A stretch of 64,000 nucleotides of DNA, taken from NCBI GenBank assembly GCA_964506245.1, contig CAZDKK010000014.1, forward strand, positions 21,792-85,791. The letters run 5' to 3'. The notes beneath the pieces are model-generated. The model was not told the DNA's origin and did not search any database. It was given only the letters and a program-made list of their open reading frames with translations. Both the position numbers and the translations under genes were made by a program. Shown here one piece after another: positions 1 to 64,000 of this stretch. Numbering within the stretch: the stretch's first letter is position 1; each line of letters opens with the position of its first letter. Origin of the DNA: an uncultured bacterium. GTDB taxonomy: Bacteria > Eisenbacteria > RBG-16-71-46 > CAIMUX01 > WJJG01.

Positions 1-1767
1 CTCAACCACGCATCGCTGCCGGCCGTGAGCCCGGCCGCGCTCCCCGACCGGGAAGAGGGCTGCGAGTTCGTCATCCTCTGCCCGGACGACGCAGCCTCCA
101 CCGCGTGGGCGGACAGCCTGAGGGCTTGGCGCACGCTCCAGGGGATCAGCACCCAGGTGTTCACGACGGCCGAGATCGGATCGACCTGGCAGGAGATCCG
201 CGACTTCCTCGTGAACGCCTACACCACGTGGACCGTCCCCCCCGCGGCCTTCCTGCTGCTCGGCGACTACCCCGGGTCCGGCGACGGCCGACTGGCCGGC
301 GTCCCCGCTCCCCTCTATCAGGGCTACGCGGTCTCCGACAACCTCTACGCGGACATCGACGGCGACGGTCTGCCCGACATGTTTCACGGCCGAATCACCG
401 CGCACACCAGTGCCGAGCTGGCCTTCATGGTCGGCAAGCTCCTCGCCCACGAACGAACGCCCAGCCTCGATCCGGGCTTCTACGCACACCCGGTCGTCGC
501 CTCCGGCTGGGACCCCGACGGACGCACCGTCATGGAGATGGAGACGATCTACGGCTTCCAGGCCAACGTCCTCGGGAAGGAGCCGGTGCGCGAATACGTG
601 GCGACCAGTCCTGGCACGATCTGGCCGGATCCGCAATGGGTCGCGACCTTCGGGCCCGGGGGCCTGGGGTACATCCCCGCCACCCCCGAGTATCTGCACG
701 ACTGGGGCGGCAGCGCTGCGCGTATCAATGCCGACATCAACGCCGGCGCCTTCATGGTGATTCACCGGGGAGCCGGCATGGAGACGGCGTGGGGCGATCC
801 CTTGTACACCGTCGGCGACGTCGCCGGCCTCGCGAATGCCCGCTATCCCTTCGTCTTCAGCCTGGACGCGCTGACCGGCAGGTTCAACAGCGCGGGAACC
901 TGTCTCACCGAGGCGCTGCACCGCTCGGCACACGGCGCACTGGGCATGATCTCGGCCACCGAGATCGGCTACGCGCTGCCGACCTGCCGGCTCATGCTTC
1001 ACCTGTTCAACTCCATCTGGCCCGACTTCCTCTCCGGCGGCGGAGGCGGTGAGCCGGAGCTGCGGCCCGGGTGTGCTCTGGTCATGGCCAAGTACGCGCT
1101 GGCAATCGACGTGTGGCCGGTGAGCCCACAGCAGAAGCTGTTGACCTACCACCTCTTCCATCATCACGGCGATCCGCTGCTCGTGATGAACTCCGAGGTC
1201 CCGCAGCCGCTGCTCGTAGAACACGCGGGCTGCTGCCCCATCGGGGCAAGCGCCTTCAGCGTGCAGACCGAGGTGGGCGCGCTGATCGGCCTGACCGTGA
1301 ACGGGGAGCTGATCGGCGTCGGCTCGGGCACCGGGGCGCCCGTGGCGATCCCGATCATACCTCCCACGCAGGCGGGCACGCTGCGGATCACCGTTACCCG
1401 GCAGAACCATCTGCGCTATGACGAGCGCGTGCCGATCCTGGACCCGAGCGGGGTGACGCAGCAACCCGCATCGCGATCCGATGCATTGCACCTCGCGCTG
1501 GTGGGCGCCAACCCCCACCTGTCGCCGGCGTGCTTCCAGTTCGCGATTCCCCCCTCGCTGGCGGGCGCGCGGGCGTCGCTGTGCATTCTCGATGCCACGG
1601 GCCGCAGCGTGCGCACGCTGGTCGACGGTCGGCAGGACGGGGGCACGCACGAGAGTCGTTGGGACGGAGCGGACGATGCCGGGGCACCGTCCGGGGCGGG
1701 TGTTTACTTCGCCCGCCTGACCTGCGGCGGCCAGACCGTGACGCGGCGGTTCGCGCGGCTGCAGTAG
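1..1767 (+). CDS. Peptidase C25 (gingipain-like) cysteine protease with T9SS-type C-terminal sorting domain; 5' end probably outside window
   Basis: Frame is open from nt 1 and the ORF-track start at 25 is a GTG. The sequence opens directly with a C25 catalytic-domain-like motif (YADIDGDGLPDMFHGRI; His in VIHRGAG, Cys in SAGTCLTEAL) and lacks the expected signal/propeptide. The C-terminal ~80 aa (..GVYFARLTCGGQTVTRRFARLQ) matches the T9SS/FlgD-Ig-like CTD pattern seen on other proteins here. Confidence 0.6.
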   Translation, partial: LNHASLPAVSPAALPDREEGCEFVILCPDDAASTAWADSLRAWRTLQGISTQVFTTAEIGSTWQEIRDFLVNAYTTWTVPPAAFLLLGDYPGSGDGRLAGVPAPLYQGYAVSDNLYADIDGDGLPDMFHGRITAHTSAELAFMVGKLLAHERTPSLDPGFYAHPVVASGWDPDGRTVMEMETIYGFQANVLGKEPVREYVATSPGTIWPDPQWVATFGPGGLGYIPATPEYLHDWGGSAARINADINAGAFMVIHRGAGMETAWGDPLYTVGDVAGLANARYPFVFSLDALTGRFNSAGTCLTEALHRSAHGALGMISATEIGYALPTCRLMLHLFNSIWPDFLSGGGGGEPELRPGCALVMAKYALAIDVWPVSPQQKLLTYHLFHHHGDPLLVMNSEVPQPLLVEHAGCCPIGASAFSVQTEVGALIGLTVNGELIGVGSGTGAPVAIPIIPPTQAGTLRITVTRQNHLRYDERVPILDPSGVTQQPASRSDALHLALVGANPHLSPACFQFAIPPSLAGARASLCILDATGRSVRTLVDGRQDGGTHESRWDGADDAGAPSGAGVYFARLTCGGQTVTRRFARLQ

Positions 1768-1974
1768 GCCGACGCGCGGCGCTTCACGCGACCCCAGTAG
1801 ACGGATCTGCCACCGCCGGCACAGGGGTCGCGTCCCCGGGCCCATCCTGCTGAGCATCAGCGCAGGATCTCGCGCTTTCTCCCGCACCGGTGTGATTCTC
1901 GTCGGCCTCCCCCGTTTGTGTGGATAAGGGGGCTCACTTGCCCCTCGGGCACCAGGCAAGCGCGGGAGGCTACG

Positions 1975-2490
1975 ATGAAGCGATCCATCCTGTTCCTGCT
2001 CATCCCGATGCTCGCGTCGCCGATGGCGGGGGCGGTGCTGACCCTCGAGCGCAGAGTCGTCGCCAACGGGGGCGGCACCCAGAGCAGCGAGGACTACGCC
2101 CTCAATGCCACCTGCGGGCAGGCGGCGATCGGCACCGTGAGCAGCGCCTCCAACTCCGCGCAGCTCGGCTTCTGGCACGCCGCCGGGGGCTCCAGCGCCG
2201 TGCCCGAGGACCCGGCCGCCGCTCCGACCAGCTTCGCGCTCGCCCCCGGCCCGGCCGGCCGACTCGGTTTCGTCGGCGGGGTCGCGTTCGCCGTCCCGTG
2301 CCGCAGCCAAGTTGAGATCCGCCTCTACGACGTGACGGGCCGATCGGTGCTCCTGCTCGCGAGCGGCACCTATGAGGCCGGCTGGCACCAGGCCCCGCTG
2401 GCGAGCCGAGGACTGGCGAGCGGCGTGTACTTCTGCCGCCTGACGGCGGAGGGCTGGGCCGGCACGCGCAGGTTCGTATTGATGAAGTAA
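1975..2490 (+). CDS. Small secreted protein: signal peptide, ~60-aa Cys-containing N-domain, T9SS-type CTD (paralog of 3379..3921)
   Basis: ATG at 1975 is preceded by GGGAGG; MKRSILFLLIPMLASPMAGA signal peptide; C-terminus SGVYFCRLTAEGWAGTRRFVLMK. Internal motif NATCGQAAIGTVSS...QLGFWHA is shared with the 3379 gene. Confidence 0.6.
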   Translation: MKRSILFLLIPMLASPMAGAVLTLERRVVANGGGTQSSEDYALNATCGQAAIGTVSSASNSAQLGFWHAAGGSSAVPEDPAAAPTSFALAPGPAGRLGFVGGVAFAVPCRSQVEIRLYDVTGRSVLLLASGTYEAGWHQAPLASRGLASGVYFCRLTAEGWAGTRRFVLMK

Positions 2491-2557
2491 TGCGGAGGCG
2501 CGGGCGAGGCAGGTCCGGCAATCCAGACCACGTAGAGCGACAGGGGGAGGTTCGGGA

Positions 2558-2935
2558 ATGAAGCGGACTCTGGTTCTGTTGGCGGCGATGCTGTGGGCCG
2601 GCGCGGCCGGGGAGGCCTGGGTCGAGCTGGCCGACTGGTTCGACGCGGTCAACCGCGATCCACGCTACCAGCTCACCTGCATCGGCGGCCACGCGCCGGT
2701 CTACGTGGCCGAGGAGATCTCCGGGAATCGCTTCAAGATCGCGGGGGGCGCGCCGGGCATGAAGGTCTCCTGGCAGGTGACGGCCGTGCGCAACGACCCA
2801 GCAATCGCGAAGTACCGGATGCCCGTGGAACAGGAGAAGCCTGCGCCGGACCGGGGCAAGTACCTGGAGCCGGAGTTGTACGGCGCGCCCGACACGCAGC
2901 GCATCGGACGGCTGGAGGACAAGACGCAGCCGTAG
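2558..2935 (+). CDS. Hypothetical small secreted protein
   Basis: GGGGGAGG RBS 8 nt upstream of the ATG; N-terminal signal peptide MKRTLVLLAAMLWAGAAGEA; 125 aa; no recognisable domain. Confidence 0.45.
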   Translation: MKRTLVLLAAMLWAGAAGEAWVELADWFDAVNRDPRYQLTCIGGHAPVYVAEEISGNRFKIAGGAPGMKVSWQVTAVRNDPAIAKYRMPVEQEKPAPDRGKYLEPELYGAPDTQRIGRLEDKTQP

Positions 2936-3378
2936 GCTGGCCCACGGAACCAGAAGCGTCTCCCGCCCGTCTGCCGCCCCACGCCGTCCGGGGAGGCGCT
3001 GCGCAGGAACCCAGAGGGCAACGCGGGCTCGAGGTATCCTAGCTGATAACGGTTGTACGCAGAGACTTGGCGATGGGCAACAGAAGTGCGGCGGAGAACC
3101 AGGCGAGAGTCACGGCGGGTGCATGCAATCGCTGGCGCTGGATTCCCGGAACCAAGGCGACTACTATGGTCTTGCCGTCGCAGAGACGGATGCGCGCGAT
3201 CCGCCATTCGAATCCGCGGCAGACTGCATCCGATCCGCCTCGCGCGCAGGCAGTCAAACAACTTTGTGTCCCGCATCGTCAGCGTTCGGCGCTGGCTGTC
3301 TACCCATGGCATCGCAGATCCAGAGGACCACACCGGGCAGGCGTAATCCACAGGCTTCGACAGCGGCTATAGGAGGGA

Positions 3379-3921
3379 GTGATGAGAGGACTATCCACTG
3401 GTAAACGGGCCGCCGGGCTGATCGCTGGGCTCGTCCTGGTGCTGCCTTCGCTGGCGGCGGCACAGATCGAGCTCGACCTGAGCGTCAACGGCACCGGCGG
3501 GGCGGTTGTCAGCAACGCCAGCTACGTGCACGGGTGCACAGTGGGGCAGGCTGTGGTGGGTACTACGACCAGCGTCCTGTACATCCACAACATCGGGTTC
3601 TGGTTCCCGCTGGGCAACGCGTACTCCGATGTCCCCGAGCCCCTGCCCGCGATCCCGACGGAGTTCGCCCTGGACTTCAGGGGATCGAATCCGTCCGGAT
3701 CTGGAGCCAGGATCGCTTATGCGGTTCCGGTTCGCGCGCAAGTGACCCTCAGGCTCTTCGACATCACCGGCCGCGAGGTCTGGGCGTTCACCCCCGGGCA
3801 GGTGGAACCGGGCTATCACGAGACCGACATGCGCGCGCCCGGCTTGGCCGGAGGCATCTATTTCTGTCGCATGGACGCCAAGGGATTCTCGGCGACCAAG
3901 AAGCTGGTGTTGCTGCGCTAG
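3379..3921 (+). CDS. Small secreted protein with T9SS-type CTD (paralog of 1975..2490)
   Basis: AGGAGGGAG RBS; signal peptide LIAGLVLVLPSLAAAQ. N-domain HGCTVGQAVVGTTTSVLYIHNIGFWFP parallels the 1975 gene. C-terminus GGIYFCRMDAKGFSATKKLVLLR. Confidence 0.6.
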   Translation: MMRGLSTGKRAAGLIAGLVLVLPSLAAAQIELDLSVNGTGGAVVSNASYVHGCTVGQAVVGTTTSVLYIHNIGFWFPLGNAYSDVPEPLPAIPTEFALDFRGSNPSGSGARIAYAVPVRAQVTLRLFDITGREVWAFTPGQVEPGYHETDMRAPGLAGGIYFCRMDAKGFSATKKLVLLR

Positions 3922-4042
3922 GCGCTCCGCGGTGCCGGGCCGGCACGCGAGGCGCACTGGGGTGCGCCGGCGCGCCTACCGCGCCCGGGAGGGCATGGGA
4001 ACGCCGCCTCACGATCGGCGGCATCTCGAGGAGGTTTTGAAC

Positions 4043-5974
4043 ATGAAACGCATTGCAGGGCTCTGCGCCCTTTTGCTCTTGGCGACCGTGAACGTCGCCA
4101 CGGCCACCGTGCCCGCCACCTTGAGCTACCAGGGGCTGCTCAAGGACGCAAGCGGGGTGGTCATCCCCAATGGCACCTACAGCCTGACCTTCAGGATCTA
4201 CGGCCAGCCTTCCGGCGGCACGGCTCTGTGGACCGAGACGCAGTCGCTGCCGGTGACGGACGGCGTGTTCAGCGCCGTGCTGGGCTCGGTGACGCCGCTC
4301 ACCCTGAACTTCGACGCGCAGTACTGGATCTCTCTCCAGGTCGCGGGCAGCCCTGAGTTGCCCCGGGTCGTGCTGACCTCGGCGCCTTACTCGCTCCGCG
4401 CCGGGGTGGCCGAATCGCTGGTCGGTGGCACCGGCGACATCACCGCGGTCTACGCGGACAACGGCTTGACCGGCGGCGCCACCAGCGGAGACGCGCACCT
4501 GGCAGTCGGCGCCGGCACCGGACTGGTGGCGGAGGCCGACCTCGTCCGCCTGACCGATCCCTACGTGAGCGGCACGGCCTATGACAGCCGCTTCGTCAAC
4601 GAGGCTCAGTCGAACGCGGTCACGGCCGACATGGTCGTCCCGAACATCGTGAGCAGCGTGGACGGGGTCATCAACGACGGCGGCAACATAGACCTCATCG
4701 CTGGCGCGAACATCACGATTGTTCCGGACGACATCAACAACACGATCACGATCACCTCCACCGGCGGCGGGGGGATCGGTGGCAGCGGCACGACGGGCCG
4801 TGTCCCCAAGTTCACCGCCGCGACCACCCTCGGCAACTCGCTGATCTCAGACACCGGCTCGAGCGTGACCGTCGACGGGCCCACGACCATCGGCGCGTAT
4901 GTCGAGGATGCAATGGTCAAGCAGGGCGACTCCAATCCCGGTGAGGGGCGCAACACGCAGCAGCTCACCGTCTATGGTCGCGAGCAGACGATTTACGCAA
5001 GACTCAACGAGGCAAACGCGACCGAGGACGCGCGCGCCGCCATCTATGGGTACCGCACGCGCGCCGTCCAGAATGACGGCAGTGGGTACGGCTACGGCTA
5101 CACGAACAATGCCATCGTGGGATACAACTACTGGGGTGACCTGTACTCGTTCGGCGTGGCCGGGTACTCGTACAACGACTACACGCGCACCGGGGGAGTC
5201 CTCGGATCCGATCAGGGGGGCAACTACTGGGGCGCCTTGGGATACAAGGACGATCAGAGCCGCACCTGGGGCTTCTACACACCCAACGCCTCCTACTACG
5301 GCGGCGACATGACGATCGACGGCCACATCCGCATGAGCAAGGACTACGGCAGCGGTCTGGGCGGTGTGGCAATCAAGGCCGAGAACACCAACTCGGGCGG
5401 CATCGCGCTGTGGGCTGTCACGCACGGTACGGACGCCACGATCGTGGCGACGCAGAACGGTACGGCCGACGTCATCCGGGGCTTCACACCGACCGGGCTG
5501 AAGTTCCGCGTCACGAACACGGGTCGGGTGATCACGCCGGTCGTGGAGATCACCGGGGGATCGGACCTGGCCGAGCCCTTCGCGCTGTCCGGGCAGGACG
5601 AGATCCCCGCGGGCGCGCTGGTCGTGATCGATGATGAACACCCCGGGCAGCTCAAGCTGAGCGACCGTCCCTACGACAACCGCGTCGCGGGCGTGGTGAG
5701 CGGCGCCGGCGGGGTGGATCCGGGCCTCACGCTGAGCCAGGCCGACAAGTTCGACGGCGGGCGGAACGTGGCTCTGACCGGGCGCGTCTACGCGCTGGCG
5801 GATGCGTCGGGTGGTCCGATCCGCCCGGGCGATCTGCTCACCACCTCGAGCCGACCCGGCCACGCCATGAAGGCGACCGATCCCAGCCGCTCTCATGGGG
5901 CGGTGATCGGCAAGGCGATGTCCTCCCTGGACGGCGGCACGGGGCTCGTCCTCGTGCTCGTCAACCTGCAGTAG
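4043..5974 (+). CDS. Tail-fibre-domain-like secreted protein with C-terminal intramolecular-chaperone (peptidase S74-like) region
   Basis: Internal ATG at 4043 has GGAGG 9 nt upstream; the ORF-track start at 3932 is an Arg-rich extension. Signal peptide present. N-terminal motif TLSYQGLLKDASGVVIPNGTYSLTFRIYGQPSGGTALWTETQSLPVTDGVFSAVLG, then a Gly/Tyr-rich middle. The C-terminus (...ITGGSDLAEPFALSG...VAGVVSGAGG...LTTSSRPGHAMKATD...GAVIGKAMSSLDGGTGLVLVLVNLQ) resembles, from memory, the conserved tail of 'tail fiber domain-containing' proteins. Confidence 0.55.
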   Translation: MKRIAGLCALLLLATVNVATATVPATLSYQGLLKDASGVVIPNGTYSLTFRIYGQPSGGTALWTETQSLPVTDGVFSAVLGSVTPLTLNFDAQYWISLQVAGSPELPRVVLTSAPYSLRAGVAESLVGGTGDITAVYADNGLTGGATSGDAHLAVGAGTGLVAEADLVRLTDPYVSGTAYDSRFVNEAQSNAVTADMVVPNIVSSVDGVINDGGNIDLIAGANITIVPDDINNTITITSTGGGGIGGSGTTGRVPKFTAATTLGNSLISDTGSSVTVDGPTTIGAYVEDAMVKQGDSNPGEGRNTQQLTVYGREQTIYARLNEANATEDARAAIYGYRTRAVQNDGSGYGYGYTNNAIVGYNYWGDLYSFGVAGYSYNDYTRTGGVLGSDQGGNYWGALGYKDDQSRTWGFYTPNASYYGGDMTIDGHIRMSKDYGSGLGGVAIKAENTNSGGIALWAVTHGTDATIVATQNGTADVIRGFTPTGLKFRVTNTGRVITPVVEITGGSDLAEPFALSGQDEIPAGALVVIDDEHPGQLKLSDRPYDNRVAGVVSGAGGVDPGLTLSQADKFDGGRNVALTGRVYALADASGGPIRPGDLLTTSSRPGHAMKATDPSRSHGAVIGKAMSSLDGGTGLVLVLVNLQ

Positions 5975-6040
5975 GCCAGCGCCGGTCGAGACCGCCGGGG
6001 CAACCCCGCGGTCGACCGACGAGACAAAGGAGGACAAGCC

Positions 6041-7627
6041 ATGAGAAACGATAGACAAGTGCGCAGAGACGCTGTCGCGGCCGCGCGAGGCCGTGCGAGG
6101 CTGGCGGTCGCTGCGCTGCTGCTGGCCTGCATCGCTGTCACGTGGACGGACGCTGCTTCGGCGCAGGCCCCGTTCACGGATGGAGCCGTCAACCCCGCGC
6201 CGGCGGGCGTGCAAGTGCCCCGTGCCACCCCGCGCGCGATCGCACTCGGACTGCCCATGGGGAACCTCTTCGGCGCGACCCATCGTCTCGAGACGCCACC
6301 GCTCGATGTGCCGGCCTTGCTGGCCGAGGACAGGGCCGCCGAAGAGGGGCCCCAGCGCACCGGGGTCGTGCAGGACTTCGCGCCTCAAACGGGCGAGGCC
6401 GGGCAGTGGACGGTCCTGCCGGACGGCGGGCATCTCTGGACGATGACCTTCGCGGCCCCGGGCGCCGCGGCCCTGCGGCTGCGTGTCCGCCCGTGGGATC
6501 CCCCGGCGGGCGCGGAGCTGATCCTGTTCAACGCACGAAACCCTGAGGAGTCCGTGGGACCCTTCACGAGCTCGCTGCCGATCCGGCAGGACGAGTTCTG
6601 GAGCGCGATCGTCTACGCCGACGAGGTCAATGTGGAGTACTACCTTCCTCCGGGTGTCGATCCGCAGGAGCCGCGCTCCGTCATCACCGTGGACGGGCTG
6701 CTCAACCAGTACCGCGATCCGCTGGCCACGCAGCTACGGGAGCTCTGGTGCCACCTGGACTTGTTGTGCTACCCGGCCTGGGTTCCCGAGGGGGACGGCG
6801 TGGCTGCCATTGCCAATATCGTCTACCCCTACTCGTACTTCTGCTCGTCGGGGATGTTGAACCGGAGTCCGACGGACTATACATCACTCCTCGCGACCGC
6901 CAACCACTGCGGCATCAACACGAGCAACGAGTCGTCGGTCATCGTCACCTGGTTCTACCAGACGTCGGTCTGCAACGGCACACCTCCGAGTCCATCCACG
7001 CTCCCGCAGACGCTGGGCTGCGCGGCGCTCGTGAACGACACGAACACCGACTACTGCCTGGTCGGCCTGCAGGACAGTGGTACCGGCGGCGTGATGTACC
7101 TCGGGTGGGATGCCAACTACTGGTCCAACGGGTCGAGCGGGACATTGATCCACCATCCGGACGGGTCCTACAAGCGGATCACCTTCGGCACGAAAACAGC
7201 CGACGTGACGAGCTGCATCCCGGCCCAGGCCTGGCAGATCTACGTCGCCCACGGGGACGGCGAGGACGAGCCTGGCTCGTCAGGTGCCCCGATGTTCGAC
7301 TCGGCCCACAGGGTCAGAGGCACCGCGAGCTGTGCCACGTGGAGCTGCTACAGCGACGACATCATCGAAGCGGGTCGCTTCGACCTGGCGTACGACAAGC
7401 TCGCGCCCTATCTGGTGCCGACCGATCCCGTGTACGTCAACGCGGGGTACGTCGGTGTCGAGCAGGGCACGTACGCGCAACCGTTCCAGCGCTTCAAGAA
7501 GGGCTTCTTCGCTGTCATCCGGGGGCACGATCTCTATGTCCAGGCGGGCTCCTACCATGAGGCGCTGGTGATCGACAAGGCGATGATCGTCCACTCCCTG
7601 AACGGCAGTGCGGTGATCGGGCAGTAA
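6041..7627 (+). CDS. Secreted trypsin-like (S1-family) serine endopeptidase
   Basis: AAGGAGG RBS; signal peptide. Candidate catalytic triad context TANHC (His), DYCLV (Asp), EPGSSGAPMFD (Ser, GDSGGP-like). Confidence 0.6.
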   Translation: MRNDRQVRRDAVAAARGRARLAVAALLLACIAVTWTDAASAQAPFTDGAVNPAPAGVQVPRATPRAIALGLPMGNLFGATHRLETPPLDVPALLAEDRAAEEGPQRTGVVQDFAPQTGEAGQWTVLPDGGHLWTMTFAAPGAAALRLRVRPWDPPAGAELILFNARNPEESVGPFTSSLPIRQDEFWSAIVYADEVNVEYYLPPGVDPQEPRSVITVDGLLNQYRDPLATQLRELWCHLDLLCYPAWVPEGDGVAAIANIVYPYSYFCSSGMLNRSPTDYTSLLATANHCGINTSNESSVIVTWFYQTSVCNGTPPSPSTLPQTLGCAALVNDTNTDYCLVGLQDSGTGGVMYLGWDANYWSNGSSGTLIHHPDGSYKRITFGTKTADVTSCIPAQAWQIYVAHGDGEDEPGSSGAPMFDSAHRVRGTASCATWSCYSDDIIEAGRFDLAYDKLAPYLVPTDPVYVNAGYVGVEQGTYAQPFQRFKKGFFAVIRGHDLYVQAGSYHEALVIDKAMIVHSLNGSAVIGQ

Positions 7628-7701
7628 CGGGCGGAAGGCAGTGGATCGCCAGGTTGCCCAACGCAGAGGGCCGGCCGCAGCGTGGACGCGTGCACCGGCC
7701 C

Positions 7702-8055
7702 TCACTGCGCGGGCTGGACGTTGCGGAACATGAAGTAGGCCGCCGCGATGAGGCAGAGCGTCGCCCATACGTAGTCGAGCGACAGACGCTGCTTCATGTA
7801 GAAGGCGCAGAAGCCGGCGAAGACGAGCATGGTGATCACTTCCTGGATCACCTTGAGCTGACTGAGCGAGTAGTGCTGGGAGCCGATGCGATTGGCCGGG
7901 ACCTGCAGGCAGTATTCCAGGAAAGCAACGCTCCAGCTCAGGATGATGACGATCAGGAGCGGCTTGTGGCGGTGGTCCTTCAGATGGCCGTACCACGCGT
8001 AGGTCATGAACAAGTTGGATCCAACGAGCAACGCGATCGGCGCGATCTTTGGCAT
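7702..8055 (-). CDS. DMT-family small membrane protein (DUF486-like)
   Basis: 117 aa with four predicted TM helices; GGGGGAG RBS upstream of the ATG at 8055; resembles the short EamA-like/DMT DUF486 family. Confidence 0.7.
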   Translation of the reverse strand: MPKIAPIALLVGSNLFMTYAWYGHLKDHRHKPLLIVIILSWSVAFLEYCLQVPANRIGSQHYSLSQLKVIQEVITMLVFAGFCAFYMKQRLSLDYVWATLCLIAAAYFMFRNVQPAQ

Positions 8056-8316
8056 GGTGTCTCCCCCGCGGGCCCCTCACCGGCCTGAACCTCTCCGGCC
8101 GCTGGCGGGCCCCGGCTTCCCCGCCGGCCCGGCTGCAAGCGGACCGGCCGACCTGCCCCTGTGGCAGTTGTCGGCCGGACAATCGGGGGATTGTACCAGC
8201 GTCGGGGTCGCGCACAGCCAGTTCTTGCACCTGCGGTGCGACCCCGCAACACCCGCCGCGCAATCGGTCGATGAACCCCCCGCCGCAGGGCGACCGTGCC
8301 CCGCGGCAACCCAGCG

Positions 8317-10551
8317 TCACTCCCCTCCACCCGCCAACCACAACAGCGACTGCGCGGCGGCCGTCTGCGTGGCCGTTTCGTCGAAGAAGTAGGGGTGGAA
8401 CGCAAAGCAGACGATCTTGCCGCGCCGGATGCCGAAGCGGAGATCCTCTTCGGTGACCGTGGTGCGCCAGGCGATCGGCCTGTCGTTCAGGTCATGACCG
8501 GCATCCGAGCGGCATCGCGCGGTGTAGATCGGCTCGAGGCCCTCCTCGCGTTCGTACCACGGCGAGAGGCCTGCCTCGGTGGGGTTGGGCACGAGGCACT
8601 CGTAGAAGTACTCGCCCCGCTTGTTGTCCGGGTCCTGCGGCAGACCGCCCCACCGCGAGTAGTCGAGGCAGATGTCGGGAAAGGCTGGATCGGCCGACAC
8701 CGCCCGCACCAGGGACTGCAGATCGCGCGCATCGTCGGTGCCGCGCGGCTTGTTCACGGCCCCGCGCAGGTGGAGGTACTGCCACAGGAAACCGAATCGG
8801 TTCCAGGTCTGTTGGTTGCTGAGATCATCGGGGGAGGGTGTCTTGGGAGGACCCTCGTCCGGCGGAAACGCCTTGGTGATCTTGGTGACGGGGCCGCCCC
8901 AGGCGAAGAGCAGCAGGTTGCCCCCCGCGCCCACGTAGCGCGACAGGAGCATGTTCACGGCGGCCAGGCTGAGGGCGTTGTCCTGCTGGCTCGTCTGGCC
9001 GTTGGCGCAGTCCCAGATGACCGTCTGGTGCTCCCCTAGAATGTCCAGAAAGTTGTCCGGAATGCTGACACCTGGTGAGGAGCCCTCGTCAGGGAACACG
9101 GAGAAGGTGGTCGGCACCTCGCCAGGAGGCAGGAAGTCCCCCATGCACGCGAGCATCCGGTCCCGCCACGCGTCTTCGGGGACGTCGTCCGTCCGCACTC
9201 CGTCGACTCTCCGCGGGCAAGACCGTTGATCATCCACGACCAGGAATCTTCTCGTGAATCCGAACTGCGCCAGGGTGATGTTCACGACGCATCGCGTCTC
9301 CGTCTCCTTCTTGTTCGAGACGTCGCGCATCTTCAGGTAGAAGTAGTGGACCTTGGGACCATCCGCGGGAAACGAGATCACGTCCTGCATCTGGTCGCGC
9401 GGTGCCCAGCCGATCCATCCGCCGCGACCGTCAGTTGCTCGGAAGGGCTCGTCCTCATCCCCGGGGTCGGGGATGTCGAAACCGTAGTTGCACGGTCCGG
9501 GTTCCGTGCCACTGGCCGAGGCATCGGCCTGCCACTGGAGGCGGAAGCGCTGTCCGGGCGCGATGGTGACCTCCCACGGATCGGCGAAGACACCGGTATC
9601 GAAGCTGTGGCGTCCCATCGACGGCTCGAACACGGCGACGTTGATCCGGGTGTCCACGACGAGGAAGGTGACCCAGTTGCGGTTGCGGCTGCGATCCCCG
9701 AAGACTCGCTGCTCGACCGCGCCCGCTTCGTCGATCGCGCGCACGGCGAATCCGTACCGCGACCCGACCTTCATCTCCTCGAGCCACTGCTCGGTCACCG
9801 TGCCGGGGACGCGCTTCCAGGCGCGCTTGGCGCGGGCGAGGTATTCGCTGACGCTGTCGGCGGGGAAGTCTGCCCCCTTGGGCGCCTGCAGCAGGTTTTC
9901 GGCCTTCTCGAATAGCTCCGCGACATCCTTCAGCCGCGTCACGTCGATGCCCGGGTCGGCAATGTGCTTGATCTCGTAGTAGGCCGGCTGCTGATCGGCG
10001 CTGGCCGCGTCGAGGTCCTGGCCGGACCAGGTGAACCGCAAAGTGGAAGCCCAACGGGCGTCCTCGTTCCCGTCCGGGGATTCGATTTCGCTGGTCGGCG
10101 CGATGGTGTGGGCGTTGAAGAGCCGGATGTCGGGGCAGGAGCGGTAGTACTTGTCGTCGACCGCCCGGACGTAGAAGGTGTGCCAGTCGCCATAGCCGTC
10201 CGGTTCCGCATAGGTGGCGGCCCGCGTGACGATCCAATCATCGAAGCTCGTGGTCCGGTGCCAGGCATTCTCCGAGATCGTGTCGTCCACGGCCCATTCG
10301 AACCAGCGGATGACACCGTCCCGGTCGGCCCCGTACCAGTAGAAGTGGACCCGATTCTCCCCGATGTCGGCCGCATTCTCGAGCACGCCGCCCGTGATGC
10401 CCACGGTGGGGCGCTGGTTGCCGGCGGGTTGGCCCGCGAACTCATCGTCGGGGATCAGGAGGCATTGCGCGCCCAGGAGGGCCAGGAGGCAGAGGCACGC
10501 CAACGGGAGCATCCGGGCGAACGCCTTGAAGGTCAGGCCGGGGGGGTACAT
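8317..10551 (-). CDS. Large hypothetical secreted protein/lipoprotein
   Basis: ATG at 10551 is 9 nt after AAGGAGG; N-terminal hydrophobic segment ending LLGAQC; ~744 aa coherent reading frame; no domain recognised. Confidence 0.55.
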   Translation of the reverse strand: MYPPGLTFKAFARMLPLACLCLLALLGAQCLLIPDDEFAGQPAGNQRPTVGITGGVLENAADIGENRVHFYWYGADRDGVIRWFEWAVDDTISENAWHRTTSFDDWIVTRAATYAEPDGYGDWHTFYVRAVDDKYYRSCPDIRLFNAHTIAPTSEIESPDGNEDARWASTLRFTWSGQDLDAASADQQPAYYEIKHIADPGIDVTRLKDVAELFEKAENLLQAPKGADFPADSVSEYLARAKRAWKRVPGTVTEQWLEEMKVGSRYGFAVRAIDEAGAVEQRVFGDRSRNRNWVTFLVVDTRINVAVFEPSMGRHSFDTGVFADPWEVTIAPGQRFRLQWQADASASGTEPGPCNYGFDIPDPGDEDEPFRATDGRGGWIGWAPRDQMQDVISFPADGPKVHYFYLKMRDVSNKKETETRCVVNITLAQFGFTRRFLVVDDQRSCPRRVDGVRTDDVPEDAWRDRMLACMGDFLPPGEVPTTFSVFPDEGSSPGVSIPDNFLDILGEHQTVIWDCANGQTSQQDNALSLAAVNMLLSRYVGAGGNLLLFAWGGPVTKITKAFPPDEGPPKTPSPDDLSNQQTWNRFGFLWQYLHLRGAVNKPRGTDDARDLQSLVRAVSADPAFPDICLDYSRWGGLPQDPDNKRGEYFYECLVPNPTEAGLSPWYEREEGLEPIYTARCRSDAGHDLNDRPIAWRTTVTEEDLRFGIRRGKIVCFAFHPYFFDETATQTAAAQSLLWLAGGGE

Positions 10552-10738
10552 GCGACACATCCTCCTTCGCGGGGGGCGTCCAGGAGTCGTGCCCGATGGC
10601 ATGCGCCGGCGGATGGAGCCCACGGTGGTCGCTGCGCGGCGCCTGGGGTGTGGAACGCGCACCGGCGCCCTTGGTCTCGATCGGTCCGCCCGACACTGTC
10701 AACCATAGTCAGGAGACGGCGGAGTCGTGAGACTTACT

Positions 10739-12397
10739 TCACGTTCCTGCGGTATGGCCAGCATGGCGAAGGCGACCAGGCATGGCGTCGCGGATGTCGG
10801 CGTCGGTCTGAGACGATGCTCCCAGGCCCTCTGCCCCGGGAGGAACCTGCTGCAGCACGAGCGTCCCCACCTTGCGCCGCGGGTAGCGCAGTCGCACCAC
10901 GTCGTGCACAGCCGGCAGTGCATGGCGCTCGTCGGTGATCAGGTAGTACTCGGGGAAGCTGAAACGCCGGCGGTCGTAGATCGGTCGAGCGACCCGTCCC
11001 TCCAGGGCCACGGCCAGATGGATCAGGTCCGGGCCCGGTTCGATCACGATCGGGCGGTCATCCGCAAGCAGCGCTGCCACCTCTTCAGCCGCGACGTCCG
11101 AGTTCCACTTGCACGCGGCCCGATAGGCGTAGATGCCATGTTCGTAGAATCCCAGGACCACGGCCGCCACGGCCAGGGTGTAGGTGACCACCCGGTAGCG
11201 GAAGCGCGACAAGGCGAGGGCCACCGCACCGGTGGCGAGCAGCCCGATGCCACCCGCGAGGAGCCCGAACTCCAAGCTCGTCCACCCGGCGACAATGCAG
11301 ACGCCAGCGAGGAGCCACAGCAGGACCCGACCCGGCCACACGGGCATGCGGCGCGCAAGATCGATCCGGTGGGCCACCACGATGGCGAAGAAGGGCACCG
11401 CCGGCAACATGTAGCGGTCCCGGGACCTCGCCGCGAGGGTGAAGATCAGGAGCGACGAAACCAGAATCCACAAACTCGTTTCGTACAACCAGCCGGAAGA
11501 GCGCTCGCGGCGGCGAATCGCCAGGAGCACGAGCGACCAGGGCAACAGCACGATCCACAGGCGCACTGGATAAACGGCGATGTGCGCCAACCACGAGCCC
11601 ACGTTGCCCAAGGCCTTGCCGGAGATCTCGGAGGCGGCCGTGCCGAGCATCGCCTCGGAGTGGCCACCGGCACGCAGCGCAAGCGCCCATGCCACGGGCA
11701 GCACGAGCGACAGCCCCAGATGCGTGGCGAGTCGGAGTGCCGCACGGCGGCGCTCGGCGCGTTGGAGCAGCGCGTGGATCAACAGCCCGGGATAGAAGAA
11801 GAGCGGCGAGACGCCTTTGGTCAGGATCCCCAGTCCCATGCAGAGCGCCGACAGCAGCAGGAGGCCCGTCTGCCTCCTGCCGCGCAGATACGCCACGTAG
11901 GACAGGAAGGTGAGCGCCCCAAGCACCATGTCCGGTTCGGCCATGTTCCCGTACTCACACATGGTGAGGTAGCAGGTGAGCGTGACGAGCGCCGCGAAGT
12001 AGACACGCTCGCGGTCCCCTTCGGACTCGCTGCCAGACACGGCCGGGCGTTGAGCACGCATGGCCATGGCAGCGGTACCGGAGAGAATCAGCAGGGCGAC
12101 GACCGAGAGCGTCCGCGCCGCGCGGGGTGTTACCGGAAGCTGGCCGCCCGAGGCCAGAACGATCAGCCAGTTGTAGAAGGGAGGTTTCTTGTAGTACGGC
12201 ACCTGATAGATGGTCGGCATGAGGTAGTTGCCGGTGAGAATCATCTCCTGCGCGACGATGACCCGACGCGGCTCCTCGTGGATCCAGGCCATCCGGTCGA
12301 TGTGCACCAAGAGCGTGATGACCACCCAGGCGAGCAGGAACCAGCCGCCCGCGGCCAGCCGGCCGGCCGGCACGGGGCCTGTACGCGCCCGGGTCAC
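10739..12397 (-). CDS. ArnT/PMT-like (GT39/GT83) lipid-carrier-dependent glycosyltransferase
   Basis: Polytopic membrane protein with the YYKKPPFYNW motif typical of ArnT/PMT-type transferases. Candidate GTG start at 12397 overlaps the LAB_N stop by 4 nt; alternative ATG at 12292. The upstream part of the track ORF is likely non-coding. Confidence 0.7.
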   Translation of the reverse strand: MTRARTGPVPAGRLAAGGWFLLAWVVITLLVHIDRMAWIHEEPRRVIVAQEMILTGNYLMPTIYQVPYYKKPPFYNWLIVLASGGQLPVTPRAARTLSVVALLILSGTAAMAMRAQRPAVSGSESEGDRERVYFAALVTLTCYLTMCEYGNMAEPDMVLGALTFLSYVAYLRGRRQTGLLLLSALCMGLGILTKGVSPLFFYPGLLIHALLQRAERRRAALRLATHLGLSLVLPVAWALALRAGGHSEAMLGTAASEISGKALGNVGSWLAHIAVYPVRLWIVLLPWSLVLLAIRRRERSSGWLYETSLWILVSSLLIFTLAARSRDRYMLPAVPFFAIVVAHRIDLARRMPVWPGRVLLWLLAGVCIVAGWTSLEFGLLAGGIGLLATGAVALALSRFRYRVVTYTLAVAAVVLGFYEHGIYAYRAACKWNSDVAAEEVAALLADDRPIVIEPGPDLIHLAVALEGRVARPIYDRRRFSFPEYYLITDERHALPAVHDVVRLRYPRRKVGTLVLQQVPPGAEGLGASSQTDADIRDAMPGRLRHAGHTAGT

Positions 12398-12729
12398 GCA
12401 GCCTGCCTCTCCGGACCGTCGCTCGCGGGGTGCCGAATCAGGTGGATGTTGCGCATGTAGATCAAGAAACCGGCCGATTGACCCAGGATGAACACGGGAT
12501 CGCGCTTGTGGATGGCATAGAACAGGAGCATCGCCGATCCCGCCATGCTGAGGTACCAGAAGAGCGGGGGCATGACGCTCTTGCGCGCCCGCTCCGAAGC
12601 CAGCCATTGGACGACGAAGCGCGACGCGAAGAGACCCTGGGCCACGAAGCCGATCACCAGCCACACAGTCTCGGCCGACAATGATGAGAGCCACTGATGG
12701 ATCGCTGACAGCATCTCATACTCCGTCAT
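12394..12729 (-). CDS. Lipid-A-biosynthesis N-terminal (LAB_N) domain membrane protein
   Basis: 111 aa, three TM helices. Motif YAIHKRDPVFILGQSAGFLIYMRNI matches the LAB_N family that accompanies GT2/ArnT pairs. ATG start overlaps the GT2 stop by 14 nt. Confidence 0.7.
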   Translation of the reverse strand: MTEYEMLSAIHQWLSSLSAETVWLVIGFVAQGLFASRFVVQWLASERARKSVMPPLFWYLSMAGSAMLLFYAIHKRDPVFILGQSAGFLIYMRNIHLIRHPASDGPERQAA

Positions 12730-13534
12730 GATGGCCGGAGCCGCACGAGACGCGGTCCGGCGATGGGCTTGCGCAAAGAGCGGGTCCGTTCACGGATTGC
12801 TCACGGATCCGCGGTCGGGCCTGCCGGGACTTGAGCCATCGGACGCCGAACGTGTCCACGATCCCCACCCAGAGTCGGTTGTGGACACCGTACTTGGTCC
12901 GCCCGTATTGACGCGGCCGGTGGTTGACCGGGATCTCGGTCAAGGAGTAGCCGCGCATGGCCAGCAGCGTCGGCAGGAAGCGGTGCATGCCCCGGAAGTC
13001 GGGCAGCTCGCGGGCGCAGTGCGCGCGCATGCCGCGCAGCGAGCAACCGACATCCGTGACGCGTTCGCCCGTCAGGCGATTGCGAAAGCCGTTGGCGATG
13101 CGCGAGGAGACGCGGCGCACCAGCGTGTCCTGGCGCCGTTCGCGCACCCCGTTGACGACGTCGGTCTCGCAGGCCTGGAGGACCTCCAAGAGGCGCGGGA
13201 TGTCGCGCGGGTCGTTCTGCAGATCGGCGTCCAGGGTGATGATGTACTCTCCCCGCGCCAGGCGGAACCCGGCCGCCAGCGCGGCGGACTGACCGCAGGA
13301 CTGCTCGAAGCTCACGTAGCCGTGCTCGGGCCGGCGAGCGGCAAGTTCGCGCAGGCGCTCGAGGGTGCCATCCCGGCTGCCGTCATCGATCCACAGGCAC
13401 TCCCACGCCAGACCGGTCGCATCCAGGACGGTCTCGATCTCGTCGCTCAGGACCCCCACCGACTCCGCCTCGTCGCGGGCCGGGACGACGATGCTCACGG
13501 CAGGGACTCCAGGCCTGTCCGCGTTCATTCGCAT
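12716..13534 (-). CDS. GT2-family polyprenyl-phosphate glycosyltransferase (ArnC/DPM1-like)
   Basis: Motifs VSIVVPARDEAESV, IDDGSRDGT and LDADLQNDP (DxD) plus a C-terminal TM pair. Start is ATG 13534 or 13528; the GTG at 13558 is less likely. Confidence 0.8.
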   Translation of the reverse strand: MRMNADRPGVPAVSIVVPARDEAESVGVLSDEIETVLDATGLAWECLWIDDGSRDGTLERLRELAARRPEHGYVSFEQSCGQSAALAAGFRLARGEYIITLDADLQNDPRDIPRLLEVLQACETDVVNGVRERRQDTLVRRVSSRIANGFRNRLTGERVTDVGCSLRGMRAHCARELPDFRGMHRFLPTLLAMRGYSLTEIPVNHRPRQYGRTKYGVHNRLWVGIVDTFGVRWLKSRQARPRIREQSVNGPALCASPSPDRVSCGSGHHDGV

Positions 13535-13612
13535 TGACCGGAATGGTATTCGGGTCACAGGGGGGCGTCAAGAGGGCTGGGCCGCCTGCCCGGAAGCAGG
13601 TGCCGCGCCGCC

Positions 13613-15166
13613 TCACGCAGCGGCGCACTCCTGCGCGAACGGCAGAGAGACTTCGAACGTGAAGGTCGATCCCTCCCCGACCGTGCTCGAGAGCGTGATG
13701 TCGCCGCCCATCATGCGGGCCAGCTCGCGGGAGATCGTGAGCCCGAGCCCCGTCCCGCCAAAGGAACGCGCCGTGGACCCATCCGCCTGGCGGAAGCTCT
13801 CGAAGATGATCTCCCTCTTTTCCGCGGGGATCCCAATTCCCGTGTCGATCACGCGAACCGTCAGCTCACAGCGCCCGGGCACGGAGGCGACGGCGCCGGC
13901 CAACTCGATCGTCACCCGACCGCAGGCCGTGAACTTGACCGCGTTGGAGAGCAGATTGAGGAGAATCTGCAGGATGCGGTGGCCATCTCCGATGAGCGGC
14001 GGCAGCGGCGCCGTCGGCAGGCGGCACTCGAGCGTCAGTCCCTTCTCCTCCGCCTTGGGACGCAGCATCGACGCCGCGCGGTCGATCACCTCTTCGGCTC
14101 GGAAGGGCGCCTCGGCCAGTTCCATTCTGCCCGATTCGATCTTCGAGAAGTCCAGGATGTCATTGATGAGCGCCAGCAGGCTGTCGCCGGACTTCTGGAT
14201 GTTGGTCACCCATTCCGCCTGCTCCGGGCTGAGGGTTGAGATGCTCAGCATGTCGGTCAGTCCGATGATCCCGTTGAGCGGCGTGCGGATCTCGTGCGAA
14301 ACGTTGGCCAGGAACTCGGACTTCGTACCGCTCGCATGCTCGGCCGCTTCCTTGGCCGCCCGCAGTTCCGTGGTTCGCTCCTGCACCATGATCTCCAGCC
14401 CTTCGGCATAGCGCTGCACCTGGGCCTGCGACATGCGAAGCTTCCGGTTGCCCGCTTCGATCGCGGCCGCCATCGCGTTGAAGCTCGACCCGAGCTGCCC
14501 GATCTCGTCGGGCCCTGCATCCGTGATCCTCGTGGTCAGGACACCGCCGGCAAGCTTCTGGGCGCCCTGTGCAAGGTGTTGGAGCCGCGAGGCGACGCGT
14601 TGAAAGAGCAGGTTCGAGATCAACATCGACACCGAGAGCGCCAGCACGGCGGTCAGGCCGACGAGGAGACGCCCCTCCAGAGCCCGCAGCCTGTGGCGGC
14701 TCAGGTCGGCCAGCAGGACAACCGTGCCCACTGGCTGGCCGCGATAGCGTACGGCGCGAACCACACGCATGGAGGATTCGCCCGCGAGGTCCGACTCGTT
14801 CAGTCTGGATCCCGCAGAGGCGTCGTCGACGATGAAGCTGCGGCCGGCTTGCCGATCGTAGCAGGCCACGGGCTTGGAGGTCGTGTCCAGCAGCCAGGCA
14901 AAGCGGATGTCGGGGAGCACGCTGAGCGGGGTGAGTGCTTCGGCAGCCGCGTCGGCATCACCGAACACGAGCGCCGGAGCGGCGCTGTAGCCGACGACCG
15001 ACGCCGTCTGTTCGGCCATCTCGACGCCGTTGGCGAGGAGCTGACCGTGTTCGCGGTGCAGGAAGAACAGCCCGAGGCTGACGACGGCAATGGTCGTCGT
15101 CAGCAGCGTGAAACCGAGCAGTCGTTCACGCAAGGAAAGGCGTGAGATCACTTCCCGCAGATGCAC
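13613..15166 (-). CDS. Sensor histidine kinase (periplasmic sensor-HAMP-HisKA-HATPase)
   Basis: N-terminal TM, periplasmic domain, second TM, HAMP, H-box [15 protein letters not shown] boxes LLSNAVKF and [21 protein letters not shown] start at 15166 adjacent to GGGGGAGAG. Confidence 0.9.
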
Positions 15167-15181
15167 CTCTCCCCCGTCATC

Positions 15182-15811
15182 TCAGCACAACCGCGCTCGG
15201 TCCTCGCGGACCAGGATGATCCCCTGGTGTCCGTGCGCGAGTTGCAGCAGCCGCGAGCTGATCTTGATCGCCGCCGCGCGGGCGGCAGCCAGGTTGATGT
15301 CAAAGCAGATCTTGGTCGACTCCCGACTGAGAATGATCACCGTGTCGCGGCCCGACTCCAAACGGCTGTCGATGGTGAGCACGCCGGCCCGGTGCGCTCT
15401 CTCGATCAGGTCAGGCGCTCCCCCCGTCGCGGTGCCGGCCAGCACCAGGATGTCGAGGGGAGTCGGGTCACCCGAACTGCTCACTGCTTCCACATGCACG
15501 ACCCGAGGGACCCCCGGGAGCAGCCCTCCCTCCGGCTGGGCATTGTGTTGGGCGGCCAGCCGATCGAGGGCGGCAAGCAGTTCCTCCCCATCCACGACGC
15601 CGATGCGCAGGGTATCCCCGAGCGGGTGCGACCACGTCAGGAAGGCCGGGAACTTCAGGATGAAGGCAGCGCGGATCTCCGCCTCCGGCAACTGGCGTTG
15701 CGCCAGGGTCGGGGTCGACACGGCGAGCAGCGCCCCGCAGGCAAGCGCAGCTACGAGCGCAAGCCGATGCCACCTGGCGTGTCGCGAAGGACTACCGGCG
15801 CCGGGGACCAT
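15182..15811 (-). CDS. YfiR-like (DUF4154) periplasmic protein
   Basis: Signal peptide from the internal ATG at 15811; ~210 aa resembling the YfiR/DUF4154 family that often sits next to HKs or DGCs; 15 bp upstream of the HK. Confidence 0.55.
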   Translation of the reverse strand: MVPGAGSPSRHARWHRLALVAALACGALLAVSTPTLAQRQLPEAEIRAAFILKFPAFLTWSHPLGDTLRIGVVDGEELLAALDRLAAQHNAQPEGGLLPGVPRVVHVEAVSSSGDPTPLDILVLAGTATGGAPDLIERAHRAGVLTIDSRLESGRDTVIILSRESTKICFDINLAAARAAAIKISSRLLQLAHGHQGIILVREDRARLC

Positions 15812-16162
15812 GGATCTGCCTACGTCCGCGTGCTGGTCGCCGCCTGGACCAACTCCCGCCGGACAGTTGTGGACAGACTCTTTCCCTCGGGAGTCCGAAA
15901 CCCGCAACTCCCGCGGTTCACATGGGTAAACATCGGCCAATGCCGGATGGGTCTTTAGGTGACGGCTCCGGCAGAAGCCGAGGGGCTGACCGAGGGCGCG
16001 CGTGCTCCCATGCGCGAGTGGCCCCTGCGCAGCGCAATATTGCGCAAGGGACAGGTGAAGAGCGCCGAAGGAATCTGGGGATGTTTACGGTGGTTGGCAA
16101 GCTCGCTGAGCAGCGCGCGGGATGGCCCGCCCATCTTCGTCTCAGAGTAGAGGATCGCCACG

Positions 16163-18214
16163 ATGAGGAACACGAATCTGACCGCGGCGCTGTGGGCGGC
16201 CTGCCTCGCGATGCTCGGCGCAGCGGCCTCAGCGACGACCTCGTGTGCCAGCGTGCAGGTATCCCCGGGCGCGGATCCTCGGGCATCATCTGTCGAGCGC
16301 GATCTCGAAGCTCGCGACATCATGACCCTCCGGCTCGAGGATCTGCTCAACGTCGAGATCCTCGTGGCATCCGCTGAGCCCAGCACCGTGCGGGATGCGC
16401 CGGCGGTTGTGACCGTGGTGACCCGCGAGGAGATCCAGCAGTCGGGCGCCCGTGATCTGATCGATGCCTTGCGACTCGTCTCGGGATTCGAATTCGGCAT
16501 AGACATCTGGGGCGTCATCGGTGTCGGCTTCCGCGGACACTGGGGTCACGAGGCCAAGATCATGCTCGCCGTGGACGGCTTGGTGCTCAACGAGCTGATG
16601 TACGGCAACCTCGCATTTGGCGAGCACATACCCGTCGATGCGATCGAGCGAATCGAGATCATACGCGGCCCGGGCTCGGTGATTCACGGCAACTTCGCCG
16701 AGCTGGGGGTGATCAACGTGGTCACGAGAATCGGGGCGGAGCGGACCGGTCTTCGTGGCGTCCTGGCCGCCGGGACCTTCGAGGACGGCGTCTCGCGTGG
16801 CAGGATCGGGGCCAGCTACGGAACCGCGCTGGGCAGCGAATCCTACTTGGGCGCCTCCGTGTTTGGGTCCAACGCTAGGCCGAGTCTGCGAACCTACACG
16901 GATATCTTCGGGAACTCGTACGATATGGAGGATGATCACGACCTGCGGGCCCTGAATCTCGGTTTGCACTACCGCCAGGGACCCGTACGCGCGCAGTTCT
17001 ACTACGACGGGTACAGAACCACGTTTCGGGACGGGTACGACGCGATTCTCCCCGCGTCGATCGGCGCGGATTTCATATCCTATCTGGGCGACATCTCTTG
17101 CGTTTTCACCCCGCGGCCCGGTCTCACGATCACACCCGTCCTGAAGGCGAAGTATCAGGAACCGTGGAGAAGCACGGACGTTCCTCCGGAGGATTTCTCC
17201 TTCTACAACCCCACCGCTCAGCAGTATGGCGCCACGCTGAAGATGAACTGGGACGCTTCGGACACTTTCTCTCTGCTCGCTGGTGGCGACTACGATCGCG
17301 AAGAGGGGCGCTACAGTGACGAGATGCCCTACACCTTCTCCAATGGCAAGAAGAGCATCGACTTCCGGCGCAGTGCTGTCTTTGCTGAGGGGTACCTCAA
17401 GACCGTCCCGGCGCATGTGACCATGGGCCTGCGCATCGAGGACCACAGTGCGTACAACAGCGCAGTCACGCCACGCGTGGGGATCACGCGGTTCTTTGGC
17501 GCCACGCACGTCAAGCTCATCTACAATCGCTCCTTCCGTGCCCCGAGCATCGAGCAGATCTCCTTCGGCCAAGACGTCGAGACCGAGGAGGCCGACGTCT
17601 ACGAGATGGAAGTCGGCCACCAATTCGGCAATGTGGCCTATCTGGGCGCCAACATCTACGACATTCAGGTTCACCGTCCGATCTTCTATTTCTACGACAC
17701 GGAGGAAGAGATCGACACGTTCCGCAACCTCGACGACCTCGGGTCGCGGGGCTTCGAGCTCGAGGGACGACTCCACGGGCGACTGGGTCAGCTCACCGCA
17801 CGGCACTCGTTCTACACGGCCTCGAAGCGGGACTTGGATTACTATGCCGCTCCCGGCGACGACGATCTGTTCCTGGCCTTCCCAGCACACAAGTTTACCC
17901 TGGCCGCGGGGATTCATGTCACGCACGCGCTGAGCGTGAACCCGTCGCTGATCTGGACGAGTGCACGGCATGCGTACGACCGCTATGACCCCGAGACAGA
18001 ACAACCGCTGGCGAGCAAGCTGCCGGCCGAGGCGCTGACCCACCTCTATCTGCTGTACGAGGGTTTGTACGGCGGCGCCGTTGACGTGGGCCTGGGCGTC
18101 TACGATCTCTTCGACACCAACCACGATTTCATCCAACCGTACAATGGGCAGCACGCACCGTTCCCGGGGCCGGGACGGGAGATCGTGTTGAAAGTGGGGC
18201 TGGACCTGGAGTAG
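16163..18214 (+). CDS. TonB-dependent outer-membrane receptor
   Basis: Signal peptide. Plug-domain motifs (DIMTLRLEDLLNVEILVAS...AVVTVVTREEIQQSGARDLIDALRLVSGF) followed by a long beta-barrel region. C-terminus is not aromatic, which is slightly atypical. Confidence 0.8.
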   Translation: MRNTNLTAALWAACLAMLGAAASATTSCASVQVSPGADPRASSVERDLEARDIMTLRLEDLLNVEILVASAEPSTVRDAPAVVTVVTREEIQQSGARDLIDALRLVSGFEFGIDIWGVIGVGFRGHWGHEAKIMLAVDGLVLNELMYGNLAFGEHIPVDAIERIEIIRGPGSVIHGNFAELGVINVVTRIGAERTGLRGVLAAGTFEDGVSRGRIGASYGTALGSESYLGASVFGSNARPSLRTYTDIFGNSYDMEDDHDLRALNLGLHYRQGPVRAQFYYDGYRTTFRDGYDAILPASIGADFISYLGDISCVFTPRPGLTITPVLKAKYQEPWRSTDVPPEDFSFYNPTAQQYGATLKMNWDASDTFSLLAGGDYDREEGRYSDEMPYTFSNGKKSIDFRRSAVFAEGYLKTVPAHVTMGLRIEDHSAYNSAVTPRVGITRFFGATHVKLIYNRSFRAPSIEQISFGQDVETEEADVYEMEVGHQFGNVAYLGANIYDIQVHRPIFYFYDTEEEIDTFRNLDDLGSRGFELEGRLHGRLGQLTARHSFYTASKRDLDYYAAPGDDDLFLAFPAHKFTLAAGIHVTHALSVNPSLIWTSARHAYDRYDPETEQPLASKLPAEALTHLYLLYEGLYGGAVDVGLGVYDLFDTNHDFIQPYNGQHAPFPGPGREIVLKVGLDLE

Positions 18215-18278
18215 GCCGGCGTCCCCTGGCGCCCGGGCCCGGCGGAGTGGGATGCGGCCGGCTCGGTCGCGACCGCGA

Positions 18279-21176
18279 TCAGTAGTAGTTCCTCAAGGTC
18301 AACCGCCGGGTCTCGCCCCCGGCGAGGGTGAGCGTGACCTCCCGCCCGGCCTGGGCGTAGTTCCACTCCCCCGTCTCCTTCCAGTACCTCACTGGATCGA
18401 TCGATTCGCCGTCGACGGCGACGATGCGATCCCCGATCTTCCAGCCGGTCTCTTCGGCCGGACTGCCGGGAGCGACGAACACGACCTGCAAGGTGTCCCC
18501 AGCCAGCTCGAGGGCCAAGCCGCTGCGCTCCCTGCGGAAGGCCCCGTCATCCCAACCCTGACCCGGCTCCAGATAGAGGCATTCGCTCGGATAGTCGAAG
18601 AGCACCCGGAAGCGTGAGAGAATGCCGGCGCCAAGTCTCCCCGCCTGGCGCCGCGTGCCCTCGGAACCCGCTCCGAGACCCGAGAAGGTGGCCGGCACGT
18701 TTTCGAGGACGAAGCCCGCGATGGTGAAGGAACGCAGGGTCGTCGCCTTCGAGGTCGTGCGTCCCCCGACGCCCCCGCCCAGGTGTTCGGAGATCGGGGA
18801 ACGCCCATCGAGGAGACGGTGCTCCTCGGCGTAGGCGCCGTAGACCTCGAGGGTCCCCCCGCTCCCGGTATCCAGATGGAAGCGCGCCGGCCCGAGATTC
18901 TCGATCGCGGCCTCGATCTCGCGGTGCCCGCCCTCCATCGGAAACAGGGGCGCCTTCTGCCCGGGGCCCTCGTAGTGGAAGGTCGCGGGATCGAGAAAGC
19001 GGATGCGAGCGTTCGGGTAGTCCAGGTCGACGATGAGGTTGTTGAACACCTCCTTGCCGAAGATGACGGGCAGCGGGCGCCCCAGCATCCGGCCGGTGCT
19101 GGCGAGATCGATCACGACCACGCTGAGGCTGTCCGCCAGGAGCCCCGCCGCCTCGATTCGCACGCCGGAGACGATCGCGGCGGTCGTGTTCCCTCCGGCC
19201 CCCTCGGCGGCCAGCTCCCCCGCGGCCTCGAGCCCGAGCGTATCCGCGAAGGCGCGGTCCAGCACCGTCATCCCCGCGCCCGAGTCGAGGAGCAGATCGG
19301 TCTCCACGCCGTTGACCCGACCTCGCAGGTAGAGATATCGATGGCGGAACAGGTCGACGGGGCTCCAATCGGTGGCCGTCCCTTGCGCGATGCGGACCGG
19401 CTTCTTGACCGGCAGGGGGGGATCGAAGAGCGCGTCGGCGAGGTGGGTGTTGATCTCGATCCCCTCCCACTGGATGAGCTGGTTCTCCGCCGGGTTCGAC
19501 ATGCTCGTCTCCTGGCGGAAGGGGAATCGCAGTCCTTCGACCTCGCGCCACTCGGTCAGATGGATCCAGGACTCCTCGTTGTCGACGCGGCTGCGCTGCC
19601 ACTCCAGACCGCCGTCGGCGGGATCGAGGAGCAGATCGAACTCGTCCCCGTTGGGATAGGTGAAACGCACATCCTCCCAGCTTCGCCCCGCCCGCTCGAG
19701 CATCCCCTGGTGGGTGATTGCGGTGCCCTCTCCCTGCAGGTGAAGGCCGAAGGCGCGGGCCAGCGCCCGCCGCTCCTCTTCCGCTTCATGCTGCCCGAGG
19801 GGCTCCGGTTGGCCGGATGGACTGAGGGAGTAGGCCTCTGCGGGCGTGACGGTCGTGCCGCCCTCGAGGACCATCAGATCGTACGTGGCCCGCATGTAGC
19901 CATCGCGGCGAGACCTGGCCGCGATGGTGCCGCTCAGGCCGGACGCGCTCAGTTTCCCGCTCTGCGTGATGTCTTGAAGCCCCGCCAGACGTTCCCAACC
20001 CCCGAGCCAGGCCACATGGCGCTCGATGGCCGCAGCAGCGGGAGATGCAGCGTCGTGCGCGCTCGCGGCCGCTGCCGGGCGCCGGACTGCATCCAGGACG
20101 CGGTCGTAAAAGACCTGGATCGGCCGGCTCGACTCCTCGCCGGTCTTGGCGTCGCCGAGAATGACCACGACCATGTCGTGCTCCGGGACGACGAAGATGT
20201 ACTGGCCGAAGCGCCCCCGGGCAAAGGGGACATACTCGCGGCCGTTCCCCTGCCAGTCGGGGGCGCCGATCCACCAGAGATAGCCGTACCCGGAGGGCGG
20301 CTGGCCGGGGGCGGTCAGATCGACCTGCATGCTGAGGGACTTGCGGACCCAGTCCTCGGGAACGACCTGCACATCCCCCCAGCGACCGTTGTTCAAGTAG
20401 AGCAACCCGAATCGGGCGGCGTCCCTGGCCGTCAGGAGCAGGCCGCCGCCGGTGTGAGTATGACCTTCCGCGTTGGCCACCCAGAACTTCTTCTCGATGC
20501 CGAGCGGCTGGAAGAGGTGGCGCTCGGCGTACTGCAGAGCGTGCATTCCCGTGCGGTTCTTGAGCATCGCTGACAGCAGCACTGCCGCCCCGCTGTCGTA
20601 GTTGAACTTCGTCCCCGGCGGGTCGAGCATGGGGCGGTCGAGGTAGAACTTGTCCCAACCGGTCGCCCGCTTGTTGAGCATCTCGAGCGGCGAGTTCGGC
20701 CCGCTCTCGTGGAAGTCGACGCCCGTGCGCATGGTCAGGAGGTCCTCGAGCCGCATCGCCTCCTTGCGCTCATCGCGGTTGGCGATCTCCTTCATGTCCG
20801 GGAAGAAGTCGAGGACCTTCTCATCCAACCCCTTGAATTCGCCCCGGGCGAGGGCGATGCCGACCAGGGCCGAGGTGACGCTCTTGGTGACGGACTGCAG
20901 GGTGTGGACGCGACCGGCCTCCCAGCCGTTGAAGTACTCCTCGACCACCAGACTGCCGTGGCGAACCACCACCAGGGCGTCGAGCTGGGGGCAGAGCTCC
21001 CCCTTGCGGATGGATTCGATCAACCCGGACAGCTTCTGCGCATCCAGGCCCTGCTCCTCAGGCTTCGCGATGGGCCAGTCCCAGGCGGGCGGCGTCTGCG
21101 GATTCGCCTGTTCCACGGCCAGGGCGGAGAGCAGGACGATCGACAGAGCAGCCACGGAACGTTCGATCTGCTGCAT
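18279..21176 (-). CDS. Secreted multidomain protein: beta-lactamase-family serine hydrolase + two retropepsin-like aspartic-protease lobes + C-terminal PDZ
   Basis: ATG at 21176 with GGAGG RBS; signal peptide. S-x-x-K motif (QSVTKSV) in the serine-hydrolase region; two D-S/T-G motifs (LLLDSGAGMTVL, FHLDTGSGGTL); PDZ-like GWKIGDRIVAVDG at the C-terminus. Confidence 0.75.
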   Translation of the reverse strand: MQQIERSVAALSIVLLSALAVEQANPQTPPAWDWPIAKPEEQGLDAQKLSGLIESIRKGELCPQLDALVVVRHGSLVVEEYFNGWEAGRVHTLQSVTKSVTSALVGIALARGEFKGLDEKVLDFFPDMKEIANRDERKEAMRLEDLLTMRTGVDFHESGPNSPLEMLNKRATGWDKFYLDRPMLDPPGTKFNYDSGAAVLLSAMLKNRTGMHALQYAERHLFQPLGIEKKFWVANAEGHTHTGGGLLLTARDAARFGLLYLNNGRWGDVQVVPEDWVRKSLSMQVDLTAPGQPPSGYGYLWWIGAPDWQGNGREYVPFARGRFGQYIFVVPEHDMVVVILGDAKTGEESSRPIQVFYDRVLDAVRRPAAAASAHDAASPAAAAIERHVAWLGGWERLAGLQDITQSGKLSASGLSGTIAARSRRDGYMRATYDLMVLEGGTTVTPAEAYSLSPSGQPEPLGQHEAEEERRALARAFGLHLQGEGTAITHQGMLERAGRSWEDVRFTYPNGDEFDLLLDPADGGLEWQRSRVDNEESWIHLTEWREVEGLRFPFRQETSMSNPAENQLIQWEGIEINTHLADALFDPPLPVKKPVRIAQGTATDWSPVDLFRHRYLYLRGRVNGVETDLLLDSGAGMTVLDRAFADTLGLEAAGELAAEGAGGNTTAAIVSGVRIEAAGLLADSLSVVVIDLASTGRMLGRPLPVIFGKEVFNNLIVDLDYPNARIRFLDPATFHYEGPGQKAPLFPMEGGHREIEAAIENLGPARFHLDTGSGGTLEVYGAYAEEHRLLDGRSPISEHLGGGVGGRTTSKATTLRSFTIAGFVLENVPATFSGLGAGSEGTRRQAGRLGAGILSRFRVLFDYPSECLYLEPGQGWDDGAFRRERSGLALELAGDTLQVVFVAPGSPAEETGWKIGDRIVAVDGESIDPVRYWKETGEWNYAQAGREVTLTLAGGETRRLTLRNYY

Positions 21177-21376
21177 CGGAGGCGCCTCCTCCGCGTCGTG
21201 CCCCACCTCCGGGGGCTGGGGTGGAGCGGTTCGGGACACGACCGCCGAGAGTCTACTGCGGCACCTGCGCGAATGGCAAGGGCGGGCAGATGGATCACTC
21301 TTCTCTGCCATGGCCGCAGCCCCTTTCCACCCCACCAGCCCAGGCCAGTCGAGTGTCCAAGGAACCCGGATGCGCT

Positions 21377-21632
21377 ATACCTCACTCCACCTCGAATCCC
21401 TGGCTGGAGAACTTCAGCGTCCGCCCATTCTCCGTCACCACCCGCACCACGTGGTCGGGCACGCCTTCCGGCAGCGACGCCTCGATGTCGAGCGTCACCC
21501 TGGCCTTGGCCCCCGGCAGCGCCGCGAGGTGCGCGATCACCTCCTCGGCGATCTTGCCGGCGTCGGAGCCGAGGCGCATGGGGTTGCACAGCTCGACGGT
21601 GCCGTAGAAGCGCCGCGGCTTGGGTGGGGGCG
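21377..21632 (-). pseudogene. Truncated duplicate of the 3' end (~80 codons) of the DUF499 ATPase gene
   Basis: ~255 bp at ~90% identity to 22955..23210. Encodes ...PPPKPRRFYGTVELCNPMRLGSDAGKIAEEVIAHLAALPGAKARVTLDIEASLPEGVPDHVVRVVTENGRTLKFSSQGFEVE but is closed by an in-frame TAG immediately upstream, so there is no upstream body. Confidence 0.7.
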
Positions 21633-21788
21633 CTGGCTAGCGTTGTGACCAAGTCCTATCGTAGGGTGCCGCGGGTTCCGCGAGGCATCTTCGGGAAGGG
21701 CCCGCGAACGAACCACGGGATCACTCGATGCAGGAGGAGATCTTCTCGTCTATCGCCTGCCGTATCCAGCGAAGTGTACAACGAAGGG

Positions 21789-22484
21789 TCAGCCCCGCCG
21801 CTTGCGGAAATGTGCCAGCGTACCCAGGCCGGCGAGGCTCACGGCCAGAAGCGTAACGACACCTGGCTCAGGGACAGCTCGGACGCCACCCAAGTCGAGC
21901 TGGTAGTCGAACCCCCACTCGTACCACACCGGTCCCATCCAATCCGCTAAGGGATTGGCCGCACCGGGACCGTTGGGGGCCCATTCGCCTGTGTAGTACA
22001 GTGGATCCTCAACGTCCCAGATCAGTTGATCGATGGAATCGACCGGATCCCGGTTGTATCTCGACAATGCGAGGTAGTAGTTGCCTGGCGCAGGCACGAG
22101 CGCCCCCGTGATTGTCGACAGCTGATTGCCAAGGGTGTAATCCCCGACATCCTCGTTGAAGACCACGCCGCGTCCCCCCGCGTCGAAGAGGTACAGCGTT
22201 GTGTCGTTGGAGTACCACAATGGGCCATAGGTATACGGATTGTCGGTGCTGGCCATGAACAGCGCCACGTCGTAGATGTTGACGTAGTAGACATCCACGT
22301 CATCCGGGTACCCAAGCGAACCGTAGATCGTGGAGAGGTCTCCCGTTCCCACGGGGGTCTCTGCGCTGCTCAAGAGTTCCCCCGCATCCATTTCGTACCA
22401 GACCAAACCGTGCGCGGGCAAAGCCGCGAGCGCCAGCGCCGCCAATCCAATCCCGAAGTGACGAATCATGCCCATCTGGCCCAT
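21789..22484 (-). CDS. PEP-CTERM-anchored secreted protein
   Basis: ATG at 22484 is 6 nt after GGAGG; signal peptide. C-terminal VPEPGVVTLLAVSLAGLGTLAHFRKRRG is PEP, then a TM helix, then a basic tail. Confidence 0.7.
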   Translation of the reverse strand: MGQMGMIRHFGIGLAALALAALPAHGLVWYEMDAGELLSSAETPVGTGDLSTIYGSLGYPDDVDVYYVNIYDVALFMASTDNPYTYGPLWYSNDTTLYLFDAGGRGVVFNEDVGDYTLGNQLSTITGALVPAPGNYYLALSRYNRDPVDSIDQLIWDVEDPLYYTGEWAPNGPGAANPLADWMGPVWYEWGFDYQLDLGGVRAVPEPGVVTLLAVSLAGLGTLAHFRKRRG

Positions 22485-22599
22485 GGTGAACCTCCGCGAA
22501 GCATCTTGCTGTCCGCCATCAGGAAACACCCCACTGCTTCATGTCGCCCTCGATGATTCCACCACCCTGCCGGCCCTGCATGGGCGCTCCAAAGGACGA

Positions 22600-22850
22600 C
22601 CCACAATTGTCCAAGCAGGCTACGTGCCACAGGGCTCAGAACATGCACTGCCTTGAATCTCTTGGAGTTGCGCATCAGGGCCATCGCGCCGTGGGCTCTT
22701 TCGATGTACTGACTGTCTGAGCAGCCTGACACTGCCAGGACTTGGCTGCCGGGGGCGTGAGACATAACCACAACCCCAGTAGTGAGTTGAGAGAGCGGTC
22801 GCGATTCTTGTGGGTGTTTCCGTTGGCAGACATCGCATCTCGCTCATCGG
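22600..22850 (-). mobile_element. Decayed IS5-family transposase N-terminal fragment (frameshifted)
   Basis: On the minus strand, ...RDRSLNSLLGLWLCLTPPAAKSWQCQAAQTVS resembles the IS5 HTH block LNGILWVLRTG..WRDLP..GPWQTVY. In the adjacent frame, SGCSDSQYIERAHGAMALMRNSKR resembles IDSTxVRAHQHAAGAKK. No intact ORF or terminal inverted repeats were seen. Confidence 0.4.
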
Positions 22851-22957
22851 CCTCAGGTTCGAGAATATCGCGCCCCGCTGTGCGCCGGTGGAGATGGATT
22901 GGCCGGTCGCTTGCTTGCTGCCGACTTCCCCTGGCGAATGGCGTTCGGCGAGATTCC

Positions 22958-26335
<3,378 letters not shown>

Positions 26336-26735
26336 GGCTTACATCCTTGTTGTATTGGCCCCATAACAGAATGCGACGTGGCTCGTGTTGCCTCTCCGAA
26401 CCGGGCTTTCGCCCGATACTCTCCACTTGCTCCCCGTTCCTTCGTGGCCACCATTCCCCGAGGGGGGCGCATCCGCCAGAGACCGCTCGCAGACCTCGAC
26501 GGGCCTCCTACACCTCACCGGGCGTCTGAGCTCGGACAGGCTGATTCCTGCCCACCACGAGCGCTTGATCCCGGCTTCCTTGGGTGCAGGCCTCCGAGGT
26601 TCTCCCCTGACGTCCTGACCACTTGCAAGACCTAGCATCAACGACTGCACGCAGTGTCGCCCGCCGCGTGCTCTTGTTCGGCAGCGTTTCCACTGCGTGA
26701 TCGCTGGTCGGCATCGAGCGCAACACCGCCTCTCG

Positions 26736-27233
26736 TCACGTGCCGTCCTCCTCTTGGAACTCCAGATGCGCACGGCTATTGGGAAACACGAACGCTCGCA
26801 CTGGCCGCCGCCCCGAGGACGTTCGGCCCACCACGAGCATGATCGGTTCTTGGCACCGGTAGTTTGGAGATGTGCTGATGCTGACCATCTGATCAATGTC
26901 TTCTTGGCTCGGCTCGACGCTTGGGCTCGGGTGGTAGTGCCATTCGCCCAGGTAGTGCGTTCGCTGGGACTGGCGCCACAGCTCACCCAGGAGAGACGTC
27001 AGCCCGGCGACCCCTCGCTGGAACCATGTCGGACCCCGTCGCGAGTCCCTTGGAGGACCGGATGCCTCCGTGACGATGGCGGTGCTCTTGTCAGAGGTGT
27101 AGTAGCCGATGAGAATCCCGCCCGTCTCCATCCCATCCCAGCGTGAGCATTCCTTCTCGATGCTCCTCCAGCACTGGTCGTCTATCACGAGTGCGAATTC
27201 ACCGCGCGGTGTCCTCCAGTACCGGTCAGGCAT
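26736..27233 (-). CDS. cap3: CBASS Cap3-like JAB/JAMM isopeptidase
   Basis: JAMM motif EWHYHPSPSVEPSQEDI (H-x-H-x7-S-x2-D) with an upstream Glu. The ATG overlaps the cap2 stop as ATGCCTGA. Confidence 0.8.
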   Translation of the reverse strand: MPDRYWRTPRGEFALVIDDQCWRSIEKECSRWDGMETGGILIGYYTSDKSTAIVTEASGPPRDSRRGPTWFQRGVAGLTSLLGELWRQSQRTHYLGEWHYHPSPSVEPSQEDIDQMVSISTSPNYRCQEPIMLVVGRTSSGRRPVRAFVFPNSRAHLEFQEEDGT

Positions 27234-29172
27234 CTCGTCTATCCTCACGTGCCCATGGCTCACCCTCCGGAGGAACCACGACAGGCCGAATGCCGTTGAA
27301 TCTGCTCCCAGCGTGGACCTGCTCGAACGCAAGAAGCTCCGTTGCCCCTGGTTCCTCCTTCAAACGATACTCGATGGCCTTCACGCACGCGGCAGCGGCG
27401 AGGAGGACGTCGTCGAAGCGGGCCGGGAACAGGGGAGACCAGCAGCCGGCTCCTTCGAGTGTCTCACCCTCCGCCTCCCACTTGGCGCGCTCCTCCCGAA
27501 GCAACGGCTCGATCCGACTTCGGAACCCTTCCAAGTCGAATGCATTGCCCGAGCAGAAGTACAGGAATGTCCGCCGAGCCCAATATCCCACTGATGCAGA
27601 GACGAACAATCGAGGCACACTCCACCACCCTTGAGCCAATGCAACAAGAGCATCGTCAGACCCGGTGCAGTCGATGATAACGTTGTGTCGCTGCAGCAGC
27701 TCTTCGAGGACAGTCTGCTGGACCGGAACCGACTTGGAGTGGATCTCGACCGTTCCCGTCGGAGCGATGGCTCTGAGTCGATCCGCCAGCGCCGTAGCCT
27801 TTGGTCGTCCGAGGTCTCCCCCCGTGAGTGTGTGCCGCGCGAGGTTCCCGGCGGCGAAGAAGTCGCCGTCCACCAGCAGTAGCTGGTGAACACCTCCCCG
27901 CACCAAAATCTCGGCAATCGCGGATCCCAGGGCCCCGCAGCCCAGCAGCGCTACCCGAGCAGAACTCAGGGGGACCTCGATCCGACCTCGGGCGAGTAGG
28001 CGATCCGAGTGCCAGTTGTCCGTCGTCACATACTCGATCTCTTGTTCCCCTCCGAAGGCCTTCTGACGGTCACGCATCCACCATCCCAGGTCATTCGGGC
28101 GAAAACCATCTGCCGGTGGCCCGCCTTCGCGAAGTGCGGGGAGCCGCAACCCCTGCCAATGGACCTCTGTCTCAGGCTCACCCACTTTCATCGGTATTGG
28201 GTAGCCCAGCAAGAGCATCACGTTTTCTTCACCACGAATGCGCCCGGCGATCTTCCGCAGCACCTCATCAACACGGACTCCCTGCATCTGTCCCGCTTCC
28301 CTAAGTTCGCCCCATGTCCTCGGAAAGTGCCACGGGGGAATGATTGCGGGGCGCGCCCAAAGCCACCACAATCCGAGTGTCGGCTCCCTCGAAGCATCGC
28401 GCTCCGAGACACGGAACGAGGCGGTCCGCAGCACGGCATCGCTCCGACCCTGGAACTCTAACGCGCAGATCGTCTTCCGAAATCCTTCCACGTCGGCCAG
28501 GACCGCCACGCCCCAGGAGGTATCGCGCAGTCCTTTCCAGGTGGCGAACGACGCGGCAGATTCATCGTGGACAAGCCGAGTGGTGTTGTCGCTAAAACTG
28601 CACCAGGGAAGTTCAAATGGGTCACCCGGCACCACCAGACGATCATCCGCCGCGAGAGTAAGCCATTCCCGGGTCCGCACGAGATACCAGTGCAGCCGCT
28701 CATCTGCGTCACCGACGGGATCCTGACGAGGGGCCAGGTGCCCGAGACGTCCGACAGGGCTGTCCAGACAGAGGCTCCCATCCCGCCAGAGGCGTTCCTT
28801 CGGACCGGGACGGTTTTGTTTCTGATGAGGAAAGGTCTTGGTGATGCCATCTTTGGTCGCGGGGTAGACCCCAATCTGGCCCAGTGGATACGTGTCATCG
28901 ACACACACGATCCACCTCGACTCCACAGGAACGTGCTTGCCTTCCTTGGCGACTCGAACAGCTGTCGGGAGGGCCCAACATGACTCGTCCGCGATATAGA
29001 TCGGGTCTTTCAGACCTACCCCCTCAAGAGCAGAGGCGGTCCTGATCCCTGCGCGCAGCGCCGCGGATGGTTCGCGTCTGTCAGTAGCCACATGGCCCTC
29101 GGGCAAATCTCTCGCGGCCTGGCACGGCCGGCGCAGTGGGTACCGTGTAGCCCCGGCCCTTGCCATCGTCAT
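27226..29172 (-). CDS. cap2: CBASS Cap2-like E2-E1 fusion (ThiF/MoeB-type adenylation domain)
   Basis: Rossmann motif VALLGCGALGSAIAEILVRGGVHQLLLVDGD in the C-terminal half; an E2-like Cys-containing N-terminal half. The ORF overlaps the CD-NTase 3' end; the true start may be an internal GTG near 29087 (GTGGCTACTGA overlaps the cdn stop). Confidence 0.8.
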   Translation of the reverse strand: MTMARAGATRYPLRRPCQAARDLPEGHVATDRREPSAALRAGIRTASALEGVGLKDPIYIADESCWALPTAVRVAKEGKHVPVESRWIVCVDDTYPLGQIGVYPATKDGITKTFPHQKQNRPGPKERLWRDGSLCLDSPVGRLGHLAPRQDPVGDADERLHWYLVRTREWLTLAADDRLVVPGDPFELPWCSFSDNTTRLVHDESAASFATWKGLRDTSWGVAVLADVEGFRKTICALEFQGRSDAVLRTASFRVSERDASREPTLGLWWLWARPAIIPPWHFPRTWGELREAGQMQGVRVDEVLRKIAGRIRGEENVMLLLGYPIPMKVGEPETEVHWQGLRLPALREGGPPADGFRPNDLGWWMRDRQKAFGGEQEIEYVTTDNWHSDRLLARGRIEVPLSSARVALLGCGALGSAIAEILVRGGVHQLLLVDGDFFAAGNLARHTLTGGDLGRPKATALADRLRAIAPTGTVEIHSKSVPVQQTVLEELLQRHNVIIDCTGSDDALVALAQGWWSVPRLFVSASVGYWARRTFLYFCSGNAFDLEGFRSRIEPLLREERAKWEAEGETLEGAGCWSPLFPARFDDVLLAAAACVKAIEYRLKEEPGATELLAFEQVHAGSRFNGIRPVVVPPEGEPWAREDRRDA

Positions 29173-30223
29173 CCGGAGGAGAGGGGAACTTGGTTCCTAG
29201 TAACTCGCCCCAGAGCAAGCCGCTGTCCCTCCGCTCAGTCGAGTCGTAGGCCTTGCGGGCCAGCTCCGCACCATGCTTCGCTTGGCTCCAGAAGACCCCG
29301 AACTCATTCGATGCCAGCCGGTGAAGGACATCATGGGCGGGAACCCCGTAGTCTCCGAGACGTGGCTTACTGCCAGCCTCAGCGAGAATCCGGTACTTCG
29401 ACACGATGTTCTCGAGTGTCTCCACGACGCCCTGCGCCATCGACTCGATTCCGTCCGGGCAGCAATCACCGATGATGCGCTCCAGCGGGAAGCCCCTCGG
29501 GTGTTCGGGATCTTCGTGATTGACGAGGCGCCACCACTTGAGTGCCTTCACTACATTCACGAAATGGCCATTCGTTGCCTTGTTCTTGTCGCGGGTCCAG
29601 CGAATCTGTTCGAGGGGGTGGGTATCGTCCCACTCGTCGGCGTCACGATCTGGTATTCGAAGAGGCCGGAGCTTCCACTCATCCTGATCCGCAGCTTCTT
29701 TGAGCATCTGTTCTGCATTGGCCTTGTAGCGGTTGGACAACGCAAGCCAGGAGGGATGCAGCCGCCAGTCGCGGGCCTCTTCGATGTTCTCGTCCGTCGT
29801 CACCGCCTCGGACTTGAGTACCCCGATCTCGCTCTCCCGGGGTGCAGAAGTCAGAACCAGGTCCAGTTCAACGTACGACAGCTCGATTCCGAACGAGCGC
29901 CCCTGATACCGCCACTTCCCCTTATAGTGTTCATCTAGGAATGGCTCGAAGTGGGCCATCGCGTCCCTTGGCGCGTACTCGGACTCAGAGAGCCTCGTGA
30001 CGACGATGATATCCACGTCCGCTCGCTGGTCGTTCTTGGGCCGAACCGCCGTGTAGCGTCGGTAGCTGCCCTGAAGGAAGTCACTCACGAGAATCGGGGC
30101 AAGATTCTCGTCAGAATTCAGCCGCGCGCGAAGGGTCTTGTGCCCAATGATCAACTCCGATCGCTGATCTGCGGTGGGGCGGATGGCATTCAAGAATTGC
30201 TCGAAGTCGCTCTTGAGTTCCAT
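29081..30223 (-). CDS. cdn: cGAS/DncV-like nucleotidyltransferase (CD-NTase, SMODS domain)
   Basis: Pol-beta NTase signature GSYRRYTAVRPKNDQRADVDIIVV (GS...DxD); ~380 aa; AGGAG RBS 6 nt before the ATG at 30223. Confidence 0.8.
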   Translation of the reverse strand: MELKSDFEQFLNAIRPTADQRSELIIGHKTLRARLNSDENLAPILVSDFLQGSYRRYTAVRPKNDQRADVDIIVVTRLSESEYAPRDAMAHFEPFLDEHYKGKWRYQGRSFGIELSYVELDLVLTSAPRESEIGVLKSEAVTTDENIEEARDWRLHPSWLALSNRYKANAEQMLKEAADQDEWKLRPLRIPDRDADEWDDTHPLEQIRWTRDKNKATNGHFVNVVKALKWWRLVNHEDPEHPRGFPLERIIGDCCPDGIESMAQGVVETLENIVSKYRILAEAGSKPRLGDYGVPAHDVLHRLASNEFGVFWSQAKHGAELARKAYDSTERRDSGLLWGELLGTKFPSPPDDDGKGRGYTVPTAPAVPGRERFARGPCGY

Positions 30224-30237
30224 AACGATCTCCTATG

Positions 30238-31764
30238 TCACTCCGCACCACGGAGTGGCAATGTGAAACTCTGCGAGTAGCCCGAGTGTCCGTCAAAGTC
30301 ATACTCGTAGAGCACGGCCGGGTCCAAGGCGCGCCCCAGCTGTCCCAGGAAGTACATGAAGCCGTTAGGAGCGGCCGCGAAGAGGTGAAGAGAGACCGGC
30401 TCATCGATGCGCCGACGCTCCTTCATCACGAGTTGTTGGAGCTGCTCCGCAAGCGCCGCCGCGTGATCCGCCCCCTGAACGCTCGACGCCCCGACCCCAG
30501 AGAGGGGGCGCAGATGAAGAAACACACGAGGACTGACCCCCGCAGAGTGCAGATGCCGATTCACGTCCGCATGAACGTCATGAGTGACCGACACGGCGAG
30601 CACCAGTCCGCCTCGGCCATCCGGTTGCTCGGCGCGCTCGACCATCCACTGCGCGTGGGCAAACTCCGGAGGGGGACTCACGGCTGGCTTCCAAACTGCG
30701 CGGGCTCTACCTTTCTGAAGTGGGTAGACCGATGCTCCTGACGCCCGATGAAGGATATATCCAGCCGCGTATGCGACAGAAAGGTGGCATTCCAGCAGGA
30801 CGTGGTGCTCTGCTTGCCGAAGGGCCTCGGTGCTCAAGAACTCATGTAGAGCCGGGAGTACCCGATCGCCCCACAGCTGCCGATCCCGAATCGAGCGGCC
30901 GTCGAAGTACTGCGCCAGGCAGACGAAGCGGTCACACTCGTCTTCCAGATGCTCTGCAAAGCGCATGAAACTGCGGATTCCAATCGCTCGGGGGTCTCTC
31001 GTCTGCGGTTCAGCGATGACGAGGCCTTCGGCTGCGCAGATGGACCGCAAGGTTGAGGCATTAAAGTCCCTGGGTCCACTCGTGACAAACTTCGTCGCCA
31101 GATCATCATAGGGGACGACTTGCTTGGCTTCATCGATCGGGCGAAGGCCTGCCCGGTAGAGCCGATCCGAGAGACTCCTGAGGAGATCGCTGCGGGAGAA
31201 ATAGTTGAGTTTGAGGCGCAAGCGACGTGCGAAGTCCTCGAACTCATCGTCGCTCGCGTTCACTGCACTCTTCCATTTCTCACGGATCATTCCTAGTGCG
31301 CTCTTGGGACCGCGCGAAAAGAACGCATCCGGAAGGGTGCCGTCGCAGTCGCGGATGGCAGTGGCAAGGACGTCTTCCGAACGCCATGTCCAGTTGGATA
31401 CAAGGGCAAGCACTAGACCAGGGTGCTTCTCCCTTTCTGCGAGGAAGGCGTCATAGAAGCGCTTCAGGAGAGAGGTCTTGGCGTTGATGAAGCCGGGATC
31501 GATCATGGCATCCGAGGAGTAGGCGTCACGGTGATCAACATGGTACTTCACTTGGAAATACTGCGCGGTACATCGGGTGTTTGAGTCCAGGATCCCGGTT
31601 CCCTTGTAGTAGACGACGACATCATCGACTCCGGACACGGTGTCGTGCTCGATGACAACTCGCTCCACGTGGCTGTCTTGGAACAGAAGTCCGGCAGCGT
31701 GATACCAGAAGAACCTCCCCTGGTAGTTGTCCCCTTTCATTCGGGCTGCAACTTGTCGGGCCAC
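30238..31764 (-). CDS. cap4: CBASS effector, Cap4-like: N-terminal DUF4297-type nuclease + C-terminal SAVED domain
   Basis: N-terminus VDDVVVYY...AQYFQVKYH fits the D...QxK restriction-endonuclease-like motif of Cap4. C-terminal half with ...LHLFAAAPNGFMYFLGQLG... resembles SAVED/CARF-like sensor domains. Sits immediately upstream of the CD-NTase. Confidence 0.65.
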   Translation of the reverse strand: MARQVAARMKGDNYQGRFFWYHAAGLLFQDSHVERVVIEHDTVSGVDDVVVYYKGTGILDSNTRCTAQYFQVKYHVDHRDAYSSDAMIDPGFINAKTSLLKRFYDAFLAEREKHPGLVLALVSNWTWRSEDVLATAIRDCDGTLPDAFFSRGPKSALGMIREKWKSAVNASDDEFEDFARRLRLKLNYFSRSDLLRSLSDRLYRAGLRPIDEAKQVVPYDDLATKFVTSGPRDFNASTLRSICAAEGLVIAEPQTRDPRAIGIRSFMRFAEHLEDECDRFVCLAQYFDGRSIRDRQLWGDRVLPALHEFLSTEALRQAEHHVLLECHLSVAYAAGYILHRASGASVYPLQKGRARAVWKPAVSPPPEFAHAQWMVERAEQPDGRGGLVLAVSVTHDVHADVNRHLHSAGVSPRVFLHLRPLSGVGASSVQGADHAAALAEQLQQLVMKERRRIDEPVSLHLFAAAPNGFMYFLGQLGRALDPAVLYEYDFDGHSGYSQSFTLPLRGAE

Positions 31765-31964
31765 TCTTGGTCTCCAGCTACGATTCCTGAAGTGTGGACT
31801 CCATATCAGTCTCGTCAGAGAACCGGTCTACCGCATCGCGGAGCCGGCCGAGTTCGGCGAGGCTCGTGGGCGTCGACGGATCGCGCCGAACGAAGTCGAG
31901 CTCGCTCCCGTCCATGCGCGCCTGCTGTATCTACCGAGCGAGTTGATGTCGGTCCGTCCACATC

Positions 31965-34874
31965 TCAGCCGAATAGCCCCGCCTGACCTCCTCTCTCTTC
32001 GTGGTTTGCACTCACCAGCCGCAATATCTCTGGCCAGCTCTGAACAAGTGCGTTGTAGCTCATTGCTTCCTGTGCCCGCTTCTTCCGCTCGCAGATCGTG
32101 TAGAGCCGATAGGCGAGCTCCCGGCAAGCCTCGACCCGCGCCCCGATCCTCCTGACAAGCTCCGCCGCCGCCCCCTCCCCGCCAGATTCCAGCACCCGGA
32201 CAAGGTGATGGACCATCTCCCAGACCGTCAGACGTGCGTCCGTGCTGGGGTCCCAGTGCGCTGGCAGCTCCGCGGGACCCAGCAGCCGTACCCTGCCTGC
32301 CTTGGAGGCGAGGAACCCCGCCTCGACCATCCCCGCCACGCTGGTGTTCTTCGCTTTCGAGAGGGTCTCGGCCACGCCGAACTCGCCCTCTGCGAAGGCG
32401 TACTGCTCGAACCACGCCAGCGCCCAGCGGGTGTCAGCGTCGAAGTCGCCTTCCTGCTCCGCCAGCGCATCGTCGAGAGTTTGGTTTATGAGTGCCAGCG
32501 CTTCCCGAACCAGAAGCGGGCTTCCCTCGGCGTCGAGTACCCGCTCGTAGCGGGTGTACACGGCCATCCCTGGGCCGATGGCCGCCTGCGCGAGGTCCAC
32601 CGGGGCGATGTTGCCCCGCTGGAGGTGGGCGAGTGCCCGCGGCAGCTCGGCCTTGAGCGCTGTGACCAGATCGCGCCGCGTCGCGATGGGCGCGTCATCA
32701 GCTCGCTTGCAGCAGACGAGGATGATACTGGATGCGAGGGCGTTGGTACCCATCGCGACCATTCGACCCGAACCTTCCGTTCGCATGGGCCAGGTTCCTG
32801 TGATCGCGAACCCCGCACGGATCACGGCGTCGAGAAAGGTATCCCAGCCCGTGTTCGTAGTCCCGTTAGCATGATCGCTCTCGGACTGCTTGAACGCGTA
32901 GTAGATGGTGACCGGGAAGGCGGGGTGCGCTTGTTCAGCGAGGCGCCGCATGGCGTTAGTCATTCCTCCAAGGAAGAACGCCGCGGCTCGTTCCCTGCCC
33001 CCGTGGCGGTGAAGGGTGGCAACCAGCTCTTCAGATTTCGGAGTGGATAGTGTCGCGAAGATATCGGGGAAGATGGGTTTGAGCGCCCGTCGCAGCCATA
33101 CGTAGAAGAAGTCCGATAGCTCCGCGTAGCCGATGTTGTCGTAGTAGGGTGGGTCGGTGGAGACGACCCTGTCGCGAGATTGTGCCTGCACCGATGCGTC
33201 CAACTGGGTGGCACCACCAGACGCTGACGCCGGAAACGCGGCGATGGCCATTGCACCCTTGTCGAGTGCCGTGTGTAGGCTCCCGCCGACGTCTGCGAAC
33301 GGGTTCGCTTCGGCGAAGTCCCAGACCATCGGGATTGCCTGTCGCGCGAAGGTCTCTCGGAATGCACCGCGGTCACTCATCCAAGAGGCAAGCGACGAGC
33401 CAATGTTCGCGACCTTGGAGACAGCAAATGCGAGATACACCGCCACAGCGTCGGCGTAGGCGGAGGCGCCCTCGGGGACGAGCGACCTACTCCCGTCGGG
33501 CAGGCCGGCGGCCAATGCGGCGCGCTTCACCAATCCGCGTGCTTCCTGCACTCGGTCGCAGAGGGTCGTCAGTGCCAGTGTCTGACGTGGTGTGAAGACG
33601 TGTCCCCACGTCGAAAGCCCATAGGCGGAGCAGACACCACCCGTGATCATGGCTCTGGTGGGAGTCAAACCGGACAAGGAGGTCGCTCGTGCCTCGCTGA
33701 CCATGGCGTCGTCGGCGACGCGCAAGGCGATGCTCTCCCCCGCATCCGTTGGTGAGAGATACACCCTGGTGCGGTCACCCTCGGCGACGACGGCCATGAG
33801 GCGGGCACCGAGCCGCCCGGCCTTGCCTTCTTCGCGGACATACCATCGCGGCACAGGAACGCCGCTCATGAGGCAGAGGAAGTCCTGGGCCTTGCCAGCT
33901 CGTGTGCCGTTCTGAGCCGCCTTCATGTCGTACGGCTTGCCCATTCTCACGGCAAAGCGGTAGCCTCCGTCTTCAATGACCGGCTCGACGTACGCCTCCT
34001 TGCCCGCCTTGGTCGACAGCATGAACGTCGAGGCGAGCGGCACGTCGATGTGCGCGTAGGCCGGGTTCGGGCTCTTCACCGTCCGCGCCCACAGCCAGGC
34101 GATGACGGTGAGCTTGCGCCCGACCAGGGGTCTTAGGTCCCGCCGCTCCCGCGCCATCTCCTCCGTGATCTCGATCTTGGGGTAGAGGTGGCCGATGCGC
34201 TTCTCGGCCTCGTCGCGCATCCAGCGGCCGTAGTAGCGCACGTCCTCGGCCAGGCCCTGCGCGCCGCGCCACGTGCGTCCGATCAGCTCGGGCTTCTGGC
34301 GCGCCTCGGGGTTGACCGGCGGACGGCCCGCGAACTTCGGCGGGATCTCGATCATCGCCTTGCAGATGAGGACGGCCACCGGATTGAGATCGCTGGCATA
34401 GGCCTCGAGCCCGAGCCGCTGCGCCTCGAGCGGCAGCGACCCGCCCCCAGCGAAGGGGTCGTGAAAGGCGGGCAGCTTGTGGCGGTCGAACAGCTCCTTG
34501 GCGCGCGGGTGGTCGACGTTCTCGGCGCAGGTCCGCCGCCAGCTTGCCCAGATCTCATCGCGCGCCTTCTGGAGCACCTCCTCGTTGGTCGTGTTCTCCC
34601 ACTTGACCAGCTCCTCGATGATCTTGAAGAGCCGCTTGCGCTCCTTCTCCTGCGCCTTCTCGGTCGGGAAGAGGTCCGGGTGCCCCGAGGGGTCGTCCAC
34701 CATTTGCGCGAAGATCACCGCCCGCGCCGCCGCCAGCGGCCGGCGCGCCCACCACAGGTGCAGCGTCGAGGGGTGCCCGTGGCGGATCGACTTCTCCCGC
34801 GCCGAGGCCGCGTTGATCGCCTCGAGCGGCAGGGCGACTTCGATGAGCTTCTTCTTGGCGATGACGTGGGTCAC
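31965..34874 (-). CDS. DUF1156 (COG1743) adenine-specific DNA methyltransferase; methylase component of Hma-like module
   Basis: N-terminal DUF1156 signature [41 protein letters not shown]. AdoMet motif [18 protein letters not shown] and motif [19 protein letters not shown]. Confidence 0.85.
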
Positions 34875-34895
34875 GGGGCTACCTCGGATCCTCCA

Positions 34896-36215
34896 TCACT
34901 CCGCCTCCTCCCCCAGCAACCACTCCGCCGCCGGCACCCACCGCACCCGCGCCGGCAGCTCGGCGGCCGGCGGAATGGACTCCAGCGTCAGCAGCACGGG
35001 CGTGGCTCGCGGGTGTTCCTTGGCAGCTGCTGTCAGGGCCCGCATCTCGCGCTCCAGCGTCGACGCATCGCGGACATCCAGGCACACCTGCAGCAGCAGG
35101 GTCGGCCGCCCCGGCGCCTGCCCCAGGAAGTCGACCTCGAAGTCCTCCTTGGTGCGAACATAAGTGATGTCGTAGCCGCGGCGCTCCAGCTCGACGCAGA
35201 CGACGGTCTCCAGGGCATGACCGAGACTCGGGCGACCGCTCCGATCGTAGACGGGTATGAGCCCCGGATCCACGGGGTACGCTTTGCGCGGATTCACCAT
35301 CCGCCGTCGCTCGGAGGCCGTGTGGAGCGAGACGACTCGGACCAGGAACGAATCCTCCAGATGTCCCATGTAGGCGTGCAGCGTGTCCTTGCCCACGGGA
35401 ACACCCTGGGATCGGAGCGCATCGTAGAACTTCTGGACGCTGAAGAGCCCCGCGGGGCTGGCGAGCAGTTGCCGCTGCATCCAGCGCAGTGCGAGCGGAT
35501 TGGAGACCTGGTGCCTCTCGATCACATCGCGCAGCACGACGACGTCCACATAGGAGCGCAGCAGCTTGACCCGGTCCGGCTCCTCAGCCCCCAGTGTTTC
35601 CGGGAATCCACCTTCCGTGAGATACGCCCGCAGCCGACTCTCGAGCTTCGAACGTGCAGCCTTCCGCAACCGATTCCACGGGACCTCGGGTTCCTCGCCC
35701 CGATGGCGGAGCACTTCGCGGAAGCTGAAGGGGTGCACCAGCACTTCCAGGGCGCGCCCGCGCATGCTCGTGGCGACTTCGCGACTGAGCAGCCGCGCGG
35801 AAGATCCCGACAGGAAGAGTTCCACGCGCTCCGTGTCCACCAAGCGCCGGGCGAACGGCTCCCATCCCGCCACGCATTGGATCTCGTCGAAGAAGAAGGT
35901 GACGGTCTGCGAGTCCCTTCTCTCGGGCTGCTGGCGGTAGAACTCCTCCACCAGCCAGGCCAGATCGGCAGTCGTCAGGTTGGGCAGGCGATCATCCTCA
36001 AAGCAGAGGAAGAGCATCGCCTCGCGAGGCATCCCGGTCGCCAGTCGGTCCGCCAAGCACTGCCATAGGAAAGTAGTCTTGCCGCTCCGGCGCACGCCGA
36101 CCACCGCCATGGCCTTGCGGGCCACGCGCGGGAGGCGCACCTCCCTCCTGGTGTAGACGGGCGGCGGAGTGGCCAGGCCCTCCGCCATCTTCAGCCGGAG
36201 CATGTCCTGCATCAT
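34896..36215 (-). CDS. COG1373-type AAA+ ATPase with C-terminal DUF4143
   Basis: Walker A VVGVRRSGKTTFL and Walker B FFFDEIQ; this 'archaeal-ATPase' family is common in defence islands. Embedded between the helicase and the methylase. Confidence 0.8.
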   Translation of the reverse strand: MMQDMLRLKMAEGLATPPPVYTRREVRLPRVARKAMAVVGVRRSGKTTFLWQCLADRLATGMPREAMLFLCFEDDRLPNLTTADLAWLVEEFYRQQPERRDSQTVTFFFDEIQCVAGWEPFARRLVDTERVELFLSGSSARLLSREVATSMRGRALEVLVHPFSFREVLRHRGEEPEVPWNRLRKAARSKLESRLRAYLTEGGFPETLGAEEPDRVKLLRSYVDVVVLRDVIERHQVSNPLALRWMQRQLLASPAGLFSVQKFYDALRSQGVPVGKDTLHAYMGHLEDSFLVRVVSLHTASERRRMVNPRKAYPVDPGLIPVYDRSGRPSLGHALETVVCVELERRGYDITYVRTKEDFEVDFLGQAPGRPTLLLQVCLDVRDASTLEREMRALTAAAKEHPRATPVLLTLESIPPAAELPARVRWVPAAEWLLGEEAE

Positions 36216-36375
36216 TTATCCTTCCTAGAAGGACAATATCACCACAAATTCTCCTTTTGAAAAGGATAAATAACTCGGCTTTCGTCCCTGCGCAGCCCCG
36301 GCCCGAGTCCGGAAGCTGCGGCCAGCCGCTTCCTAACCTCCTTCACGATGGGACCTTGCGTGGCGATCCCCGCTG

Positions 36376-40062
<3,687 letters not shown>

Positions 40063-40252
40063 GGGGCGGCGCGGGCTCCTCGTGTTCCGTCAGACCCGGC
40101 GTCCACCTGCCGGTGCGCATGGGGTACCGGCATGGCCCACCCGGCGCACGCTCCTGTAAGTGCGCTTCCTGGAATGAGTGTGCACCCCTGAGCCGCGAAG
40201 CCGCAAGGGGGAATCGGTGCGCTGGGTACCCGCCGCGATGCCCCCGCTCGCG

Positions 40253-42415
40253 CTACCGTACAAGCACAACCCGCCTCGTCGCCGACGACACCCCCACATC
40301 CAGCCGGCAGAAGTAGGTGCCCGCGGGCATCGGCCGGCCGTGCTCGTTGTTCCCGGTCCAGACGACCTCGTGCGGACCGGCCGGCAAACGCCCATCCAGC
40401 AGCGACGCCACGCGCCGTCCCTCGGTCGAGAAGACGCCCAATCGCACCAGGCTTTCCTGCGAGAGCGTGAAGCGGATCAGCGCCTGCGGCGTGAACGGAT
40501 TCGGCTGACCCTCCTCCAGCACGAATCCTCCCATCACCTGCGGCTCGACGCCGGCAGCAAAGGTGCTCTGCAGCACCATCAAGCCCCCGTCACTGAGCCC
40601 CGCCAGGATCTGATTGCCCCACACCGCGACCTCCGTGGCAGCGCAGGTCGTGATGAAGTACCCGGCTTCCACCGGCGCCGACGGAACGCTCACGTCGATC
40701 ACGCGGATGCCGGCAGCATCGTCGGCCACATAGGCGTATTGCCCTTGTACGGCGACCTTCCGGGCATGGCCCGGTGTGTCGCATAGCCCCACGGGGAACG
40801 GGTCCGCCGGATCGCTGACATCGACGATGCAGAGCCCTCGCGCTCCGTTGGCGAGGTACGCGTAGTTCCCGGCCACCGCGACACCCCACGACCAGTTGTC
40901 GGGCTGGTACCCGCCGACTGCAACCGGCGAGGTGGGGTCACTGACGTCGACGATCTCCAACCCGTAGTAGTACTGGGCGACGTAGGCATAGTCGCCGCGG
41001 ACATCGACATCATGGGACCCTGCGGGGATGTTGGAGATCTCCATGGGCGCGGTCGGCACGCTGACATCGATGATGCTCAGGCCCTCCTCTTCGTGCACGA
41101 CGTACGCGTAGTTGCCTTGCGCGTCGATTTCCAGCGCGCGCCAACGGCCCTGGGTCTCGCCGAGGATCTGCGGTGCGGTGGGTTCGCTGACATCAAGGAC
41201 ACCGATGGCGCCGTAGTATCCTGCCAGGTACGCATACGGAGGAACCGGGACGGCATCCATCGCGTACCAGAAGCCCTGGAAACCCCGAGTGACGGGAATG
41301 CTCGATCCGCGGGTGTCGATGATGAAGAGACCCGCCGTGGGCACCCGGCTCCATGCATCCCCCTCACCGCCATCTTCCTCGCTGGGGCGGTAGCCCCCGC
41401 ACAAGTAGAGGTCGGAGCCCACGATGTCGAGGCTGGTGACATCGCCCACCAGGGCGTAGTACCCGAGGGACGCCGGCGCGGCGGGATCGGCGACATCGCA
41501 GATTCGCAGTCCACCCCACCACGCGGCGATATAGGCGGTGTCGTCCGCAATGAACATTCGTCCCGGGCGCCCATAGATCTCGAAGGATGACACCACGACC
41601 GGGGCAGCGGGCATGCTGACGTCCAGGATCTCCAAGTACTCCCAGAACGAGAGGATCGCGTAGTCCCCATGCATCGTAATGGAGACGACTTCGTCGTCGG
41701 CATCGTACTGCGCAACCTCCACGGGGTGGGCGGGATCGCTCACGTCGACGACCCGCATCCCGGGGACGGTGGCGATGTAGGCATAGGAGCCCGCTACCGC
41801 AACGGCGTGCACGGGTACCCAGGGATTGAAGATGCTCACCTGAACAGGGGCGGAGGACACGCTGACGTCGAGGATGCGCAGACCCACGAGCTCGTCGGCG
41901 AAATAGAGCAGATTGCCCACCAGGCACAGGTTGCCCAACGGGCTGGACGTCAGATAGTAACCGACCTGGTGCGGCGCGGCCGGCTGGCTGATGTCGAGAA
42001 TGCGCACGCCGCGCCAGTTGTCCGCGACGTAGGCGTAGTTGCCCGCCACGACCACGTCGACCGCCGTGGTTTCACAGTATCCGGACCCGACCTCGATCGG
42101 CGAGGCCGGGTCGCTGACGTCGACCACGTGCAGGCGCGGGCCACCGACGTAGGCGTATTGCCCGCTCACCGCGACGCAGCAGACCTCCGGCATGGGCAGG
42201 AACGCGACCTGGGTGGGCCCCTGCACGGCCGTGACATCCAGGATGAGCAGGCCGCTGCGCGCTGCGCAGTAGGCAAAGCTACCCTGGACCTGGACATCTT
42301 CGAGATAGCCTGGAAGGCCCCCGACGTACTCGACGTTCCATGCGTCCTGAGCGACCGCGGGCCATACGGTCACCGTCACCAGCACCAGAACGGAGGTCGC
42401 GATGGAGGATTTCAT
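40253..42415 (-). CDS. LVIVD-repeat beta-propeller protein with T9SS-type CTD
   Basis: ATG at 42415 preceded by AAGGGAG; signal peptide. More than 12 repeats of (YAYVA..GLRI[IV]DVSDPAAP). C-terminus GTYFCRLDVGVSSATRRVVLVR. Confidence 0.7.
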   Translation of the reverse strand: MKSSIATSVLVLVTVTVWPAVAQDAWNVEYVGGLPGYLEDVQVQGSFAYCAARSGLLILDVTAVQGPTQVAFLPMPEVCCVAVSGQYAYVGGPRLHVVDVSDPASPIEVGSGYCETTAVDVVVAGNYAYVADNWRGVRILDISQPAAPHQVGYYLTSSPLGNLCLVGNLLYFADELVGLRILDVSVSSAPVQVSIFNPWVPVHAVAVAGSYAYIATVPGMRVVDVSDPAHPVEVAQYDADDEVVSITMHGDYAILSFWEYLEILDVSMPAAPVVVSSFEIYGRPGRMFIADDTAYIAAWWGGLRICDVADPAAPASLGYYALVGDVTSLDIVGSDLYLCGGYRPSEEDGGEGDAWSRVPTAGLFIIDTRGSSIPVTRGFQGFWYAMDAVPVPPYAYLAGYYGAIGVLDVSEPTAPQILGETQGRWRALEIDAQGNYAYVVHEEEGLSIIDVSVPTAPMEISNIPAGSHDVDVRGDYAYVAQYYYGLEIVDVSDPTSPVAVGGYQPDNWSWGVAVAGNYAYLANGARGLCIVDVSDPADPFPVGLCDTPGHARKVAVQGQYAYVADDAAGIRVIDVSVPSAPVEAGYFITTCAATEVAVWGNQILAGLSDGGLMVLQSTFAAGVEPQVMGGFVLEEGQPNPFTPQALIRFTLSQESLVRLGVFSTEGRRVASLLDGRLPAGPHEVVWTGNNEHGRPMPAGTYFCRLDVGVSSATRRVVLVR

Positions 42416-42741
42416 CTGCTTCTCCCTTCTCTTCTCGGTCCTGCCGCCCACTACTCGATCGATCTGGAGAAGTCCGGTCAATCGACTGACAAGGCCGCTG
42501 GGCCTGGGTCGATTACACACGTCAAGTATGCGACTGGCCCAGGCAAATGGGCAAGTGGGAAGGCGAGCCTGGAGTTCCCGGCGCGAGTCGCGCTCCGTTC
42601 CCCTCGGTCGTCCGGGCGGCAGCCTTCCGGGTCATGCGGGGCCCCGCGCCGCTGTTGTCACGCCCGGCGCGGGGACCTATGCTGGCGGTCGTCATGCGCG
42701 ATCCCGTTCACATCCCAGGCGTGGCCCGCAGGCGATCGGCG

Positions 42742-43977
42742 ATGCCCCGGGGCCCGGGGGCATGGCTACTCCCGGCGCTCCTCGTGGCTCTCTGTCTCGG
42801 CCTGGGCGGCTGCAGCAAGGGCCGCTTCGAATTCGTCGTCACCGATGAGGGGGGCAAGCCCCTCGAGGGTGTCGAGGTCTGCTACCAGGTCGAGTCGCAG
42901 GGCTCAGCGCAGGATGTGGTGGTCGGACTGACCGACGCGGCCGGCAGCCTCGTGCTGGCCGGCAAGCACTTCGCAACCGGTCGCCAGTACCTGTTCCGCA
43001 AGGCGTGCGTGGCCGGCGGGAGCGGGGAACGCTTCGACCCGGTGCAGTGTGCCGTCCTGACGGGTGGGGGCGGGGGTCAGTACACGTTCGCCCTGCGCGA
43101 CGGGCTCGTCCGCCGGCCGGACCTGAGCCACCAGCTGCCGGGTCGCAAGTGGCCCGGCCGCAACGTCAGGCTCACCTGCGAGGCGGTCCCCGACGGGGCC
43201 GGCGGTTCCGGCCGCCAGCAGCCTCTGACGCGCATTCTCGACCTGACCGCCCCGGCCGGGGCCAGTGTGAGCGTCAATGGCCACGCGATGGGCACGGTGC
43301 CCGAGACGGGTTGGCTCAACACCGAGTTCTGCCCGGGCGATTCGGCCGAGTGCTTCGCGAGCATCGTGGCGGTGACGGTTTCGCAGGCCGGGTACGCACC
43401 CCGCACGGAAGAAGCTCCCCTGCCCGAGCCGCTCGGGACCGTGAAGCTGAGCGTGGCTCTGCAACGGGCTGGCGGGGCGGCGGTGGCTCAGGCGGGCAGC
43501 GGCGAAGCGGCCGGCGAGGCGGCCTCATCGGCAACCTCATCGGCCGGCGAAGCGGCGGGCGGCGGCCTCGCGCAAGTGCGGATCGAGAACCGCGGCACGC
43601 CCTTCGCGTGCGGCGCGGAGGGAGATCGGCTGCCGGTGGTCCTAGTGAACGACCGGTCTACAGTTGTCCGACCCTCATCCGCCTCGACCGATTGGAAGAC
43701 CTACTTCGATCTGCTCCTCAAGCCGGGCCAGAGCTACTGCATTGCCGTCCGCTGTCCCGACGACGAGCCGGGAGCCCTGTCGTGGAACCCGTGGGATTCG
43801 GGCCACGCCGAGTGGTACTCCATCCGCATCCCGGCCGGCGCGACGCGCCTGTTCTTCGCCGTCCCCGCCAACGAAGCCGGCCGCAACTTGAGGCTCACGC
43901 CCGTATCCGACGGTTCCTGGAAGGGGTTTCAGCCCTCGCGGGCGGTCCAGGTCACGCGGGGCTGCGAGCGCGGGTAG
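42742..43977 (+). CDS. Hypothetical lipoprotein
   Basis: Internal ATG 42742; lipobox LGLGGC; low-complexity Ala/Gly/Ser linker; no domain recognised. Confidence 0.5.
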   Translation: MPRGPGAWLLPALLVALCLGLGGCSKGRFEFVVTDEGGKPLEGVEVCYQVESQGSAQDVVVGLTDAAGSLVLAGKHFATGRQYLFRKACVAGGSGERFDPVQCAVLTGGGGGQYTFALRDGLVRRPDLSHQLPGRKWPGRNVRLTCEAVPDGAGGSGRQQPLTRILDLTAPAGASVSVNGHAMGTVPETGWLNTEFCPGDSAECFASIVAVTVSQAGYAPRTEEAPLPEPLGTVKLSVALQRAGGAAVAQAGSGEAAGEAASSATSSAGEAAGGGLAQVRIENRGTPFACGAEGDRLPVVLVNDRSTVVRPSSASTDWKTYFDLLLKPGQSYCIAVRCPDDEPGALSWNPWDSGHAEWYSIRIPAGATRLFFAVPANEAGRNLRLTPVSDGSWKGFQPSRAVQVTRGCERG

Positions 43978-44192
43978 GTCGGCCCCTCGCCCGGCTGGCC
44001 CTCAGACGCTTGACTCCGCCCCCACGGTCTCGGATCCTGGACGCAGCTCCCGGGTGGATGCGTGTGCACCGAGAGGGCGCGGCCGTGGGGCGCTGCCGGG
44101 CCGCGCGCGTGTGAGTTCTTCCGCTGAGCGGGTGATCCCCAGGCCCGCCCGGCAAGCAGGTCGAGGCGTCTCGCCGCACAGGGAGGTCCCTC

Positions 44193-45359
44193 ATGTCACC
44201 CATGTCCATTTCCCATCTCGCTTTCTCGTCTCTCGCTCGCGGTCCGCGGCGGTGGGGCGCCGGCGGTCTGCGGCCGATGACGACTCTCCTGATTCTCCTG
44301 GCGATCGCGCTCCCGGTCGGGACACCGGCGCCGCTGGCCCAAGAGGGCGAGGGGGAGGGCGCGGGCTGCGACCTGCTCGTCCAGCGCGCGCTCGAGTCCC
44401 TGATCAGCGACCGTTACCGCGAGGCCTTGACCTACGTCGAGCAGGCCTTTGGCGTCGCCCAGGCCGAGCCGGCCTGTCAGGCCCGCTGCCTCCAGACGCG
44501 CTCCTGCACATACCTGCGCATGGGTGAGCGGGAACAGGCGATCCAGTCGCTGTCGCAGCTCTTCGACATCAACCCCAACCCGCCCTACGACGGCCGCATG
44601 TTCCCGCCCGCGATGAACCGCCTCTTCCGCGCGGTGCGCGACTCGTTCATGCAAGCGGGCACGATGGACATCGGCACCGTCGCCGTGCTGGACTTCAAGG
44701 TCCTCAACCCCGGCAAGTATCGCTACCAGGACTACGACTACGACGCGCTCGGACAAGCGCTGCAGATGATCATCAGCACGGACATCATCGAGTCGACGAA
44801 TCTGTCGGTGGTGGACCGCACCAACATGAAGGACGTGCTGGCGGAGCTGCAGCTCAGCTCGAACGCCGATCTGACCAACCAGCAGAACCGCACCCGTCTG
44901 GGGCAGCTCCTGAACGCGCACGCCTTCGTCACCGGGCAGATCGCGTTGTTCAGCAAGGACCAGATCCGGATCGACATCCAGGTCATCCATGCGGCCACGA
45001 GCCGTGTTCTGGCCCGCCACTACGAGGGGCCATTCAGCGGCGACCCGCACAACCTGCTCGAGCTGCAGCGCGGGGTCCTCGCCGCGGTGACGGAGGCTTT
45101 GAACGAATTCCGCACCGAGGTGAAGTCGACCGACTTGCTGGCGCCCGATCCGATCTACTACGACAAGCTCGAGAAGTCGCGCCGTGCCGGCAAGCAGTAC
45201 ATGGAAACCTGGCTGCTGCAGGGGCAGGCGCTGGCCCTCGAGGACAAGCACGATCTGAAAGGCGCAATGAAGATCTGGGAGAAGGTGGCCAAGCTGGATC
45301 CCGACAACGAGGTCGCCCGCGCGCGCGTCTGGGCCATCAAATCCGAGATCGGGGGGTGA
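44193..45359 (+). CDS. Periplasmic protein with CsgG/LpoB/TolB-N-like domain (paralog 1 of 3)
   Basis: GGGAGG RBS 6 nt before ATG 44193; hydrophobic export segment LLILLAIALPVGTPAPLAQ. Core TVAVLDFKVLNPG...DALGQALQMIISTDIIESTNLSVVDRTNMKDVLAELQLSSNADL. Confidence 0.55.
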   Translation: MSPMSISHLAFSSLARGPRRWGAGGLRPMTTLLILLAIALPVGTPAPLAQEGEGEGAGCDLLVQRALESLISDRYREALTYVEQAFGVAQAEPACQARCLQTRSCTYLRMGEREQAIQSLSQLFDINPNPPYDGRMFPPAMNRLFRAVRDSFMQAGTMDIGTVAVLDFKVLNPGKYRYQDYDYDALGQALQMIISTDIIESTNLSVVDRTNMKDVLAELQLSSNADLTNQQNRTRLGQLLNAHAFVTGQIALFSKDQIRIDIQVIHAATSRVLARHYEGPFSGDPHNLLELQRGVLAAVTEALNEFRTEVKSTDLLAPDPIYYDKLEKSRRAGKQYMETWLLQGQALALEDKHDLKGAMKIWEKVAKLDPDNEVARARVWAIKSEIGG

Positions 45360-45372
45360 GGAGGTCGCGCGG

Positions 45373-46536
45373 GTGATGTTCCTCCATCGGCCGCGGTGCT
45401 GGGTGGGTGCGGTCCGCCCGGTTTCCCTCGCAGGGGTGCTCTGGGTTGCGTGCCTGGGGATCGCTTCGCCGCGCGCGGATGAACGGGGCGCGCCGCCGCC
45501 CGCGGACCTGTTCGACCTGGTGGCCGGTCACCGGCTCGATCAGCTTCTGGCCCTGGCCGGCGCGGAGCTGGATTCGGCGGAGATCCCGATCGCGCGCAAG
45601 CTCGACCTCCTGCGCGCGCTCGCCAGCGCGCACCTCGCCGAGGCCGAGGCGCGAGGTGATGCCGCCCACCGCGAGAGCGCCCGATCGGCGATGATCGCCA
45701 TGCTCAAGCTGGATCCACAGGCCGACTTCGTCCCCGGGTACCGTTTCCCGCCCCAGGTGCACGCACTCTTCCGCAAGGTCCGCGACGAATCGCGCGCGGG
45801 AGAGGAAATCGTGGCCGATCCGCGCCGCGTGGCGGTCGCTCCTTTCTACCTCGTCGACCTGGGCGCGAGCGGGCGGTTCGATTGGCGCGAGTACTGCGAA
45901 GCACTCACCTTCATGATCACGACCGATCTCGATCAGGTCCCCGGCCTGACCATCTTGTCACGCGAGCACATGGAGTCGATCCGGGGCGAGCTGGCGCTCT
46001 CGTCGCAGGCCGACTTGGTCTCGGCCGAGAATCGGATCCGCTTGCAGCGACTCCTGTCCGCCTCCTCGTTCGTCTACGGCGAGGTTCAGGCGCTGCCGGG
46101 TGACGAGATCTATCTTGAAGTGCGCTGGGTGCAGACCGAGTCAGGCGCGGTGCTCGCCGCGTATCACGATCGGGCGCGCATTCGCAAGGGGGCGGATCTC
46201 CTCGAACTCGAACACGGCGTGATCCTGGACGGGCTCCTCCCCGCCATGCTGGAGGGGCTCGGCCTCACGCGGGCGGGTGCGGGCGTCAGCGAGGTGCTGC
46301 AGCGCAAGCTGGCACAGGCAGCCAAGGGCGATACCTACTTGCACTACATCGCGGCCGTCGCCCGTGCGACCACGGCCGAGCAGTCGGGCGACATGGCCGA
46401 GGCCCTGCGGCAGTGGGGAGCTGCCAGCCGCGATTTGCCCGCAGACGCCGCCCCAGCCGAGCGCATTCGCGCGCTCAAGATGTTCTACGAGGGGGCGGAC
46501 AGCGACAGCTTGCTCAACCGTTCATCAGGAGGATGA
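45373..46536 (+). CDS. Periplasmic protein with CsgG/LpoB/TolB-N-like domain (paralog 2 of 3)
   Basis: Signal peptide. Core VAVAPFYLVDLGASGRF...CEALTFMITTDLDQVPGLTILSREHMESIRGELALSSQADL is collinear with paralog 1. Separated from its neighbours by 14 and 5 bp. Confidence 0.55.
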   Translation: MMFLHRPRCWVGAVRPVSLAGVLWVACLGIASPRADERGAPPPADLFDLVAGHRLDQLLALAGAELDSAEIPIARKLDLLRALASAHLAEAEARGDAAHRESARSAMIAMLKLDPQADFVPGYRFPPQVHALFRKVRDESRAGEEIVADPRRVAVAPFYLVDLGASGRFDWREYCEALTFMITTDLDQVPGLTILSREHMESIRGELALSSQADLVSAENRIRLQRLLSASSFVYGEVQALPGDEIYLEVRWVQTESGAVLAAYHDRARIRKGADLLELEHGVILDGLLPAMLEGLGLTRAGAGVSEVLQRKLAQAAKGDTYLHYIAAVARATTAEQSGDMAEALRQWGAASRDLPADAAPAERIRALKMFYEGADSDSLLNRSSGG

Positions 46537-46540
46537 TCGG

Positions 46541-47852
46541 CGTGAAAGCTCGTCTCATGGCGCGGCTCTGGCTGATATGGCTGATGCCGCTGGCAACGCT
46601 GGCGGGGTGCGCCGGGCGGGGTGCGTCGTTCGATCCCGCGGGGGGAAGCCGCGCGGCCTGGGTGGCTGAGTTGCCCGCGCTCGAGCAGGAAGCGGCCACC
46701 CGGCCGGACGACCCCGGTGCGCTCGGCCGCCTGGCGCTGGCCTACTTCATGGCCGATCGCTTCGAGGAGGCGGCCGCGACCGCGGCGCGCGCTCGCGAGG
46801 TCAACCCCCGCGACGGAACGGCGTGCTACGTCGAAGCGCTGCTCTTCGAGCGCGCGGGCGACTGGCGCCGGGCGGACGAGATCTACGCGGCGCGTGAGAC
46901 CCTGGCGCCGATCAGCGTCGAGCTCGAGCGGCTGATGCGCGCCCGCCACGAGATCGCCGCCCGCGAGATCATCCGGGCCGGGATCAAGGCCGACCTCGCC
47001 GCCGCCCACGGCCGCGCGCCCGAGGTCGAGCCCAACGCGCTCGTCGTGCGCCGGTTTCTGCCCGTCAGCGCCGCGCGCCGCGATTCGGTGCTCGCGGTGG
47101 GCATCACGCACTTCTTCACCCAGGCCTTCGCCGAGATCGACACCCTCACCGTGATCGACGAAACGCGGCGCCGGCTGCTCGAGGACGAGATCGCCCTCAG
47201 CTCGAGCGATGCGCTCGATCCGGGAGCGCGGCTCGTCGCGCGCACGATCGGCGCCGGCCTCGCGCTGGCGGGTCGTTCGGGCACCGACTTCCCCGACAGC
47301 GATCGCGTCGCCATCGTCTACCAGCTCGATGACCTCGCGCTGGAGCCGAAGAGCGAGTCTTGGCGCGGCACGCGTGAAATGGTGCGGATCGAGGCGCCCA
47401 CCCGCTACATCTTGACCGACGTGGGTCGCGAGGTCGTGCGCATCGCCCAGGAGCAGCTCCACCTGAGCCTGGCCCCGGCGGTGGCGGCACGGCTCGCCCA
47501 GCCGCCCACCAAGGCCTTCGCCGCCTTCATGGCCTACTCGGAGGGTCTGCTGGACGAGGGCCGCCGGGAGTACGGCAAGGCATTCGAGCGCTATCGCGAG
47601 GCGGCGCGCATCGACCCGGGCTTCGCGTGGGCTGGCGCGGCGGCCGAGCGCGTCGCGGGCGCGGGCGAACGCGGCGAGGCGCTGCCGCCGGCCGAGACGC
47701 CGCCTTCCGGGGAGGCCGGCGACCTCGAGCAGCAGGCCACGGAGATCGCCGGCCAGCAGGTTGACGATGTGCCCACGGGACACAACGAGCAGCCGAGCCC
47801 GCTGCCTCCGCTCGAGACCGAACGCGTGCGCATCGTCGTCCGGCCGCGGTAG
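46541..47852 (+). CDS. Lipoprotein with TPR-like N-region and CsgG/LpoB/TolB-N-like domain (paralog 3 of 3)
   Basis: GTG 46541 is 9 nt after AGGAGG (the ATG at 46533 abuts the RBS); lipobox LATLAGC. Core ALVVRRFLPVSAARRDSVLAVGITHFFTQAFAEIDTLTVIDETRRRLLEDEIALSSSDAL. Confidence 0.5.
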
Positions 47853-47864
47853 AAGGAGGGAGGC

Positions 47865-49061
47865 ATGCCGAGAGTCGCCGTCGCCGCGTTGATCGGCGTG
47901 ATCGTGGGCTGCGTCGCCATCCCGTTGATCGGCACGGTCGTGGGCAGCGCCGGGACAGCGGCTGCTGCGGAGGGAACAGCGGGCGCGGGCGTCGAGCTGC
48001 GATCGTGGACGGTCGACCTTCCCGGCGCCGACGCAACCTTCGAGCAGACGCTCGTCTCCACGCGCATCGAGGTTCCCCATTTGTGGGGCCCGCTCGCGCT
48101 GCGCGGCTACCTGCCCCTCGCCACGAGCCGCGACGACGAGCTCGACACCGAGATCAGCGGCGCGGGCGATGCCCAGGTGCGCCTGATGTGGCCTGCGTCC
48201 GGCACGGCCTGGACCCTCAGCCTCGGCGCCGATTTCCCGACCGGCCGGACCGGACTCACCACGACCGAGGCCCTGGTCGCCACCCGCATGCTCGGCAGCC
48301 GCGTGCTGGACTTCGGCCTCAAGCGCCCCGGCGAAGGCTTCGACCTGATGCTGGGGGCGTCCCGTGCAATCCGCGCCGGTCGCACCACGGTCGCCGGCGT
48401 CGCCTTGGCCGGTCACCTCAAGGGCGACTACGCGCTCTACGAGGAGGACGGCGTCGAGCACACGGCCTCGCCGGGCAATCGCATCCACGTCGCCCTCTCG
48501 TTGCTCGCCCGCGAGCATCCCGAGGATCCTGACTGGGACCTCGACCTGACGCTGGGCGGACAATGGGCCGGCGACTACACGCTCGAAGAACGCGGCGGAG
48601 AGATCACGGTCGCGGAGGGGGCGCTGGGGACGCTGGATGCCTCGTACAGACACCGCGTGGGCGAGGAAGGGCGACTCTCGCTCTCCGCGCACCTCCTCGC
48701 GCGCGACCACGACGAGCTCACCGGCGGCAGGGCGATCGAGACGGAGTTGCTCGGGCTCTCGACGCGCTGGGTGACGGCGCTGGGGTTGGGCTACGGGCGC
48801 CCCCTCGGCACCTGGGCCGATATCTCGGCCGGCGTGAGCTACGCCCTTTACTGCAACGACCCGGCAGGCGACCTCAACAGCGACGTGACCGCGCTCGATC
48901 TGGGGCTGCACCGCGCGCTCGGCGAAAACCTGCAGTTGAACGCCTCCGCCGAGTACGCCTTCGGAAACACGATGTGGAGCGAACTGGGCGGAGACGGTGC
49001 GGCGGACCGGCGCCCGCTGACAGGAACGACTCTGGGGATCGGCCTGGAGCTTGTCTTCTAG
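47865..49061 (+). CDS. Outer-membrane beta-barrel protein
   Basis: AAGGAGGGAGG RBS; signal peptide. Alternating hydrophobic beta-strand pattern; C-terminal ...LGIGLELVF with terminal Phe typical of OMPs. Confidence 0.55.
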   Translation: MPRVAVAALIGVIVGCVAIPLIGTVVGSAGTAAAAEGTAGAGVELRSWTVDLPGADATFEQTLVSTRIEVPHLWGPLALRGYLPLATSRDDELDTEISGAGDAQVRLMWPASGTAWTLSLGADFPTGRTGLTTTEALVATRMLGSRVLDFGLKRPGEGFDLMLGASRAIRAGRTTVAGVALAGHLKGDYALYEEDGVEHTASPGNRIHVALSLLAREHPEDPDWDLDLTLGGQWAGDYTLEERGGEITVAEGALGTLDASYRHRVGEEGRLSLSAHLLARDHDELTGGRAIETELLGLSTRWVTALGLGYGRPLGTWADISAGVSYALYCNDPAGDLNSDVTALDLGLHRALGENLQLNASAEYAFGNTMWSELGGDGAADRRPLTGTTLGIGLELVF

Positions 49062-49091
49062 GACGACCGCCCCGCCAGCAAGGTGAGACGC

Positions 49092-52000
49092 ATGATTGCG
49101 CACTTCACGCTCGCTCGTCGCGCGGGCCCGCGGGTTCTGTGGGCGGCGCGAATCGCGTTCTGCGTACTGGTCCTGGTTGGCCCCACCAGCTGCGATCGGG
49201 ACACGGCCACGGTTCCCCAGCACGTCCCCAATGGCGGCTTCGGCGTCGGCCTCTGGCTTCCGCCGGATGGCGCCTGGGATGGACAAGTGCAGGCCGCGCT
49301 GCAGGACTCCTCCCAAGTGTGGCTCTACCTGCTGGGCGCCGATCCCCCGTCCCGGTTCAGCGAGCGCCCGCACCCTGACAATCCAGCGCGGCCGCCCTAC
49401 GCCCGCGCGTCGGCGGGCTTGTCCGGCGACATCGTGCTCGAGATCGATCCGCTCGACCAAGCGACTTGGTGGCGCGTCTTCGTGCGTCGCGGCGGGCTGC
49501 TCGGCCAGACCACGTTCACCCTCGCGCCGGAGGATCGCGAGCACATCGCCAATCTGATGCTCGCGCCCGAGACGGCCGTGGAAGACGGCCTCGTGGTCTA
49601 CGCCGGCCTGCCGGTCGCCCAGGGCGGGTCGCCGCCCGACGCGAGCGGATCCCTCGACGCGGGGGTGACGCTGCTCTTCCCGGTGGCCGTCGAGAACCCC
49701 ACGGCGATCGACGGCCTGTCCTTCGCCTACGCCCTCGACCTCTCCGTCGAGAGCACCGTGTACGTCGATCCCGGCAGCAGGCTGTGTGCGGGCGGGGACA
49801 GCCTCGCCTATGTGTTCTTCGTGACGCCCCTCGATGCGCAAGGCGGATGCCGGCGATTCTCCCTCAGCCTGCGTCGCGCCGAGGGCCCAGGACTCGTTGC
49901 GCCTGTCGCCGCCGGCGCCGACGTTCTCTTCTACATCGCGGCCGCGGGCGACACCGCCGGCGCGAGCTTGTGTCTCGACCGCACCTCCGTGCGCTTCAAG
50001 GTGGGCGCCGAGGAAGACACGGTACCGGCCCATCGTGTCGTGGGACCGGCCGAGTGCGAGTATCCGGTCTGCGAGGCGGCCATCTCGAGCCCGATGTCGG
50101 GCGAAGTGCTGTGCGCCGGCGCGGCTGCGACCATCACCTGGACCACGAACGCCTGCTGCGGATCGACCGTGGGAATCGCCCTCCTCCACGACCGCGTGGT
50201 CTGCCGCACGATCGCGGCGACCACCGCCAATGACGGCGAGCACGTCTGGACCGTCACCGGCTGCGGGGAGGCGCAATCCGACTACCAGATCGCGCTCCTC
50301 GATGCGAGCCAGGCGATCATCGCGGCAACGACGGGCGGCTTCAGCATCGAGCCGGGCTGCCGCATCGCCGTGACCGCCCCAGCCGGCGGTGAGCGCTATA
50401 CCGAGGGCGAGAGCCGGATCCTGCAGTGGCAGCCGGGCGGGTGTTGCGGGGACGAAGTGCGACTCGAGCTGCTCAGCGAAGGCGAACCCTGCCTGACGAT
50501 CGCCGCTACCACCGAGAACGACGGCATGTTCTCCTGGACGGTGGCGCCCTGCAGTGAGATGTACAGCGCCTATCGGCTGCGCGTGACCGATCTCGAGACG
50601 CAGGCGATCGGAGAAAGCGGCCAGAACTTCTCCATCTTTCCAGCCTGCGCGCCAATCGTCGACTACCCCAACGGCGGCGAGACATTCTGCGTCGGACAAC
50701 CCGAGACGCTGACCTGGATGGGCTTCGGATGTCAGGGTCCCATGCGGGTCGAGCTGCTGCGGGACGGCGAGTCGTGCCTCACCATCGCAGAGGATGCGCC
50801 CAACACCGGGAGCTACGAGTGGACCCCGGTGCCCTGCGAGCAGGGCGCCGGGGAATACTCGCTGCGGATCGCAGACCAACAGACCGGCGCCGCCGACACG
50901 AGCGCCGCGCCCTTCACGATCGCGCCGGCTTGCTCGCTTGGTGTCACAAGCCCGACCGCAGGCCAGGGTTTCTGCCCGGGGGATCCGGTCACGATCACCT
51001 GGACCGTCGCGACCTGCTGCGGGCCGTCTGTGGGTATCGAGCTGCTGCACAACGGTGTGAGCTGCCTGACGATTGTAGACAGCACGCCGAACAACGGGTC
51101 CTACGCCTGGATCGCTGAGCCATGCGAAGGCACAACCGGCGCGGCCCCGGCGTACAGCATCCGGGTCACCGACCCCGAGACGGAGGCGACAGGCACGAGC
51201 CCGGGGTTGTTCACGATCGGCACCTGCGAGCCGGCGATCACTGGTCCCGCCCCGGGCGCGGAGTTGTGCTTGGGCAGCACCGTGGAGGTGACCTGGACGG
51301 CCGCCGAGTGCTGCGGCGAGCTGGTGCGCGTGGAACTGCTGTGCGACGGCCTTGCTTGCGGGGTGATCGCCGATTCGACCGCCAACGACGGGTCGCTCCT
51401 GTGGACCGTGGGCGAACCCGGCTCTGCGGGTGTCAACTTCGGACTGCGGGTGACCGACCTGGAGAGCGGCAACTCCGGCACGGTCGCGCCCTTCGGGATC
51501 GCTCCGAGCTGCGCCATCGTGGTGACCGGCCCCACCGTGCAAGACGAGGTCTGCGAGGGCGCCCCGATCGAGGTGACCTGGACTGCGTCGAGCTGCTGTG
51601 CATCCCAGGTGAGCATCGAGCTCCTGCTCCTGGGGGATCCCTGCCTGACGATCGCTGCATCCACCGAGAACAACGGCCTCTACCTCTGGACGCCCGAGCG
51701 CTGCGACGGGGCGACCGAGGGCTACACGATCCGCGTCGCCGAGATCGGCGGGCAGATCGCCGGCGAGACCCCCGCGGCCTTCACCATCGGCCCGCCGTGC
51801 GCGATCGCGATCACCAGCCCCACCCCCCAGGCCACGCTGTGCGAGGGCGACCAGCTCGACATCACCTGGTCGGCCAGTGCCTGCTGCGGCGACCTCACGC
51901 GGATCGAGCTCCTGCTCAACGGCACGGTCTGCGAAACGATCGCGACCGTGCTCCAGGGCAGCTCCTATGCGTGGACCGTCGCCGCCTGCGGATCGCCCAC

Positions 52001-53231
52001 CGACAACCACGGCGTGCGCGTCACCAACGTCTCCACCGGGCAATCGGACGAGGTCACGGGCCTGACGATCCACCCGGCCTGCGCCCTGGATCTGACCTAT
52101 CCGGACGGCGGTGAGACGCTGTGCGCCGGAGAGACGGTCGAGATCCTGTGGACTTATGGCGCCTGCTGCGGCCGCACCGTTGCGATCGATTTGCTGCGCG
52201 ACGGCATTTCCTGCCGCAGCATCGCGACAGCGGCGGCCAACACAGGCCACTACGCGTGGACCGTCGGCGGCTGCGGGACCGCAACCCAGGGGTACCAGGT
52301 CCGCGTCCGGGACCTCTCCACCATGACGGAGGCGACGAGCGCCGTGACCTTCTCGGTCGAGGCCGAGTGCGCCATCACCATCACCAGCCCGGGCTACGGC
52401 GACGAATATTGCGCCGGCGATTTGGTCGACATCGAGTGGCTGGCCTCGTCCTGCTGCCCCGACACCTTCACGGTCGAACAGCTTTGCGACGGCGCGGTCT
52501 GCGCAACGATCGCCGTCGGGGTCACCGGCTCGTCGTACGCCTGGGAAGCGAGCATCCCCCCGGGCAGCCTGGGCAGCTACACGATCCGCGTCCGCGGCGG
52601 GGACTACGCCGGTGAAAGCGACGTCTTCACCGTCAGCGACGAATGCATCGTGTACATCAACTATCCCAACGGGGAGGAGGAGCTGTGCGAGGGTGATCCG
52701 ATCACGATCACGTGGGGTCACGAGCTGTGCTGCGGATCGTCCGTCGGAATCGCGCTCCTGCGCGAGGGGGTGGTAGTGGATGTCATCGCCTCGTCGACCG
52801 CCAACGACGGCTCGCACCCCTGGACACCGGAGCGGTTCAACTCGAGCTCGGTGGGCTACCAGATCCAGATCACGGACTTGCAGACCGGCGTCGTGGATCT
52901 GTCGGATGCCATGTTCCGCATCAACCCCGAGTGCTACATCGACGCCAACGCGCCGAACGGTGGTATGTACTATCCTGAAGAGCCGGTCACCATCGCGTGG
53001 GACTACAGCCCCTGTTGCGAGGGTCCGGTTCGCATCGAGCTGCTTCTCGAGAGCGAACCCTGCGCACCGCCCCTCGTGATCGCGGCGTCGACGCCAAACG
53101 ACGGCCTCTATACTTGGCCCGCCGTGCCATGCGGGAGCGAGCCGTTCCCCTACACGGTGCTCATCACGCACCTTGGCACCGGGGTCTCTAGCACGACGCG
53201 GGAACCCTTCTGGATCACGCTGGAGGACTGA
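49092..53231 (+). CDS. Giant cell-surface protein with 11 tandem Kre9/KNH-like (Ig-fold) Cys-containing repeats
   Basis: N-terminal signal/anchor. Eleven repeats of ~95 aa share [IV]TW.......CCG..V.[IV]ELL.DG..C.TIA.ST.NDG.Y.WT...C....Y.[IL]RVTD. No T9SS CTD at the end. The GTG at 49083 is the track start; the ATG at 49092 is preferred. Confidence 0.7.
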   Translation: MIAHFTLARRAGPRVLWAARIAFCVLVLVGPTSCDRDTATVPQHVPNGGFGVGLWLPPDGAWDGQVQAALQDSSQVWLYLLGADPPSRFSERPHPDNPARPPYARASAGLSGDIVLEIDPLDQATWWRVFVRRGGLLGQTTFTLAPEDREHIANLMLAPETAVEDGLVVYAGLPVAQGGSPPDASGSLDAGVTLLFPVAVENPTAIDGLSFAYALDLSVESTVYVDPGSRLCAGGDSLAYVFFVTPLDAQGGCRRFSLSLRRAEGPGLVAPVAAGADVLFYIAAAGDTAGASLCLDRTSVRFKVGAEEDTVPAHRVVGPAECEYPVCEAAISSPMSGEVLCAGAAATITWTTNACCGSTVGIALLHDRVVCRTIAATTANDGEHVWTVTGCGEAQSDYQIALLDASQAIIAATTGGFSIEPGCRIAVTAPAGGERYTEGESRILQWQPGGCCGDEVRLELLSEGEPCLTIAATTENDGMFSWTVAPCSEMYSAYRLRVTDLETQAIGESGQNFSIFPACAPIVDYPNGGETFCVGQPETLTWMGFGCQGPMRVELLRDGESCLTIAEDAPNTGSYEWTPVPCEQGAGEYSLRIADQQTGAADTSAAPFTIAPACSLGVTSPTAGQGFCPGDPVTITWTVATCCGPSVGIELLHNGVSCLTIVDSTPNNGSYAWIAEPCEGTTGAAPAYSIRVTDPETEATGTSPGLFTIGTCEPAITGPAPGAELCLGSTVEVTWTAAECCGELVRVELLCDGLACGVIADSTANDGSLLWTVGEPGSAGVNFGLRVTDLESGNSGTVAPFGIAPSCAIVVTGPTVQDEVCEGAPIEVTWTASSCCASQVSIELLLLGDPCLTIAASTENNGLYLWTPERCDGATEGYTIRVAEIGGQIAGETPAAFTIGPPCAIAITSPTPQATLCEGDQLDITWSASACCGDLTRIELLLNGTVCETIATVLQGSSYAWTVAACGSPTDNHGVRVTNVSTGQSDEVTGLTIHPACALDLTYPDGGETLCAGETVEILWTYGACCGRTVAIDLLRDGISCRSIATAAANTGHYAWTVGGCGTATQGYQVRVRDLSTMTEATSAVTFSVEAECAITITSPGYGDEYCAGDLVDIEWLASSCCPDTFTVEQLCDGAVCATIAVGVTGSSYAWEASIPPGSLGSYTIRVRGGDYAGESDVFTVSDECIVYINYPNGEEELCEGDPITITWGHELCCGSSVGIALLREGVVVDVIASSTANDGSHPWTPERFNSSSVGYQIQITDLQTGVVDLSDAMFRINPECYIDANAPNGGMYYPEEPVTIAWDYSPCCEGPVRIELLLESEPCAPPLVIAASTPNDGLYTWPAVPCGSEPFPYTVLITHLGTGVSSTTREPFWITLED

Positions 53232-53260
53232 AGGCGGGACCTCCTGGCCCGTGCAACGGC

Positions 53261-53794
53261 TCACCCCTCCGCCGGCACCTGCCGCGTCTCCTTCACCTCC
53301 AGGAAGAACCGCTCTCCCGCCTGGAGACCGCCGGCGCCCCCCTTGATGAAAGGTCCGATCAGTATCAGCGTGAGCACGATCGATGTGAACGTGCGCGACT
53401 TGCCCTTGAACGCCTGGCGGCCTTTGATCGCCACCGGGACCTGATCCCCGCCCACCTCGATCCAACCGTCCGTGAAGACGACCTGGCCGGCTTTGCCGAA
53501 CATCCCGTTCCCTTTGGCCTCTGCGACCACGAGCACGCCCTCGGTCCCAGCCGGGACCGCCACCTGCTCGTGCACCACCACGTCACTGACGACGCGGAAA
53601 TGCACCTGGCCCTCGGCCTCGACGCGGCCACCGGTGGCATCGTCGATCATCTCGGCCTCGATCTCGCAACCCTCGCGCAGCGTGACCATCGTCTGGGCGG
53701 CAGCGGTGAGCAGCGGCAGCGGGAGCTGTCCGATGATCAGCGCGCCCATGAGGACCATCACCAACCCTCTGCGCAGGTTCTTCGCGCGAAGCAT
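53261..53794 (-). CDS. Hypothetical small membrane-associated protein
   Basis: Internal ATG 53794 with AAGGAGG RBS; N-terminal signal/TM, beta-rich middle, C-terminal hydrophobic segment SIVLTLILIGPF; last gene of the minus-strand operon. Confidence 0.4.
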   Translation of the reverse strand: MLRAKNLRRGLVMVLMGALIIGQLPLPLLTAAAQTMVTLREGCEIEAEMIDDATGGRVEAEGQVHFRVVSDVVVHEQVAVPAGTEGVLVVAEAKGNGMFGKAGQVVFTDGWIEVGGDQVPVAIKGRQAFKGKSRTFTSIVLTLILIGPFIKGGAGGLQAGERFFLEVKETRQVPAEG

Positions 53795-53808
53795 GGGAGA
53801 CCTCCTCC

Positions 53809-54618
53809 TTACTGCTCGATTCGATACACCACATCCGCGATTCGCTGCGGCTCTCCCCCACCCGCCTCGTAGAGGCACCAGAGGTCGTAGCGCCGCACGG
53901 GTCGGTAGGCCAACGTCGCGATCGAGATCTCGGAGCGCCGCTCGACCGGCAGCTCGCTCAGGGCGCCGCGCATGAGGCGCCGCACCGCCTTCGTCACCCG
54001 CGATGCGAGGATGCGAACCGCGGCCCCCTCGCCGAGGGCCGCCGACACTTCGGCCACTTGCTGTTGCGCCGCGGGCGACAGAGGCTCCGAGGAATTCGAG
54101 CCTTGGCCTGCGGTTGCGGCCGCCCCCGCGCTCGTGGCGGGCTGCAGCATCTTCGCGTCGATCGTCAGCGCCGCGCACTGGTCGCCTTCGAACCAGCGAT
54201 CCCGGAAGAAGCCGGCATCCTCGTAGGCGAAGGGGTCGGCACCCCCCTCCAGGTAATCATTGTGGGGGATCGTCAGGAGCTGGTGGAACCAGGCCATACG
54301 CCCACCCGCGTCTACGCCCTGTCGCAGGACTTTGCCCACCAGGTGCGTCGTGCCGGCGCCGTCATCGCTCCGGGGGATCGCGCCGGCACCATCTTCGCCC
54401 CGCGGGGTCACACTGCCCCCCACACCCGCATCCCCGCTCGGCACGGCCACGTGATACAAGGCGCCGCCGAAGTCCGGCGTCAGGATCTCGCCCCACGACT
54501 TGCACGCCTCCACGGCCTGCTGGGCGAGCTTGGGCGTAATGCCCTCGGAGCGCGAGACCAGCGTGAATCCCTGTGTGAAGGTGAACGTGCCGTAGACGAG
54601 CTGTTCGACGCGGATCAT
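53809..54618 (-). CDS. Hypothetical protein (unknown function, co-operonic with the GTPase)
   Basis: ~270 aa, GGGGA RBS, no TM helices, Gly/Ala-rich low-complexity stretches, no domain recognised. Confidence 0.45.
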   Translation of the reverse strand: MIRVEQLVYGTFTFTQGFTLVSRSEGITPKLAQQAVEACKSWGEILTPDFGGALYHVAVPSGDAGVGGSVTPRGEDGAGAIPRSDDGAGTTHLVGKVLRQGVDAGGRMAWFHQLLTIPHNDYLEGGADPFAYEDAGFFRDRWFEGDQCAALTIDAKMLQPATSAGAAATAGQGSNSSEPLSPAAQQQVAEVSAALGEGAAVRILASRVTKAVRRLMRGALSELPVERRSEISIATLAYRPVRRYDLWCLYEAGGGEPQRIADVVYRIEQ

Positions 54619-54691
54619 CACGTCCCCTTCGCCAGAGGCCTACACCGGGCGCATCCCCTGCGCCCATCGACTGCGCGTCGACGCCGCTGCA

Positions 54692-57049
54692 TCAGAGGTT
54701 CGGCAGCGCCGTCGTCAAATCGGGGAAAGCGACCGTCACCCCCAGGTTCCCGCGGAAGACATGCCGGCCGCCATCCTCCTGGATCTGGAAGAGCGCCCAG
54801 CGGCCGCTCACCTCCCACTCGTCGACGATCTTGTTGCCGGTGCTCTTCGGGTCGGTCTTCTCGATGCCGATCTTGACCGCGTCGCCCGGCTTCCAGCGCA
54901 GGCGTCCGGGCAGCCCGGGCTCGATGTCAGTCGGGTCCCAGGCGTTGGTCTCGGTGTTCCACACGCGCAGATGATAGCCCCGCGGGCACTCGCTGGCTTC
55001 GACCTTGACCAGCATGCCGCTCTTCTCGACCGCTTCGATCTTGCCGAGGAAGCGCTGGACGCGCTGCGCGTCGGGCGTGCCGGCGAAATCGCGCGTAAAG
55101 TTGCGCAGGCGCCCTTTGAACGCCTCGCTGAAACGGTAGTCCAGGCCGCTGCCCTCCATGTCCTGGATGATGCTGTCCAGCTCCTCGCCCGCGCCGGCCG
55201 ACGCCACTTCCTGGCCCAGGCCGCTCAGGCTGGACGCAATGCGCCCACCGATCGCCTGGCCGTTGACCGGACCGATGCTGCGGAGCTGCGCCGCGATGCC
55301 CGCCAGCTCGTCGGGATTGTCCTGGGCCCCGATCGCCCGCTCGAGCAGCCCGCCGATCTCGCGCACGTTGACGTAGGTCGTGCGCCACGGCCCGGTGTCC
55401 TGCAGGTCATCGGCATAGGCCTCGACGTACGCCTTGCACAGGTCGTTGATCCGCTGCAAAGCCGACCACGAGCGCCCGCCCAGACCCGCGACGCCGCGGA
55501 TGATCTGGTCGAGGTCCTGGCTGCGCACGTCCCCCATCACGCCGGTCTGCCGCTGCCGCCAGCGGCTCTGCCACTCGCTCACGTTCTCGGGCCGGAAGAG
55601 CTGCTTGATCGCCGCATCGACGTCTGCCGGGGCCGCGCGCGAGCCGGCGAGCATCGGCTGCAGGCGCCGCTCGACGAAGGCGCGGTCCCACTCGCCCTCG
55701 CGCCGCGCGAGCGTCTCGTCGCACGAGCGGTACTCCTGCGACGCGGAGGGGAACTGGTCGCGCATCTCGCGCATCGCCCGGCGGGCTTCGGAGAACTCCT
55801 CATAGGCAAGACCCGGCACCGCGTCGCGCATCTTGGCCGAGAGCGCGCGGGCCTGTTCGTACTGGAGGATGAGGCCGGCCGTCTCGCGGAATTCGGGCTT
55901 GAAGAAACCAGCCAGCAGGCTGTTGCGATAGCCCTCGAGCGCGTCGACCTTCTCCGCGGCCGTGCCGCCGCCCACGCCGCCCAGGCCGGCGAGCTTGCGG
56001 ATCTTCTGGATGCGCCCCTCGTGCCAGGCGTTGACCAGCGAGAAGAGGATGATGAACACTGCCGCCGCCCCGGCGATCCACCACTTGATCCGCTGCGCGA
56101 TGAGCGCCTTGCGCTTCTCCATGAGGAGGTGCACCGACCAGACGAAGGGCCGCTCCAGTCCGACCGGCCGCAGGTCCTTCGGCGGCCGCGTCTCGCCCGC
56201 CGGCGTGCGCTCGAGCCCGCCGGTCGAGGAGATGAAGAAGATCTGCAGGTCGGGTGACTTGGTCAGGCAGTAGTCCACGAGGGGTTTCAGCAGCGAGAGC
56301 GCGCGGTCGACCTGGTCGCGCCAGGGCAGATGGCGCGCGACGTGCGGCTGCTGCAGGACGGCCGAGACGAAGCTGTCGTAGCCGCGATAGCGCGAGTAGC
56401 GGATGGTGTCGCCGACCAGGACCACCTGGTCCTCGCCCTGGAAGCCGTCGAGCAGGTCGGCCTTGGTGATGACGACCGCCACCGGGATCTTCAGGCGATT
56501 GCGCGCGCCCTCGACGAGCTGCGCGAGCATCAGCTCGAACGAGTCGATCTTCTTGCGCCGGCGCACGCTGGCCTCGCGCCCCTCGACGATCAGGTCCTCG
56601 GCGTCGACCAGCACGAAGACGGCGTCGCAGCTCTCGAAGTATTCGAGGAACCCCTTGCCCGTCTCGACCTCGCGATCGATCGAGATGCTCTCACCCTGGT
56701 AGTCCTGCGACTCGAACGGGTAGCGGATGGTCGTGTCGATCACCGCCGTGAAGCGGTAGAGGCGCTCGGTCGCGGTGGGCGGCGGCCACTGCCCGGCGGC
56801 GAGCAGGTCGAAGTAGCTGCTCATGTCCTGGCGCGTCTGGAAGTCGTCGGTCTCGAGGGAGAAGTCGCGCCGGCCGTGTGTCTTGTGCCACAGCATCGTC
56901 AGGAAGACGGTCTTGCCCGCCCGCGTATGACCGAAGATGCCGATCTTGCGTTCTTTCGGGCGGCGTCCTCCACGCTTGGCCTGCGCCTTGGCCGCCTGTC
57001 CTTGCACCTTCTTGGCCTGCGTCGCGCCTTTCTTGAGCAACTTGAACAT
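54692..57049 (-). CDS. Membrane-anchored P-loop GTPase with large periplasmic C-terminal region (TssM/IcmF-like topology, hypothesis)
   Basis: G1 GIFGHTRAGKT, G3 DYQGE, G4-like VVITKADL. A single TM (IKWWIAGAAAVFIILFSLV) lies at ~aa 300, then ~460 aa of predicted periplasmic region. The ATG is 3 nt after the upstream gene's TGA. Confidence 0.6.
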   Translation of the reverse strand: MFKLLKKGATQAKKVQGQAAKAQAKRGGRRPKERKIGIFGHTRAGKTVFLTMLWHKTHGRRDFSLETDDFQTRQDMSSYFDLLAAGQWPPPTATERLYRFTAVIDTTIRYPFESQDYQGESISIDREVETGKGFLEYFESCDAVFVLVDAEDLIVEGREASVRRRKKIDSFELMLAQLVEGARNRLKIPVAVVITKADLLDGFQGEDQVVLVGDTIRYSRYRGYDSFVSAVLQQPHVARHLPWRDQVDRALSLLKPLVDYCLTKSPDLQIFFISSTGGLERTPAGETRPPKDLRPVGLERPFVWSVHLLMEKRKALIAQRIKWWIAGAAAVFIILFSLVNAWHEGRIQKIRKLAGLGGVGGGTAAEKVDALEGYRNSLLAGFFKPEFRETAGLILQYEQARALSAKMRDAVPGLAYEEFSEARRAMREMRDQFPSASQEYRSCDETLARREGEWDRAFVERRLQPMLAGSRAAPADVDAAIKQLFRPENVSEWQSRWRQRQTGVMGDVRSQDLDQIIRGVAGLGGRSWSALQRINDLCKAYVEAYADDLQDTGPWRTTYVNVREIGGLLERAIGAQDNPDELAGIAAQLRSIGPVNGQAIGGRIASSLSGLGQEVASAGAGEELDSIIQDMEGSGLDYRFSEAFKGRLRNFTRDFAGTPDAQRVQRFLGKIEAVEKSGMLVKVEASECPRGYHLRVWNTETNAWDPTDIEPGLPGRLRWKPGDAVKIGIEKTDPKSTGNKIVDEWEVSGRWALFQIQEDGGRHVFRGNLGVTVAFPDLTTALPNL

Positions 57050-57052
57050 GGC

Positions 57053-57964
57053 TCACTCCACCCGGCCGGCTTCTTGGTAGTAGCGCTCGAGGATCTGCAC
57101 CTGCTGTCCCTGGCGCCAGCCCCAGAAGGCCAAGGTCAAGAGGACGAGGACCACGGCGATGGCCATGTAGGCGAGCTGCATCCGGTAGACCATCTTCCAG
57201 CGGCTCAGGCGCCCGAAGGTCGCGCGCCCGCGCCCCAGCGAGGCGAACCACTTGCGCACGCGCGCCCAGAAGCCCTCGCGCGCGATGTAGCCGTGGCGCT
57301 CGAGGAAGTAGCCCAACGAGCGCCGGACCGGCGCGACCTCCTGGAAGAAGCCGGCCTCGGCCAGACGCTGTTCGAGCGTGTGCGCCTTCAGCGCGAGGTT
57401 GGGGACGTCGCTGTGGCGCACGCGCCGGCGCCCAAGCTCGAGCAGCAGCGTATCGGTCCGCGCCTCGCGGACGCTGTCGATCGTCTGATCGTCGCGCCAG
57501 TGGCCGCCGGGGTCCTTGTCCTCGAGGAAGCGGGAGACCTCGTGCACCAGGTAGTAGCGCAACCGGTCGGCATCCTGGAGCGCGGCCTCGTCGAAAATGA
57601 GCGGCACAAGCTCGTCGTAGATGAACGGCCCGTCGATGGACGAGGTCGTGCGCTTCTCCTGCGACAGCTCGTAGCCCTTGCGGTGGCCGCGACCCTCGTT
57701 GGCGTAGTTCTCGAAGAGCGTCGCCAGGAAGTGCGCGATGATGACGCGCAGGCCGGGTTTGTCGAAGTCGATCGGCTGGATCAGCTCGTAGAGCTTCTGA
57801 TCCATCTCGGTGAGGCGCGCGTCGTTGCCGCGCAGGTTCTTGAAGTCGTCCAGCACGCCGATCAGGTTGCGCTCGAGGCTGTCCTGGTTGAGCGCCCCGG
57901 GATCGCGGTCGAACGCCTCGGCCTGGCGGAAGACTTCCTCCAGTTGCTCGATGCCGACGCCCAT
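57053..57964 (-). CDS. C-terminally TM-anchored cytoplasmic protein (TssL/DotU-like topology, hypothesis)
   Basis: AAGGAG RBS 9 nt upstream of the ATG; ~260-aa helical cytoplasmic part; single TM MAIAVVLVLLTLAFWGW near the C-terminus. Confidence 0.5.
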   Translation of the reverse strand: MGVGIEQLEEVFRQAEAFDRDPGALNQDSLERNLIGVLDDFKNLRGNDARLTEMDQKLYELIQPIDFDKPGLRVIIAHFLATLFENYANEGRGHRKGYELSQEKRTTSSIDGPFIYDELVPLIFDEAALQDADRLRYYLVHEVSRFLEDKDPGGHWRDDQTIDSVREARTDTLLLELGRRRVRHSDVPNLALKAHTLEQRLAEAGFFQEVAPVRRSLGYFLERHGYIAREGFWARVRKWFASLGRGRATFGRLSRWKMVYRMQLAYMAIAVVLVLLTLAFWGWRQGQQVQILERYYQEAGRVE

Positions 57965-57999
57965 CCCGCACAGCTCCTTTCAGACTCCCGGGTCGGTGA

Positions 58000-59457
58000 C
58001 TACAGGTAGTACACCCGGATGTCCGTGTCCTTCTTCTGGAGCAGCTCCTTGAGATCGACGACGCCCGAGGAGCGCAGCGTCAGGTAATTCGCATTTTCAC
58101 GCTTGTTGCGCTCGACCTCCATGAGGAGGTAGATGCGCCCCGGCCGCTCCTTGAAGTCGGGCTGCAGCTCCGGGCAGTAGAGCGGGCGATCGTCGTTGAC
58201 GCCGCCCTTCAGGCGGATGTCGCGCTCGTCCACGCCCGGGGCGACATTGTTGCGCAGCACGAAGAGGACGCTGCGCAATGCCCTCGTCTCCAGATCGCGG
58301 AAGTAGAGCACCTGGCTCTCCTCCGTGAAGCTGCTCTCGATCTTGTTCACCTCGAGCAGGTAGTAGTCCTGCTGGCGGTAGGTCACCTTGGGCTTGGGCG
58401 CTTCGGCCACCTCGCCGCCCGCGGAGGTGAGCTTCTCGCCGATGAACCGCAAGCAGTCGCGCGTGTAGTCGAGGAGCTGCGCCCCCTCGCGCATCTGGCG
58501 TCCCATGGCCTCGTGCACGTAGGGCGAGGCGACGTAGCGCGCAACTTTGTTGTGAAATTCGATGCCCCCCGCGGGCCCCGGCAGGCCCCCGGTCTGCAGG
58601 AAGTGCTCGTCGAGCTCGGATTTCACGGGTGAGGCCCCCGCGAGCGCGTTGGCGAAGACGCGCAGCAGCGAGCGCAGCGATCCCACGAAGAGCGGCGGGG
58701 GCGCTTCCTCCCAGCCCCCGAGATGCTCGATCGCGATGGACCAACCGGTGAGGATCGCATCCAGCGTGCCGCGCGCGGCCAGGTTCCACGGGTGCATGTC
58801 GGCGGCCGGCGGGGTCGCGCGCAAGACCTCGACGACCTCGTCGAGCGCCACCTGCCCCACGCGGCGGATCTCGTCGGTCGTGCGGCGCAGCGTCTGGGTG
58901 GCGCCGATCGTGAAGGCCGGCGGCAGGTACTCGGCGCTTTCCTCGGCCTTGTAGTTGGCCACGGCGATCTCGGCGATCTTCAGGCAGGAGCCGTCGCCGG
59001 GCGCCTGGGACTCGACCAGCAGCACCTCGTAGCTCGCGGTCCGGCGCGGCGCGTTCCCCGAGGCATCCGGCGCACCCAGCGGCTGCTTCTCCGCGCGCAC
59101 CCGCAAGAAGACGGGAATCGTCTGGGACGGCTGGGGGTTCAGCTCGAGCGTGCCGATCACCGGGTAACGCTCCTGGGCCTCGCTGTCGGCATCGATGTGG
59201 ATGAGCGTTCCGTCGCGCGTGACCGCGCGGCAGTGGAGCACCTCGACCCGCAGCCGGTTCTCGCTCTCGATCGAGGCGCGGACCTGCAGGGGCGGGGCAT
59301 CGCCCGGCGATGCGGCGAGCAGCCCGTGCAGGGGCAGCCCGTTGCGGACCAGCCAGCGCAGCGCCTCCTCGTGGTAGCGTTCCTGCGCCTCGAAGTGGGC
59401 CCGGGAGACGAGCATCCCGTCCCACCAGTTCACGGACGTCAGATCCAGTCGCCGCAA
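58000..59457 (-). CDS. TssK-like (T6SS baseplate family) protein, hypothesis
   Basis: Proposed TTG start at 59457 is 7 nt after AAGGAGGG; the upstream part of the track ORF is Arg-rich junk. N-terminus LTSVNWWDGMLVSRAHFEAQERY resembles the TssK N-terminal motif (V.WsEGmFL.PQHFQQ.D.Y); ~486 aa, which is TssK-sized. Confidence 0.5.
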   Translation of the reverse strand: MRRLDLTSVNWWDGMLVSRAHFEAQERYHEEALRWLVRNGLPLHGLLAASPGDAPPLQVRASIESENRLRVEVLHCRAVTRDGTLIHIDADSEAQERYPVIGTLELNPQPSQTIPVFLRVRAEKQPLGAPDASGNAPRRTASYEVLLVESQAPGDGSCLKIAEIAVANYKAEESAEYLPPAFTIGATQTLRRTTDEIRRVGQVALDEVVEVLRATPPAADMHPWNLAARGTLDAILTGWSIAIEHLGGWEEAPPPLFVGSLRSLLRVFANALAGASPVKSELDEHFLQTGGLPGPAGGIEFHNKVARYVASPYVHEAMGRQMREGAQLLDYTRDCLRFIGEKLTSAGGEVAEAPKPKVTYRQQDYYLLEVNKIESSFTEESQVLYFRDLETRALRSVLFVLRNNVAPGVDERDIRLKGGVNDDRPLYCPELQPDFKERPGRIYLLMEVERNKRENANYLTLRSSGVVDLKELLQKKDTDIRVYYL

Positions 59458-59808
59458 ACCGCCAGCCCTCCTTGCGCGCGGGCAAGGCCCGTGCGGGTCG
59501 AACGATAGGGTGCCGAGGGCGCCGGGGCCGCCACGCTCAATGCCGGGAGTTTGGCACAGGGCCGGGGGGGTGTCCAGGGTGGGGATGGTGGGGGCATGGT
59601 CCCGTCCCACCCCGGCGATCCGGTGCGAGGGAACCTGGCTCCGCCGGGCGGTTTGGATGAGATCAACGGCGACCCCGGGGACGGACCTGCGGCAGCGAGC
59701 AGGCACGGGCGTGCGGCGGTGGGCGAAAGGGGCTCGTTGTCCGAGTGCGCGAGCGGCTCTCCTGTGCCCTGAAGCCCGCAGTCTGAGACCAAAGGGAGGA
59801 TACTCATC

Positions 59809-60000
59809 ATGAAGACCAACGTCGGCGGCATCGACCGCATCATTCGTTTCGTGGTGGGCGTGGCCGTCATCGGCATCGGCATCGCGACCAGCAGTTGGTG
59901 GGGCTTGATCGGGGTCGTGCCGTTGGCCACTGCGGCGATCGGCTGGTGCCCCGCCTATCTGCCGTTCGGGATCTCGAGCTGCCGCGTGAAGAGCAGGTAG
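59809..60000 (+). CDS. DUF2892 (YgaP-like) small membrane protein
   Basis: [11 protein letters not shown] 8 nt upstream. 63 aa; GIDRIIRFVVGVAVIGIGI...LATAAIGWCPAYLPFGISSC matches the DUF2892 pattern (RiiR..lG.... ..G.CP.Y...G). Confidence 0.65.
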   Translation: MKTNVGGIDRIIRFVVGVAVIGIGIATSSWWGLIGVVPLATAAIGWCPAYLPFGISSCRVKSR

Positions 60001-60087
60001 CCGCCTCATCGGGAGCAGGTCACCGCCACATTCCTCGCGGGCGCGAGTGAGCGCTGGCCAGTGACGAAGCGTTGCAGGGAGGAACTG

Positions 60088-62496
60088 ATGCGCAAGCAGA
60101 TCATCGCGCGGGCGGCTCTGTTGCTTCTCTCACTGATCGCCACCTCGACCGCCCTGGCCCAGGAAACGCGCGAGGTGAGCTGGAGGTACTACCGCCCCGG
60201 CAACACCGGCATCCAGGGCGACTACTGCGAGGCCATCTGGATCGGCCCCGACGGCGATCCGTGGATCGGCGGCTACGATCCCAGCTTCGAGGAGGGCGGC
60301 GTCGCGAAGTTCATCCAGGCGGAGAACCGCTGGGTGAACATCTCGAACATCGACTATCCCGTCATCGGGCACCCCGACATCACCGGCACGACGCGGGTGA
60401 GCGACATCGTTCCCGACGCGCAGGGCAACCTCTGGATGGCGACCTGGCGGGGCGCGCTGCGCCTCGACCCCGCGGTCGGTCCCTCCTCGCTCGTGAACTA
60501 CGCCTCCGCCAGTCCGGCCCTCGCGAACGGCGGGTGCCGTGACCTCGACTTCTCGCCGGACGGCAAGGTCTGGTTCGCCCTGCTGGGATTCGGCAGCAGC
60601 ATGGGCGGCATCCTGCGCCACACGCCAGGCACCGGCGATTGGCACTACTGGACGGGTGGCAACCCGCCGCAGGGCGGCAACAACTGGCCGATCCTCGTCT
60701 GGAGCGTGCGGTCCGTGTCCGTGCAGCCCAAGCCGGGCGGCGGCTACATCGTCTGGGGCGATGCGGACAATGGGTCCTCGATCGTCGCGTTCGACTCGGG
60801 CACGCAGCTCTGGACCTACTACGAGTTCTCTTACACACCCGGCAGCATGCTCGACATGCCCGGCAGGGAGAGCGTGGACGCCGCGGGCAACCTCTGGATG
60901 ACGCGCTTCGTCGACTTCGTCGGTGGCAACGCCGTCTTCTCCCTCGACTACCGCCGTCCCGACGGGACGTGGGTCACGCCCCCACAGACCCCCATTCCCG
61001 CGGGCAGCCCATCGATCTGGGCTTTTCGCGCGTTCGGTGACCGGCAGGCGCTCCTGGCCGATGGCAACGGCCGGATCTGGCGGTACAACGGCACCGCGTG
61101 GCAGGACCTCGGCATCTGGCGGTCGGGCGGATACACCTACGACGTGTTCATGGATGAGGCGGGCGTCGTCTGGGCCAGCGGCACGGGCGGCGCTGCCCGG
61201 CGCGATCCGGGCACGGGCGCCTGGCAGCTCTACCGCATCACCAACACCAGCCAGTATGACCTCTTCAACTCCGACTTCTCCCTCGATGCGGCCACCGGCC
61301 ACGTCTACGCGTGCGCCAATGCAGGCCCCGGGTACGGCGGCATGACGATGTTCGACGGCACGCGCTGGATCGGGTTCAACGACTACACCTATGGCCTCGG
61401 TGTGTCGTGGCCGTTCCCCACCGACAACAGCCAGGCCGTCGGCTTCCGGCCCTCGAACGGCAGCGTGGCGGTCAATCCGACGTACAACGGCATCCACCAG
61501 TGGAACGGCAGCACCTGGACCAACCTGAACGGCATGAGCGAGAGCCGCGGACTCGTCGAGGATTCGCTCGGGCGGCTCTGGTCGCTGGGCAACTACTTCG
61601 AGCTCCGCTATCACAACGGCACGAACTGGGTCTCGGTGCCGAACAACGGCGCCTGGGGCAACAACATCCAGCCCGATCCCGATCGCCCGGGAACCGTCTG
61701 GGTGAGCACCTATGCCGAGGTCATCCGCACGGACGGCAACTACCGCTTCTCGCGGACTTACAATCAGTTCCCCGAGCTCAACCCCCAGAGCGACATCTTC
61801 GGCACCGTCGCCGCCGGTCACGATGGCATCGCCTGGCTCGGCTCGACCCAGGGGTTGTTCAGGCTCAACGCCAATACCGGAACCTACGAGTACTTCACCG
61901 ATGTCGGCGGCATCCCCTGCCTCGGCGCAAGCCCCATGGCGGTGACCCCCGACGGCCGCGTCTGGTTCGCCATGTTCGACCCCTACGGCACCGGCCCGCA
62001 CGGTCTCGTCTGGTTCGACGGCGTCGACGCGGGCATCTTCCCCGCGCCGCGGGATGGAGGGCCGCAGTGGGGCGGTCTGCCGCACGCGCAGATCCGCCAG
62101 ATGCAGGTGCGCGAGATCCCGGGGGCCTATGAGCTGTGGATGATCTGTGTGAGCCGCGGTCTGGCGGTCCTCACGGTGCCCATGGTCGATCCCGCCGGCG
62201 TTCCCCTCGCGTCCGCGCCGGTGCGGCTGGCGCTCGAGGCCCGACCCGGTCTCTTCAGCGGCAGCGCCGAGGTGCTGTTCGATCTCCCTGCGTCAGGCCC
62301 GGTGCGTCTCGCCGTGCTCGATGTACAAGGCCGCGAGGTGCGCCGCCTGCTCGAGGGCGAGCTGCAGGCTGGTCCGCAGCGGGTCCGCTGGGACGGACGC
62401 GATTCGGGTGGGCGCGAGATCCCGGCGGGGGTGTACTACTACGATCTCACGACCGCCGCGGGGAGGTCGACGGAGAGGACGGTGCGGGTGCGGTGA
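60088..62496 (+). CDS. Secreted beta-propeller (two-component-regulator-propeller-like) protein with T9SS-type CTD
   Basis: Signal peptide from ATG 60088 (or 60061). Repeated W/G-rich blades (GNLWMAT, GRIWRYNG, GVVWASG). C-terminus GVYYYDLTTAAGRSTERTVRVR. Confidence 0.65.
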   Translation: MRKQIIARAALLLLSLIATSTALAQETREVSWRYYRPGNTGIQGDYCEAIWIGPDGDPWIGGYDPSFEEGGVAKFIQAENRWVNISNIDYPVIGHPDITGTTRVSDIVPDAQGNLWMATWRGALRLDPAVGPSSLVNYASASPALANGGCRDLDFSPDGKVWFALLGFGSSMGGILRHTPGTGDWHYWTGGNPPQGGNNWPILVWSVRSVSVQPKPGGGYIVWGDADNGSSIVAFDSGTQLWTYYEFSYTPGSMLDMPGRESVDAAGNLWMTRFVDFVGGNAVFSLDYRRPDGTWVTPPQTPIPAGSPSIWAFRAFGDRQALLADGNGRIWRYNGTAWQDLGIWRSGGYTYDVFMDEAGVVWASGTGGAARRDPGTGAWQLYRITNTSQYDLFNSDFSLDAATGHVYACANAGPGYGGMTMFDGTRWIGFNDYTYGLGVSWPFPTDNSQAVGFRPSNGSVAVNPTYNGIHQWNGSTWTNLNGMSESRGLVEDSLGRLWSLGNYFELRYHNGTNWVSVPNNGAWGNNIQPDPDRPGTVWVSTYAEVIRTDGNYRFSRTYNQFPELNPQSDIFGTVAAGHDGIAWLGSTQGLFRLNANTGTYEYFTDVGGIPCLGASPMAVTPDGRVWFAMFDPYGTGPHGLVWFDGVDAGIFPAPRDGGPQWGGLPHAQIRQMQVREIPGAYELWMICVSRGLAVLTVPMVDPAGVPLASAPVRLALEARPGLFSGSAEVLFDLPASGPVRLAVLDVQGREVRRLLEGELQAGPQRVRWDGRDSGGREIPAGVYYYDLTTAAGRSTERTVRVR

Positions 62497-62614
62497 GGCT
62501 GCCTGCGGCAACGTCGAGCAACTCCGGGCGGGATGCCGGGAGATGGGGGGTTGCGGCGGCTAGACGGGGCGCGGCGAGGTGCTGCGGTTGCGGAGAGGAG
62601 GCGATCCCGATGCT

Positions 62615-64000
62615 CTACCCCTCCAATCCCAGCTCCCGCCGGATCGACCCGAAATCGAACCGCTGCCCGGCGGGCAAGCGCGCCTCGCGGTTCTCACCTT
62701 CCTTGAGCAGCAGATCGACCTGTTGCCGGCCGGCCTTGGTGCGCACGGCGGCGCGCGGCGTTTCATTGCCGAGCGCGGGGATAGGCTGGTCAATCCAGTC
62801 GGCGTAGTGTTTCGCCTTCACCGCGAGAAGAAGTTGATCCCCCTCCGCCGATCTCGGTTCGGGGGCTGTGGGCTCTGCGGCGGGCCCACCTGCGCGAAGC
62901 TGGGCCAGCGGATCGACATGCTCCCGGGTACGGTGACGAACCAGGCGCCCGAGCGACGACTCCGTGAGCGCGCGCAAGCCATCCGCTCGCTTGACCGAAT
63001 TGGTCTCGACTCGCAGCGCCTTGTCGCTGAGGACGGCTCTGCCGATGACCGTGTTCTCCCAGCTCCGATGCATCGGGTTGCCCGCTCTGGTGTAGACGTA
63101 GACCGATTCGCGATCGCCCGGCTCCGACTCATCCACGATGTCCTCGATGGACGCCAGGCGGCGCTGGATCTCCGCCCGATCAGCCGGCGCGAGCGCGAAA
63201 TGGTCGATCGTGAGCAGCAGGGGGTCGCCGTCGGTGTTCTTCAGCTCGTGCGGCTGGCGAGCCCGGATCTCCGCTTCCTCGACCGCCTCTTCCCAGCATC
63301 GGATCATGTGGCGGCCGATAGCCTCGCCCCGCAGGCGATCGATTGGCACGGCGCTCTTGCGGCGCAAACGTTGCTGCACGCGCTCGACCACATCGGCCGC
63401 ATCCCGCGGCGGGAGCGAGCGATGGTGGACGCCGCACAGCACAGACTGCTCCTGATCGTCCACGACTCGGGCCAGCAGGGCATCGCGGAGGCGCAATGAC
63501 TTCGAGGCCGTCGTCTCCCACACCGAACGGGTCTCGCCCGTGAGCAGATCCTTCAGGACCAGGCTCTTGCCCGGGTTCACCTCGAGCACTTCCCAGATCG
63601 AGAGCCAGGCGGCCCGCTGCGCGAGCAGCCAGCGGACCTCCTCCTCGGGAAGCCGGGCGCCGCGGTCTACCAGGAACCACTCCGCGATGGGCTTGCCCTC
63701 GAAGTGGTGATGGTAGAATGCCCACGGACCTACCAGCGCACCGGGCATCGACAGATCGCCGAATACTCGGGCAGGCCGCGCCATCCAGTCGGGCCCGAAG
63801 CGGCCGCGGGCGTACTGGTCCATCTGTTCCACCAACCGGCCGTCAAGATCGTGGGCCGCCGCGCGGGGCTCCTCGGTGTCGTGGCGCGCGCCGGGGTCGG
63901 CCGCGCGTGGCCGCGCTGGCCCGACCTTGTTGACGGTGAAGAGCCCGGCGGCTTGAGCCGGCAGCGTGAATCGCACTTCGATGTCCTCTTCGTCGAAGTA
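62615..64000 (-). CDS. Hypothetical protein, 5' end beyond window
   Basis: Reading frame is open to the window edge (YFDEEDIEVRFTLP...). ~460 aa visible; charged/helical; no domain recognised. Confidence 0.5.
   Translation of the reverse strand, partial: YFDEEDIEVRFTLPAQAAGLFTVNKVGPARPRAADPGARHDTEEPRAAAHDLDGRLVEQMDQYARGRFGPDWMARPARVFGDLSMPGALVGPWAFYHHHFEGKPIAEWFLVDRGARLPEEEVRWLLAQRAAWLSIWEVLEVNPGKSLVLKDLLTGETRSVWETTASKSLRLRDALLARVVDDQEQSVLCGVHHRSLPPRDAADVVERVQQRLRRKSAVPIDRLRGEAIGRHMIRCWEEAVEEAEIRARQPHELKNTDGDPLLLTIDHFALAPADRAEIQRRLASIEDIVDESEPGDRESVYVYTRAGNPMHRSWENTVIGRAVLSDKALRVETNSVKRADGLRALTESSLGRLVRHRTREHVDPLAQLRAGGPAAEPTAPEPRSAEGDQLLLAVKAKHYADWIDQPIPALGNETPRAAVRTKAGRQQVDLLLKEGENREARLPAGQRFDFGSIRRELGLEG

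Follow-up and report, generated by a model that had tools for sequence, protein, structure and literature searches.

The window, the whole 64,000-nucleotide stretch of DNA analysed here, carries at positions 26736-31764 four co-directional minus-strand genes, encoding a Cap4-type endonuclease-SAVED effector, a CD-NTase, Cap2 (E2-E1) and Cap3 (JAB). The reading frames listed by the earlier note are all present: effector (31764..30238), CD-NTase (30223..29081), Cap2 (29172..27226) and Cap3 (27332..26736). The cap3 gene starts at ATG 27233 and not at the first TTG of its frame. For cap2 the start is most likely GTG 29091, which aligns with the ATG or GTG starts of cap2 homologues and is used by gene callers on Logan contigs; ATG 29172 is less likely. 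The translational coupling claimed for the junctions is confirmed: the cap3 ATG lies over the cap2 TGA (ATGCCTGA, 27233-27226), the 3' end of the cyclase gene runs into cap2 (by 11 nt if cap2 starts at GTG 29091), and an AGGAG at 30234-30230 precedes the cyclase ATG at 30223 by 6 nt. The cap4 stop and this ATG are separated by 14 nt. Conserved N-termini of homologues back the cap4 GTG start at 31764. To note, the deposited annotation begins cap4 8 residues downstream of this GTG.

Table 1. Coordinates of the cassette, its sub-features and its two neighbours in the window.
Feature	Position	Strand	Description
hmaC	22958..26335	-	HEPN_Swt1 + DUF499 ATPase; downstream neighbour of the cassette; PADLOC HmaC E 0, Pfam HEPN_Swt1 + DUF499
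cap3	26736..27233	-	JAB/JAMM isopeptidase; 165 aa, ATG 27233
cap2	27226..29091	-	E2-E1 fusion (ubiquitin-transferase-like); 621 aa from GTG 29091
cdnD	29081..30223	-	CD-NTase, cyclic oligonucleotide synthase; 380 aa, ATG start
Stop-loss extension of the cyclase	29081..29101	-	CGA 29101-29099, five further codons, TGA 29083-29081; adds RGPCGY
Central loop, cyclase residues ~131-190	29654..29833	-	AF2 pLDDT 44-59; candidate protease-sensing "activation loop"
Ribosome-binding site AGGAG	30230..30234	-	6 nt upstream of cyclase ATG 30223; read from sequence
cap4	30238..31764	-	N-terminal D..QxK (PD-(D/E)xK-like) endonuclease + C-terminal SAVED sensor; 508 aa, GTG start
hmaB	31965..34874	-	DUF1156 adenine methylase; upstream neighbour of the cassette; PADLOC HmaB E 0 full length, Pfam DUF1156

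Proteins encoded by the cassette

Full-length matches to the respective PADLOC CBASS profiles exist for all four proteins (E 3e-58 to 4e-186), and the Pfam and PADLOC E-values, which range overall from 1e-10 to 4e-186, are far beyond chance. Three of the four, CdnD, Cap2 and Cap4, also match E. cloacae structures, the references being 7d48/7ljl (CdnD), 7to3 (Cap2-CdnD) and 7yib (Cap4). The catalytic residues predicted earlier are invariant in the homologue alignments of cyclase, Cap2, Cap3 and Cap4. The NCBIfam equivalog models for the CBASS cyclase and Cap3 scored under their cut-offs.

The cyclase contains the motif GSYRRYTAV...DVDIIVV described by the earlier note and is recognised by the SMODS profile (E 7.5e-24) and by PADLOC cyclase profile PDLC00822 (positions 1-375/375, E 4.3e-152). 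In the PDB it matches E. cloacae CdnD, the cAAG synthase (E 1.5e-107, 48% identity); E. cloacae and Salmonella CdnD together give E ~1e-107 and 46-48% identity. Its predicted fold reaches TM 0.78-0.85 to the E. cloacae CdnD structures 7d4s/7ljl, in agreement with the NTase fold anticipated for this 380-residue protein, and is far nearer to EcCdnD than to CdnB, CdnC, CdnG or DncV; the next-best clade, CdnB (7ljo), attains a sequence E of 1.3e-5 and a fold TM of 0.62. By its closest sequence and fold matches, the enzyme belongs to the EcCdnD02-like group of CD-NTase clade D (cyclic trinucleotide synthases). Residues G52, S53, D69, D71 and D121 are invariant in homologues, the three aspartates being numbered identically to Asp69/Asp71/Asp121 of EcCdnD, for which the catalytic aspartates and the cAAG product have been described (PMC8096243). 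A central region of low model confidence is also found in EcCdnD, which is reportedly switched on when a protease cuts such a loop (PMC12991175); by analogy, residues ~131-190 are a candidate activation loop. The identical 380-residue cyclase occurs in two independent Logan assemblies.

The effector lies in the same operon as the cyclase, in the same direction, and its profiles show a killing domain joined to a sensor for cyclic oligonucleotides (endonuclease and SAVED). It matches the PADLOC endonuclease-SAVED profile over its full length (E 4.1e-158) and Pfam SAVED at residues 312-502 (E 4.3e-28), and both motifs first noticed in its translation, DD...QVK and HLFAAAPNGFMYFLGQ, are present. 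Residues 1-493 align with E. cloacae Cap4 (7yib, E 2.1e-41). The AF2 model (pLDDT 91) has this full-length Cap4 as its best fold match (E 4.8e-40, TM 0.67), AbCap4 being more distant (TM 0.37). D47, D48, Q71, K73 and H75 are invariant (n=42 sequences), and K73 aligns with EcCap4 K74, the residue mutated in 7yia. The DUF4297 match expected for the N-terminal domain did not materialise: a Pfam search with residues 1-250 returned no family at E<=10, DUF4297 included. This miss reflects a gap in profile sensitivity, because the direct EcCap4 comparison covers the nuclease domain; the domain is identified as a nuclease by the PADLOC and EcCap4 sequence matches, by the fold predicted for it and by conservation of D47/D48, Q71 and K73.

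Cap2 matches the PADLOC E1-E2 profile (positions 3-600/607, E 4.2e-186), ThiF (E 1.4e-21) and E. cloacae Cap2 (7to3, E 1.3e-72), and its translation contains the adenylation motif GCGALGSAIAEILV...DGD. C108, the E2 cysteine, corresponds to EcCap2 C109 and C550, the E1 cysteine, to EcCap2 C548, both replaced by Ala in the PDB chain; C108, C550, G384xG386xxG389, D408 and R419 are invariant (n=17 sequences). Cap3 matches the PADLOC JAB profile (positions 8-166/168, E 2.6e-58) and Prok-JAB (E 1.1e-10), its JAMM motif HxHx7Sx2D reads HYHPSPSVEPSQED, and E36, H99, H101, S109 and D112 are invariant (n=15 sequences). That these two genes stem from another ubiquitin-like conjugation system (Bil/6A-MBL-like) and merely sit beside an NTase might be suggested by the NCBIfam 6A-MBL cap2_3 model, which matches Cap3 as well as Cap2 (at 126 bits for Cap2, cut-off 320), but both matches fall far under the cut-off and there is no ubiquitin-like or MBL gene. 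Together with the full-length CBASS-specific PADLOC matches, the 7to3 match, the translational coupling to the cyclase gene and the retention of the four genes as a unit in related loci, this makes such an origin so improbable as to be effectively refuted.

Gene order, relatives and Hma context

The order Cap4-CdnD-Cap2-Cap3 is found in 18 of the 20 related loci checked, in Myxococcota, Cyanobacteria, Acidobacteriota, Actinomycetota, Gammaproteobacteria and others, and an Enterobacter hormaechei plasmid has it as well. The family is large (1791 relatives at E<=1e-20), the closest relative being 82% identical and typical ones 62-69%, so the description of the locus as a useful divergent member does not hold. 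The genes are under purifying selection, with a dN/dS of 0.13-0.20 against the closest relative (cap4, cdnD, cap2).

The cassette is enclosed by a co-directional Hma system comprising the HmaA SNF2 helicase, the HmaB DUF1156 methylase and the HmaC DUF499 ATPase, all near full length (PADLOC E 0). The hma loci have been described as an insertion hotspot, with foreign defence genes between hma genes in about 66.5% of cases (PMC11232893). The Hma system of the window likewise holds foreign defence genes between its members: the CBASS operon at the B-C junction and a PDC-S01-type ATPase at the A-B junction. The CBASS cassette entered the hmaB-hmaC junction by horizontal transfer; its GC content of 0.609 is lower than the 0.677 measured elsewhere in the window, and the hmaB-hmaC gap of 5.6 kb is the largest among the Hma loci compared (80 related loci). 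None of those 80 loci contains CBASS genes, and Hma genes flank none of 14 related CBASS genome loci.

Gene content and order, protein family membership, predicted folds, conserved catalytic residues and purifying selection, all observed at the locus itself, argue that the four genes form a complete type II CBASS operon against phage, of the same type as Enterobacter cloacae CdnD02 and in the order cap4-cdnD-cap2-cap3, with a probability of about 0.9. The identification made by the earlier note is thus upheld by profile, structure, fold and catalytic-residue evidence, and nothing contradicts it. The operon appears intact and, within its very common and well-studied anti-phage family, is an ordinary one.

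Proposed mechanism and the tail of the cyclase

The signal, the trigger, DNA degradation and priming are taken for this operon from the literature. The CD-NTase would be kept inactive until infection, the trigger possibly being a phage prohead-protease that cuts the disordered central loop. Once activated, it would produce a cyclic trinucleotide (3'3'3'-cAAG is the most likely one). Cap4 would bind this signal with its SAVED domain and oligomerise, and its D..QxK endonuclease would then degrade DNA indiscriminately, killing the infected cell. Priming would fall to Cap2, which would adenylate the C-terminal alanine of the cyclase and, with its E1 and E2 cysteines, attach it to target proteins; Cap3 would undo this.

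The earlier note considered the nucleotide specificity unknown. A specific prediction now follows from the homology of the cyclase to EcCdnD, a cAAG synthase, and of the effector to EcCap4, a cAAG-binding "type II Cap4" (PMC10419184); it stays a prediction because identity to the characterised proteins is 48% for the cyclase and 25-27% for Cap4. At such distances the same architecture could work with a different cyclic tri- or dinucleotide, for example cAAA, and a Cap4 adapted to it, as a few pocket side chains set CD-NTase product specificity (PMC8096243; here, Q206 and the catalytic Asp residues were compared). This is possible but not favoured: the nearest characterised cyclase and the nearest receptor are a cAAG synthase and a cAAG receptor of one E. 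cloacae operon, and the cyclase fold fits EcCdnD far better than those of the other clades.

The cyclase ends in a disordered tail with the conserved ...RFA motif, in which A374 is followed by RGPCGY. In a DNA alignment, the CGA of the window lines up with the TGA/TAA stops of three homologues; the stop has mutated from TGA to CGA, and the six residues trail A374 because of this loss. In 115 of 120 homologue representatives ...RFA or ...RSA is the C-terminus, and five, the window cyclase among them, carry extensions of 3-7 residues. The encoded chain ends with Tyr380, not Ala/Gly, and has a Glu at tail position -4, a site occupied by Gly in about 90% of relatives. The Cap2/Cap3 mechanism has been described with a cyclase C-terminal ...GRFA (bioRxiv 10.1101/2022.03.31.486616), a terminal Ala/Gly being required (10.1101/2023.09.29.560134), and mutation of the terminal residue abolishes immunity in other systems (bioRxiv 10.1101/2022.03.31.486616; 10.1101/2023.09.29.560134). 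Cap2 priming of the extended cyclase may be impaired, given its Tyr380 end and the Glu at -4. Because six residues follow A374, Cap3 would have to trim the tail before Cap2 acts: either RGPCGY is removed or priming would be lost.

The second outcome, a CBASS whose Cap2 arm is disabled by the stop loss, with A374 not adenylated and the system unprimed, attenuated or decaying, accords with the aligned stop, the near-uniform ends of the relatives, the unusual Glu and the terminal mutants. It is nevertheless rather unlikely: Cap2 and Cap3 are full length with all catalytic residues intact and a dN/dS of about 0.2 (although, at a dS of about 0.8-0.9, this ratio would not reveal a function lost recently), and similar short extensions in four other relatives suggest a tolerated state. 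Moreover, Cap3 of E. cloacae and V. cholerae cuts linear fusions precisely behind the final residue of the cyclase (bioRxiv 10.1101/2022.03.31.486616), which makes trimming of RGPCGY plausible. As a tentative proposal, the cyclase would be a natural "pro-CD-NTase", and Cap3 would first act as a maturase that removes RGPCGY and exposes A374 before Cap2 priming, in the manner of deubiquitinases processing ubiquitin precursors. If so, Cap3 would be in this operon a required activator rather than an antagonist, and the extensions in 5/120 close relatives would represent a recurring, tolerated state.

Comparison with characterised systems

The E. cloacae CdnD02 type II CBASS operon shares its four proteins and their order with the window operon, as the E. 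hormaechei plasmid shows. The cyclases share the D69/D71/D121 numbering, the low-confidence central loop and a disordered C-tail with ...RFA; the operons share both Cap2 catalytic cysteines, the Cap3 JAMM motif and an EcCap4-type D..QxK nuclease with SAVED. Identity to the E. cloacae proteins is moderate (cyclase 46-48%, Cap2 32%, Cap3 41%, Cap4 25-27%), and the tails differ, ...PGRERFA+RGPCGY in the window as compared to ...KTGRFA. Whereas the E. cloacae type resides on an enterobacterial plasmid or island, the window cassette lies in a high-GC genome inside an Hma system.

The widespread environmental CdnD/Cap4 type II CBASS family, at 62-82% cyclase identity, has the gene order, gene lengths, coupling and conserved residues of the window operon, which differs from it by the six-residue stop-loss extension (any extension in only 5/120) and the Glu at -4. 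The DncV-CapV-Cap2-Cap3 type II CBASS of Vibrio cholerae follows the same Cap2/Cap3 regulatory logic, with a conjugated cyclase C-terminus (bioRxiv 10.1101/2022.03.31.486616), but DncV belongs to a different cyclase clade (fold TM of only ~0.47 to the window cyclase), and that system combines a cyclic dinucleotide signal with a phospholipase effector, whereas the effector here is an endonuclease-SAVED protein.

The CBASS operon and its protein families

The interval 26736-31764 is exactly filled by four co-directional minus-strand ORFs, in which the earlier note had recognized a complete type II CBASS operon. This observation and its interpretation are correct, save for details of the gene starts, the proposed DUF4297 check, which failed, and the claimed divergence. 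All the motifs quoted there are found in the ORF translations, and the junctions can be read from the sequence: AGGAG (30234-30230) stands 6 nt ahead of the cyclase ATG (30223), the cyclase gene runs with its 3' end into cap2, and the cap2 stop shares nucleotides with the cap3 ATG (ATGCCTGA, 27233-27226). The most likely start of Cap2 is GTG 29091, yielding 621 amino acids: three homologues begin at an ATG/GTG that aligns with it at the DNA level, the Cap2 of the closest relative is also 621 residues long, and gene callers began Cap2 at this codon in two Logan contigs. Cap3 starts at ATG 27233 (165 amino acids). For the effector, a start at GTG 31764 is supported by the conserved N-termini of homologues (MA.xQVAAR..GD); this codon lies eight codons upstream (31741-31764) of M9, from which the deposited annotation reads 500 residues.

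Coordinates of the features in the window
Feature	Coordinates	Strand	Length	PADLOC match
cap4 effector ORF	31764..30238	-	508 aa	endonuclease-SAVED, E 4.1e-158
cyclase ORF	30223..29081	-	380 aa	cyclase, E 4.3e-152
Cap2 ORF	29172..27226	-		E1-E2, E 4.2e-186
Cap3 ORF	27332..26736	-		JAB, E 2.6e-58
hmaA (helicase), first in minus-strand order	40062..36376	-		
PDC-S01-type AAA_14/DUF4143 ATPase	36215..34896	-	439 aa	PDC-S01, E 1.4e-91
hmaB (DUF1156 methylase), CBASS cassette next	34874..31965	-		
hmaC (DUF499 ATPase), after CBASS cassette	26335..22958	-		
HEPN domain of HmaC	25967-26305			
DO-GTPase2 protein	54692-57049	-	785 aa	
FlgD Ig-like/PEP-CTERM-like protein genes	25-1767, 40253-42520, 60061-62496, 21789-22529			

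The Pfam profiles expected for the four proteins all match: SAVED in the effector (4.3e-28), SMODS in the cyclase (7.5e-24), ThiF in Cap2 (1.4e-21) and Prok-JAB in Cap3 (1.1e-10). The DUF4297 profile, proposed as a check on the effector, gave no match; at E<=10, Pfam assigns no family to the effector N-domain, nor to the N-terminal half of Cap2. PADLOC, direct comparison with PDB entries and fold prediction took the place of this check. The PADLOC CBASS models cover each protein end to end. Comparison with solved structures pairs the cyclase with E. cloacae CdnD, a cyclic AMP-AMP-GMP synthase (1.5e-107, 48% identity), Cap2 with E. cloacae Cap2 (1.3e-72) and the effector with E. cloacae Cap4 over its full length (2.1e-41); Cap3 has a JAB "peptidase" as its only match (1.9e-7). 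The AlphaFold2 model of the cyclase (pLDDT 75) superimposes on CdnD structures with TM 0.78-0.85, whereas other CD-NTase clades fit far more poorly. The effector model (pLDDT 91) has EcCap4 as its best match (7yib, E 4.8e-40, TM 0.67); A. baumannii Cap4 fits much less well (TM 0.37).

The predicted catalytic residues are invariant in all four alignments: cyclase G52, S53, D69, D71, D121 and Q206 (22 sequences); Cap2 C108, C550, the GxGxxG motif, D408 and R419 (homologues from related loci); Cap3 E36, H99, H101, S109 and D112; effector D47, D48, Q71 and K73 (42 sequences). Cyclase D69/D71/D121/Q206 correspond to EcCdnD Asp69/Asp71/Asp121/Gln210 (PMC8096243), Cap2 C108/C550 align with the positions that are Ala in a C109A/C548A PDB chain, and effector K73 aligns with EcCap4 K74, mutated in 7yia. 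By homology, the product of the cyclase would be a cyclic trinucleotide, with 3'3'3'-cAAG the most likely one. Receptors of the EcCap4 type oligomerize upon cAAG binding and then cut DNA promiscuously (PMC10419184). According to a 2026 preprint (PMC12991175), phage prohead proteases activate E. cloacae CdnD, as well as about 18% of clade D enzymes, by cutting a disordered central loop. A similar trigger is plausible for the window cyclase, as residues ~131-190 form a low-confidence region in its AlphaFold2 model at the place equivalent to this loop.

A C-terminal extension of the cyclase

The cyclase C-terminus reads ...RFA in 115 of 120 homologue representatives (...RSA in one of these). E. 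cloacae CdnD ends in ...KTGRFA, while the window cyclase runs on (...RERFA-RGPCGY). In a DNA alignment, CGA at 29101-29099 faces the TGA/TAA stops of three homologues: the stop codon has been lost, and six codons in all, counting this CGA, precede a TGA within the cap2 start region. A single-assembly error is unlikely to explain the extension, since the identical 380-residue cyclase was assembled independently from two SRA runs. Four other relatives among the 120 representatives carry extensions of 3-7 residues, each beginning with a residue (L, C, S, W) that is likewise a single mutation away from a stop codon. Position -4 of the tail is Glu in the window cyclase, as compared to Gly in about 90% of relatives.

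The terminal residue of the cyclase is the one that Cap2 adenylates and conjugates (bioRxiv 10.1101/2022.03.31.486616), and its mutation abolishes immunity (bioRxiv 10.1101/2022.03.31.486616; 10.1101/2023.09.29.560134). In linear cyclase-GFP fusions, Cap3 cuts exactly after the last cyclase residue (bioRxiv 10.1101/2022.03.31.486616). No mutagenesis data on the G378/R379/F380 tail are found in the text of the Cap2 preprint. Based on these published results, either Cap3 would trim the extension in the manner of a maturase, or Cap2 priming would be impaired in this copy. A decay of cap2 and cap3 following the tail mutation was also considered. It is supported neither by the conservation of their residues nor by dN/dS against the closest relative (cap4 0.20, cdnD 0.13, cap2 0.20), a comparison to which recent events are invisible because dS is near saturation (~0.8-0.9). 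With six residues masking the conjugation site, this operon offers a natural test case for whether Cap3 matures the cyclase besides deconjugating it.

Insertion within an Hma system

The CBASS cassette is placed inside an Hma defence system (22958-40062), between hmaB and hmaC. Its GC content is 0.609, versus 0.66-0.70 in the Hma genes and 0.677 elsewhere in the window. Both hmaB and hmaC are present in 61 related Hma loci, adjacent in 42 (gap <=116 nt) and separated by inserts of 0.4-5.5 kb in 19; CBASS genes occur in none of 80 related Hma loci. Hma junctions have been described as a hotspot of insertion, occupied in about 66.5% of loci (PMC11232893), and the cassette adds one more case of defence systems nested within them. 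The cassette is flanked by neither direct nor inverted repeats, no integrase marks its insertion, no tRNA is present in the whole window and no Rfam family in its 22-41 kb part. The promoter/terminator search gave no informative matches, and the 400-nt cap3-hmaC spacer contains no convincing extra small gene.

A second cargo gene, between hmaA and hmaB, encodes the ATPase of the PDC-S01 type, a PADLOC candidate system; its relatives are found inside two related Hma loci (L032 and L037). To note, HmaC harbors an N-terminal Swt1-like HEPN domain (residues 11-123, E 3.8e-35), and the PADLOC HmaC profile begins past it, at residue 165. In related loci the match extends from residue 1, so the HEPN-HmaC fusion is a common feature of this Hma subgroup. 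Outside the main island, the 785-residue protein with a Double-GTPase 2 domain (E 6.7e-10) may belong to another conflict system. Elsewhere in the window, a FlgD Ig-like domain terminates three large secreted-looking proteins (a C25 peptidase, an LVIVD-repeat protein and a Reg_prop protein), and a 246-residue protein ends with a PEP-CTERM-like tail; these proteins give a hint of the lineage.

Distribution and relation to known systems

A search at E<=1e-20 finds 1791 relatives of the cyclase. The nearest shares 82% identity with it, and over 100 cluster representatives share 62-69%; a scan of species-representative genomes gave relatives at 41-66% only. Of the 20 related loci examined, 18 retain the order Cap4-CdnD-Cap2-Cap3, including those of Myxococcota, Cyanobacteria, Acidobacteriota, Anaerosomatales, Kushneria, Clostridia and Caldilineaceae. 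The same order (SAVED, cyclase, ThiF, Mov34) is seen on a conjugative plasmid of Enterobacter hormaechei; no cyclase relative was found in phage records. The relative counts, the gene order and the plasmid copy show that the operon belongs, as an ordinary representative, to a large family with horizontal mobility, and is not the divergent member that the earlier note had proposed. In three wastewater metagenome contigs (L005-L007, 1-8444), the CBASS genes lie in another defence island, adjoining NERD-kinase, MAD7-domain and 1852-residue proteins, the latter without Pfam match, with a GIY-YIG protein, an Mrr nuclease and an integrase downstream.

The assignment is of value for annotation, as the public record and NCBIfam would label the four genes only SAVED, nucleotidyltransferase, ThiF and Mov34; of the NCBIfam models, only that of the SAVED domain exceeds its cut-off on the window proteins, and those for the CBASS cyclase, Cap3 and 6A-MBL stay sub-threshold. 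The stop-loss tail is the one real peculiarity of the operon, and a small curiosity. The discovery value is otherwise low: this is a textbook type II CBASS with well over 1000 known relatives, and among characterized systems the E. cloacae model is its closest homologue.

Follow-up and report, generated by a model that had tools for sequence, protein, structure and literature searches.

What does an operon do that encodes three related periplasmic proteins, an outer-membrane beta-barrel and a very large cysteine-rich protein? The genes in question (A-B-C-D-E) are five co-directional open reading frames on the plus strand of an uncultured soil-type bacterium belonging to Candidatus Eisenbacteria. 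They lie in a 64,000-nucleotide stretch of DNA, referred to below as the window, and all of the data used here, from the window and its relatives alike, are metagenome-derived.

Organization of the operon and its surroundings

A first-pass annotation had described a plus-strand operon of five genes lying a few base pairs apart, and we found all five open reading frames where it had placed them, with gaps of 13 bp (A-B), 5 bp (B-C), 12 bp (C-D) and 21 bp (D-E). The B-C gap corresponds to a GTG start of C at 46542, which agrees with a 436-aa database protein (P0025); the alternative ATG at 46557 gives a gap of 20 bp. A may start at 44277 instead of 44193. A further gene that had been overlooked, up1, ends 215 bp before A and probably starts at 42742 (MPRGPGAWLLPALLVALCLGLGGC). 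The features considered below are:

42547..43977, plus strand: up1, upstream lipoprotein
44193..45359, plus strand: A, periplasmic protein with TPR helices, a TolB-N/LpoB-like core and C-terminal helices; signal-peptidase-I-type signal peptide
44667..45041, plus strand: core alpha/beta domain of A (aa 159-283), from the structure model and a Pfam CsgG match at aa 159-253
45373..46536, plus strand: B, periplasmic paralog of A over its full length; signal peptide without a lipobox
46542..47852, plus strand: C, lipoprotein (LAGC) with TPR helices, a divergent TolB-N/LpoB-like core and a TPR-like C-terminus
47865..49061, plus strand: D, outer-membrane beta-barrel of an unnamed family; C-terminal Phe and family motif
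49083..50069, plus strand: EN, the N-terminal domain of E (about 300 aa); lipoprotein signal, Cys37
50070..53231, plus strand: repeat array of E, 11 tandem Cys-rich Ig-like domains of about 95 aa; a variable extension

The lipobox of up1 is conserved among its orthologs, and the gene stands upstream of A in four of eight related loci (L001, L004, L007 and L008); it is likely an accessory member of the operon's system. Its Pfam matches (Big_1, PEGA and CarboxypepD_reg) are all weak. Promoter and terminator scans of the operon gave scores no better than those of shuffled sequences, PADLOC returned zero matches in the operon and the downstream cluster, and a search of the Eisenbacteria literature found nothing relevant to the operon.

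Adjacent and convergent to the operon, in the window and in four related loci (L002, L003, L005 and L009), is a cluster encoding a single-pass membrane GTPase. In the window this cluster is on the minus strand; one of its proteins has an N-terminal domain of the TssK type (TIGR03353, 1.9e-12), and its GTPase has a weak IcmF-related_N match. The cluster corresponds to a conflict system described earlier, DO-GTPase/GAP1 (PMC7159879).

Three periplasmic paralogs with a TolB-N/LpoB-like core

A and B align over their full length with 26% identity (BLASTP E=1e-28; hhalign 1.6e-25). The CsgG/LpoB/TolB-N-type fold predicted for their shared core was borne out. A exceeds the gathering threshold of Pfam CsgG (PF03783; 35.7 versus 20.8 bits) in a match that covers only profile positions 8-101 of 210, and has weak matches to LpoB and FlgO, both under the family thresholds (for LpoB, 19.5 versus 22.3 bits with Pfam PF13036 and 16.7 versus 110.55 bits with NCBIfam TIGR02722). 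B matches CsgG and LpoB weakly (CsgG 15.6 bits, under the 20.8 cut-off). Structural superposition gave significant scores for a TolB-N/LpoB-like alpha/beta fold, a likeness at the level of the fold, and the best structural matches of the A core were soluble domains. The AF2 model of this core is a compact, LpoB-sized domain of about 120 aa with four strands (162-171, 244-254, 257-266 and 272-280), three helices (183-201, 209-220 and 230-240) and short hairpins, without the membrane hairpins of CsgG. A and B have signals of the signal-peptidase-I type and carry no lipobox; 18 homologs of A and 8 orthologs of B lacked one as well.

C, by its sequence relationships, is a divergent third paralog of A and B. 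Direct comparison was not significant (BLASTP 0.1-0.2; hhalign 0.006-0.02, with 0.012 for a C-versus-D control), and we accepted the paralogy because of two other results. An HMM of the A/B core matched 13 C-family members at the homologous position (per-sequence P 4e-5 to 0.016), and all 13 outranked every one of the controls, which were reversed and unrelated sequences (best control 0.019). Intermediate sequences also connect the families: L012_441 matches C at 1.6e-18 and A at 8.8e-10, the A-like L011_338 is matched by C at 1.3e-7, and the A-like and C-like proteins of one relative match each other at 1.7e-35. The core motif that the first-pass annotation had quoted for three paralogs is present in all of them. 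Its assignment of TPR-like helices and a lipobox to a single copy stood in part: the lipobox is indeed confined to C, but the helices occur in all three proteins, with the strongest match (TPR_2) in A.

The LAGC lipobox of C is kept in eight of eight orthologs, and acidic residues were not seen after it in these proteins. Pfam CsgG does not match C itself, although C-like proteins of relatives have weak matches. A C profile searched against PDB sequences retrieved TPRs only, six of eight C-family members match TPR_Slam weakly (best 2e-4), and one C-like relative contains a peptidoglycan-binding domain (PG_binding_1).

An unnamed barrel family and a lipoprotein with optional repeats

D was confirmed as a 398-aa outer-membrane protein ending in LELVF. 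It has a signal peptide, an all-beta prediction, a C-terminal aromatic residue and barrel structural neighbours; its structure model is of low confidence (pLDDT 53). The family is marked by the motif G..LPTG[KR]T.L...E(19 aa)G.G, and a profile search gathered 285 representative clusters, in which every sampled member was labelled "hypothetical". Among named families, only COG4313/Phenol_MetA_deg (PF13557) shows any sequence likeness to D, and the link is distant: D scored 17.7 bits, under the 22-bit cut-off, four of six close members matched weakly, and the distant member P0043 exceeded the threshold with 35.8 bits. The D profile found nothing among PDB sequences. PorP_SprF models matched neither D (NCBIfam, E<=1) nor six close members (E<=10) nor 44 diverse members (E<=1), and the Slam barrel domain DUF560 had no match in D or in 50 family members scanned.

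E had been described as a giant cysteine-rich repeat protein, and with 1382 aa, 67 Cys and 11 tandem repeats it is one. The repeats share 24-46% pairwise identity and six conserved Cys positions in an alignment of the 11 units, which is consistent with an oxidising, extracytoplasmic location; Pfam matches to the array are Kre9_KNH (2e-59), Big_7 (7.5e-36) and a weak fn3. A giant adhesin as the dedicated substrate of the system is another matter: in L003 and L005 the open reading frames at the E position encode the EN domain only (348 aa and 424 aa) and the repeat array is absent, so the repeats are dispensable and the conserved part is the EN lipoprotein domain. EN has no Pfam family match. 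In eight related EN-domain proteins the lipobox is of the classic type and mostly has acidic residues after it; the lipobox of E in the window is atypical (PTSC). We found no T9SS C-terminal sorting domain (CTD) of the Por_Secre_tail or FlgD_ig type in E, unlike its LVIVD and Reg_prop neighbours in the window, which carry FlgD_ig-type tails.

Conservation and spread of the module

A lack of synteny in every relative had been named in advance as grounds for rejecting the idea; the order A-B-C-D followed by an E-type gene holds in eight of eight distinct related loci. Within E only EN is constant, and it adjoins D in all of them. C-like and D-like genes abut or overlap (spacing -20 to +12 nt).

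Beyond these relatives we surveyed 98 metagenome loci that were picked by a DNA pattern and are biased to family members in which LPTGK occurs exactly (roughly 10% of the D family); D was present in 91 of the 98, over a GC range of 34-74%. Enough upstream sequence was available at 63 loci, and at 48 of these a C-like gene immediately preceded D; sequence on both sides was available at 38 loci, and at 33 of these a core-family gene adjoined D. The C-D pair has a much broader distribution than the full five-gene set.

Of 15 loci in which both flanks extend for 2.5 kb or more, 14 encode large secreted proteins, defined by a heterogeneous single-linkage cluster, beside the module and in its orientation. 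Genomes of this kind commonly contain CTD proteins, and background could therefore account for some of this association. At 17 loci, a protein whose end coincides exactly with the start of D combines a conserved domain of about 340 aa with a T9SS sorting domain of type A (Por_Secre_tail, exceeding the Pfam threshold). Kinship of EN with the pre-CTD domain of distant giant proteins was considered and rejected (hhalign E 0.28).

A proposed platform for docking a large surface protein

The explanation that we tentatively favour is a platform, encoded by the operon and anchored in the outer membrane, to which a large cell-surface protein docks and which perhaps assists in its display. D would be the membrane-embedded barrel, with the TPR and TolB-N/LpoB-like domains of C beneath it, C and D forming the invariant core pair. 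A and B, the soluble periplasmic paralogs of C, may lengthen the scaffold in the direction of the peptidoglycan and the inner membrane, perhaps by forming hetero-oligomers. E would engage the platform through EN, its 11 Ig-like domains projecting outward as a disulfide-stabilised stalk. Elsewhere, C-D pairs (with or without A) occur together with T9SS cargo that shares a conserved domain just before the sorting signal. Bitopic Ser/Thr kinases are often paired with the core, and the platform may thus also report surface events to the cytoplasm.

Recurrence of the core beside large surface proteins makes docking or display likelier than a curli-like secretion pore, and the fold of A, B and C is known from envelope scaffolds and sensors (a FlgT-type ring protein, TolB, LpoB and the CadC periplasmic domain). 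We infer from gene content and neighbourhood that the products associate physically, that E is located at the surface and that it is docked rather than translocated. Several observations run against this picture: the lipobox of E in the window is atypical, D is not detectably related to the PorP/SprF or Slam barrels, and kinase, FHA and PP2C neighbours, together with one adjacency to a T6SS sheath, point away from simple anchoring and toward signalling or another machine.

Alternative functions

The strongest competitor, though itself rather unlikely, is an envelope sensing or signalling scaffold, in which A, B and C act as free-standing CadC/TolB-N-plus-helical sensor modules, tethered to the outer membrane through C and D, that pass a cue to an inner-membrane partner. 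That partner might be a bitopic Hanks-type kinase in relatives and the adjacent membrane GTPase cluster in this lineage, where the cluster adjoins the operon in the five loci named above. The structural argument is that A aligns with the periplasmic sensor domain of CadC over 231 columns, including the helical region that follows the core (Foldseek). The genomic argument is that 5 of 7 distant loci contain a Ser/Thr kinase gene within the module, as do 17 of the 91 metagenome loci; in L013 and L014 this gene is adjoined by FHA and PP2C genes. These kinases possess a single transmembrane helix and, at the C-terminus, an extracytoplasmic domain, which in one relative shows weak Pfam PEGA matches, as does up1. 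Yet no kinase, FHA or PP2C gene was found in or beside the operon of any Eisenbacteria locus, and the linkage to kinases is less general than that to large secreted proteins. Sensing and docking are not mutually exclusive.

Dedicated secretion or translocation of E is improbable. Here A, B and C would form a CsgG-like pore, or D and C a Slam-like translocon that flips the lipoprotein E outward. The Pfam CsgG score of A speaks for the former; for the latter there are the position of the lipoprotein gene E right after D, the acidic residues that follow the lipid-bearing Cys in its orthologs, and the TPR_Slam matches of the C family. The curli-like pathway with a channel proposed in the first-pass annotation did not survive closer inspection: the CsgG match is limited to the soluble half of the profile, the modelled core is LpoB-sized and has no membrane hairpins, A and B are not lipoproteins, and no csgA/B/E/F-like genes were found (no CsgE, CsgF or curlin Pfam match among the genes scanned around the operon or in related loci). 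As for a translocon, TPR matches are promiscuous, and D and the 50 family members scanned lack DUF560 or PorP matches. Moreover, the large proteins next to D in distant loci carry T9SS sorting domains and so would cross the outer membrane by that route, with D not needed for their export.

A role in regulating how peptidoglycan or the outer membrane is made, like that of LpoB/LpoA/LpoP, CpoB or TolB-Pal, has a low probability. A tethered TPR and LpoB-like protein would extend across the cell wall and govern synthases or constriction, and the PG_binding_1 domain of one C-like relative fits such a role. However, penicillin-binding protein (PBP), tol-pal and division genes are absent from all neighbourhoods read, the LpoB scores fall far short of their thresholds, and the invariant barrel and large secreted neighbours would go unexplained. 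Lastly, it is very unlikely that the module is an accessory, in the outer membrane or periplasm, of a contractile T6SS-like apparatus. In favour of this, VipA/VipB sheath genes directly follow the module in the same orientation in L016, a PAAR gene is found upstream in L003, and the minus-strand cluster has its TssK and IcmF-related matches. Against it, the sheath link occurs at a single locus among more than 100, the scanned parts of the window yielded no sheath, Hcp or VgrG genes, and the GTPase cluster fits the DO-GTPase/GAP1 system.

Significance

To our knowledge, how very large adhesins and enzymes are retained at the outer membrane is largely unknown outside model phyla, and for T9SS we know of a barrel partner for type B cargo only. 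The proposed docking platform offers a concrete candidate: an unnamed barrel family almost always accompanied by a TPR/LpoB-like lipoprotein and usually by a large secreted protein. It also brings forward two unannotated candidate docking domains, EN and the domain of about 340 aa before type A sorting signals. If the kinase link is functional, the module would in addition be a signalling route from surface to cytoplasm; should it prove to be no more than a lineage-specific scaffold, its description would still provide useful annotation for several hundred hypothetical proteins.

Comparison with known systems

The CsgG/HfaB family shares with the operon the N-terminal alpha/beta half of the CsgG fold, found in A, and a lipoprotein, C. 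It differs in that the channel-forming half of the profile is unmatched, the membrane hairpins are missing, neither A nor B is a lipoprotein, TPRs flank the core and a separate barrel is encoded. The N-terminal domain of TolB, LpoB, a Vibrio flagellar H/T-ring protein (PDB 8z5n chain 5) and the CadC periplasmic domain are fold-level kin of A, B and C; the operon has neither the beta-propeller of TolB, nor flagellar genes, nor the DNA-binding or transmembrane part of CadC. Compared with COG4313/Phenol_MetA_deg channels (PDB 4rl8), D is about 100 aa longer and has its own LPTGKT...GEG motif. Slam resembles the operon in combining TPRs, an outer-membrane barrel and an adjacent lipoprotein gene, with TPR_Slam likeness in the C family; here, however, TPR and barrel reside on separate proteins, D has no DUF560 and the TPR likeness is generic. 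The T6SS membrane complex TssNOPQR of Bacteroidota was rejected as an identity for the module, being described without TPR, CsgG-like or barrel parts (PMC10781749).

The first-pass annotation could not place this combination in a known system. No described system is homologous, but an equal parts list does exist in T9SS, where PorE (a TPR lipoprotein), PorP (a barrel) and a type B CTD surface protein, like SprF-SprB of Flavobacterium, form a system in which the surface protein is anchored by the barrel (Gorasia et al. 2022, PMC9143113). Both have a periplasmic TPR lipoprotein at the outer membrane, a barrel and a large surface protein gene beside the barrel gene, and one C-like relative shares with PorE the possession of a peptidoglycan-binding domain. 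In contrast, D has no PorP_SprF match in Pfam or NCBIfam, C has a TolB-N/LpoB-like core where PorE has WD40/CRD/OmpA_C domains, the operon adds the two soluble paralogs A and B, E is a lipoprotein without a CTD, and the partners of D relatives (in the 17 or more distant loci) carry a type A rather than a type B CTD.

A bolder proposal, which we regard as doubtful though worth stating, is that the C-D pair constitutes an outer-membrane machine not described before and widespread among uncultured phyla that bear T9SS and among related ones. Each copy would be dedicated to one giant surface protein, recognised by its cognate docking domain (EN in Eisenbacteria, the pre-CTD domain of about 340 aa elsewhere) and held or threaded at the surface, and a bitopic kinase, where encoded, would report its state across the envelope. 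If so, the C-D machine would add a new class to the cargo-specific anchors and sensors, one that parallels PorP/SprF without being homologous to them.

Organization and conservation of the operon

The first-pass annotation described a tight, co-directional operon of five genes, and all five open reading frames were found on the plus strand, with successive gaps from A to E of 13, 5 (or 20), 12 and 21 bp. A conserved lipoprotein gene, up1, lies 215 bp upstream of A and is also found upstream in four related loci.

Genes of the operon (ORF calls) and the upstream lipoprotein gene
42547-43977, plus strand: up1, lipoprotein
44193-45359, plus strand: A, CsgG/LpoB-like paralog
45373-46536, plus strand: B, CsgG/LpoB-like paralog
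46542/46557-47852 (two candidate starts), plus strand: C, CsgG/LpoB-like paralog
47865-49061, plus strand: D, outer-membrane barrel
49083-53231, plus strand: E, giant Cys-rich lipoprotein

The operon region has a GC content of 66-72% and is spanned by an antisense ORF of 2326 aa, a typical high-GC shadow ORF. The whole analysis is built on metagenome sequence, and homologs of A are annotated as proteins of Candidatus Eisenbacteria MAGs. Proteins identical to C and D are encoded on an NCBI contig of 90,005 bp. In the gene-neighbourhood comparison that had been proposed, the order A-B-C-D is kept in all eight distinct related loci.

A, B and C are divergent paralogs with a shared core

A and B aligned over their whole length with 26% identity (E 1e-28). 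Direct BLASTP of C against A and B returned E values of 0.1-0.2, and profile-profile comparison gave 0.006 and 0.024, with a control comparison of C to D (0.012) being equally good. A profile HMM of the A/B core, the TolB-N/LpoB-like alpha/beta domain, picked up 13 C-family members at the homologous position (per-sequence P 4e-5 to 0.016), all of which outranked every reversed-sequence or unrelated control (top control 0.019). Sequences from distant loci bridge the families: L012_441 matched both C (1.6e-18) and A (8.8e-10), C matched the A-like protein L011_338 (1.3e-7), and locus L017's own A-like and C-like proteins matched each other (1.7e-35). In these C-like relatives, precomputed Pfam annotation also includes weak CsgG matches. 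Together, the core-HMM test and the bridging sequences show that A, B and C are three paralogs, as first claimed, with C strongly diverged; the claim stands by direct alignment for A and B, and through the core HMM and intermediates for C.

The clean lipobox that had been ascribed to one copy belongs to C (LAGC) and is kept in every ortholog, while the signals of A and B are cleavable but lack a lipobox. TPR-like helices, also ascribed to a single copy, do occur in lipobox-bearing C but are present as flanks in A and B as well. Three residues of the N-terminal TPR region of A (C59, C95 and C105) are nearly invariant across 18 homologs, which suggests a disulfide or metal site within this periplasmic domain.

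The assignment of the core to the CsgG/LpoB/TolB-N group proved right at the level of fold. A scored 35.7 bits against Pfam CsgG (cut-off 20.8), the match being restricted to profile positions 8-101 of 210; matches to LpoB and FlgO fell below their Pfam thresholds. An AlphaFold2 model of A (20-sequence alignment, pLDDT 75.8) predicted N-terminal TPR helices, a compact core at aa 159-283 with the topology beta-alpha-alpha-alpha-beta-beta-beta, and a C-terminal helical region. Foldseek searches with this model placed TolB at the top (E 2e-4) and LpoB next (target TM 0.62-0.63), and the CadC periplasmic sensor domain also matched over 231 columns. Because the pore-making half of CsgG is missing, A, B and C are scaffold- or sensor-type domains rather than channels. 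A curli-type secretion pore, the analogy originally drawn, is contradicted by this missing half and by the lack of curli partner genes among the genes scanned around the operon and in the related loci.

An undescribed barrel family and a portable lipoprotein domain

Across the window D, five close homologs and 44 diverse family members, there were only weak matches to Phenol_MetA_deg and OMP_b-brl and none to PorP_SprF or the Slam barrel; comparison of D with PDB sequences found nothing. A D-family profile run against 1.84 billion representatives collected 285 members at E<=1e-3, mostly 360-420 aa long and sharing the motif G..LPTGKT.L...E-(19)-G.G. Ten members were sampled, and every named one is a "hypothetical protein".

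Residues 1-329 of E (domain EN) had no Pfam match. They are followed by eleven Ig-like units of ~95 aa each (Kre9_KNH 2e-59, Big_7 7.5e-36), with 24-46% mutual identity and six conserved Cys positions. These repeats are absent from the close relatives L002, L003 and L005; iterative searches showed that the gene after D encodes EN alone in L003 (348-aa ORF) and L005 (424-aa ORF). Three EN-bearing proteins are encoded nearby in L002, and in two of these EN is fused to FGE-sulfatase domains, which marks it as a portable N-terminal module.

EN-sulfatase fusions flanking the operon in L002
7371-9770, minus strand: EN + FGE-sulfatase fusion
16975-18984, plus strand: EN + FGE-sulfatase fusion

Eight related EN-domain proteins have classic lipoboxes, with acidic residues mostly next (C-DYEQ, C-SHEE, C-ARDE and similar); no such residues follow the lipobox Cys in C orthologs. 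In Bacteroidota, acidic residues behind the lipid-modified Cys mark surface-exported lipoproteins, which provides a lead for the EN proteins.

The module in distant genomes and metagenomes

We examined seven genomic contexts of remote D homologs. In six, the gene just ahead of D abuts or overlaps it and encodes a 441-547-aa TPR + CsgG-like protein; L015, the seventh, has a giant protein ahead of D and a C-like TPR protein of 457 aa behind it. An additional A-like protein occurs in six of the seven contexts, a Ser/Thr kinase in five, and giant Ig-repeat proteins in several.

A degenerate DNA pattern of the D motif yielded 98 metagenome loci, a sample biased toward one motif variant, of which 91 contain a D gene (GC 34-74%). 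Of the 63 loci with sufficient flanking sequence, 48 have a C-like gene directly upstream of D, and a core-family gene adjoins D in 33 of the 38 flanked on both sides. When all neighbouring ORFs were clustered, large secreted proteins, a heterogeneous class, were found beside the module in 14 of the 15 loci whose flanks reach at least 2.5 kb on both sides. A gene stops precisely where D starts in 17 loci, and its product carries at the C-terminus a conserved ~340-aa domain and then a T9SS sorting domain of type A (Por_Secre_tail, scoring above threshold). The ~340-aa domain (L044, L086, L112, L022, L025, L028, L036 and others) belongs to no Pfam family, occurs in proteins ranging from 416 to 2806 aa with mutually unrelated N-terminal parts, and has no detectable relationship to EN.

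Kinases were present in 17 of the 91 D loci. Module kinases cross the membrane with a single helix and carry an extracytoplasmic domain at the C-terminus, which has weak Pfam PEGA matches in one relative. Since that kinase's periplasmic tail shares weak PEGA and CarboxypepD_reg matches with up1, which also weakly matches Big_1, up1 might be a kinase-less counterpart.

Taken across loci, gene content points to the C-D pair as the invariant unit, usually accompanied by A-type paralogs and a large extracytoplasmic protein, and frequently by kinases.

Other features of the window

Features surrounding the operon
22958-40062, mostly minus strand: lower-GC stretch (0.60-0.65 around 26-34 kb)
40253-42520, minus strand: LVIVD-repeat protein, 11 repeats, FlgD_ig-type tail
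53261-60009, minus strand: convergent five-gene cluster adjoining the operon
60061-62496, plus strand: Reg_prop beta-propeller protein, FlgD_ig-type tail

The convergent cluster encodes five proteins: one of 669 aa that has a TssK N-terminal domain (TIGR03353, 1.9e-12), one of 303 aa, a DO-GTPase2 protein of 785 aa (weak IcmF-related_N match; a single transmembrane helix at aa ~321-339), a GAP1-N2/M-like protein and a small membrane protein. Of their genes, those for the small membrane protein, GAP1 and the GTPase lie closest to the operon, and these three also adjoin it in L002, L003, L005 and L009. Kaur et al. 2020 (PMC7159879) describe DO-GTPase/GAP1 conflict systems that this cluster matches; the paper does not mention TssK. 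The lower-GC stretch resembles a defence island and encodes a HEPN_Swt1 + DUF499 protein of 1125 aa and a helicase-like protein of 1228 aa. In these lineages, T9SS sorting domains are seen in the form of FlgD_ig-type tails, and such tails on the LVIVD and Reg_prop proteins imply that the organism would have a T9SS.

A possible docking platform and its precedents

The closest described arrangement to C-D plus a large protein is that of PorE-PorP-PG1035 and SprF-SprB, where a large surface protein, encoded alongside, is held in place by a barrel in the outer membrane together with a TPR lipoprotein (PMC9143113). We therefore tentatively favor, by analogy, a role for the operon as a docking or display platform for E. 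The main rival, somewhat unlikely but compatible with docking, is a signalling role. That D and C form a true translocon is less likely still. There is little support for a cell-wall regulator, which we consider improbable, or for a T6SS accessory, the least probable reading of all, although one distant context (L016) runs straight into T6SS sheath genes. In L016 (7198-21146), the A-like gene, a C-like gene with a PG_binding_1 insert and the D-like gene lead, on a single strand, into genes for a 381-aa protein and a 1147-aa Ig-repeat protein, and then into the sheath genes (a VipA/VipB fusion and VipB) and DUF2169.

The libraries and papers searched contain no description of the barrel family, of the two candidate docking domains (EN and the ~340-aa domain) or of the conserved module, whereas the folds are already known and the logic of the module has precedent. 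Since the window D is not a detectable homolog of PorP, the platform favored here would be a functional analog of PorE-PorP rather than a member of that system.

What the first reader, a model, noticed from the sequence alone, without database searches (positions are those of the whole stretch)
44193..59457. Convergent pairing of the scaffold/OMP/giant-protein operon with the TssKLM-like operon suggests one trans-envelope apparatus
The two five-gene operons terminate 30 bp apart, with stops at 53231 (+) and 53261 (-). Together they encode the following parts.
- A cytoplasmic baseplate-like protein.
- Two inner-membrane anchors, one an NTPase with a large periplasmic arm.
- Periplasmic ring/scaffold-like lipoproteins.
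- An OM barrel.
- A very large extracellular repeat protein.

That is a full inside-to-outside parts list. If these two operons co-occur across genomes, they would define a previously undescribed envelope-spanning system. Candidate roles are secretion or anchoring of the giant protein, or a motility/adhesion device. This is a hypothesis from gene content only.
Basis: inference. Interest (0 to 1): 0.75.

Follow-up and report, generated by a model that had tools for sequence, protein, structure and literature searches.

The report
Unusual envelope module of a T6SS
Two back-to-back operons in an uncultured Candidatus Eisenbacteria-like genome stay linked across its relatives, where they sit beside type VI secretion (bacterial "speargun") genes, so they most likely encode a previously undescribed way of anchoring that machine in the cell envelope, built around a membrane GTPase.

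Summary
Two tightly packed five-gene operons converge with 29 bp between their stop codons.

The linkage is conserved. Ten distinct related contigs, including the window's own, carry both operons. In nine of them the operons converge within 7.4 kb, while the surrounding genes differ.

In seven relatives the minus-strand operon lies directly beside T6SS genes (ClpV in all seven; TssC, Hcp and VgrG where the fetched DNA reaches; TssG at the far end of one). None has TssJLM or the Bacteroidota TssNQOPR genes.

The minus-strand operon encodes:
- a TssK-like baseplate protein;
- a tail-anchored protein of a very rare new family;
- a DO-GTPase2-family GTPase with one membrane helix and a large periplasmic domain;
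- a GAP1-N2-like partner;
- a small exported protein.

The plus-strand operon encodes three TPR/CsgG-like proteins, an outer-membrane barrel and a lipoprotein. Only the first ~310 residues of that lipoprotein are conserved.

Best reading: a third, non-homologous membrane and envelope complex for a T6SS, with the GTPase/GAP1 pair as a switch.

Caveats:
- Likeness to TssL and TssM rests on topology and gene order only. Homology tests failed.
- The window itself holds no sheath or tube genes.
- Physical contact between the products of the two operons is inferred, not shown.

The parts
42547..43977 (+). up1: lipoprotein (LGGC lipobox) of unknown fold that travels with the system
   Evidence: No Pfam hit. 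Homologues sit upstream of A1 in L063, just after TssG in L061 (E 1e-106), and after A4 in L062 next to canonical TssJKLM. The lipobox is conserved.
44193..45359 (+). A1: exported protein with TPR, a CsgG/LpoB-like alpha/beta domain, then TPR
   Evidence: Pfam CsgG E 7e-9, 35.7 bits against a cut-off of 20.8. Only the first half of the model is matched (residues 159-253). TPR_2 E 3e-9. SPI-type signal, no lipobox. The exact gene is on record.
45373..46536 (+). A2: paralogue of A1
   Evidence: BLASTP against A1: 26-28% identity, E 4e-28. Conserved in L001, L002, L010, L017 and L063.
46533..47852 (+). A3: TPR lipoprotein (LAGC) with an A1-like architecture; its ATG overlaps the A2 stop (ATGA)
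   Evidence: TPR_19 E 1.4e-5. The lipobox is conserved in six homologues. A homologue in L004 matches both the A1 and A3 profiles.
47865..49061 (+). A4: predicted outer-membrane beta-barrel
   Evidence: Signal peptide. The C-terminus ends in ...LELVF, and most homologues end in an aromatic residue. Weak Phenol_MetA_deg hit. Only 6 homologue clusters were found.
49083..53231 (+). A5: lipoprotein. A conserved N-terminal domain (about residues 24-310) is followed by about 11 cysteine-rich Kre9_KNH/Big_7 Ig-like repeats, which are optional in the family.
   Evidence: Kre9_KNH E 2e-59 and Big_7 E 7.5e-36. Homologues in L001, L002 and L017 are about 320 aa and match only A5 residues ~15-317. Fastest-evolving gene, dN/dS about 0.5. 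Ten CC motifs recur about every 95 residues.
53232..53260 (.). 29-bp convergent intergenic spacer
   Evidence: Read directly. No consensus intrinsic terminator was found.
53261..53794 (-). B5: small exported beta-rich protein with a second hydrophobic segment (residues 136-157)
   Evidence: The signal ...AAAQ|T is conserved, followed by the motif VTLREGREIEAEMIDDA. Always the last gene of the B operon. No family hit.
53809..54621 (-). B4: cytoplasmic GAP1-N2-like partner of the GTPase
   Evidence: Pfam GAP1-N2 E 5e-4 and GAP1-M E 2e-4, both below the cut-off. 7 of 14 family members hit both models. The family profile hits the gene right after planctomycete DO-GTPases, E down to 4e-18.
54692..57049 (-). 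B3: N-terminal DO-GTPase2-family GTPase, one TM helix (320-343), a periplasmic all-alpha domain (about 363-676) and a C-terminal beta-sandwich (678-775)
   Evidence: Pfam DO-GTPase2 E 6.7e-10, 39.4 bits against 27. P-loop GHTRAGKT, DYxGE and TKADLL motifs are invariant or nearly so. AF2 model with pLDDT 80-90 in the C-terminal 400 residues. TM from hydropathy.
57053..57964 (-). B2: tail-anchored inner-membrane protein with a 255-aa helical cytoplasmic domain, a TM helix at 258-285 and a tail of about 18 aa; a new family
   Evidence: Only 17 representative clusters in 1.84 billion proteins. No Pfam domain in 18 members. 94% identical to the L008 copy, dN/dS 0.10.
58000..59457 (-). B1: TssK-like baseplate protein. 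The N-terminal shoulder domain is recognisable; the C-terminal half is not.
   Evidence: NCBIfam TssK TIGR03353 E 8.7e-13 over residues 9-199. Pfam T6SS_VasE 23.4 bits, at the cut-off. The exact 485-aa gene is on record.

Best explanation
The two operons, plus the upstream lipoprotein gene up1, encode the envelope-spanning anchoring module ('membrane complex' plus outer-membrane parts) of a divergent type VI secretion system found in Candidatus Eisenbacteria-like bacteria. This module replaces TssJ-TssL-TssM.

**Proposed working**
1. B1 (TssK-like) docks the baseplate through its conserved N-terminal shoulder. Its divergent C-terminal half binds the cytoplasmic faces of B2, which is tail-anchored and sits where TssL sits, and of B3.
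2. B3 spans the inner membrane once. It projects a ~440-aa helical arm ending in a beta-sandwich into the periplasm.
3. Its GTPase domain, with the GAP1-like B4, acts as a nucleotide switch. The switch licenses assembly or firing, or reports envelope state. This is comparable to the NTPase of TssM.
4. B5, the TPR/CsgG-like proteins A1-A3, the lipoprotein domain of A5, up1 and the barrel A4 form the periplasmic and outer-membrane end of the structure.
5. The Ig repeats of A5, where present, lie on the cell surface and evolve fast.

**Shown versus inferred**
- Shown: gene content, topology, conserved linkage, adjacency to T6SS genes in relatives, and purifying selection.
- Inferred: all protein-protein contacts, the localisation of each part, and the role of GTP.
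For: **Synteny**
- Searches show that B1-B5 is an invariant block and that the A operon converges on it in nine of ten contigs. The gaps are:
  - 29-128 bp in five contigs (window, L001, L010, L013, L003/4);
  - 2.7-3.4 kb in two (L002, L017);
  - 5.4-7.4 kb in two (L008, L011).
- On the tenth contig (L063) both operons are present but more than 5.8 kb apart.

**T6SS context**
- L003/4, L010 and L011 carry VgrG, Hcp, Hcp, TssC (PF17541), a 148-aa TssB-size gene and ClpV divergent from B1.
- L017 and L061 overlap over 2080 bp at 100% identity. The composite reads: A2-A5, then B5-B1 convergent, then the Ig1602 protein, ClpV, TssB, TssC, Hcp, Hcp, VgrG, p115, p600 and TssG, then up1 convergent.
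- No DotU, IcmF or SciN family is listed in any of these clusters.

**Resemblance to TssK-TssL-TssM**
- B1 is TssK-like.
- The gene order TssK / tail-anchored protein / membrane NTPase with a large periplasmic domain copies tssK-tssL-tssM. L062 shows that canonical order.
- B3 shares a PVxxxxTKxDLxxGF stretch with a real IcmF N-domain (Pfam IcmF-related_N E 6e-4).

**Independent links to T6SS**
- An A3-A4-up1 module also lies next to canonical TssJ-K-L-M in L062.
- A 29%-identical B3-like GTPase lies by a PAAR gene and a ClpB/ClpV-like gene in L005-7.

**Selection**
- The B genes have dN/dS of 0.10-0.18 between two genomes that both lack an adjacent T6SS core.
- dN/dS is lowest for A1 (0.19), intermediate for up1, A2, A4 and A3 (0.27-0.42) and highest for A5 (0.51). 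That fits greater surface exposure of A5.

**Localisation signals**
- All A proteins, up1 and B5 have export signals. B1 and B4 have none.
Against: - The window has no sheath, tube, spike or ClpV gene.
- No TssC cluster was found on contigs of 90,005, 714,531 or 119,571 bp. These are the window's contig and those of its two closest relatives. T6SS possession by this subclade is therefore unproven.
- B2 shows no DotU signal by Pfam, profile-sequence comparison, PDB profile search or Foldseek. Its model is poor (pLDDT 58).
- The operons are convergent, so they are not co-transcribed. Unrelated genes have been inserted between them in four lineages.
- In L062 the A-like module sits beside a canonical TssJLM. 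This argues that the A module is an accessory, not a substitute for TssJ/TssM.
- The whole clade is narrow, so some of the synteny could be inherited rather than selected.
- In Planctomycetota the GTPase-GAP1 pair occurs without any TssK, B2 or A gene.
Confidence: 0.55

Rival explanations
1. The two systems are neighbours, not one machine. The B operon belongs to the T6SS. The A operon with up1 is an independent outer-membrane module that exports or anchors the A5 surface lipoprotein or adhesin, with CsgG-like/TPR helpers and a barrel. The linkage exists because surface adhesion helps contact-dependent T6SS killing, or because the two share regulation.
For: - The operons are convergent and so are separate transcripts.
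- Unrelated genes of 2.7-7.4 kb are inserted between them in L002, L017, L008 and L011, and more than 5.8 kb in L063.
- The A genes evolve two to five times faster than the B genes.
- The A3-A4-up1 module also occurs beside a T6SS that has its own complete TssJKLM.
- A5 is a cysteine-rich Ig-repeat lipoprotein of the kind found on cell surfaces.
Against: - The Ig repeats are absent in three lineages that keep A1-A4 and only the 310-aa N-domain. An adhesin-export role therefore cannot be the conserved function.
- Every occurrence of the A module seen so far is on a contig with T6SS-type genes.
- The CsgG-like match covers only the first half of the CsgG model, so a secretion channel is not indicated.
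Confidence: 0.25
2. The B3-B4(-B5) genes form a DO-GTPase2/GAP1-N2 'conflict system' switch, as predicted by Kaur et al. 2020. It senses an envelope insult or invader and merely regulates the T6SS, or another effector. It is not a structural anchor. The true anchor is elsewhere or unnecessary.
For: - B3 passes the Pfam DO-GTPase2 cut-off.
- B4 is GAP1-N2-like.
- The same pair is widespread in Planctomycetota without T6SS genes.
- The published description of GAP1-N2 systems includes GTPases with a TM helix followed by extracytoplasmic beta-sandwich domains, and a rapidly evolving beta-sandwich-repeat protein (PMC7159879). B3 and A5 match that description.
Against: - No other candidate membrane anchor is visible in the composite cluster, from A2 through TssG to up1.
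- B1 (TssK) and B2 are fused into the same tight operon, with gaps of 3-35 bp.
- T6SSs studied so far need a membrane complex (PMC10781749).
- The regulatory and structural roles do not exclude each other. TssM is itself an NTPase.
Confidence: 0.15
3. In the window's own lineage the cluster is a stand-alone, sheath-independent envelope apparatus, or a decaying remnant, left after loss or relocation of the T6SS core.
For: - There is no T6SS core in 64 kb of window, and none next to the cluster in the 90%-identical relative on a 714-kb contig.
- No TssC was found on those contigs.
- up1 has moved from the TssG end (L061) to the A1 end, which indicates rearrangement.
Against: - All eleven genes are intact and of normal length.
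- The B genes are under strong purifying selection (dN/dS 0.10-0.18), so the cluster is not a remnant.
- T6SS loci are often split (PMC10781749 notes multi-locus systems).
- The rest of the genome was not available.
Confidence: 0.05

Closest known systems
T6SS-i membrane complex TssJ-TssL-TssM with TssK (Pseudomonadota)
   Same: - A TssK-like gene is followed by a tail-anchored inner-membrane protein and then a membrane P-loop NTPase with a long helical periplasmic arm ending in a beta domain.
- Outer-membrane lipoproteins are present.
- In relatives the cluster adjoins ClpV, sheath, Hcp and VgrG genes.
   Different: - B2 has no DotU domain.
- B3 has one TM helix rather than three.
- B3 belongs to the DO-GTPase2 family.
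- B3 lacks the IcmF-related and IcmF_C domains, and fold searches find no TssM.
- There is no TssJ (SciN).
- Extra parts are present: a GAP1-like protein, CsgG-like/TPR proteins and a barrel.
T6SS-iii membrane complex TssN-Q-O-P-R of Bacteroidota (PMC10781749)
   Same: - It sets a precedent for a T6SS that uses a non-homologous, lineage-specific five-protein membrane complex with a conserved TssK baseplate.
- The relatives' sheath and tube proteins hit the Pfam TssC (PF17541) and TssD (PF17642) models.
   Different: - TssN has five TM helices plus a ubiquitin-like domain.
- TssQ, TssO and TssP have N-terminal TM helices.
- TssR is a vWA lipoprotein.
- None of these architectures is present here, and T6SS-iii has no GTPase.
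- T6SS-iii is reported only from Bacteroidota.
DO-GTPase / GAP1-N2 GTPase-centric conflict systems (Kaur, Burroughs, Iyer & Aravind 2020, PMC7159879)
   Same: - B3 passes the DO-GTPase2 model.
- A GAP1-N2/GAP1-M-like gene follows it.
- The membrane association and extracytoplasmic beta-sandwich match the description.
- A rapidly evolving beta-sandwich-repeat protein lies nearby.
   Different: - There are no N-terminal zinc ribbons and only one GTPase gene.
- The repeats are Kre9_KNH/Big_7, not FNIII.
- Association with TssK and a T6SS is not among the published themes, which are tubulin, HSP70 and kinase.
- The host is not one of the listed phyla.
CsgG curli channel and LpoB-like lipoproteins
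   Same: The central domain of A1 matches the first half of the CsgG model above the Pfam cut-off, and matches LpoB weakly. Domains of this kind tend to form rings or scaffolds under the outer membrane (from general knowledge).
   Different: - The second half of the CsgG model is not matched.
- A1 and A2 lack a lipobox.
- TPR flanks are present.
- There are no CsgE, CsgF or CsgA partners.

Membership tests
Type VI secretion system (whole system) | Contractile sheath TssB/TssC, Hcp tube, VgrG spike and ClpV encoded with the cluster | tested here: not met
   In the window: none in 64 kb. In the orthologous clusters of relatives: ClpV beside B1 in L001, L002, L003/4, L010, L011 and L061. TssC, Hcp and VgrG are also seen in L003/4, L010, L011 and L061. 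This feature is therefore met only by orthology of context.
Type VI secretion system (whole system) | Baseplate protein TssK | tested here: met
   B1: NCBIfam TIGR03353 E 8.7e-13 over residues 9-199. The 48 bits are below the equivalog cut-off of 100. Pfam PF05936 23.4 bits, at the cut-off. The C-terminal half is unmatched.
TssL / DotU | DotU cytoplasmic domain (sequence or fold) | tested here: not met
   No Pfam hit in 18 family members. hhalign against a real DotU protein gives probability 0.3%. PDB profile search finds nothing. Foldseek finds nothing, but the model is poor (pLDDT 58), so the fold part is inconclusive.
TssL / DotU | Cytoplasmic N-domain with a single C-terminal TM anchor; gene placed directly after tssK | tested here: met
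   TM at 258-285 of 303, with no signal peptide. Gene order is B1-B2-B3 with gaps of 35 and 3 bp.
TssM / IcmF | IcmF-related and IcmF_C periplasmic domains; TssM-like fold | tested here: not met
TssM / IcmF | Cytoplasmic P-loop NTPase domain related to IcmF-related_N; three TM helices | tested here: inconclusive
   IcmF-related_N E 6e-4, 19.6 bits against a cut-off of 25. A 21-column match around TKxDLxxGF to a real IcmF, E 0.003, probability 10%. B3 has one TM helix, not three.
DO-GTPase2 / GAP1-N2 system | GTPase of the DO-GTPase2 family | tested here: met
   PF19993 E 6.7e-10, 39.4 bits against a cut-off of 27. P-loop, DYxGE and TKxD motifs are conserved. 24-33% identity to planctomycete DO-GTPases over the GTPase core.
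DO-GTPase2 / GAP1-N2 system | GAP1 protein (GAP1-N2 plus GAP1-M) encoded just downstream of the GTPase | tested here: met
   The position is right. The Pfam hits are below the cut-off: 20.5 and 21.9 bits against 24. 7 of 14 members hit both models. The family HMM hits the downstream neighbours of planctomycete GTPases, E down to 4e-18. GAP1-C was not detected.
DO-GTPase2 / GAP1-N2 system | N-terminal zinc ribbons on the GTPase; FNIII-repeat protein in the neighbourhood | tested here: not met
   The B3 N-terminus is a lysine-rich helix with no cysteines. The neighbouring repeat proteins are Kre9_KNH/Big_7, ASH or CARDB Ig-like, not FNIII.
T6SS-iii membrane complex TssNQOPR | TssN (5 TM plus Ubl domain), TssQ/O/P (N-terminal TM), TssR (vWA lipoprotein) | tested here: not met
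   Architectures taken from PMC10781749 do not match the TM and domain layout of B2-B5 or A1-A5. No direct sequence comparison with TssN-R proteins was run.
CsgG | Full CsgG domain on a lipoprotein that forms an outer-membrane channel | tested here: inconclusive
   A1 matches model positions 8-101 of 210 only, above the cut-off. Profile against PDB CsgG gives E of about 0.4. A1 has no lipobox. No structure model of A1 was made.

The most novel reading that the evidence does not exclude
In the window's own subclade the TssK / tail-anchor / GTPase / GAP1 operon and the CsgG-like / barrel / lipoprotein operon work as a trans-envelope machine without any contractile sheath. This would be a GTPase-driven, TssK-docked envelope apparatus. 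It might display or remodel the fast-evolving A5 surface lipoprotein, or act as an envelope sensor. Under this reading the DO-GTPase/GAP1 'conflict systems' of Planctomycetota would be envelope-spanning switches of the same kind.
Probability: 0.12. Interest if true: 0.85.

Novelty: new variant of a known kind. Interest (0 to 1): 0.66.

Why it matters
- **A third anchoring solution.** Only two ways of anchoring a T6SS in the envelope have been characterised: TssJLM, and TssNQOPR in Bacteroidota. A third, non-homologous solution in another phylum would show that the baseplate and TssK are the conserved interface. It would also show that the envelope-spanning part has been reinvented repeatedly.
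- **A context for the GTPase pair.** This would give the first concrete cellular context for the DO-GTPase/GAP1-N2 pair. So far that pair is a purely computational prediction. The testable idea is that a GTP switch gates assembly or firing of an injection machine.
- **Value for annotation.** T6SS detection tools that require TssJLM or TssN-R would call these systems incomplete.
- **New families.** B2, the C-terminal domain of B3, B5, the N-domain of A5 and up1 have no Pfam, NCBIfam or PADLOC match.

Tried and rejected
- **PADLOC** on all ten proteins: no hit.
- **Profiles of the B1, B2, B3 and A1/A2 families against PDB sequences:** nothing useful except TPR and a marginal CsgG match.
- **Structure of B2:** low confidence, and the Foldseek result is meaningless.
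- **hhalign of B1, B2 and B3 against real TssK, DotU and IcmF from L062:** not significant apart from a 21-column NTPase motif.
- **Metagenome scan with a TssC alignment.** The aim was to find the T6SS core on the 714-kb contig of the nearest relative. It returned one short unrelated contig, and the collection evidently does not hold that contig.
- **Look-up of the last complete gene of the window.** The aim was to see DNA beyond position 64000. It failed because the exact product is not on record, which used the last look-up. The remaining 26 kb of the source contig stay unseen.
- **ORF 59439-59930 (-) as a sixth B gene:** rejected. The coding signal there belongs to a small + strand gene at 59810-60000.
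- **ORF 53261-54178 as one 305-aa gene:** rejected. It is two genes in two frames.
- **Terminator scan of the 29-bp spacer:** none found.
- **Literature searches** for Eisenbacteria T6SS, for T6SS with a GTPase or CsgG, and for T6SS in related phyla: no description of this arrangement in the held library.

Full report
**1. What is in the sequence**

The window has about 67% G+C. A third-codon-position G+C plot therefore separates the reading frames cleanly.

The + strand carries five genes:
- A1, 44193-45359
- A2, 45373-46536
- A3, 46533-47852, whose ATG overlaps the A2 stop
- A4, 47865-49061
- A5, 49083-53231

The - strand carries five genes:
- B5, 53261-53794
- B4, 53809-54621
- B3, 54692-57049
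- B2, 57053-57964
- B1, 58000-59457

The two terminal stop codons are 29 bp apart. Gaps inside the operons run from -4 to 70 bp. Six of these calls match genes on record exactly, on a 90,005-bp NCBI contig that is evidently the source of the window.

Two details need correction. The long ORF 53261-54178 is really two genes in different frames. A further + strand lipoprotein gene, up1 at 42547-43977, belongs to the story.

**2. What the proteins are**

| Gene | Finding |
|---|---|
| B1 | Matches the N-terminal shoulder half of TssK (NCBIfam E 8.7e-13; Pfam T6SS_VasE at its cut-off). No TM helix, no signal peptide. |
| B2 | 303 aa, helical, one TM helix 18 residues from the C-terminus, so it is a tail-anchored inner-membrane protein. 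Only 17 representative clusters among 1.84 billion proteins. No Pfam domain in 18 members. |
| B3 | N-terminal GTPase that passes the Pfam DO-GTPase2 model (39.4 bits against 27), one TM helix (320-343), then a confidently modelled all-helical domain and a terminal beta-sandwich (pLDDT 80-90). |
| B4 | Cytoplasmic. Weakly matches GAP1-N2 and GAP1-M. Its family profile hits the gene that follows DO-GTPases in Planctomycetota (E down to 4e-18). |
| B5 | Small exported protein. |
| A1, A2 | Paralogues (E 4e-28). A1 has TPRs around a domain matching the first half of CsgG (35.7 bits against 20.8). |
| A3 | TPR lipoprotein. |
| A4 | Signal peptide and aromatic C-terminus, as outer-membrane barrels have. 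|
| A5 | Lipoprotein with a ~310-aa N-terminal domain and about eleven cysteine-rich Kre9_KNH/Big_7 Ig-like repeats. |

Conserved lipoboxes are present in A3, the A5 family and up1. They are absent from A1 and A2.

**3. Relatives and the co-occurrence test**

B3 has very few full-length relatives: 12 clusters among 5.8 billion proteins. The only one that carries a taxon name is a Candidatus Eisenbacteria MAG. Eisenbacteria names also appear on the associated TssC proteins.

I mapped all components on the fetched loci with family profiles. B1-B5 is an invariant block. The A operon converges on it as follows:

| Locus | Distance from B5 to the A operon | What lies between |
|---|---|---|
| window | 29 bp | nothing |
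| L001 | 64 bp | nothing |
| L013 | about 79 bp | nothing |
| L010 | 128 bp | nothing |
| L003/4 | 67 bp | an 863-aa Ig lipoprotein takes the place of A5 |
| L002 | 2.7 kb | inserted genes |
| L017 | 3.4 kb | inserted genes |
| L008 | 5.4 kb | inserted genes |
| L011 | 7.4 kb | inserted genes |

In L063 the A operon was seen without B genes within about 6 kb. B2 and B3 copies at least 90% identical to the window's are recorded on a contig of the same length, 119,571 bp.

The outer flanks differ completely between loci: T6SS genes, OmpA genes, or a beta-propeller gene. The inserted genes differ as well. The linkage has therefore survived repeated rearrangement.

The limitation is that the clade is narrow. 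B3 identity to the window ranges from 54% to at least 90%.

**4. The missing context: a T6SS**

- In L003/4, L010 and L011 the gene divergent from B1 is ClpV. It is followed by a 148-aa TssB-size gene, TssC (PF17541), two Hcp (PF17642) and VgrG.
- In L001, L002 and L061 an Ig-repeat protein of about 1600 aa lies between B1 and ClpV.
- L017 and L061 overlap by 2080 identical bases. The composite map, in order, is:
  - A2 to A5, facing the B genes;
  - B5 to B1, convergent with A5;
  - the Ig-repeat protein (about 1600 aa);
  - ClpV, TssB, TssC, Hcp, Hcp, VgrG;
  - a 115-aa gene and a 600-aa gene, then TssG;
  - a homologue of up1, convergent with TssG.
- No DotU, IcmF or SciN family is listed anywhere in these clusters.
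- The layout of the Bacteroidota TssNQOPR complex does not fit B2-B5 or A1-A5 (PMC10781749).

These T6SS clusters therefore lack both characterised kinds of membrane complex. In the position where tssL and tssM normally follow tssK, they carry a tail-anchored protein and a membrane NTPase with a long periplasmic arm.

**5. Homology or analogy**

I tested the TssL and TssM idea directly.

- B2. Pfam on 18 members, hhalign against a genuine DotU protein from L062, PDB profile searches and Foldseek all gave nothing. The structure model is poor, however (pLDDT 58).

I therefore do not file B2 and B3 as TssL and TssM. They resemble them in topology, domain order and gene position only.

B3 and B4 are members of the DO-GTPase2/GAP1-N2 pair, with B4 near threshold. 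Kaur et al. defined this pair as the constant core of predicted conflict systems (PMC7159879). In Planctomycetota the pair occurs without TssK, B2, B5 or any A gene. A T6SS association is not among the published themes.

**6. Other evidence bearing on 'one apparatus'**

- An A3-A4-up1 module lies beside a canonical TssJ-TssK-DotU-IcmF cluster in L062. This links the A module to T6SS a second time. It also suggests that the A module is an accessory to the envelope end rather than a replacement for TssJ/TssM.
- A B3-like GTPase at 29% identity lies next to a PAAR gene, two TolB-like propeller genes, an OMP/PEGA gene and a ClpB/ClpV-like gene in L005-7.
- Between the window and L008, neither of which has an adjacent T6SS core, the B genes show dN/dS of 0.10-0.18.
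- Between the window and L063 the values are A1 0.19, up1 0.27, A2 0.33, A4 0.38, A3 0.42 and A5 0.51. These are approximate because dS is high. The A module evolves faster than the B genes, and the predicted surface lipoprotein A5 evolves fastest.
- The Ig repeats of A5 are dispensable. L001, L002 and L017 keep only the N-terminal domain.

**7. Most likely mechanism**

- Shown: the parts, their export signals and topology, their conserved linkage, their adjacency to T6SS genes in relatives, and purifying selection.
- Inferred:
  - TssK-like B1 couples the baseplate to the cytoplasmic faces of B2 and B3.
  - B3 spans the inner membrane and reaches across the periplasm.
  - B3 with B4 forms a GTP switch for assembly or firing.
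  - B5, A1-A3, the A5 N-domain, up1 and A4 build the periplasmic and outer-membrane end.
  - The A5 repeats decorate the surface.

I put about 0.7 on the B operon being the inner part of a T6SS membrane complex. I put about 0.5 on the A operon being physically part of the same structure. The combined statement gets 0.55.

**8. Caveats**

- The window has no sheath or tube genes. Its other contents are peptidases, a defence island, a two-component system and propeller proteins.
- A TssC search found no cluster on contigs the size of the window's contig or those of its two nearest relatives.
- I could not see the other 26 kb of the source contig.
- The T6SS assignment for this particular organism therefore rests on orthology of the cluster.

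**9. Novelty**

Nothing in the searchable literature describes a T6SS with this gene set. T6SS-iii is reported only from Bacteroidota. I rate the finding a new variant of a known kind: a T6SS with a third, non-homologous envelope module that has recruited a DO-GTPase/GAP1 switch.

Noticed in passing
window 22958-40089 (- strand): A run of defence-type genes: HEPN_Swt1+DUF499 (22958-26338), a DUF1156 N6-adenine methyltransferase (31965-34895), AAA_14/DUF4143 (34896-36215) and an SNF2/ResIII helicase with a NOV_C domain (36376-40089). It looks like a restriction- or BREX-like defence island.
   Followed up: no
window 26000-32000: G+C drops to 0.60-0.64 here against about 0.68 elsewhere. The stretch holds a SMODS nucleotidyltransferase (29081-30232) and a prokaryotic JAB protein (26736-27359). 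This suggests a horizontally acquired CBASS-like cassette inside the defence island.
   Followed up: no
window 59810-60000 (+): A 63-aa ORF with a strong GGAGG ribosome-binding site encodes a small hydrophobic protein (MKTNVGGIDRIIRFVVGVAVIG...). From memory it resembles DUF2892/YgaP-like membrane proteins. It explains the coding signal in the 600-bp 'intergenic' region upstream of B1. It was not checked against Pfam.
   Followed up: partly
window 1-1767 (+), 40253-42631 (-), 60088-62496 (+): Three large secreted proteins all end in a FlgD_ig-type domain: a Peptidase_C25 gingipain-like protein, an LVIVD-repeat propeller and a Reg_prop propeller. A Por_Secre_tail hit lies at 3373-3921. This hints at a shared C-terminal sorting signal in this organism.
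   Followed up: no
L062:1-12720: In a 73.5% G+C contig, homologues of A3, A4 and up1 sit next to a fully canonical TssJ (SciN), TssK, DotU, IcmF cluster. Unassigned genes (732, 285, 260 and 177 aa, the last with zinc ribbons) lie between them. The A-type module is therefore not tied to the GTPase-type anchor.
   Followed up: partly
L005:5440-19937, L006, L007: A 688-aa B3-like GTPase matches B3 through the TM helix at 29% identity. It comes from a 51% G+C organism. Two TolB-like PD40 propeller genes and an OMP/PEGA gene precede it. PAAR, DcrB, Peptidase_M14 and a ClpB/ClpV-like gene follow it. This may be a second lineage in which this GTPase type is wired to a T6SS.
   Followed up: partly
L001:2559-7334, L002:2166-7187, L061:1841-6649: A 1591-1673-aa protein with ASH/HYDIN-type Ig domains lies between TssK and ClpV in three relatives. 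It is absent from the window. Together with A5 and the 863-aa CARDB/Ig lipoprotein of L003/4, some large, variable Ig-repeat protein accompanies the cluster in every locus examined here.
   Followed up: partly
window 42547-43977 versus L061:17957-19189: The lipoprotein up1 sits upstream of A1 in the window and in L063. In L061 it sits at the far end of the T6SS cluster, after TssG. The cluster has therefore been rearranged, and in the window's subclade the T6SS core genes appear to have been moved away or lost.
   Followed up: partly

Follow-up and report, generated by a model that had tools for sequence, protein, structure and literature searches.

A predicted lipoprotein of eleven Kre9_KNH/Big_7 Ig-like domains with putative disulfides between neighbouring domains

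Introduction

A 64,000-nucleotide stretch of DNA from an uncultured bacterium (the window, to which all positions refer) encodes on its plus strand a long, Cys-rich repeat protein, which the original prediction described as disulfide-stapled Ig-like beads on a stalk. How is such an array held to the cell, which bonds could its cysteines form, and what might it be for? Here we address these questions by computational analysis of the gene, its neighbors and its homologs.

Results

Gene F closes a conserved envelope cluster

Gene F (49092–53231, plus strand) encodes a signal peptide, an N-terminal module and 11 Ig-like repeats. It can start at GTG 49083, giving the 1382 aa of the ORF track, or at ATG 49092, giving 1379 aa. 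Because an SD-like AAGGTG lies 6 nt 5′ of the ATG and an NCBI protein of 1379 aa (P0001) is identical to the product, we take the real protein to begin at 49092; the predicted length of 1382 aa holds for the ORF track from the GTG, not for the real product. Residue numbers throughout are counted from the alternative GTG at 49083. Gene F is a real gene, as attested by its codon-position GC (GC1/2/3 = 0.63/0.56/0.87), the identical NCBI protein and five full-length orthologs (43–52% identity); the named relatives in its clade are Candidatus Eisenbacteria. The 2326-aa antisense ORF (46485–53465, minus strand), already regarded as an artefact, is a high-GC shadow frame and not a gene: its GC1/2/3 values are 0.878/0.551/0.664, its first codon position falls on position 3 of the sense codons, Ala, Arg and Gly make up 43% of its product, and it overlaps three supported plus-strand genes.

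Gene F is the last gene of a conserved six-gene envelope cluster, encoded entirely on the plus strand. Gene A (42742–43977; ORF open from 42547) encodes a predicted lipoprotein (LGLGGC) with Big_1/PEGA matches below threshold only, and at the P0005 and P0006 loci its place is taken by a gene of similar size. Gene B (44193–45359), syntenic in two orthologous loci, encodes a secreted TPR protein with a CsgG/LpoB-like domain (Pfam TPR_2, E=3e-9; CsgG, E=7e-9, 35.7 bits, cutoff 20.8; LpoB weak), and gene C (45373–46536) is its paralog (BLASTP, 26% identity over 382 aa, E=1e-28). Gene D (46533–47852), which from its inferred ATG shares 4 nt with the end of gene C, encodes a TPR lipoprotein (LAGC; Pfam TPR_19), and gene E (47865–49061) a secreted 398-aa protein; both are syntenic in three loci. 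The gene E product, which ends in GLELVF, matches Phenol_MetA_deg below threshold (E=0.004) and has homologs only in orthologous loci, is possibly an outer-membrane β-barrel. Domain searches of genes A–E returned only TPR, the CsgG-like domain and this one barrel match below threshold. The intergenic gaps from gene B to gene F are 13, −4, 12 and 30 nt. The loci of P0005 and P0006 keep the six-gene order and that of P0010 keeps the final four genes, with unrelated flanks.

Eleven diverged Ig-like repeats

The repeats span residues 329–1382, at 92–100 aa each, with 92–98 aa from one CC doublet to the next. The expected count of eleven Kre9/KNH-like repeats of about 95 aa was borne out: a repeat HMM found exactly 11 copies in the gene F product and in each of the five full-length orthologs, and Pfam matched both Kre9_KNH (198.8 bits, cutoff 24.6, E=2e-59, 8 stretches) and Big_7 (123.1 bits, E=7.5e-36). 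Pairwise identity among the 11 repeats is 25–47% (mean 36%), and Tandem Repeats Finder detected no DNA-level tandem repeat in gene F; the repeats have thus diverged. Across orthologs, repeats of the same index average 43–52% identity and those of different index 37–38%, and the Cys pattern of each repeat matches position by position in all five, in keeping with the original view that the array is old and not a recent expansion. An AlphaFold2 model of R1–R4 forms an extended tandem Ig rod (pLDDT 91.7, pTM 0.69, the latter rated high for a four-bead model), whose best Foldseek TM matches are extended titin I65–I70 and Robo1 Ig1–4 structures. These results support the assignment of the repeats as Kre9_KNH/Big_7 Ig-like β-sandwiches.

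The mature protein contains 65 cysteines (Cys content 4.8%), arranged by repeat as follows. R1 (50067–50354, aa 329–424) has the pattern C1 C2 CC C5 C6, and the full six-Cys pattern recurs in R4 (50928–51221, aa 616–713), R6 (51507–51794, aa 809–904), R7 (51795–52076, aa 905–998) and R8 (52077–52364, aa 999–1094). R2 (50355–50642, aa 425–520) lacks C2 (Thr440) and reads C-CC-CC here and in all five orthologs; R3 (50643–50927, aa 521–615) has one Cys at the doublet (C550, C-Q-G), again as in the orthologs, which agrees with the absence of C2 from R2. In R5 (51222–51506, aa 714–808) and R9 (52365–52640, aa 1095–1186) C6 is replaced by Cx (C754, forming CxxxxC with C759, and C1135, respectively), and R10 (52641–52928, aa 1187–1282) lacks both C5 and C6. 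R11 (52929–53228, aa 1283–1382), the last domain, lacks C2. The motif first proposed for these repeats needs revision: the doublet described as invariant CC(G) occurs in 10 of 11 repeats, with R3 as the exception and Gly following in only 7; it lies four residues beyond the conserved Trp and not directly after it; and the motif at the Trp is [IVL]-x-W instead of [IV]TW.

A predicted N-terminal lipid anchor

The signal peptide (49092–49193, plus strand) ends in a lipobox-like VGPTS-C, with a non-canonical Pro at −3 and the candidate lipidated residue Cys37 at 49191–49193. A hydrophobic stretch followed by Cys is found at the equivalent site in 12/12 homologs with an intact N-terminus (LPGC, LATC, LTTC, LGGC). 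The gene F product has no LPXTG or PEP motif, Pfam and sequence inspection revealed no C-terminal sorting domain, and 2 residues separate the end of R11 from the stop, so that the predicted lack of a T9SS CTD, PEP-CTERM or LPXTG tail stands; neighboring secreted proteins do carry FlgD_ig C-terminal domains. Attachment through the N-terminus, one of the two routes originally proposed (the other being partner proteins), fits the lipoprotein-type signal, and we infer that the protein is lipid-anchored there.

Residues +2 to +5 (49194–49205, plus strand) read D-R-D-T, an acidic stretch that resembles the lipoprotein export signal of Bacteroidetes. The corresponding residues are QRDE, QQDE and DREE in orthologs and GDDD, SDDD, SDDS and GDES in paralogs; acidic residues fall within this stretch in 12/12 homologs, with acidity conserved at +3 to +5. 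In E. coli, Asp at +2 acts as an inner-membrane retention (Lol-avoidance) signal, and since the gene F product and P0010 both carry it, localization is uncertain. A periplasmic lipoprotein, held in the inner membrane or the inner leaflet of the outer membrane, whose rod serves the TPR/CsgG-like proteins as a ruler or scaffold, would account for this Asp, for the periplasmic-type TPR and CsgG/LpoB-like domains encoded upstream and for disulfide formation, which takes place in the periplasm. We regard this arrangement as unlikely, although worth keeping in view: the +2 residue is not conserved (Gln in P0004-6; Gly, Ser or Thr in paralogs), whereas the conserved acidity at +3 to +5 resembles surface-export signals. 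Moreover, a braced rod of eleven Ig domains, roughly 40–50 nm long if estimated from typical Ig-domain dimensions, would exceed a typical periplasm, and relatives have up to 24 repeats, some of them ending in β-helix or cohesin-like modules of kinds typical of surface proteins.

Cysteines of neighboring repeats occur together

We tabulated the cysteines at 236 repeat junctions in 22 homologs. C2 of repeat n and the surplus doublet Cys of repeat n+1 were both present at 149 junctions and both absent at 87, with zero exceptions (149/0/0/87; p=6e-67, a Fisher value that overstates independence because the sequences share kinship). Many of these switches fall within single proteins. In the same junction set, 53 exceptions arose when C2 was matched to the doublet within one repeat, and 50 when it was matched to the neighbor in the reverse direction. 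In addition, C5 co-occurs with C6 (OR 133) and C1 with C3b (OR 47), whereas Cx and C6 exclude each other (OR 0.09, p=1e-5). In a check set of the 142 best cluster representatives from the repeat profile search, 57 more junctions, in 12 Cys-rich proteins, fit the C2/doublet rule; in the only two misfits among the Cys-rich proteins, an extra, compensating Cys lies 2–4 residues ahead of C1 in the repeat that follows. The features that the rule predicts are kept in all orthologs, namely a last repeat without C2, as no domain follows it, and R2 without C2 alongside R3 with a single Cys. A further predicted feature, the joint occurrence of C256 of the N-terminal module with the R1 doublet, was seen in 9/9 family members.

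In DSSP analysis of the R1–R4 model, strand A′ terminates in C2, strand B (8 residues) starts three residues further on, and the doublet comes 3–4 residues past strand B, with an inter-domain linker of ~3 residues. As the two sites flank strand B, C2 and its own doublet would lie at opposite poles, with C2 near the next domain, so that by the modeled topology C2 appears unable to reach that doublet. Junction spacing is 28–29 aa in 140 of 147 stapled junctions and 26–35 aa in unstapled ones (p=2e-10). The best reading of these patterns is that the doublet contributes one Cys to a C1–C3 intra-domain bond and one to a bond with the preceding domain, giving putative inter-domain disulfides at 9 of the 10 repeat junctions; the R2–R3 junction is unstapled in all orthologs. 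This pairing scheme accounts for 64 of the 65 mature cysteines, leaving C235 (equivalent position 224 in P0004-6). The notion of disulfide-stapled beads thus survives as a pattern of Cys pairing, but the doublet does not look like a purely within-domain staple, since it would also join neighbors.

The same cysteines could in principle form only intra-domain bonds, with C2 joined to its own doublet, the domains hanging as beads on a string and the next-repeat correlation arising as a by-product of block duplication. C2 and the same-repeat doublet do co-occur strongly (OR 16.5), and the commonest pattern, all six Cys (81 of 270 repeats), fits either scheme. We nevertheless consider intra-domain pairing improbable, given its exceptions against none for next-repeat pairing, the opposite poles occupied by the two sites in the model and the constraint on linker length at stapled-scored junctions only. 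It also leaves unexplained the missing C2 of the last repeat and the occurrence of 5-Cys repeats as complementary neighbors (R2/R3 here, three pairs each in P0002 and P0003).

The N-terminal module and its role

Between anchor and repeats lies a non-repeat β-sandwich module (aa 38–328, 49194–50066, plus strand) with Cys 235, 256, 297 and 325, which probably includes a cohesin-like fold at aa ~195–313. One alternative is a scaffoldin-like platform, in which this module recruits dockerin-bearing enzymes and the Ig array is a mere spacer. This seems very unlikely to us: Pfam gave no cohesin match to the module even at E≤10, identity to cohesins is only 6–17%, no dockerin-bearing gene was detected among the scanned neighbors, and the module is membrane-proximal, adjoining the lipid anchor. 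A role for the cysteines, notably the vicinal CC pair, as functional thiols in redox chemistry or metal binding is highly implausible, for despite the unusually high Cys content and the one Cys outside the pairing scheme, cysteines are gained and lost strictly pairwise over hundreds of repeats, Cys-free arrays keep the fold family (P0019; 71 of the 142 check-set representatives average <0.5 Cys per repeat), the translation reads without a His/Cys metal or haem CxxCH motif, and the protein is exported to an oxidizing compartment.

Discussion

We somewhat favor a model in which the gene F product is an N-terminally lipid-anchored surface rod, braced between domains by disulfides and likely tethered to the outer membrane. 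The β-sandwich/cohesin-like module would form a membrane-proximal base, beyond which the eleven Ig-like domains would make up the rod. Most domains would hold two internal disulfides, one from C1 (before strand A) to one doublet Cys and one from C5 to C6; C5 would pair with Cx in R5 and R9, and R10 would do without the C5–C6 bond. C2, which closes strand A′ of domain n, would bond to the second Cys in the doublet of domain n+1, and C256 would bond the R1 doublet by the same logic. With nine of the ten repeat junctions and the base junction cross-braced, the stalk could be stiff and resistant to proteases and force, and the conserved unbraced R2–R3 junction could act as a hinge. The base may dock to proteins encoded by the five envelope genes presumably co-transcribed with gene F (TPR/CsgG-like, putative barrel). 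The weakest step is the role of the rod, as structural spacer or adhesive fibril; as no ligand-binding or enzymatic domain was found in the gene F product, adhesin or spacer is the default reading.

The stretch after the lipobox Cys resembles the lipoprotein export signal of Bacteroidetes, C-X-K-(D/E)2, SDDDD or SDDFE (PMC5080379), in that a polar or positive residue is followed by acidic ones within +2 to +5 (QRDE, DREE, SDDD and GDDD in homologs against the published QKDDE, SDDDD and SDDFE). The likeness is one of resemblance only: D-R-D-T has a single acidic residue after Arg, and demonstrations of the signal are confined to Bacteroidetes, whereas gene F belongs to a different candidate phylum. 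Cellulosomal scaffoldin cohesins differ in having no sequence-level match to the module, which is membrane-proximal and has no identified dockerin partner. Gram-positive isopeptide pilins and adhesins are LPXTG-anchored and strengthened by intra-domain Lys-Asn/Asp isopeptides, whereas the gene F product lacks LPXTG and would rely on disulfides, some of them spanning domains.

Giant adhesins with extender regions, among which MpIBP and SiiE also count, provide a further comparison. In the RTX/Lap type, Ca2+ at domain linkers stiffens the extender, secretion is of type I and RTX repeats lie at the C-terminus. Compared with such extender regions (PDB 6xi3), the gene F product has no RTX repeats, a predicted lipid anchor at the N-terminus and, putatively, disulfides as the stiffening element.

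The fungal Kre9/Knh1 and Ser-Thr-rich GPI-anchored proteins, founders of PF10342, share the ~95-aa N-terminal Ig-like domain family. In them a single such domain precedes a Ser/Thr-rich region and a GPI signal, whereas the gene F product has 11 domains, a bacterial lipoprotein signal and no Ser/Thr-rich tail. NCBI names the relative P0003 after the fungal GPI-anchored proteins; "GPI-anchored" is inapplicable here. The literature that we found mentioning PF10342 concerns fungal biology.

The closest known systems are tandem arrays of PF10342 (Kre9_KNH) and PF17957 (Big_7) in large bacterial surface proteins, which all 11 repeats match well above threshold. At E≤1e-3 the repeat profile search returned 17,966 cluster representatives, of which many have 10–56 tandem copies, whereas the junction-spanning six-Cys pattern was seen in only about 30 proteins, from Candidatus Eisenbacteria wherever the source organism is named. 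The domain family is already known, and what looks new is the putative disulfide bracing between domains; if true, it would be an uncommon means of stiffening in an otherwise common kind of protein.

Gene model and repeat array

Gene F, which encodes the lipoprotein-type Ig-repeat protein analyzed here, is one long ORF on the forward strand that begins at either GTG 49083 or ATG 49092 and ends at 53231. Its GC content at codon positions 1, 2 and 3 (0.63/0.56/0.87) is what a real gene shows in sequence of ~68% GC. We place the start at ATG 49092, because an identical protein of 1379 aa is held by NCBI (P0001) and an SD-like AAGGTG motif lies 6 nt 5' of this codon; residue numbers are counted here from the GTG and exceed those of the real protein by 3. 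The 2326-aa antisense ORF that overlaps gene F (46485..53465, reverse strand) had been called an artefact, and we likewise rejected it as a gene: its codon position 1 falls on position 3 of the sense genes (GC 0.878/0.551/0.664), its product is Ala/Arg/Gly-rich, and it overlaps three supported genes. It is a shadow frame and should stay uncalled in genome annotation.

The cysteine doublet that follows strand B recurs every 92–98 residues, and cutting at the first cysteine of each repeat divides aa 329–1382 into eleven units of 92–100 aa (R1–R11), in agreement with the near-periodic array of ~95-aa repeats of the original prediction. The suggested Kre9/KNH relationship held in a Pfam search, which matched the product to PF10342 Kre9_KNH (198.8 bits against a gathering threshold of 24.6, E = 2e-59, eight separate stretches) and to PF17957 Big_7 (123.1 bits against 24.1, E = 7.5e-36, four stretches); the repeats have the Ig-like β-sandwich fold that defines PF10342. 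An NCBIfam scan of the product returned no family model, and a PDB sequence search with a two-repeat unit gave nothing meaningful. The CC(G) motif, described as invariant and placed right after a conserved Trp, came close: CC occurs in 10 of the 11 units, the exception being R3 (C-Q-G), but Gly follows in only seven, and the distance from the Trp to the doublet is four residues, so that the two are not directly adjacent.

Cysteine co-occurrence across domain junctions

A repeat HMM, in which 270 repeats were aligned, resolved seven cysteine columns: C1, C2, the doublet (C3a and C3b), Cx, C5 and C6. C5 and C6 come and go together across these repeats (odds ratio 133); in the gene F product, R5 and R9 lack C6, keep C5 and carry a new Cx five residues before it, and R10 lacks both C5 and C6. 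C1 tracks the doublet (odds ratio 47 with C3b). Three repeats have odd cysteine counts: R2 lacks C2 but has CC, R3 has C2 but a single doublet cysteine, and R11 lacks C2. These counts make sense only if C2 of one repeat partners the surplus doublet cysteine of the next.

Scoring every contiguous junction in the 22 proteins returned by our database search (n = 236), we found C2 of repeat n and the surplus doublet cysteine of repeat n+1 both present at 149 junctions (hereafter stapled), both absent at 87 and discordant at none (p = 6e-67, a value inflated by the relatedness of the sequences). Pairing with the reverse neighbor left 50 junctions discordant. The fit is perfect within single proteins that switch state repeatedly, with 12 stapled and 9 unstapled junctions in P0002, 14 and 9 in P0003, and 4 and 6 in P0017. 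The step from the N-terminal module (aa 38–328) to R1 is accounted for in the same way, since Cys256 of the module is present in the seven family members with CC in R1 and absent in the two without it.

DSSP assignment on the predicted model places C1 just ahead of strand A. Strand A' closes with C2, and strand B, eight residues long, follows three residues later; the doublet comes three to four residues past strand B, C5 belongs to the first part of strand C', and C6 sits in the loop that follows strand E. From these strand positions, C1 and the doublet lie at the N-terminal pole of the domain and C2, C5 and C6 at the C-terminal pole, which in the model borders on the next domain, with a linker of three residues between them. 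The partner of C2 would then lie in the next domain, its own doublet being out of reach and C5 and C6 being already assigned. Of 147 stapled junctions, 140 have a spacing of 28–29 residues from the G-strand Phe to the B-strand Trp of the following domain; unstapled ones range from 26 to 35. Taken together, sequence co-occurrence and the modeled strand topology make it quite likely that C2 of each repeat forms an inter-domain disulfide with a doublet cysteine of the next.

Under this scheme, 64 of the 65 mature cysteines would be paired, in 32 bonds, with C235 left over; C297 and C325, invariant among the family members compared, presumably pair with each other. Cys235 (49785–49787), located in the cohesin-like module, could be a free thiol or engage in an intermolecular bond. 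The lone cysteine of P0004–P0006 lies elsewhere, at the equivalent of residue 224, and P0007 and P0010 have two extra cysteines there instead.

Conservation of the array and the wider family

Among the 22 proteins returned with the gene F product as query were five full-length orthologues (P0004–P0007 at 50–52% identity and P0010 at 43%), all of which share the N-terminal module and have eleven repeats, no more and no fewer. Larger paralogues have 10–24 repeats and, where named, come from Candidatus Eisenbacteria, a candidate phylum in NCBI, so that the clade taxonomy rests on the named homologues. Repeat by repeat, the gene F product and the five orthologues have matching cysteine patterns at every position, with three minor departures: the single doublet cysteine of R3 aligns to C3a in the window protein and to C3b in the orthologues, R5 of P0010 lacks C1, and in R11 of P0005 both C1 and one of the doublet cysteines are missing. 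Repeats of the same index share 43–52% identity, compared with 37–38% between different indices. Because cysteine patterns are kept by position and same-index repeats are more alike, the array is old and maintained. A recent expansion was rejected on the same comparison, on a mean pairwise identity of 36% among the eleven repeats (range 25–47%), and on Tandem Repeats Finder, which detected nothing with a ~285-nt period in the DNA. The original prediction was sound overall, in observation as in interpretation.

Several relatives join cysteine-rich repeats to other modules. P0011, P0016 and P0020 combine them with a right-handed β-helix-like region (PF02415 in P0011 and P0020), P0011 and P0016 sharing the N-terminal module of the gene F product, and P0013 and P0015 have other non-repeat modules at both ends. 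The rod thus recurs as a stalk that carries different modules.

For an independent test, we searched 1.84 billion cluster representatives with a profile built from the eleven repeats; 17,966 proteins matched at E ≤ 1e-3, of which 2,007 reached E ≤ 1e-30. Many of these proteins are giant, with up to 56 repeats, which makes the domain architecture very common; domain family and general architecture of the gene F product are ordinary. Half of the best new matches (71/142) average <0.5 Cys per repeat. Twelve of the 142 are cysteine-rich, and 57 stapled junctions in them fit the rule. Only two misfits occurred in cysteine-rich proteins (P0028 and P0030), where an extra cysteine two to four residues before the next C1 lies at the same pole and supplies the compensating partner; the others were lone cysteines in cysteine-poor proteins or truncated first hits.

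Anchoring and the two ends of the protein

The N-terminus carries a signal peptide ending in VGPTS-C37, with Pro at −3 compared with the lipobox [LVI][ASTVI][GAS]C. An equivalent cysteine follows the hydrophobic stretch in all 12 homologues with intact N-termini, where the aligned lipoboxes are more canonical (LPGC, LATC, LTTC, LGGC, FSGC and LFGC). Acidic residues are a constant feature of positions +2 to +5: DRDT in the window protein, QRDE, QQDE and DREE in orthologues, and SDDD and GDDD in paralogues. Taking as lipoprotein export signal (LES) a polar or positive residue followed by at least two acidic residues within +2 to +6 of the lipidated cysteine, we found sequences of this form in orthologues and paralogues; the window protein reads DRDT. 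In Bacteroidetes, such a signal (QKDDE, SDDDD or SDDFE) drives surface display (PMC5080379), and the acidic stretch of the gene F family resembles it, a resemblance only.

At the other end, R11 stops two residues before the stop codon, and the tail (...FWITLED) is neither Ser/Thr-rich nor hydrophobic. Pfam found no Por_Secre_tail, FlgD_ig or PEP-CTERM match in the product and a motif search no LPxTG or PEP motif, in line with the earlier view that a sorting tail is missing; a T9SS-type C-terminal domain was rejected on this result. Four other secreted proteins of the window have FlgD_ig as their C-terminal domain, among them a C25 gingipain-like peptidase (1–1767, forward), an LVIVD β-propeller (40253–42520, reverse) and a Reg_prop propeller (60001–62496, forward). 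FlgD_ig may be the C-terminal sorting domain of this lineage, and the Ig-rod lipoprotein does not carry it.

Gene cluster and genomic surroundings

Gene F is the last gene of a same-strand cluster. It is preceded by a predicted lipoprotein (gene A, 42742–43977), a protein with TPR and a CsgG/LpoB-like domain (gene B, 44193–45359), its paralogue (gene C, 45373–46536, E = 1e-28), a predicted TPR lipoprotein (gene D, 46533–47852) and a secreted protein ending in ...LELVF with a sub-threshold barrel match (gene E, 47865–49061), all on the forward strand; the gaps from B to F are 13, −4, 12 and 30 nt. In genes B and C alike, TPR-like regions at the N- and C-terminal ends flank a central CsgG/LpoB-like domain, and gene D is faintly similar to them in the same central region. 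The order A–F is repeated beside P0006 and P0005, and the last four genes recur beside P0010, with unrelated flanks. Since this order is repeated and the database search found gene E homologues only in orthologous loci, the cluster is a conserved, lineage-restricted envelope module. A PDB sequence search with genes B and E gave nothing meaningful. Slam-like and PelB/PelC-like systems were considered as possible analogies for genes B–E; identity with either was rejected, having neither profile nor sequence support.

Directly downstream of gene F, on the opposite strand, four ORFs (53809–60009) encode a GAP1-like protein (sub-threshold), a double-GTPase (DO-GTPase2, E = 7e-10), an unassigned 303-aa product and a protein matching T6SS VasE exactly at the gathering cut-off (23.4 bits); they may form a GTPase-centered conflict system. 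A CBASS-type anti-phage operon (27226–31764, reverse) lies in a lower-GC stretch at 26–32 kb (0.60–0.64 compared with about 0.68 elsewhere in the window) and comprises a SAVED-domain effector (30238–31764), a SMODS cyclase (29081–30223) and a ThiF/E1-like protein (27226–29172). With three large flanking reverse-strand genes (22958–26338, 31965–34895 and 36376–40089), encoding HEPN_Swt1+DUF499, DUF1156 and a SNF2/DEAD helicase with a NOV_C domain, these genes look like a defense island. The stretch 13613–21374 encodes a CHASE8/HAMP histidine kinase and a TonB-dependent receptor, together with a protein of 1031 aa in which a β-lactamase fold is combined with aspartyl-protease and PDZ domains.

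A putative disulfide-braced surface stalk

Our preferred reading, which we favor by a modest degree, is that the gene F product is an outer-membrane lipoprotein, probably surface-exposed, forming a stiff eleven-domain stalk braced by disulfides. The Ig-like domains would be braced internally and to one another, giving a stalk of roughly 40–50 nm (estimated from typical Ig-domain lengths) with one conserved unbraced junction after R2. The main competing view, a periplasmic scaffold, we regard as unlikely. Purely intra-domain disulfides are more improbable, as matching C2 to the doublet within one and the same repeat leaves 53 junctions discordant and C2 cannot reach that doublet in the model topology. 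Doubtful to a slightly greater degree is a cohesin-based enzyme scaffold: the N-terminal module does have the nine-stranded jelly-roll fold of cohesins, but no Pfam family, including cohesin PF00963, matched aa 38–328 at E ≤ 10, and a PDB sequence search with the module gave nothing meaningful. That the cysteines act as functional thiols is very improbable.

Extending the braced-stalk reading to the clade, we tentatively propose that a clade of Eisenbacteria-type bacteria stiffens long Ig surface rods by a disulfide ladder with a conserved unbraced hinge after the second domain. The rod would then be the distal part of an outer-membrane apparatus not described before and encoded by six genes, with two lipoproteins, a barrel and three proteins of the TPR/CsgG-like type. 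Few bacterial surface architectures are commoner than tandem Ig-like arrays, and what makes them stiff enough to reach out from the cell is under active structural study. The junction rule would let sequence alone tell rigid junctions from hinges, and disulfide bracing could be a building principle for engineered protein rods. Gene F also belongs to a conserved envelope gene cluster of a candidate phylum without cultured members, for which our literature search found ecological surveys only.

Comparison with known systems

Fungal Kre9/Knh1 proteins have one N-terminal domain, a Ser/Thr-rich region and a GPI signal, whereas the gene F product has eleven domains and no such tail, and we rejected a GPI-anchored Kre9-type protein on these grounds. 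All the literature we found on PF10342 concerns fungi, and the bacterial proteins compared here are misleadingly named 'Ser-Thr-rich GPI-anchored membrane family protein' at NCBI. With no C-terminal sorting domain, the product is not a T9SS cargo. It resembles RTX/Lap-type giant adhesins in structure only; membership in that family was rejected, as Pfam found no RTX/HemolysinCabind match in the product.

RTX adhesins are stiffened by Ca2+ at their linkers, and Gram-positive pili by intra-domain isopeptide bonds, both of them well-described routes. Domain-to-domain disulfides differ from both in principle and, if true, would be a third route to stiffness; the combination of interdomain disulfide, Ig-like domain and adhesin was not found described in our literature search, a broader search likewise giving nothing relevant, and the exception-free junction rule with the bracing it implies appears to be the new part. 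We propose that the gene F rod would work much as an RTX/Lap extender does, with disulfides in place of Ca2+.
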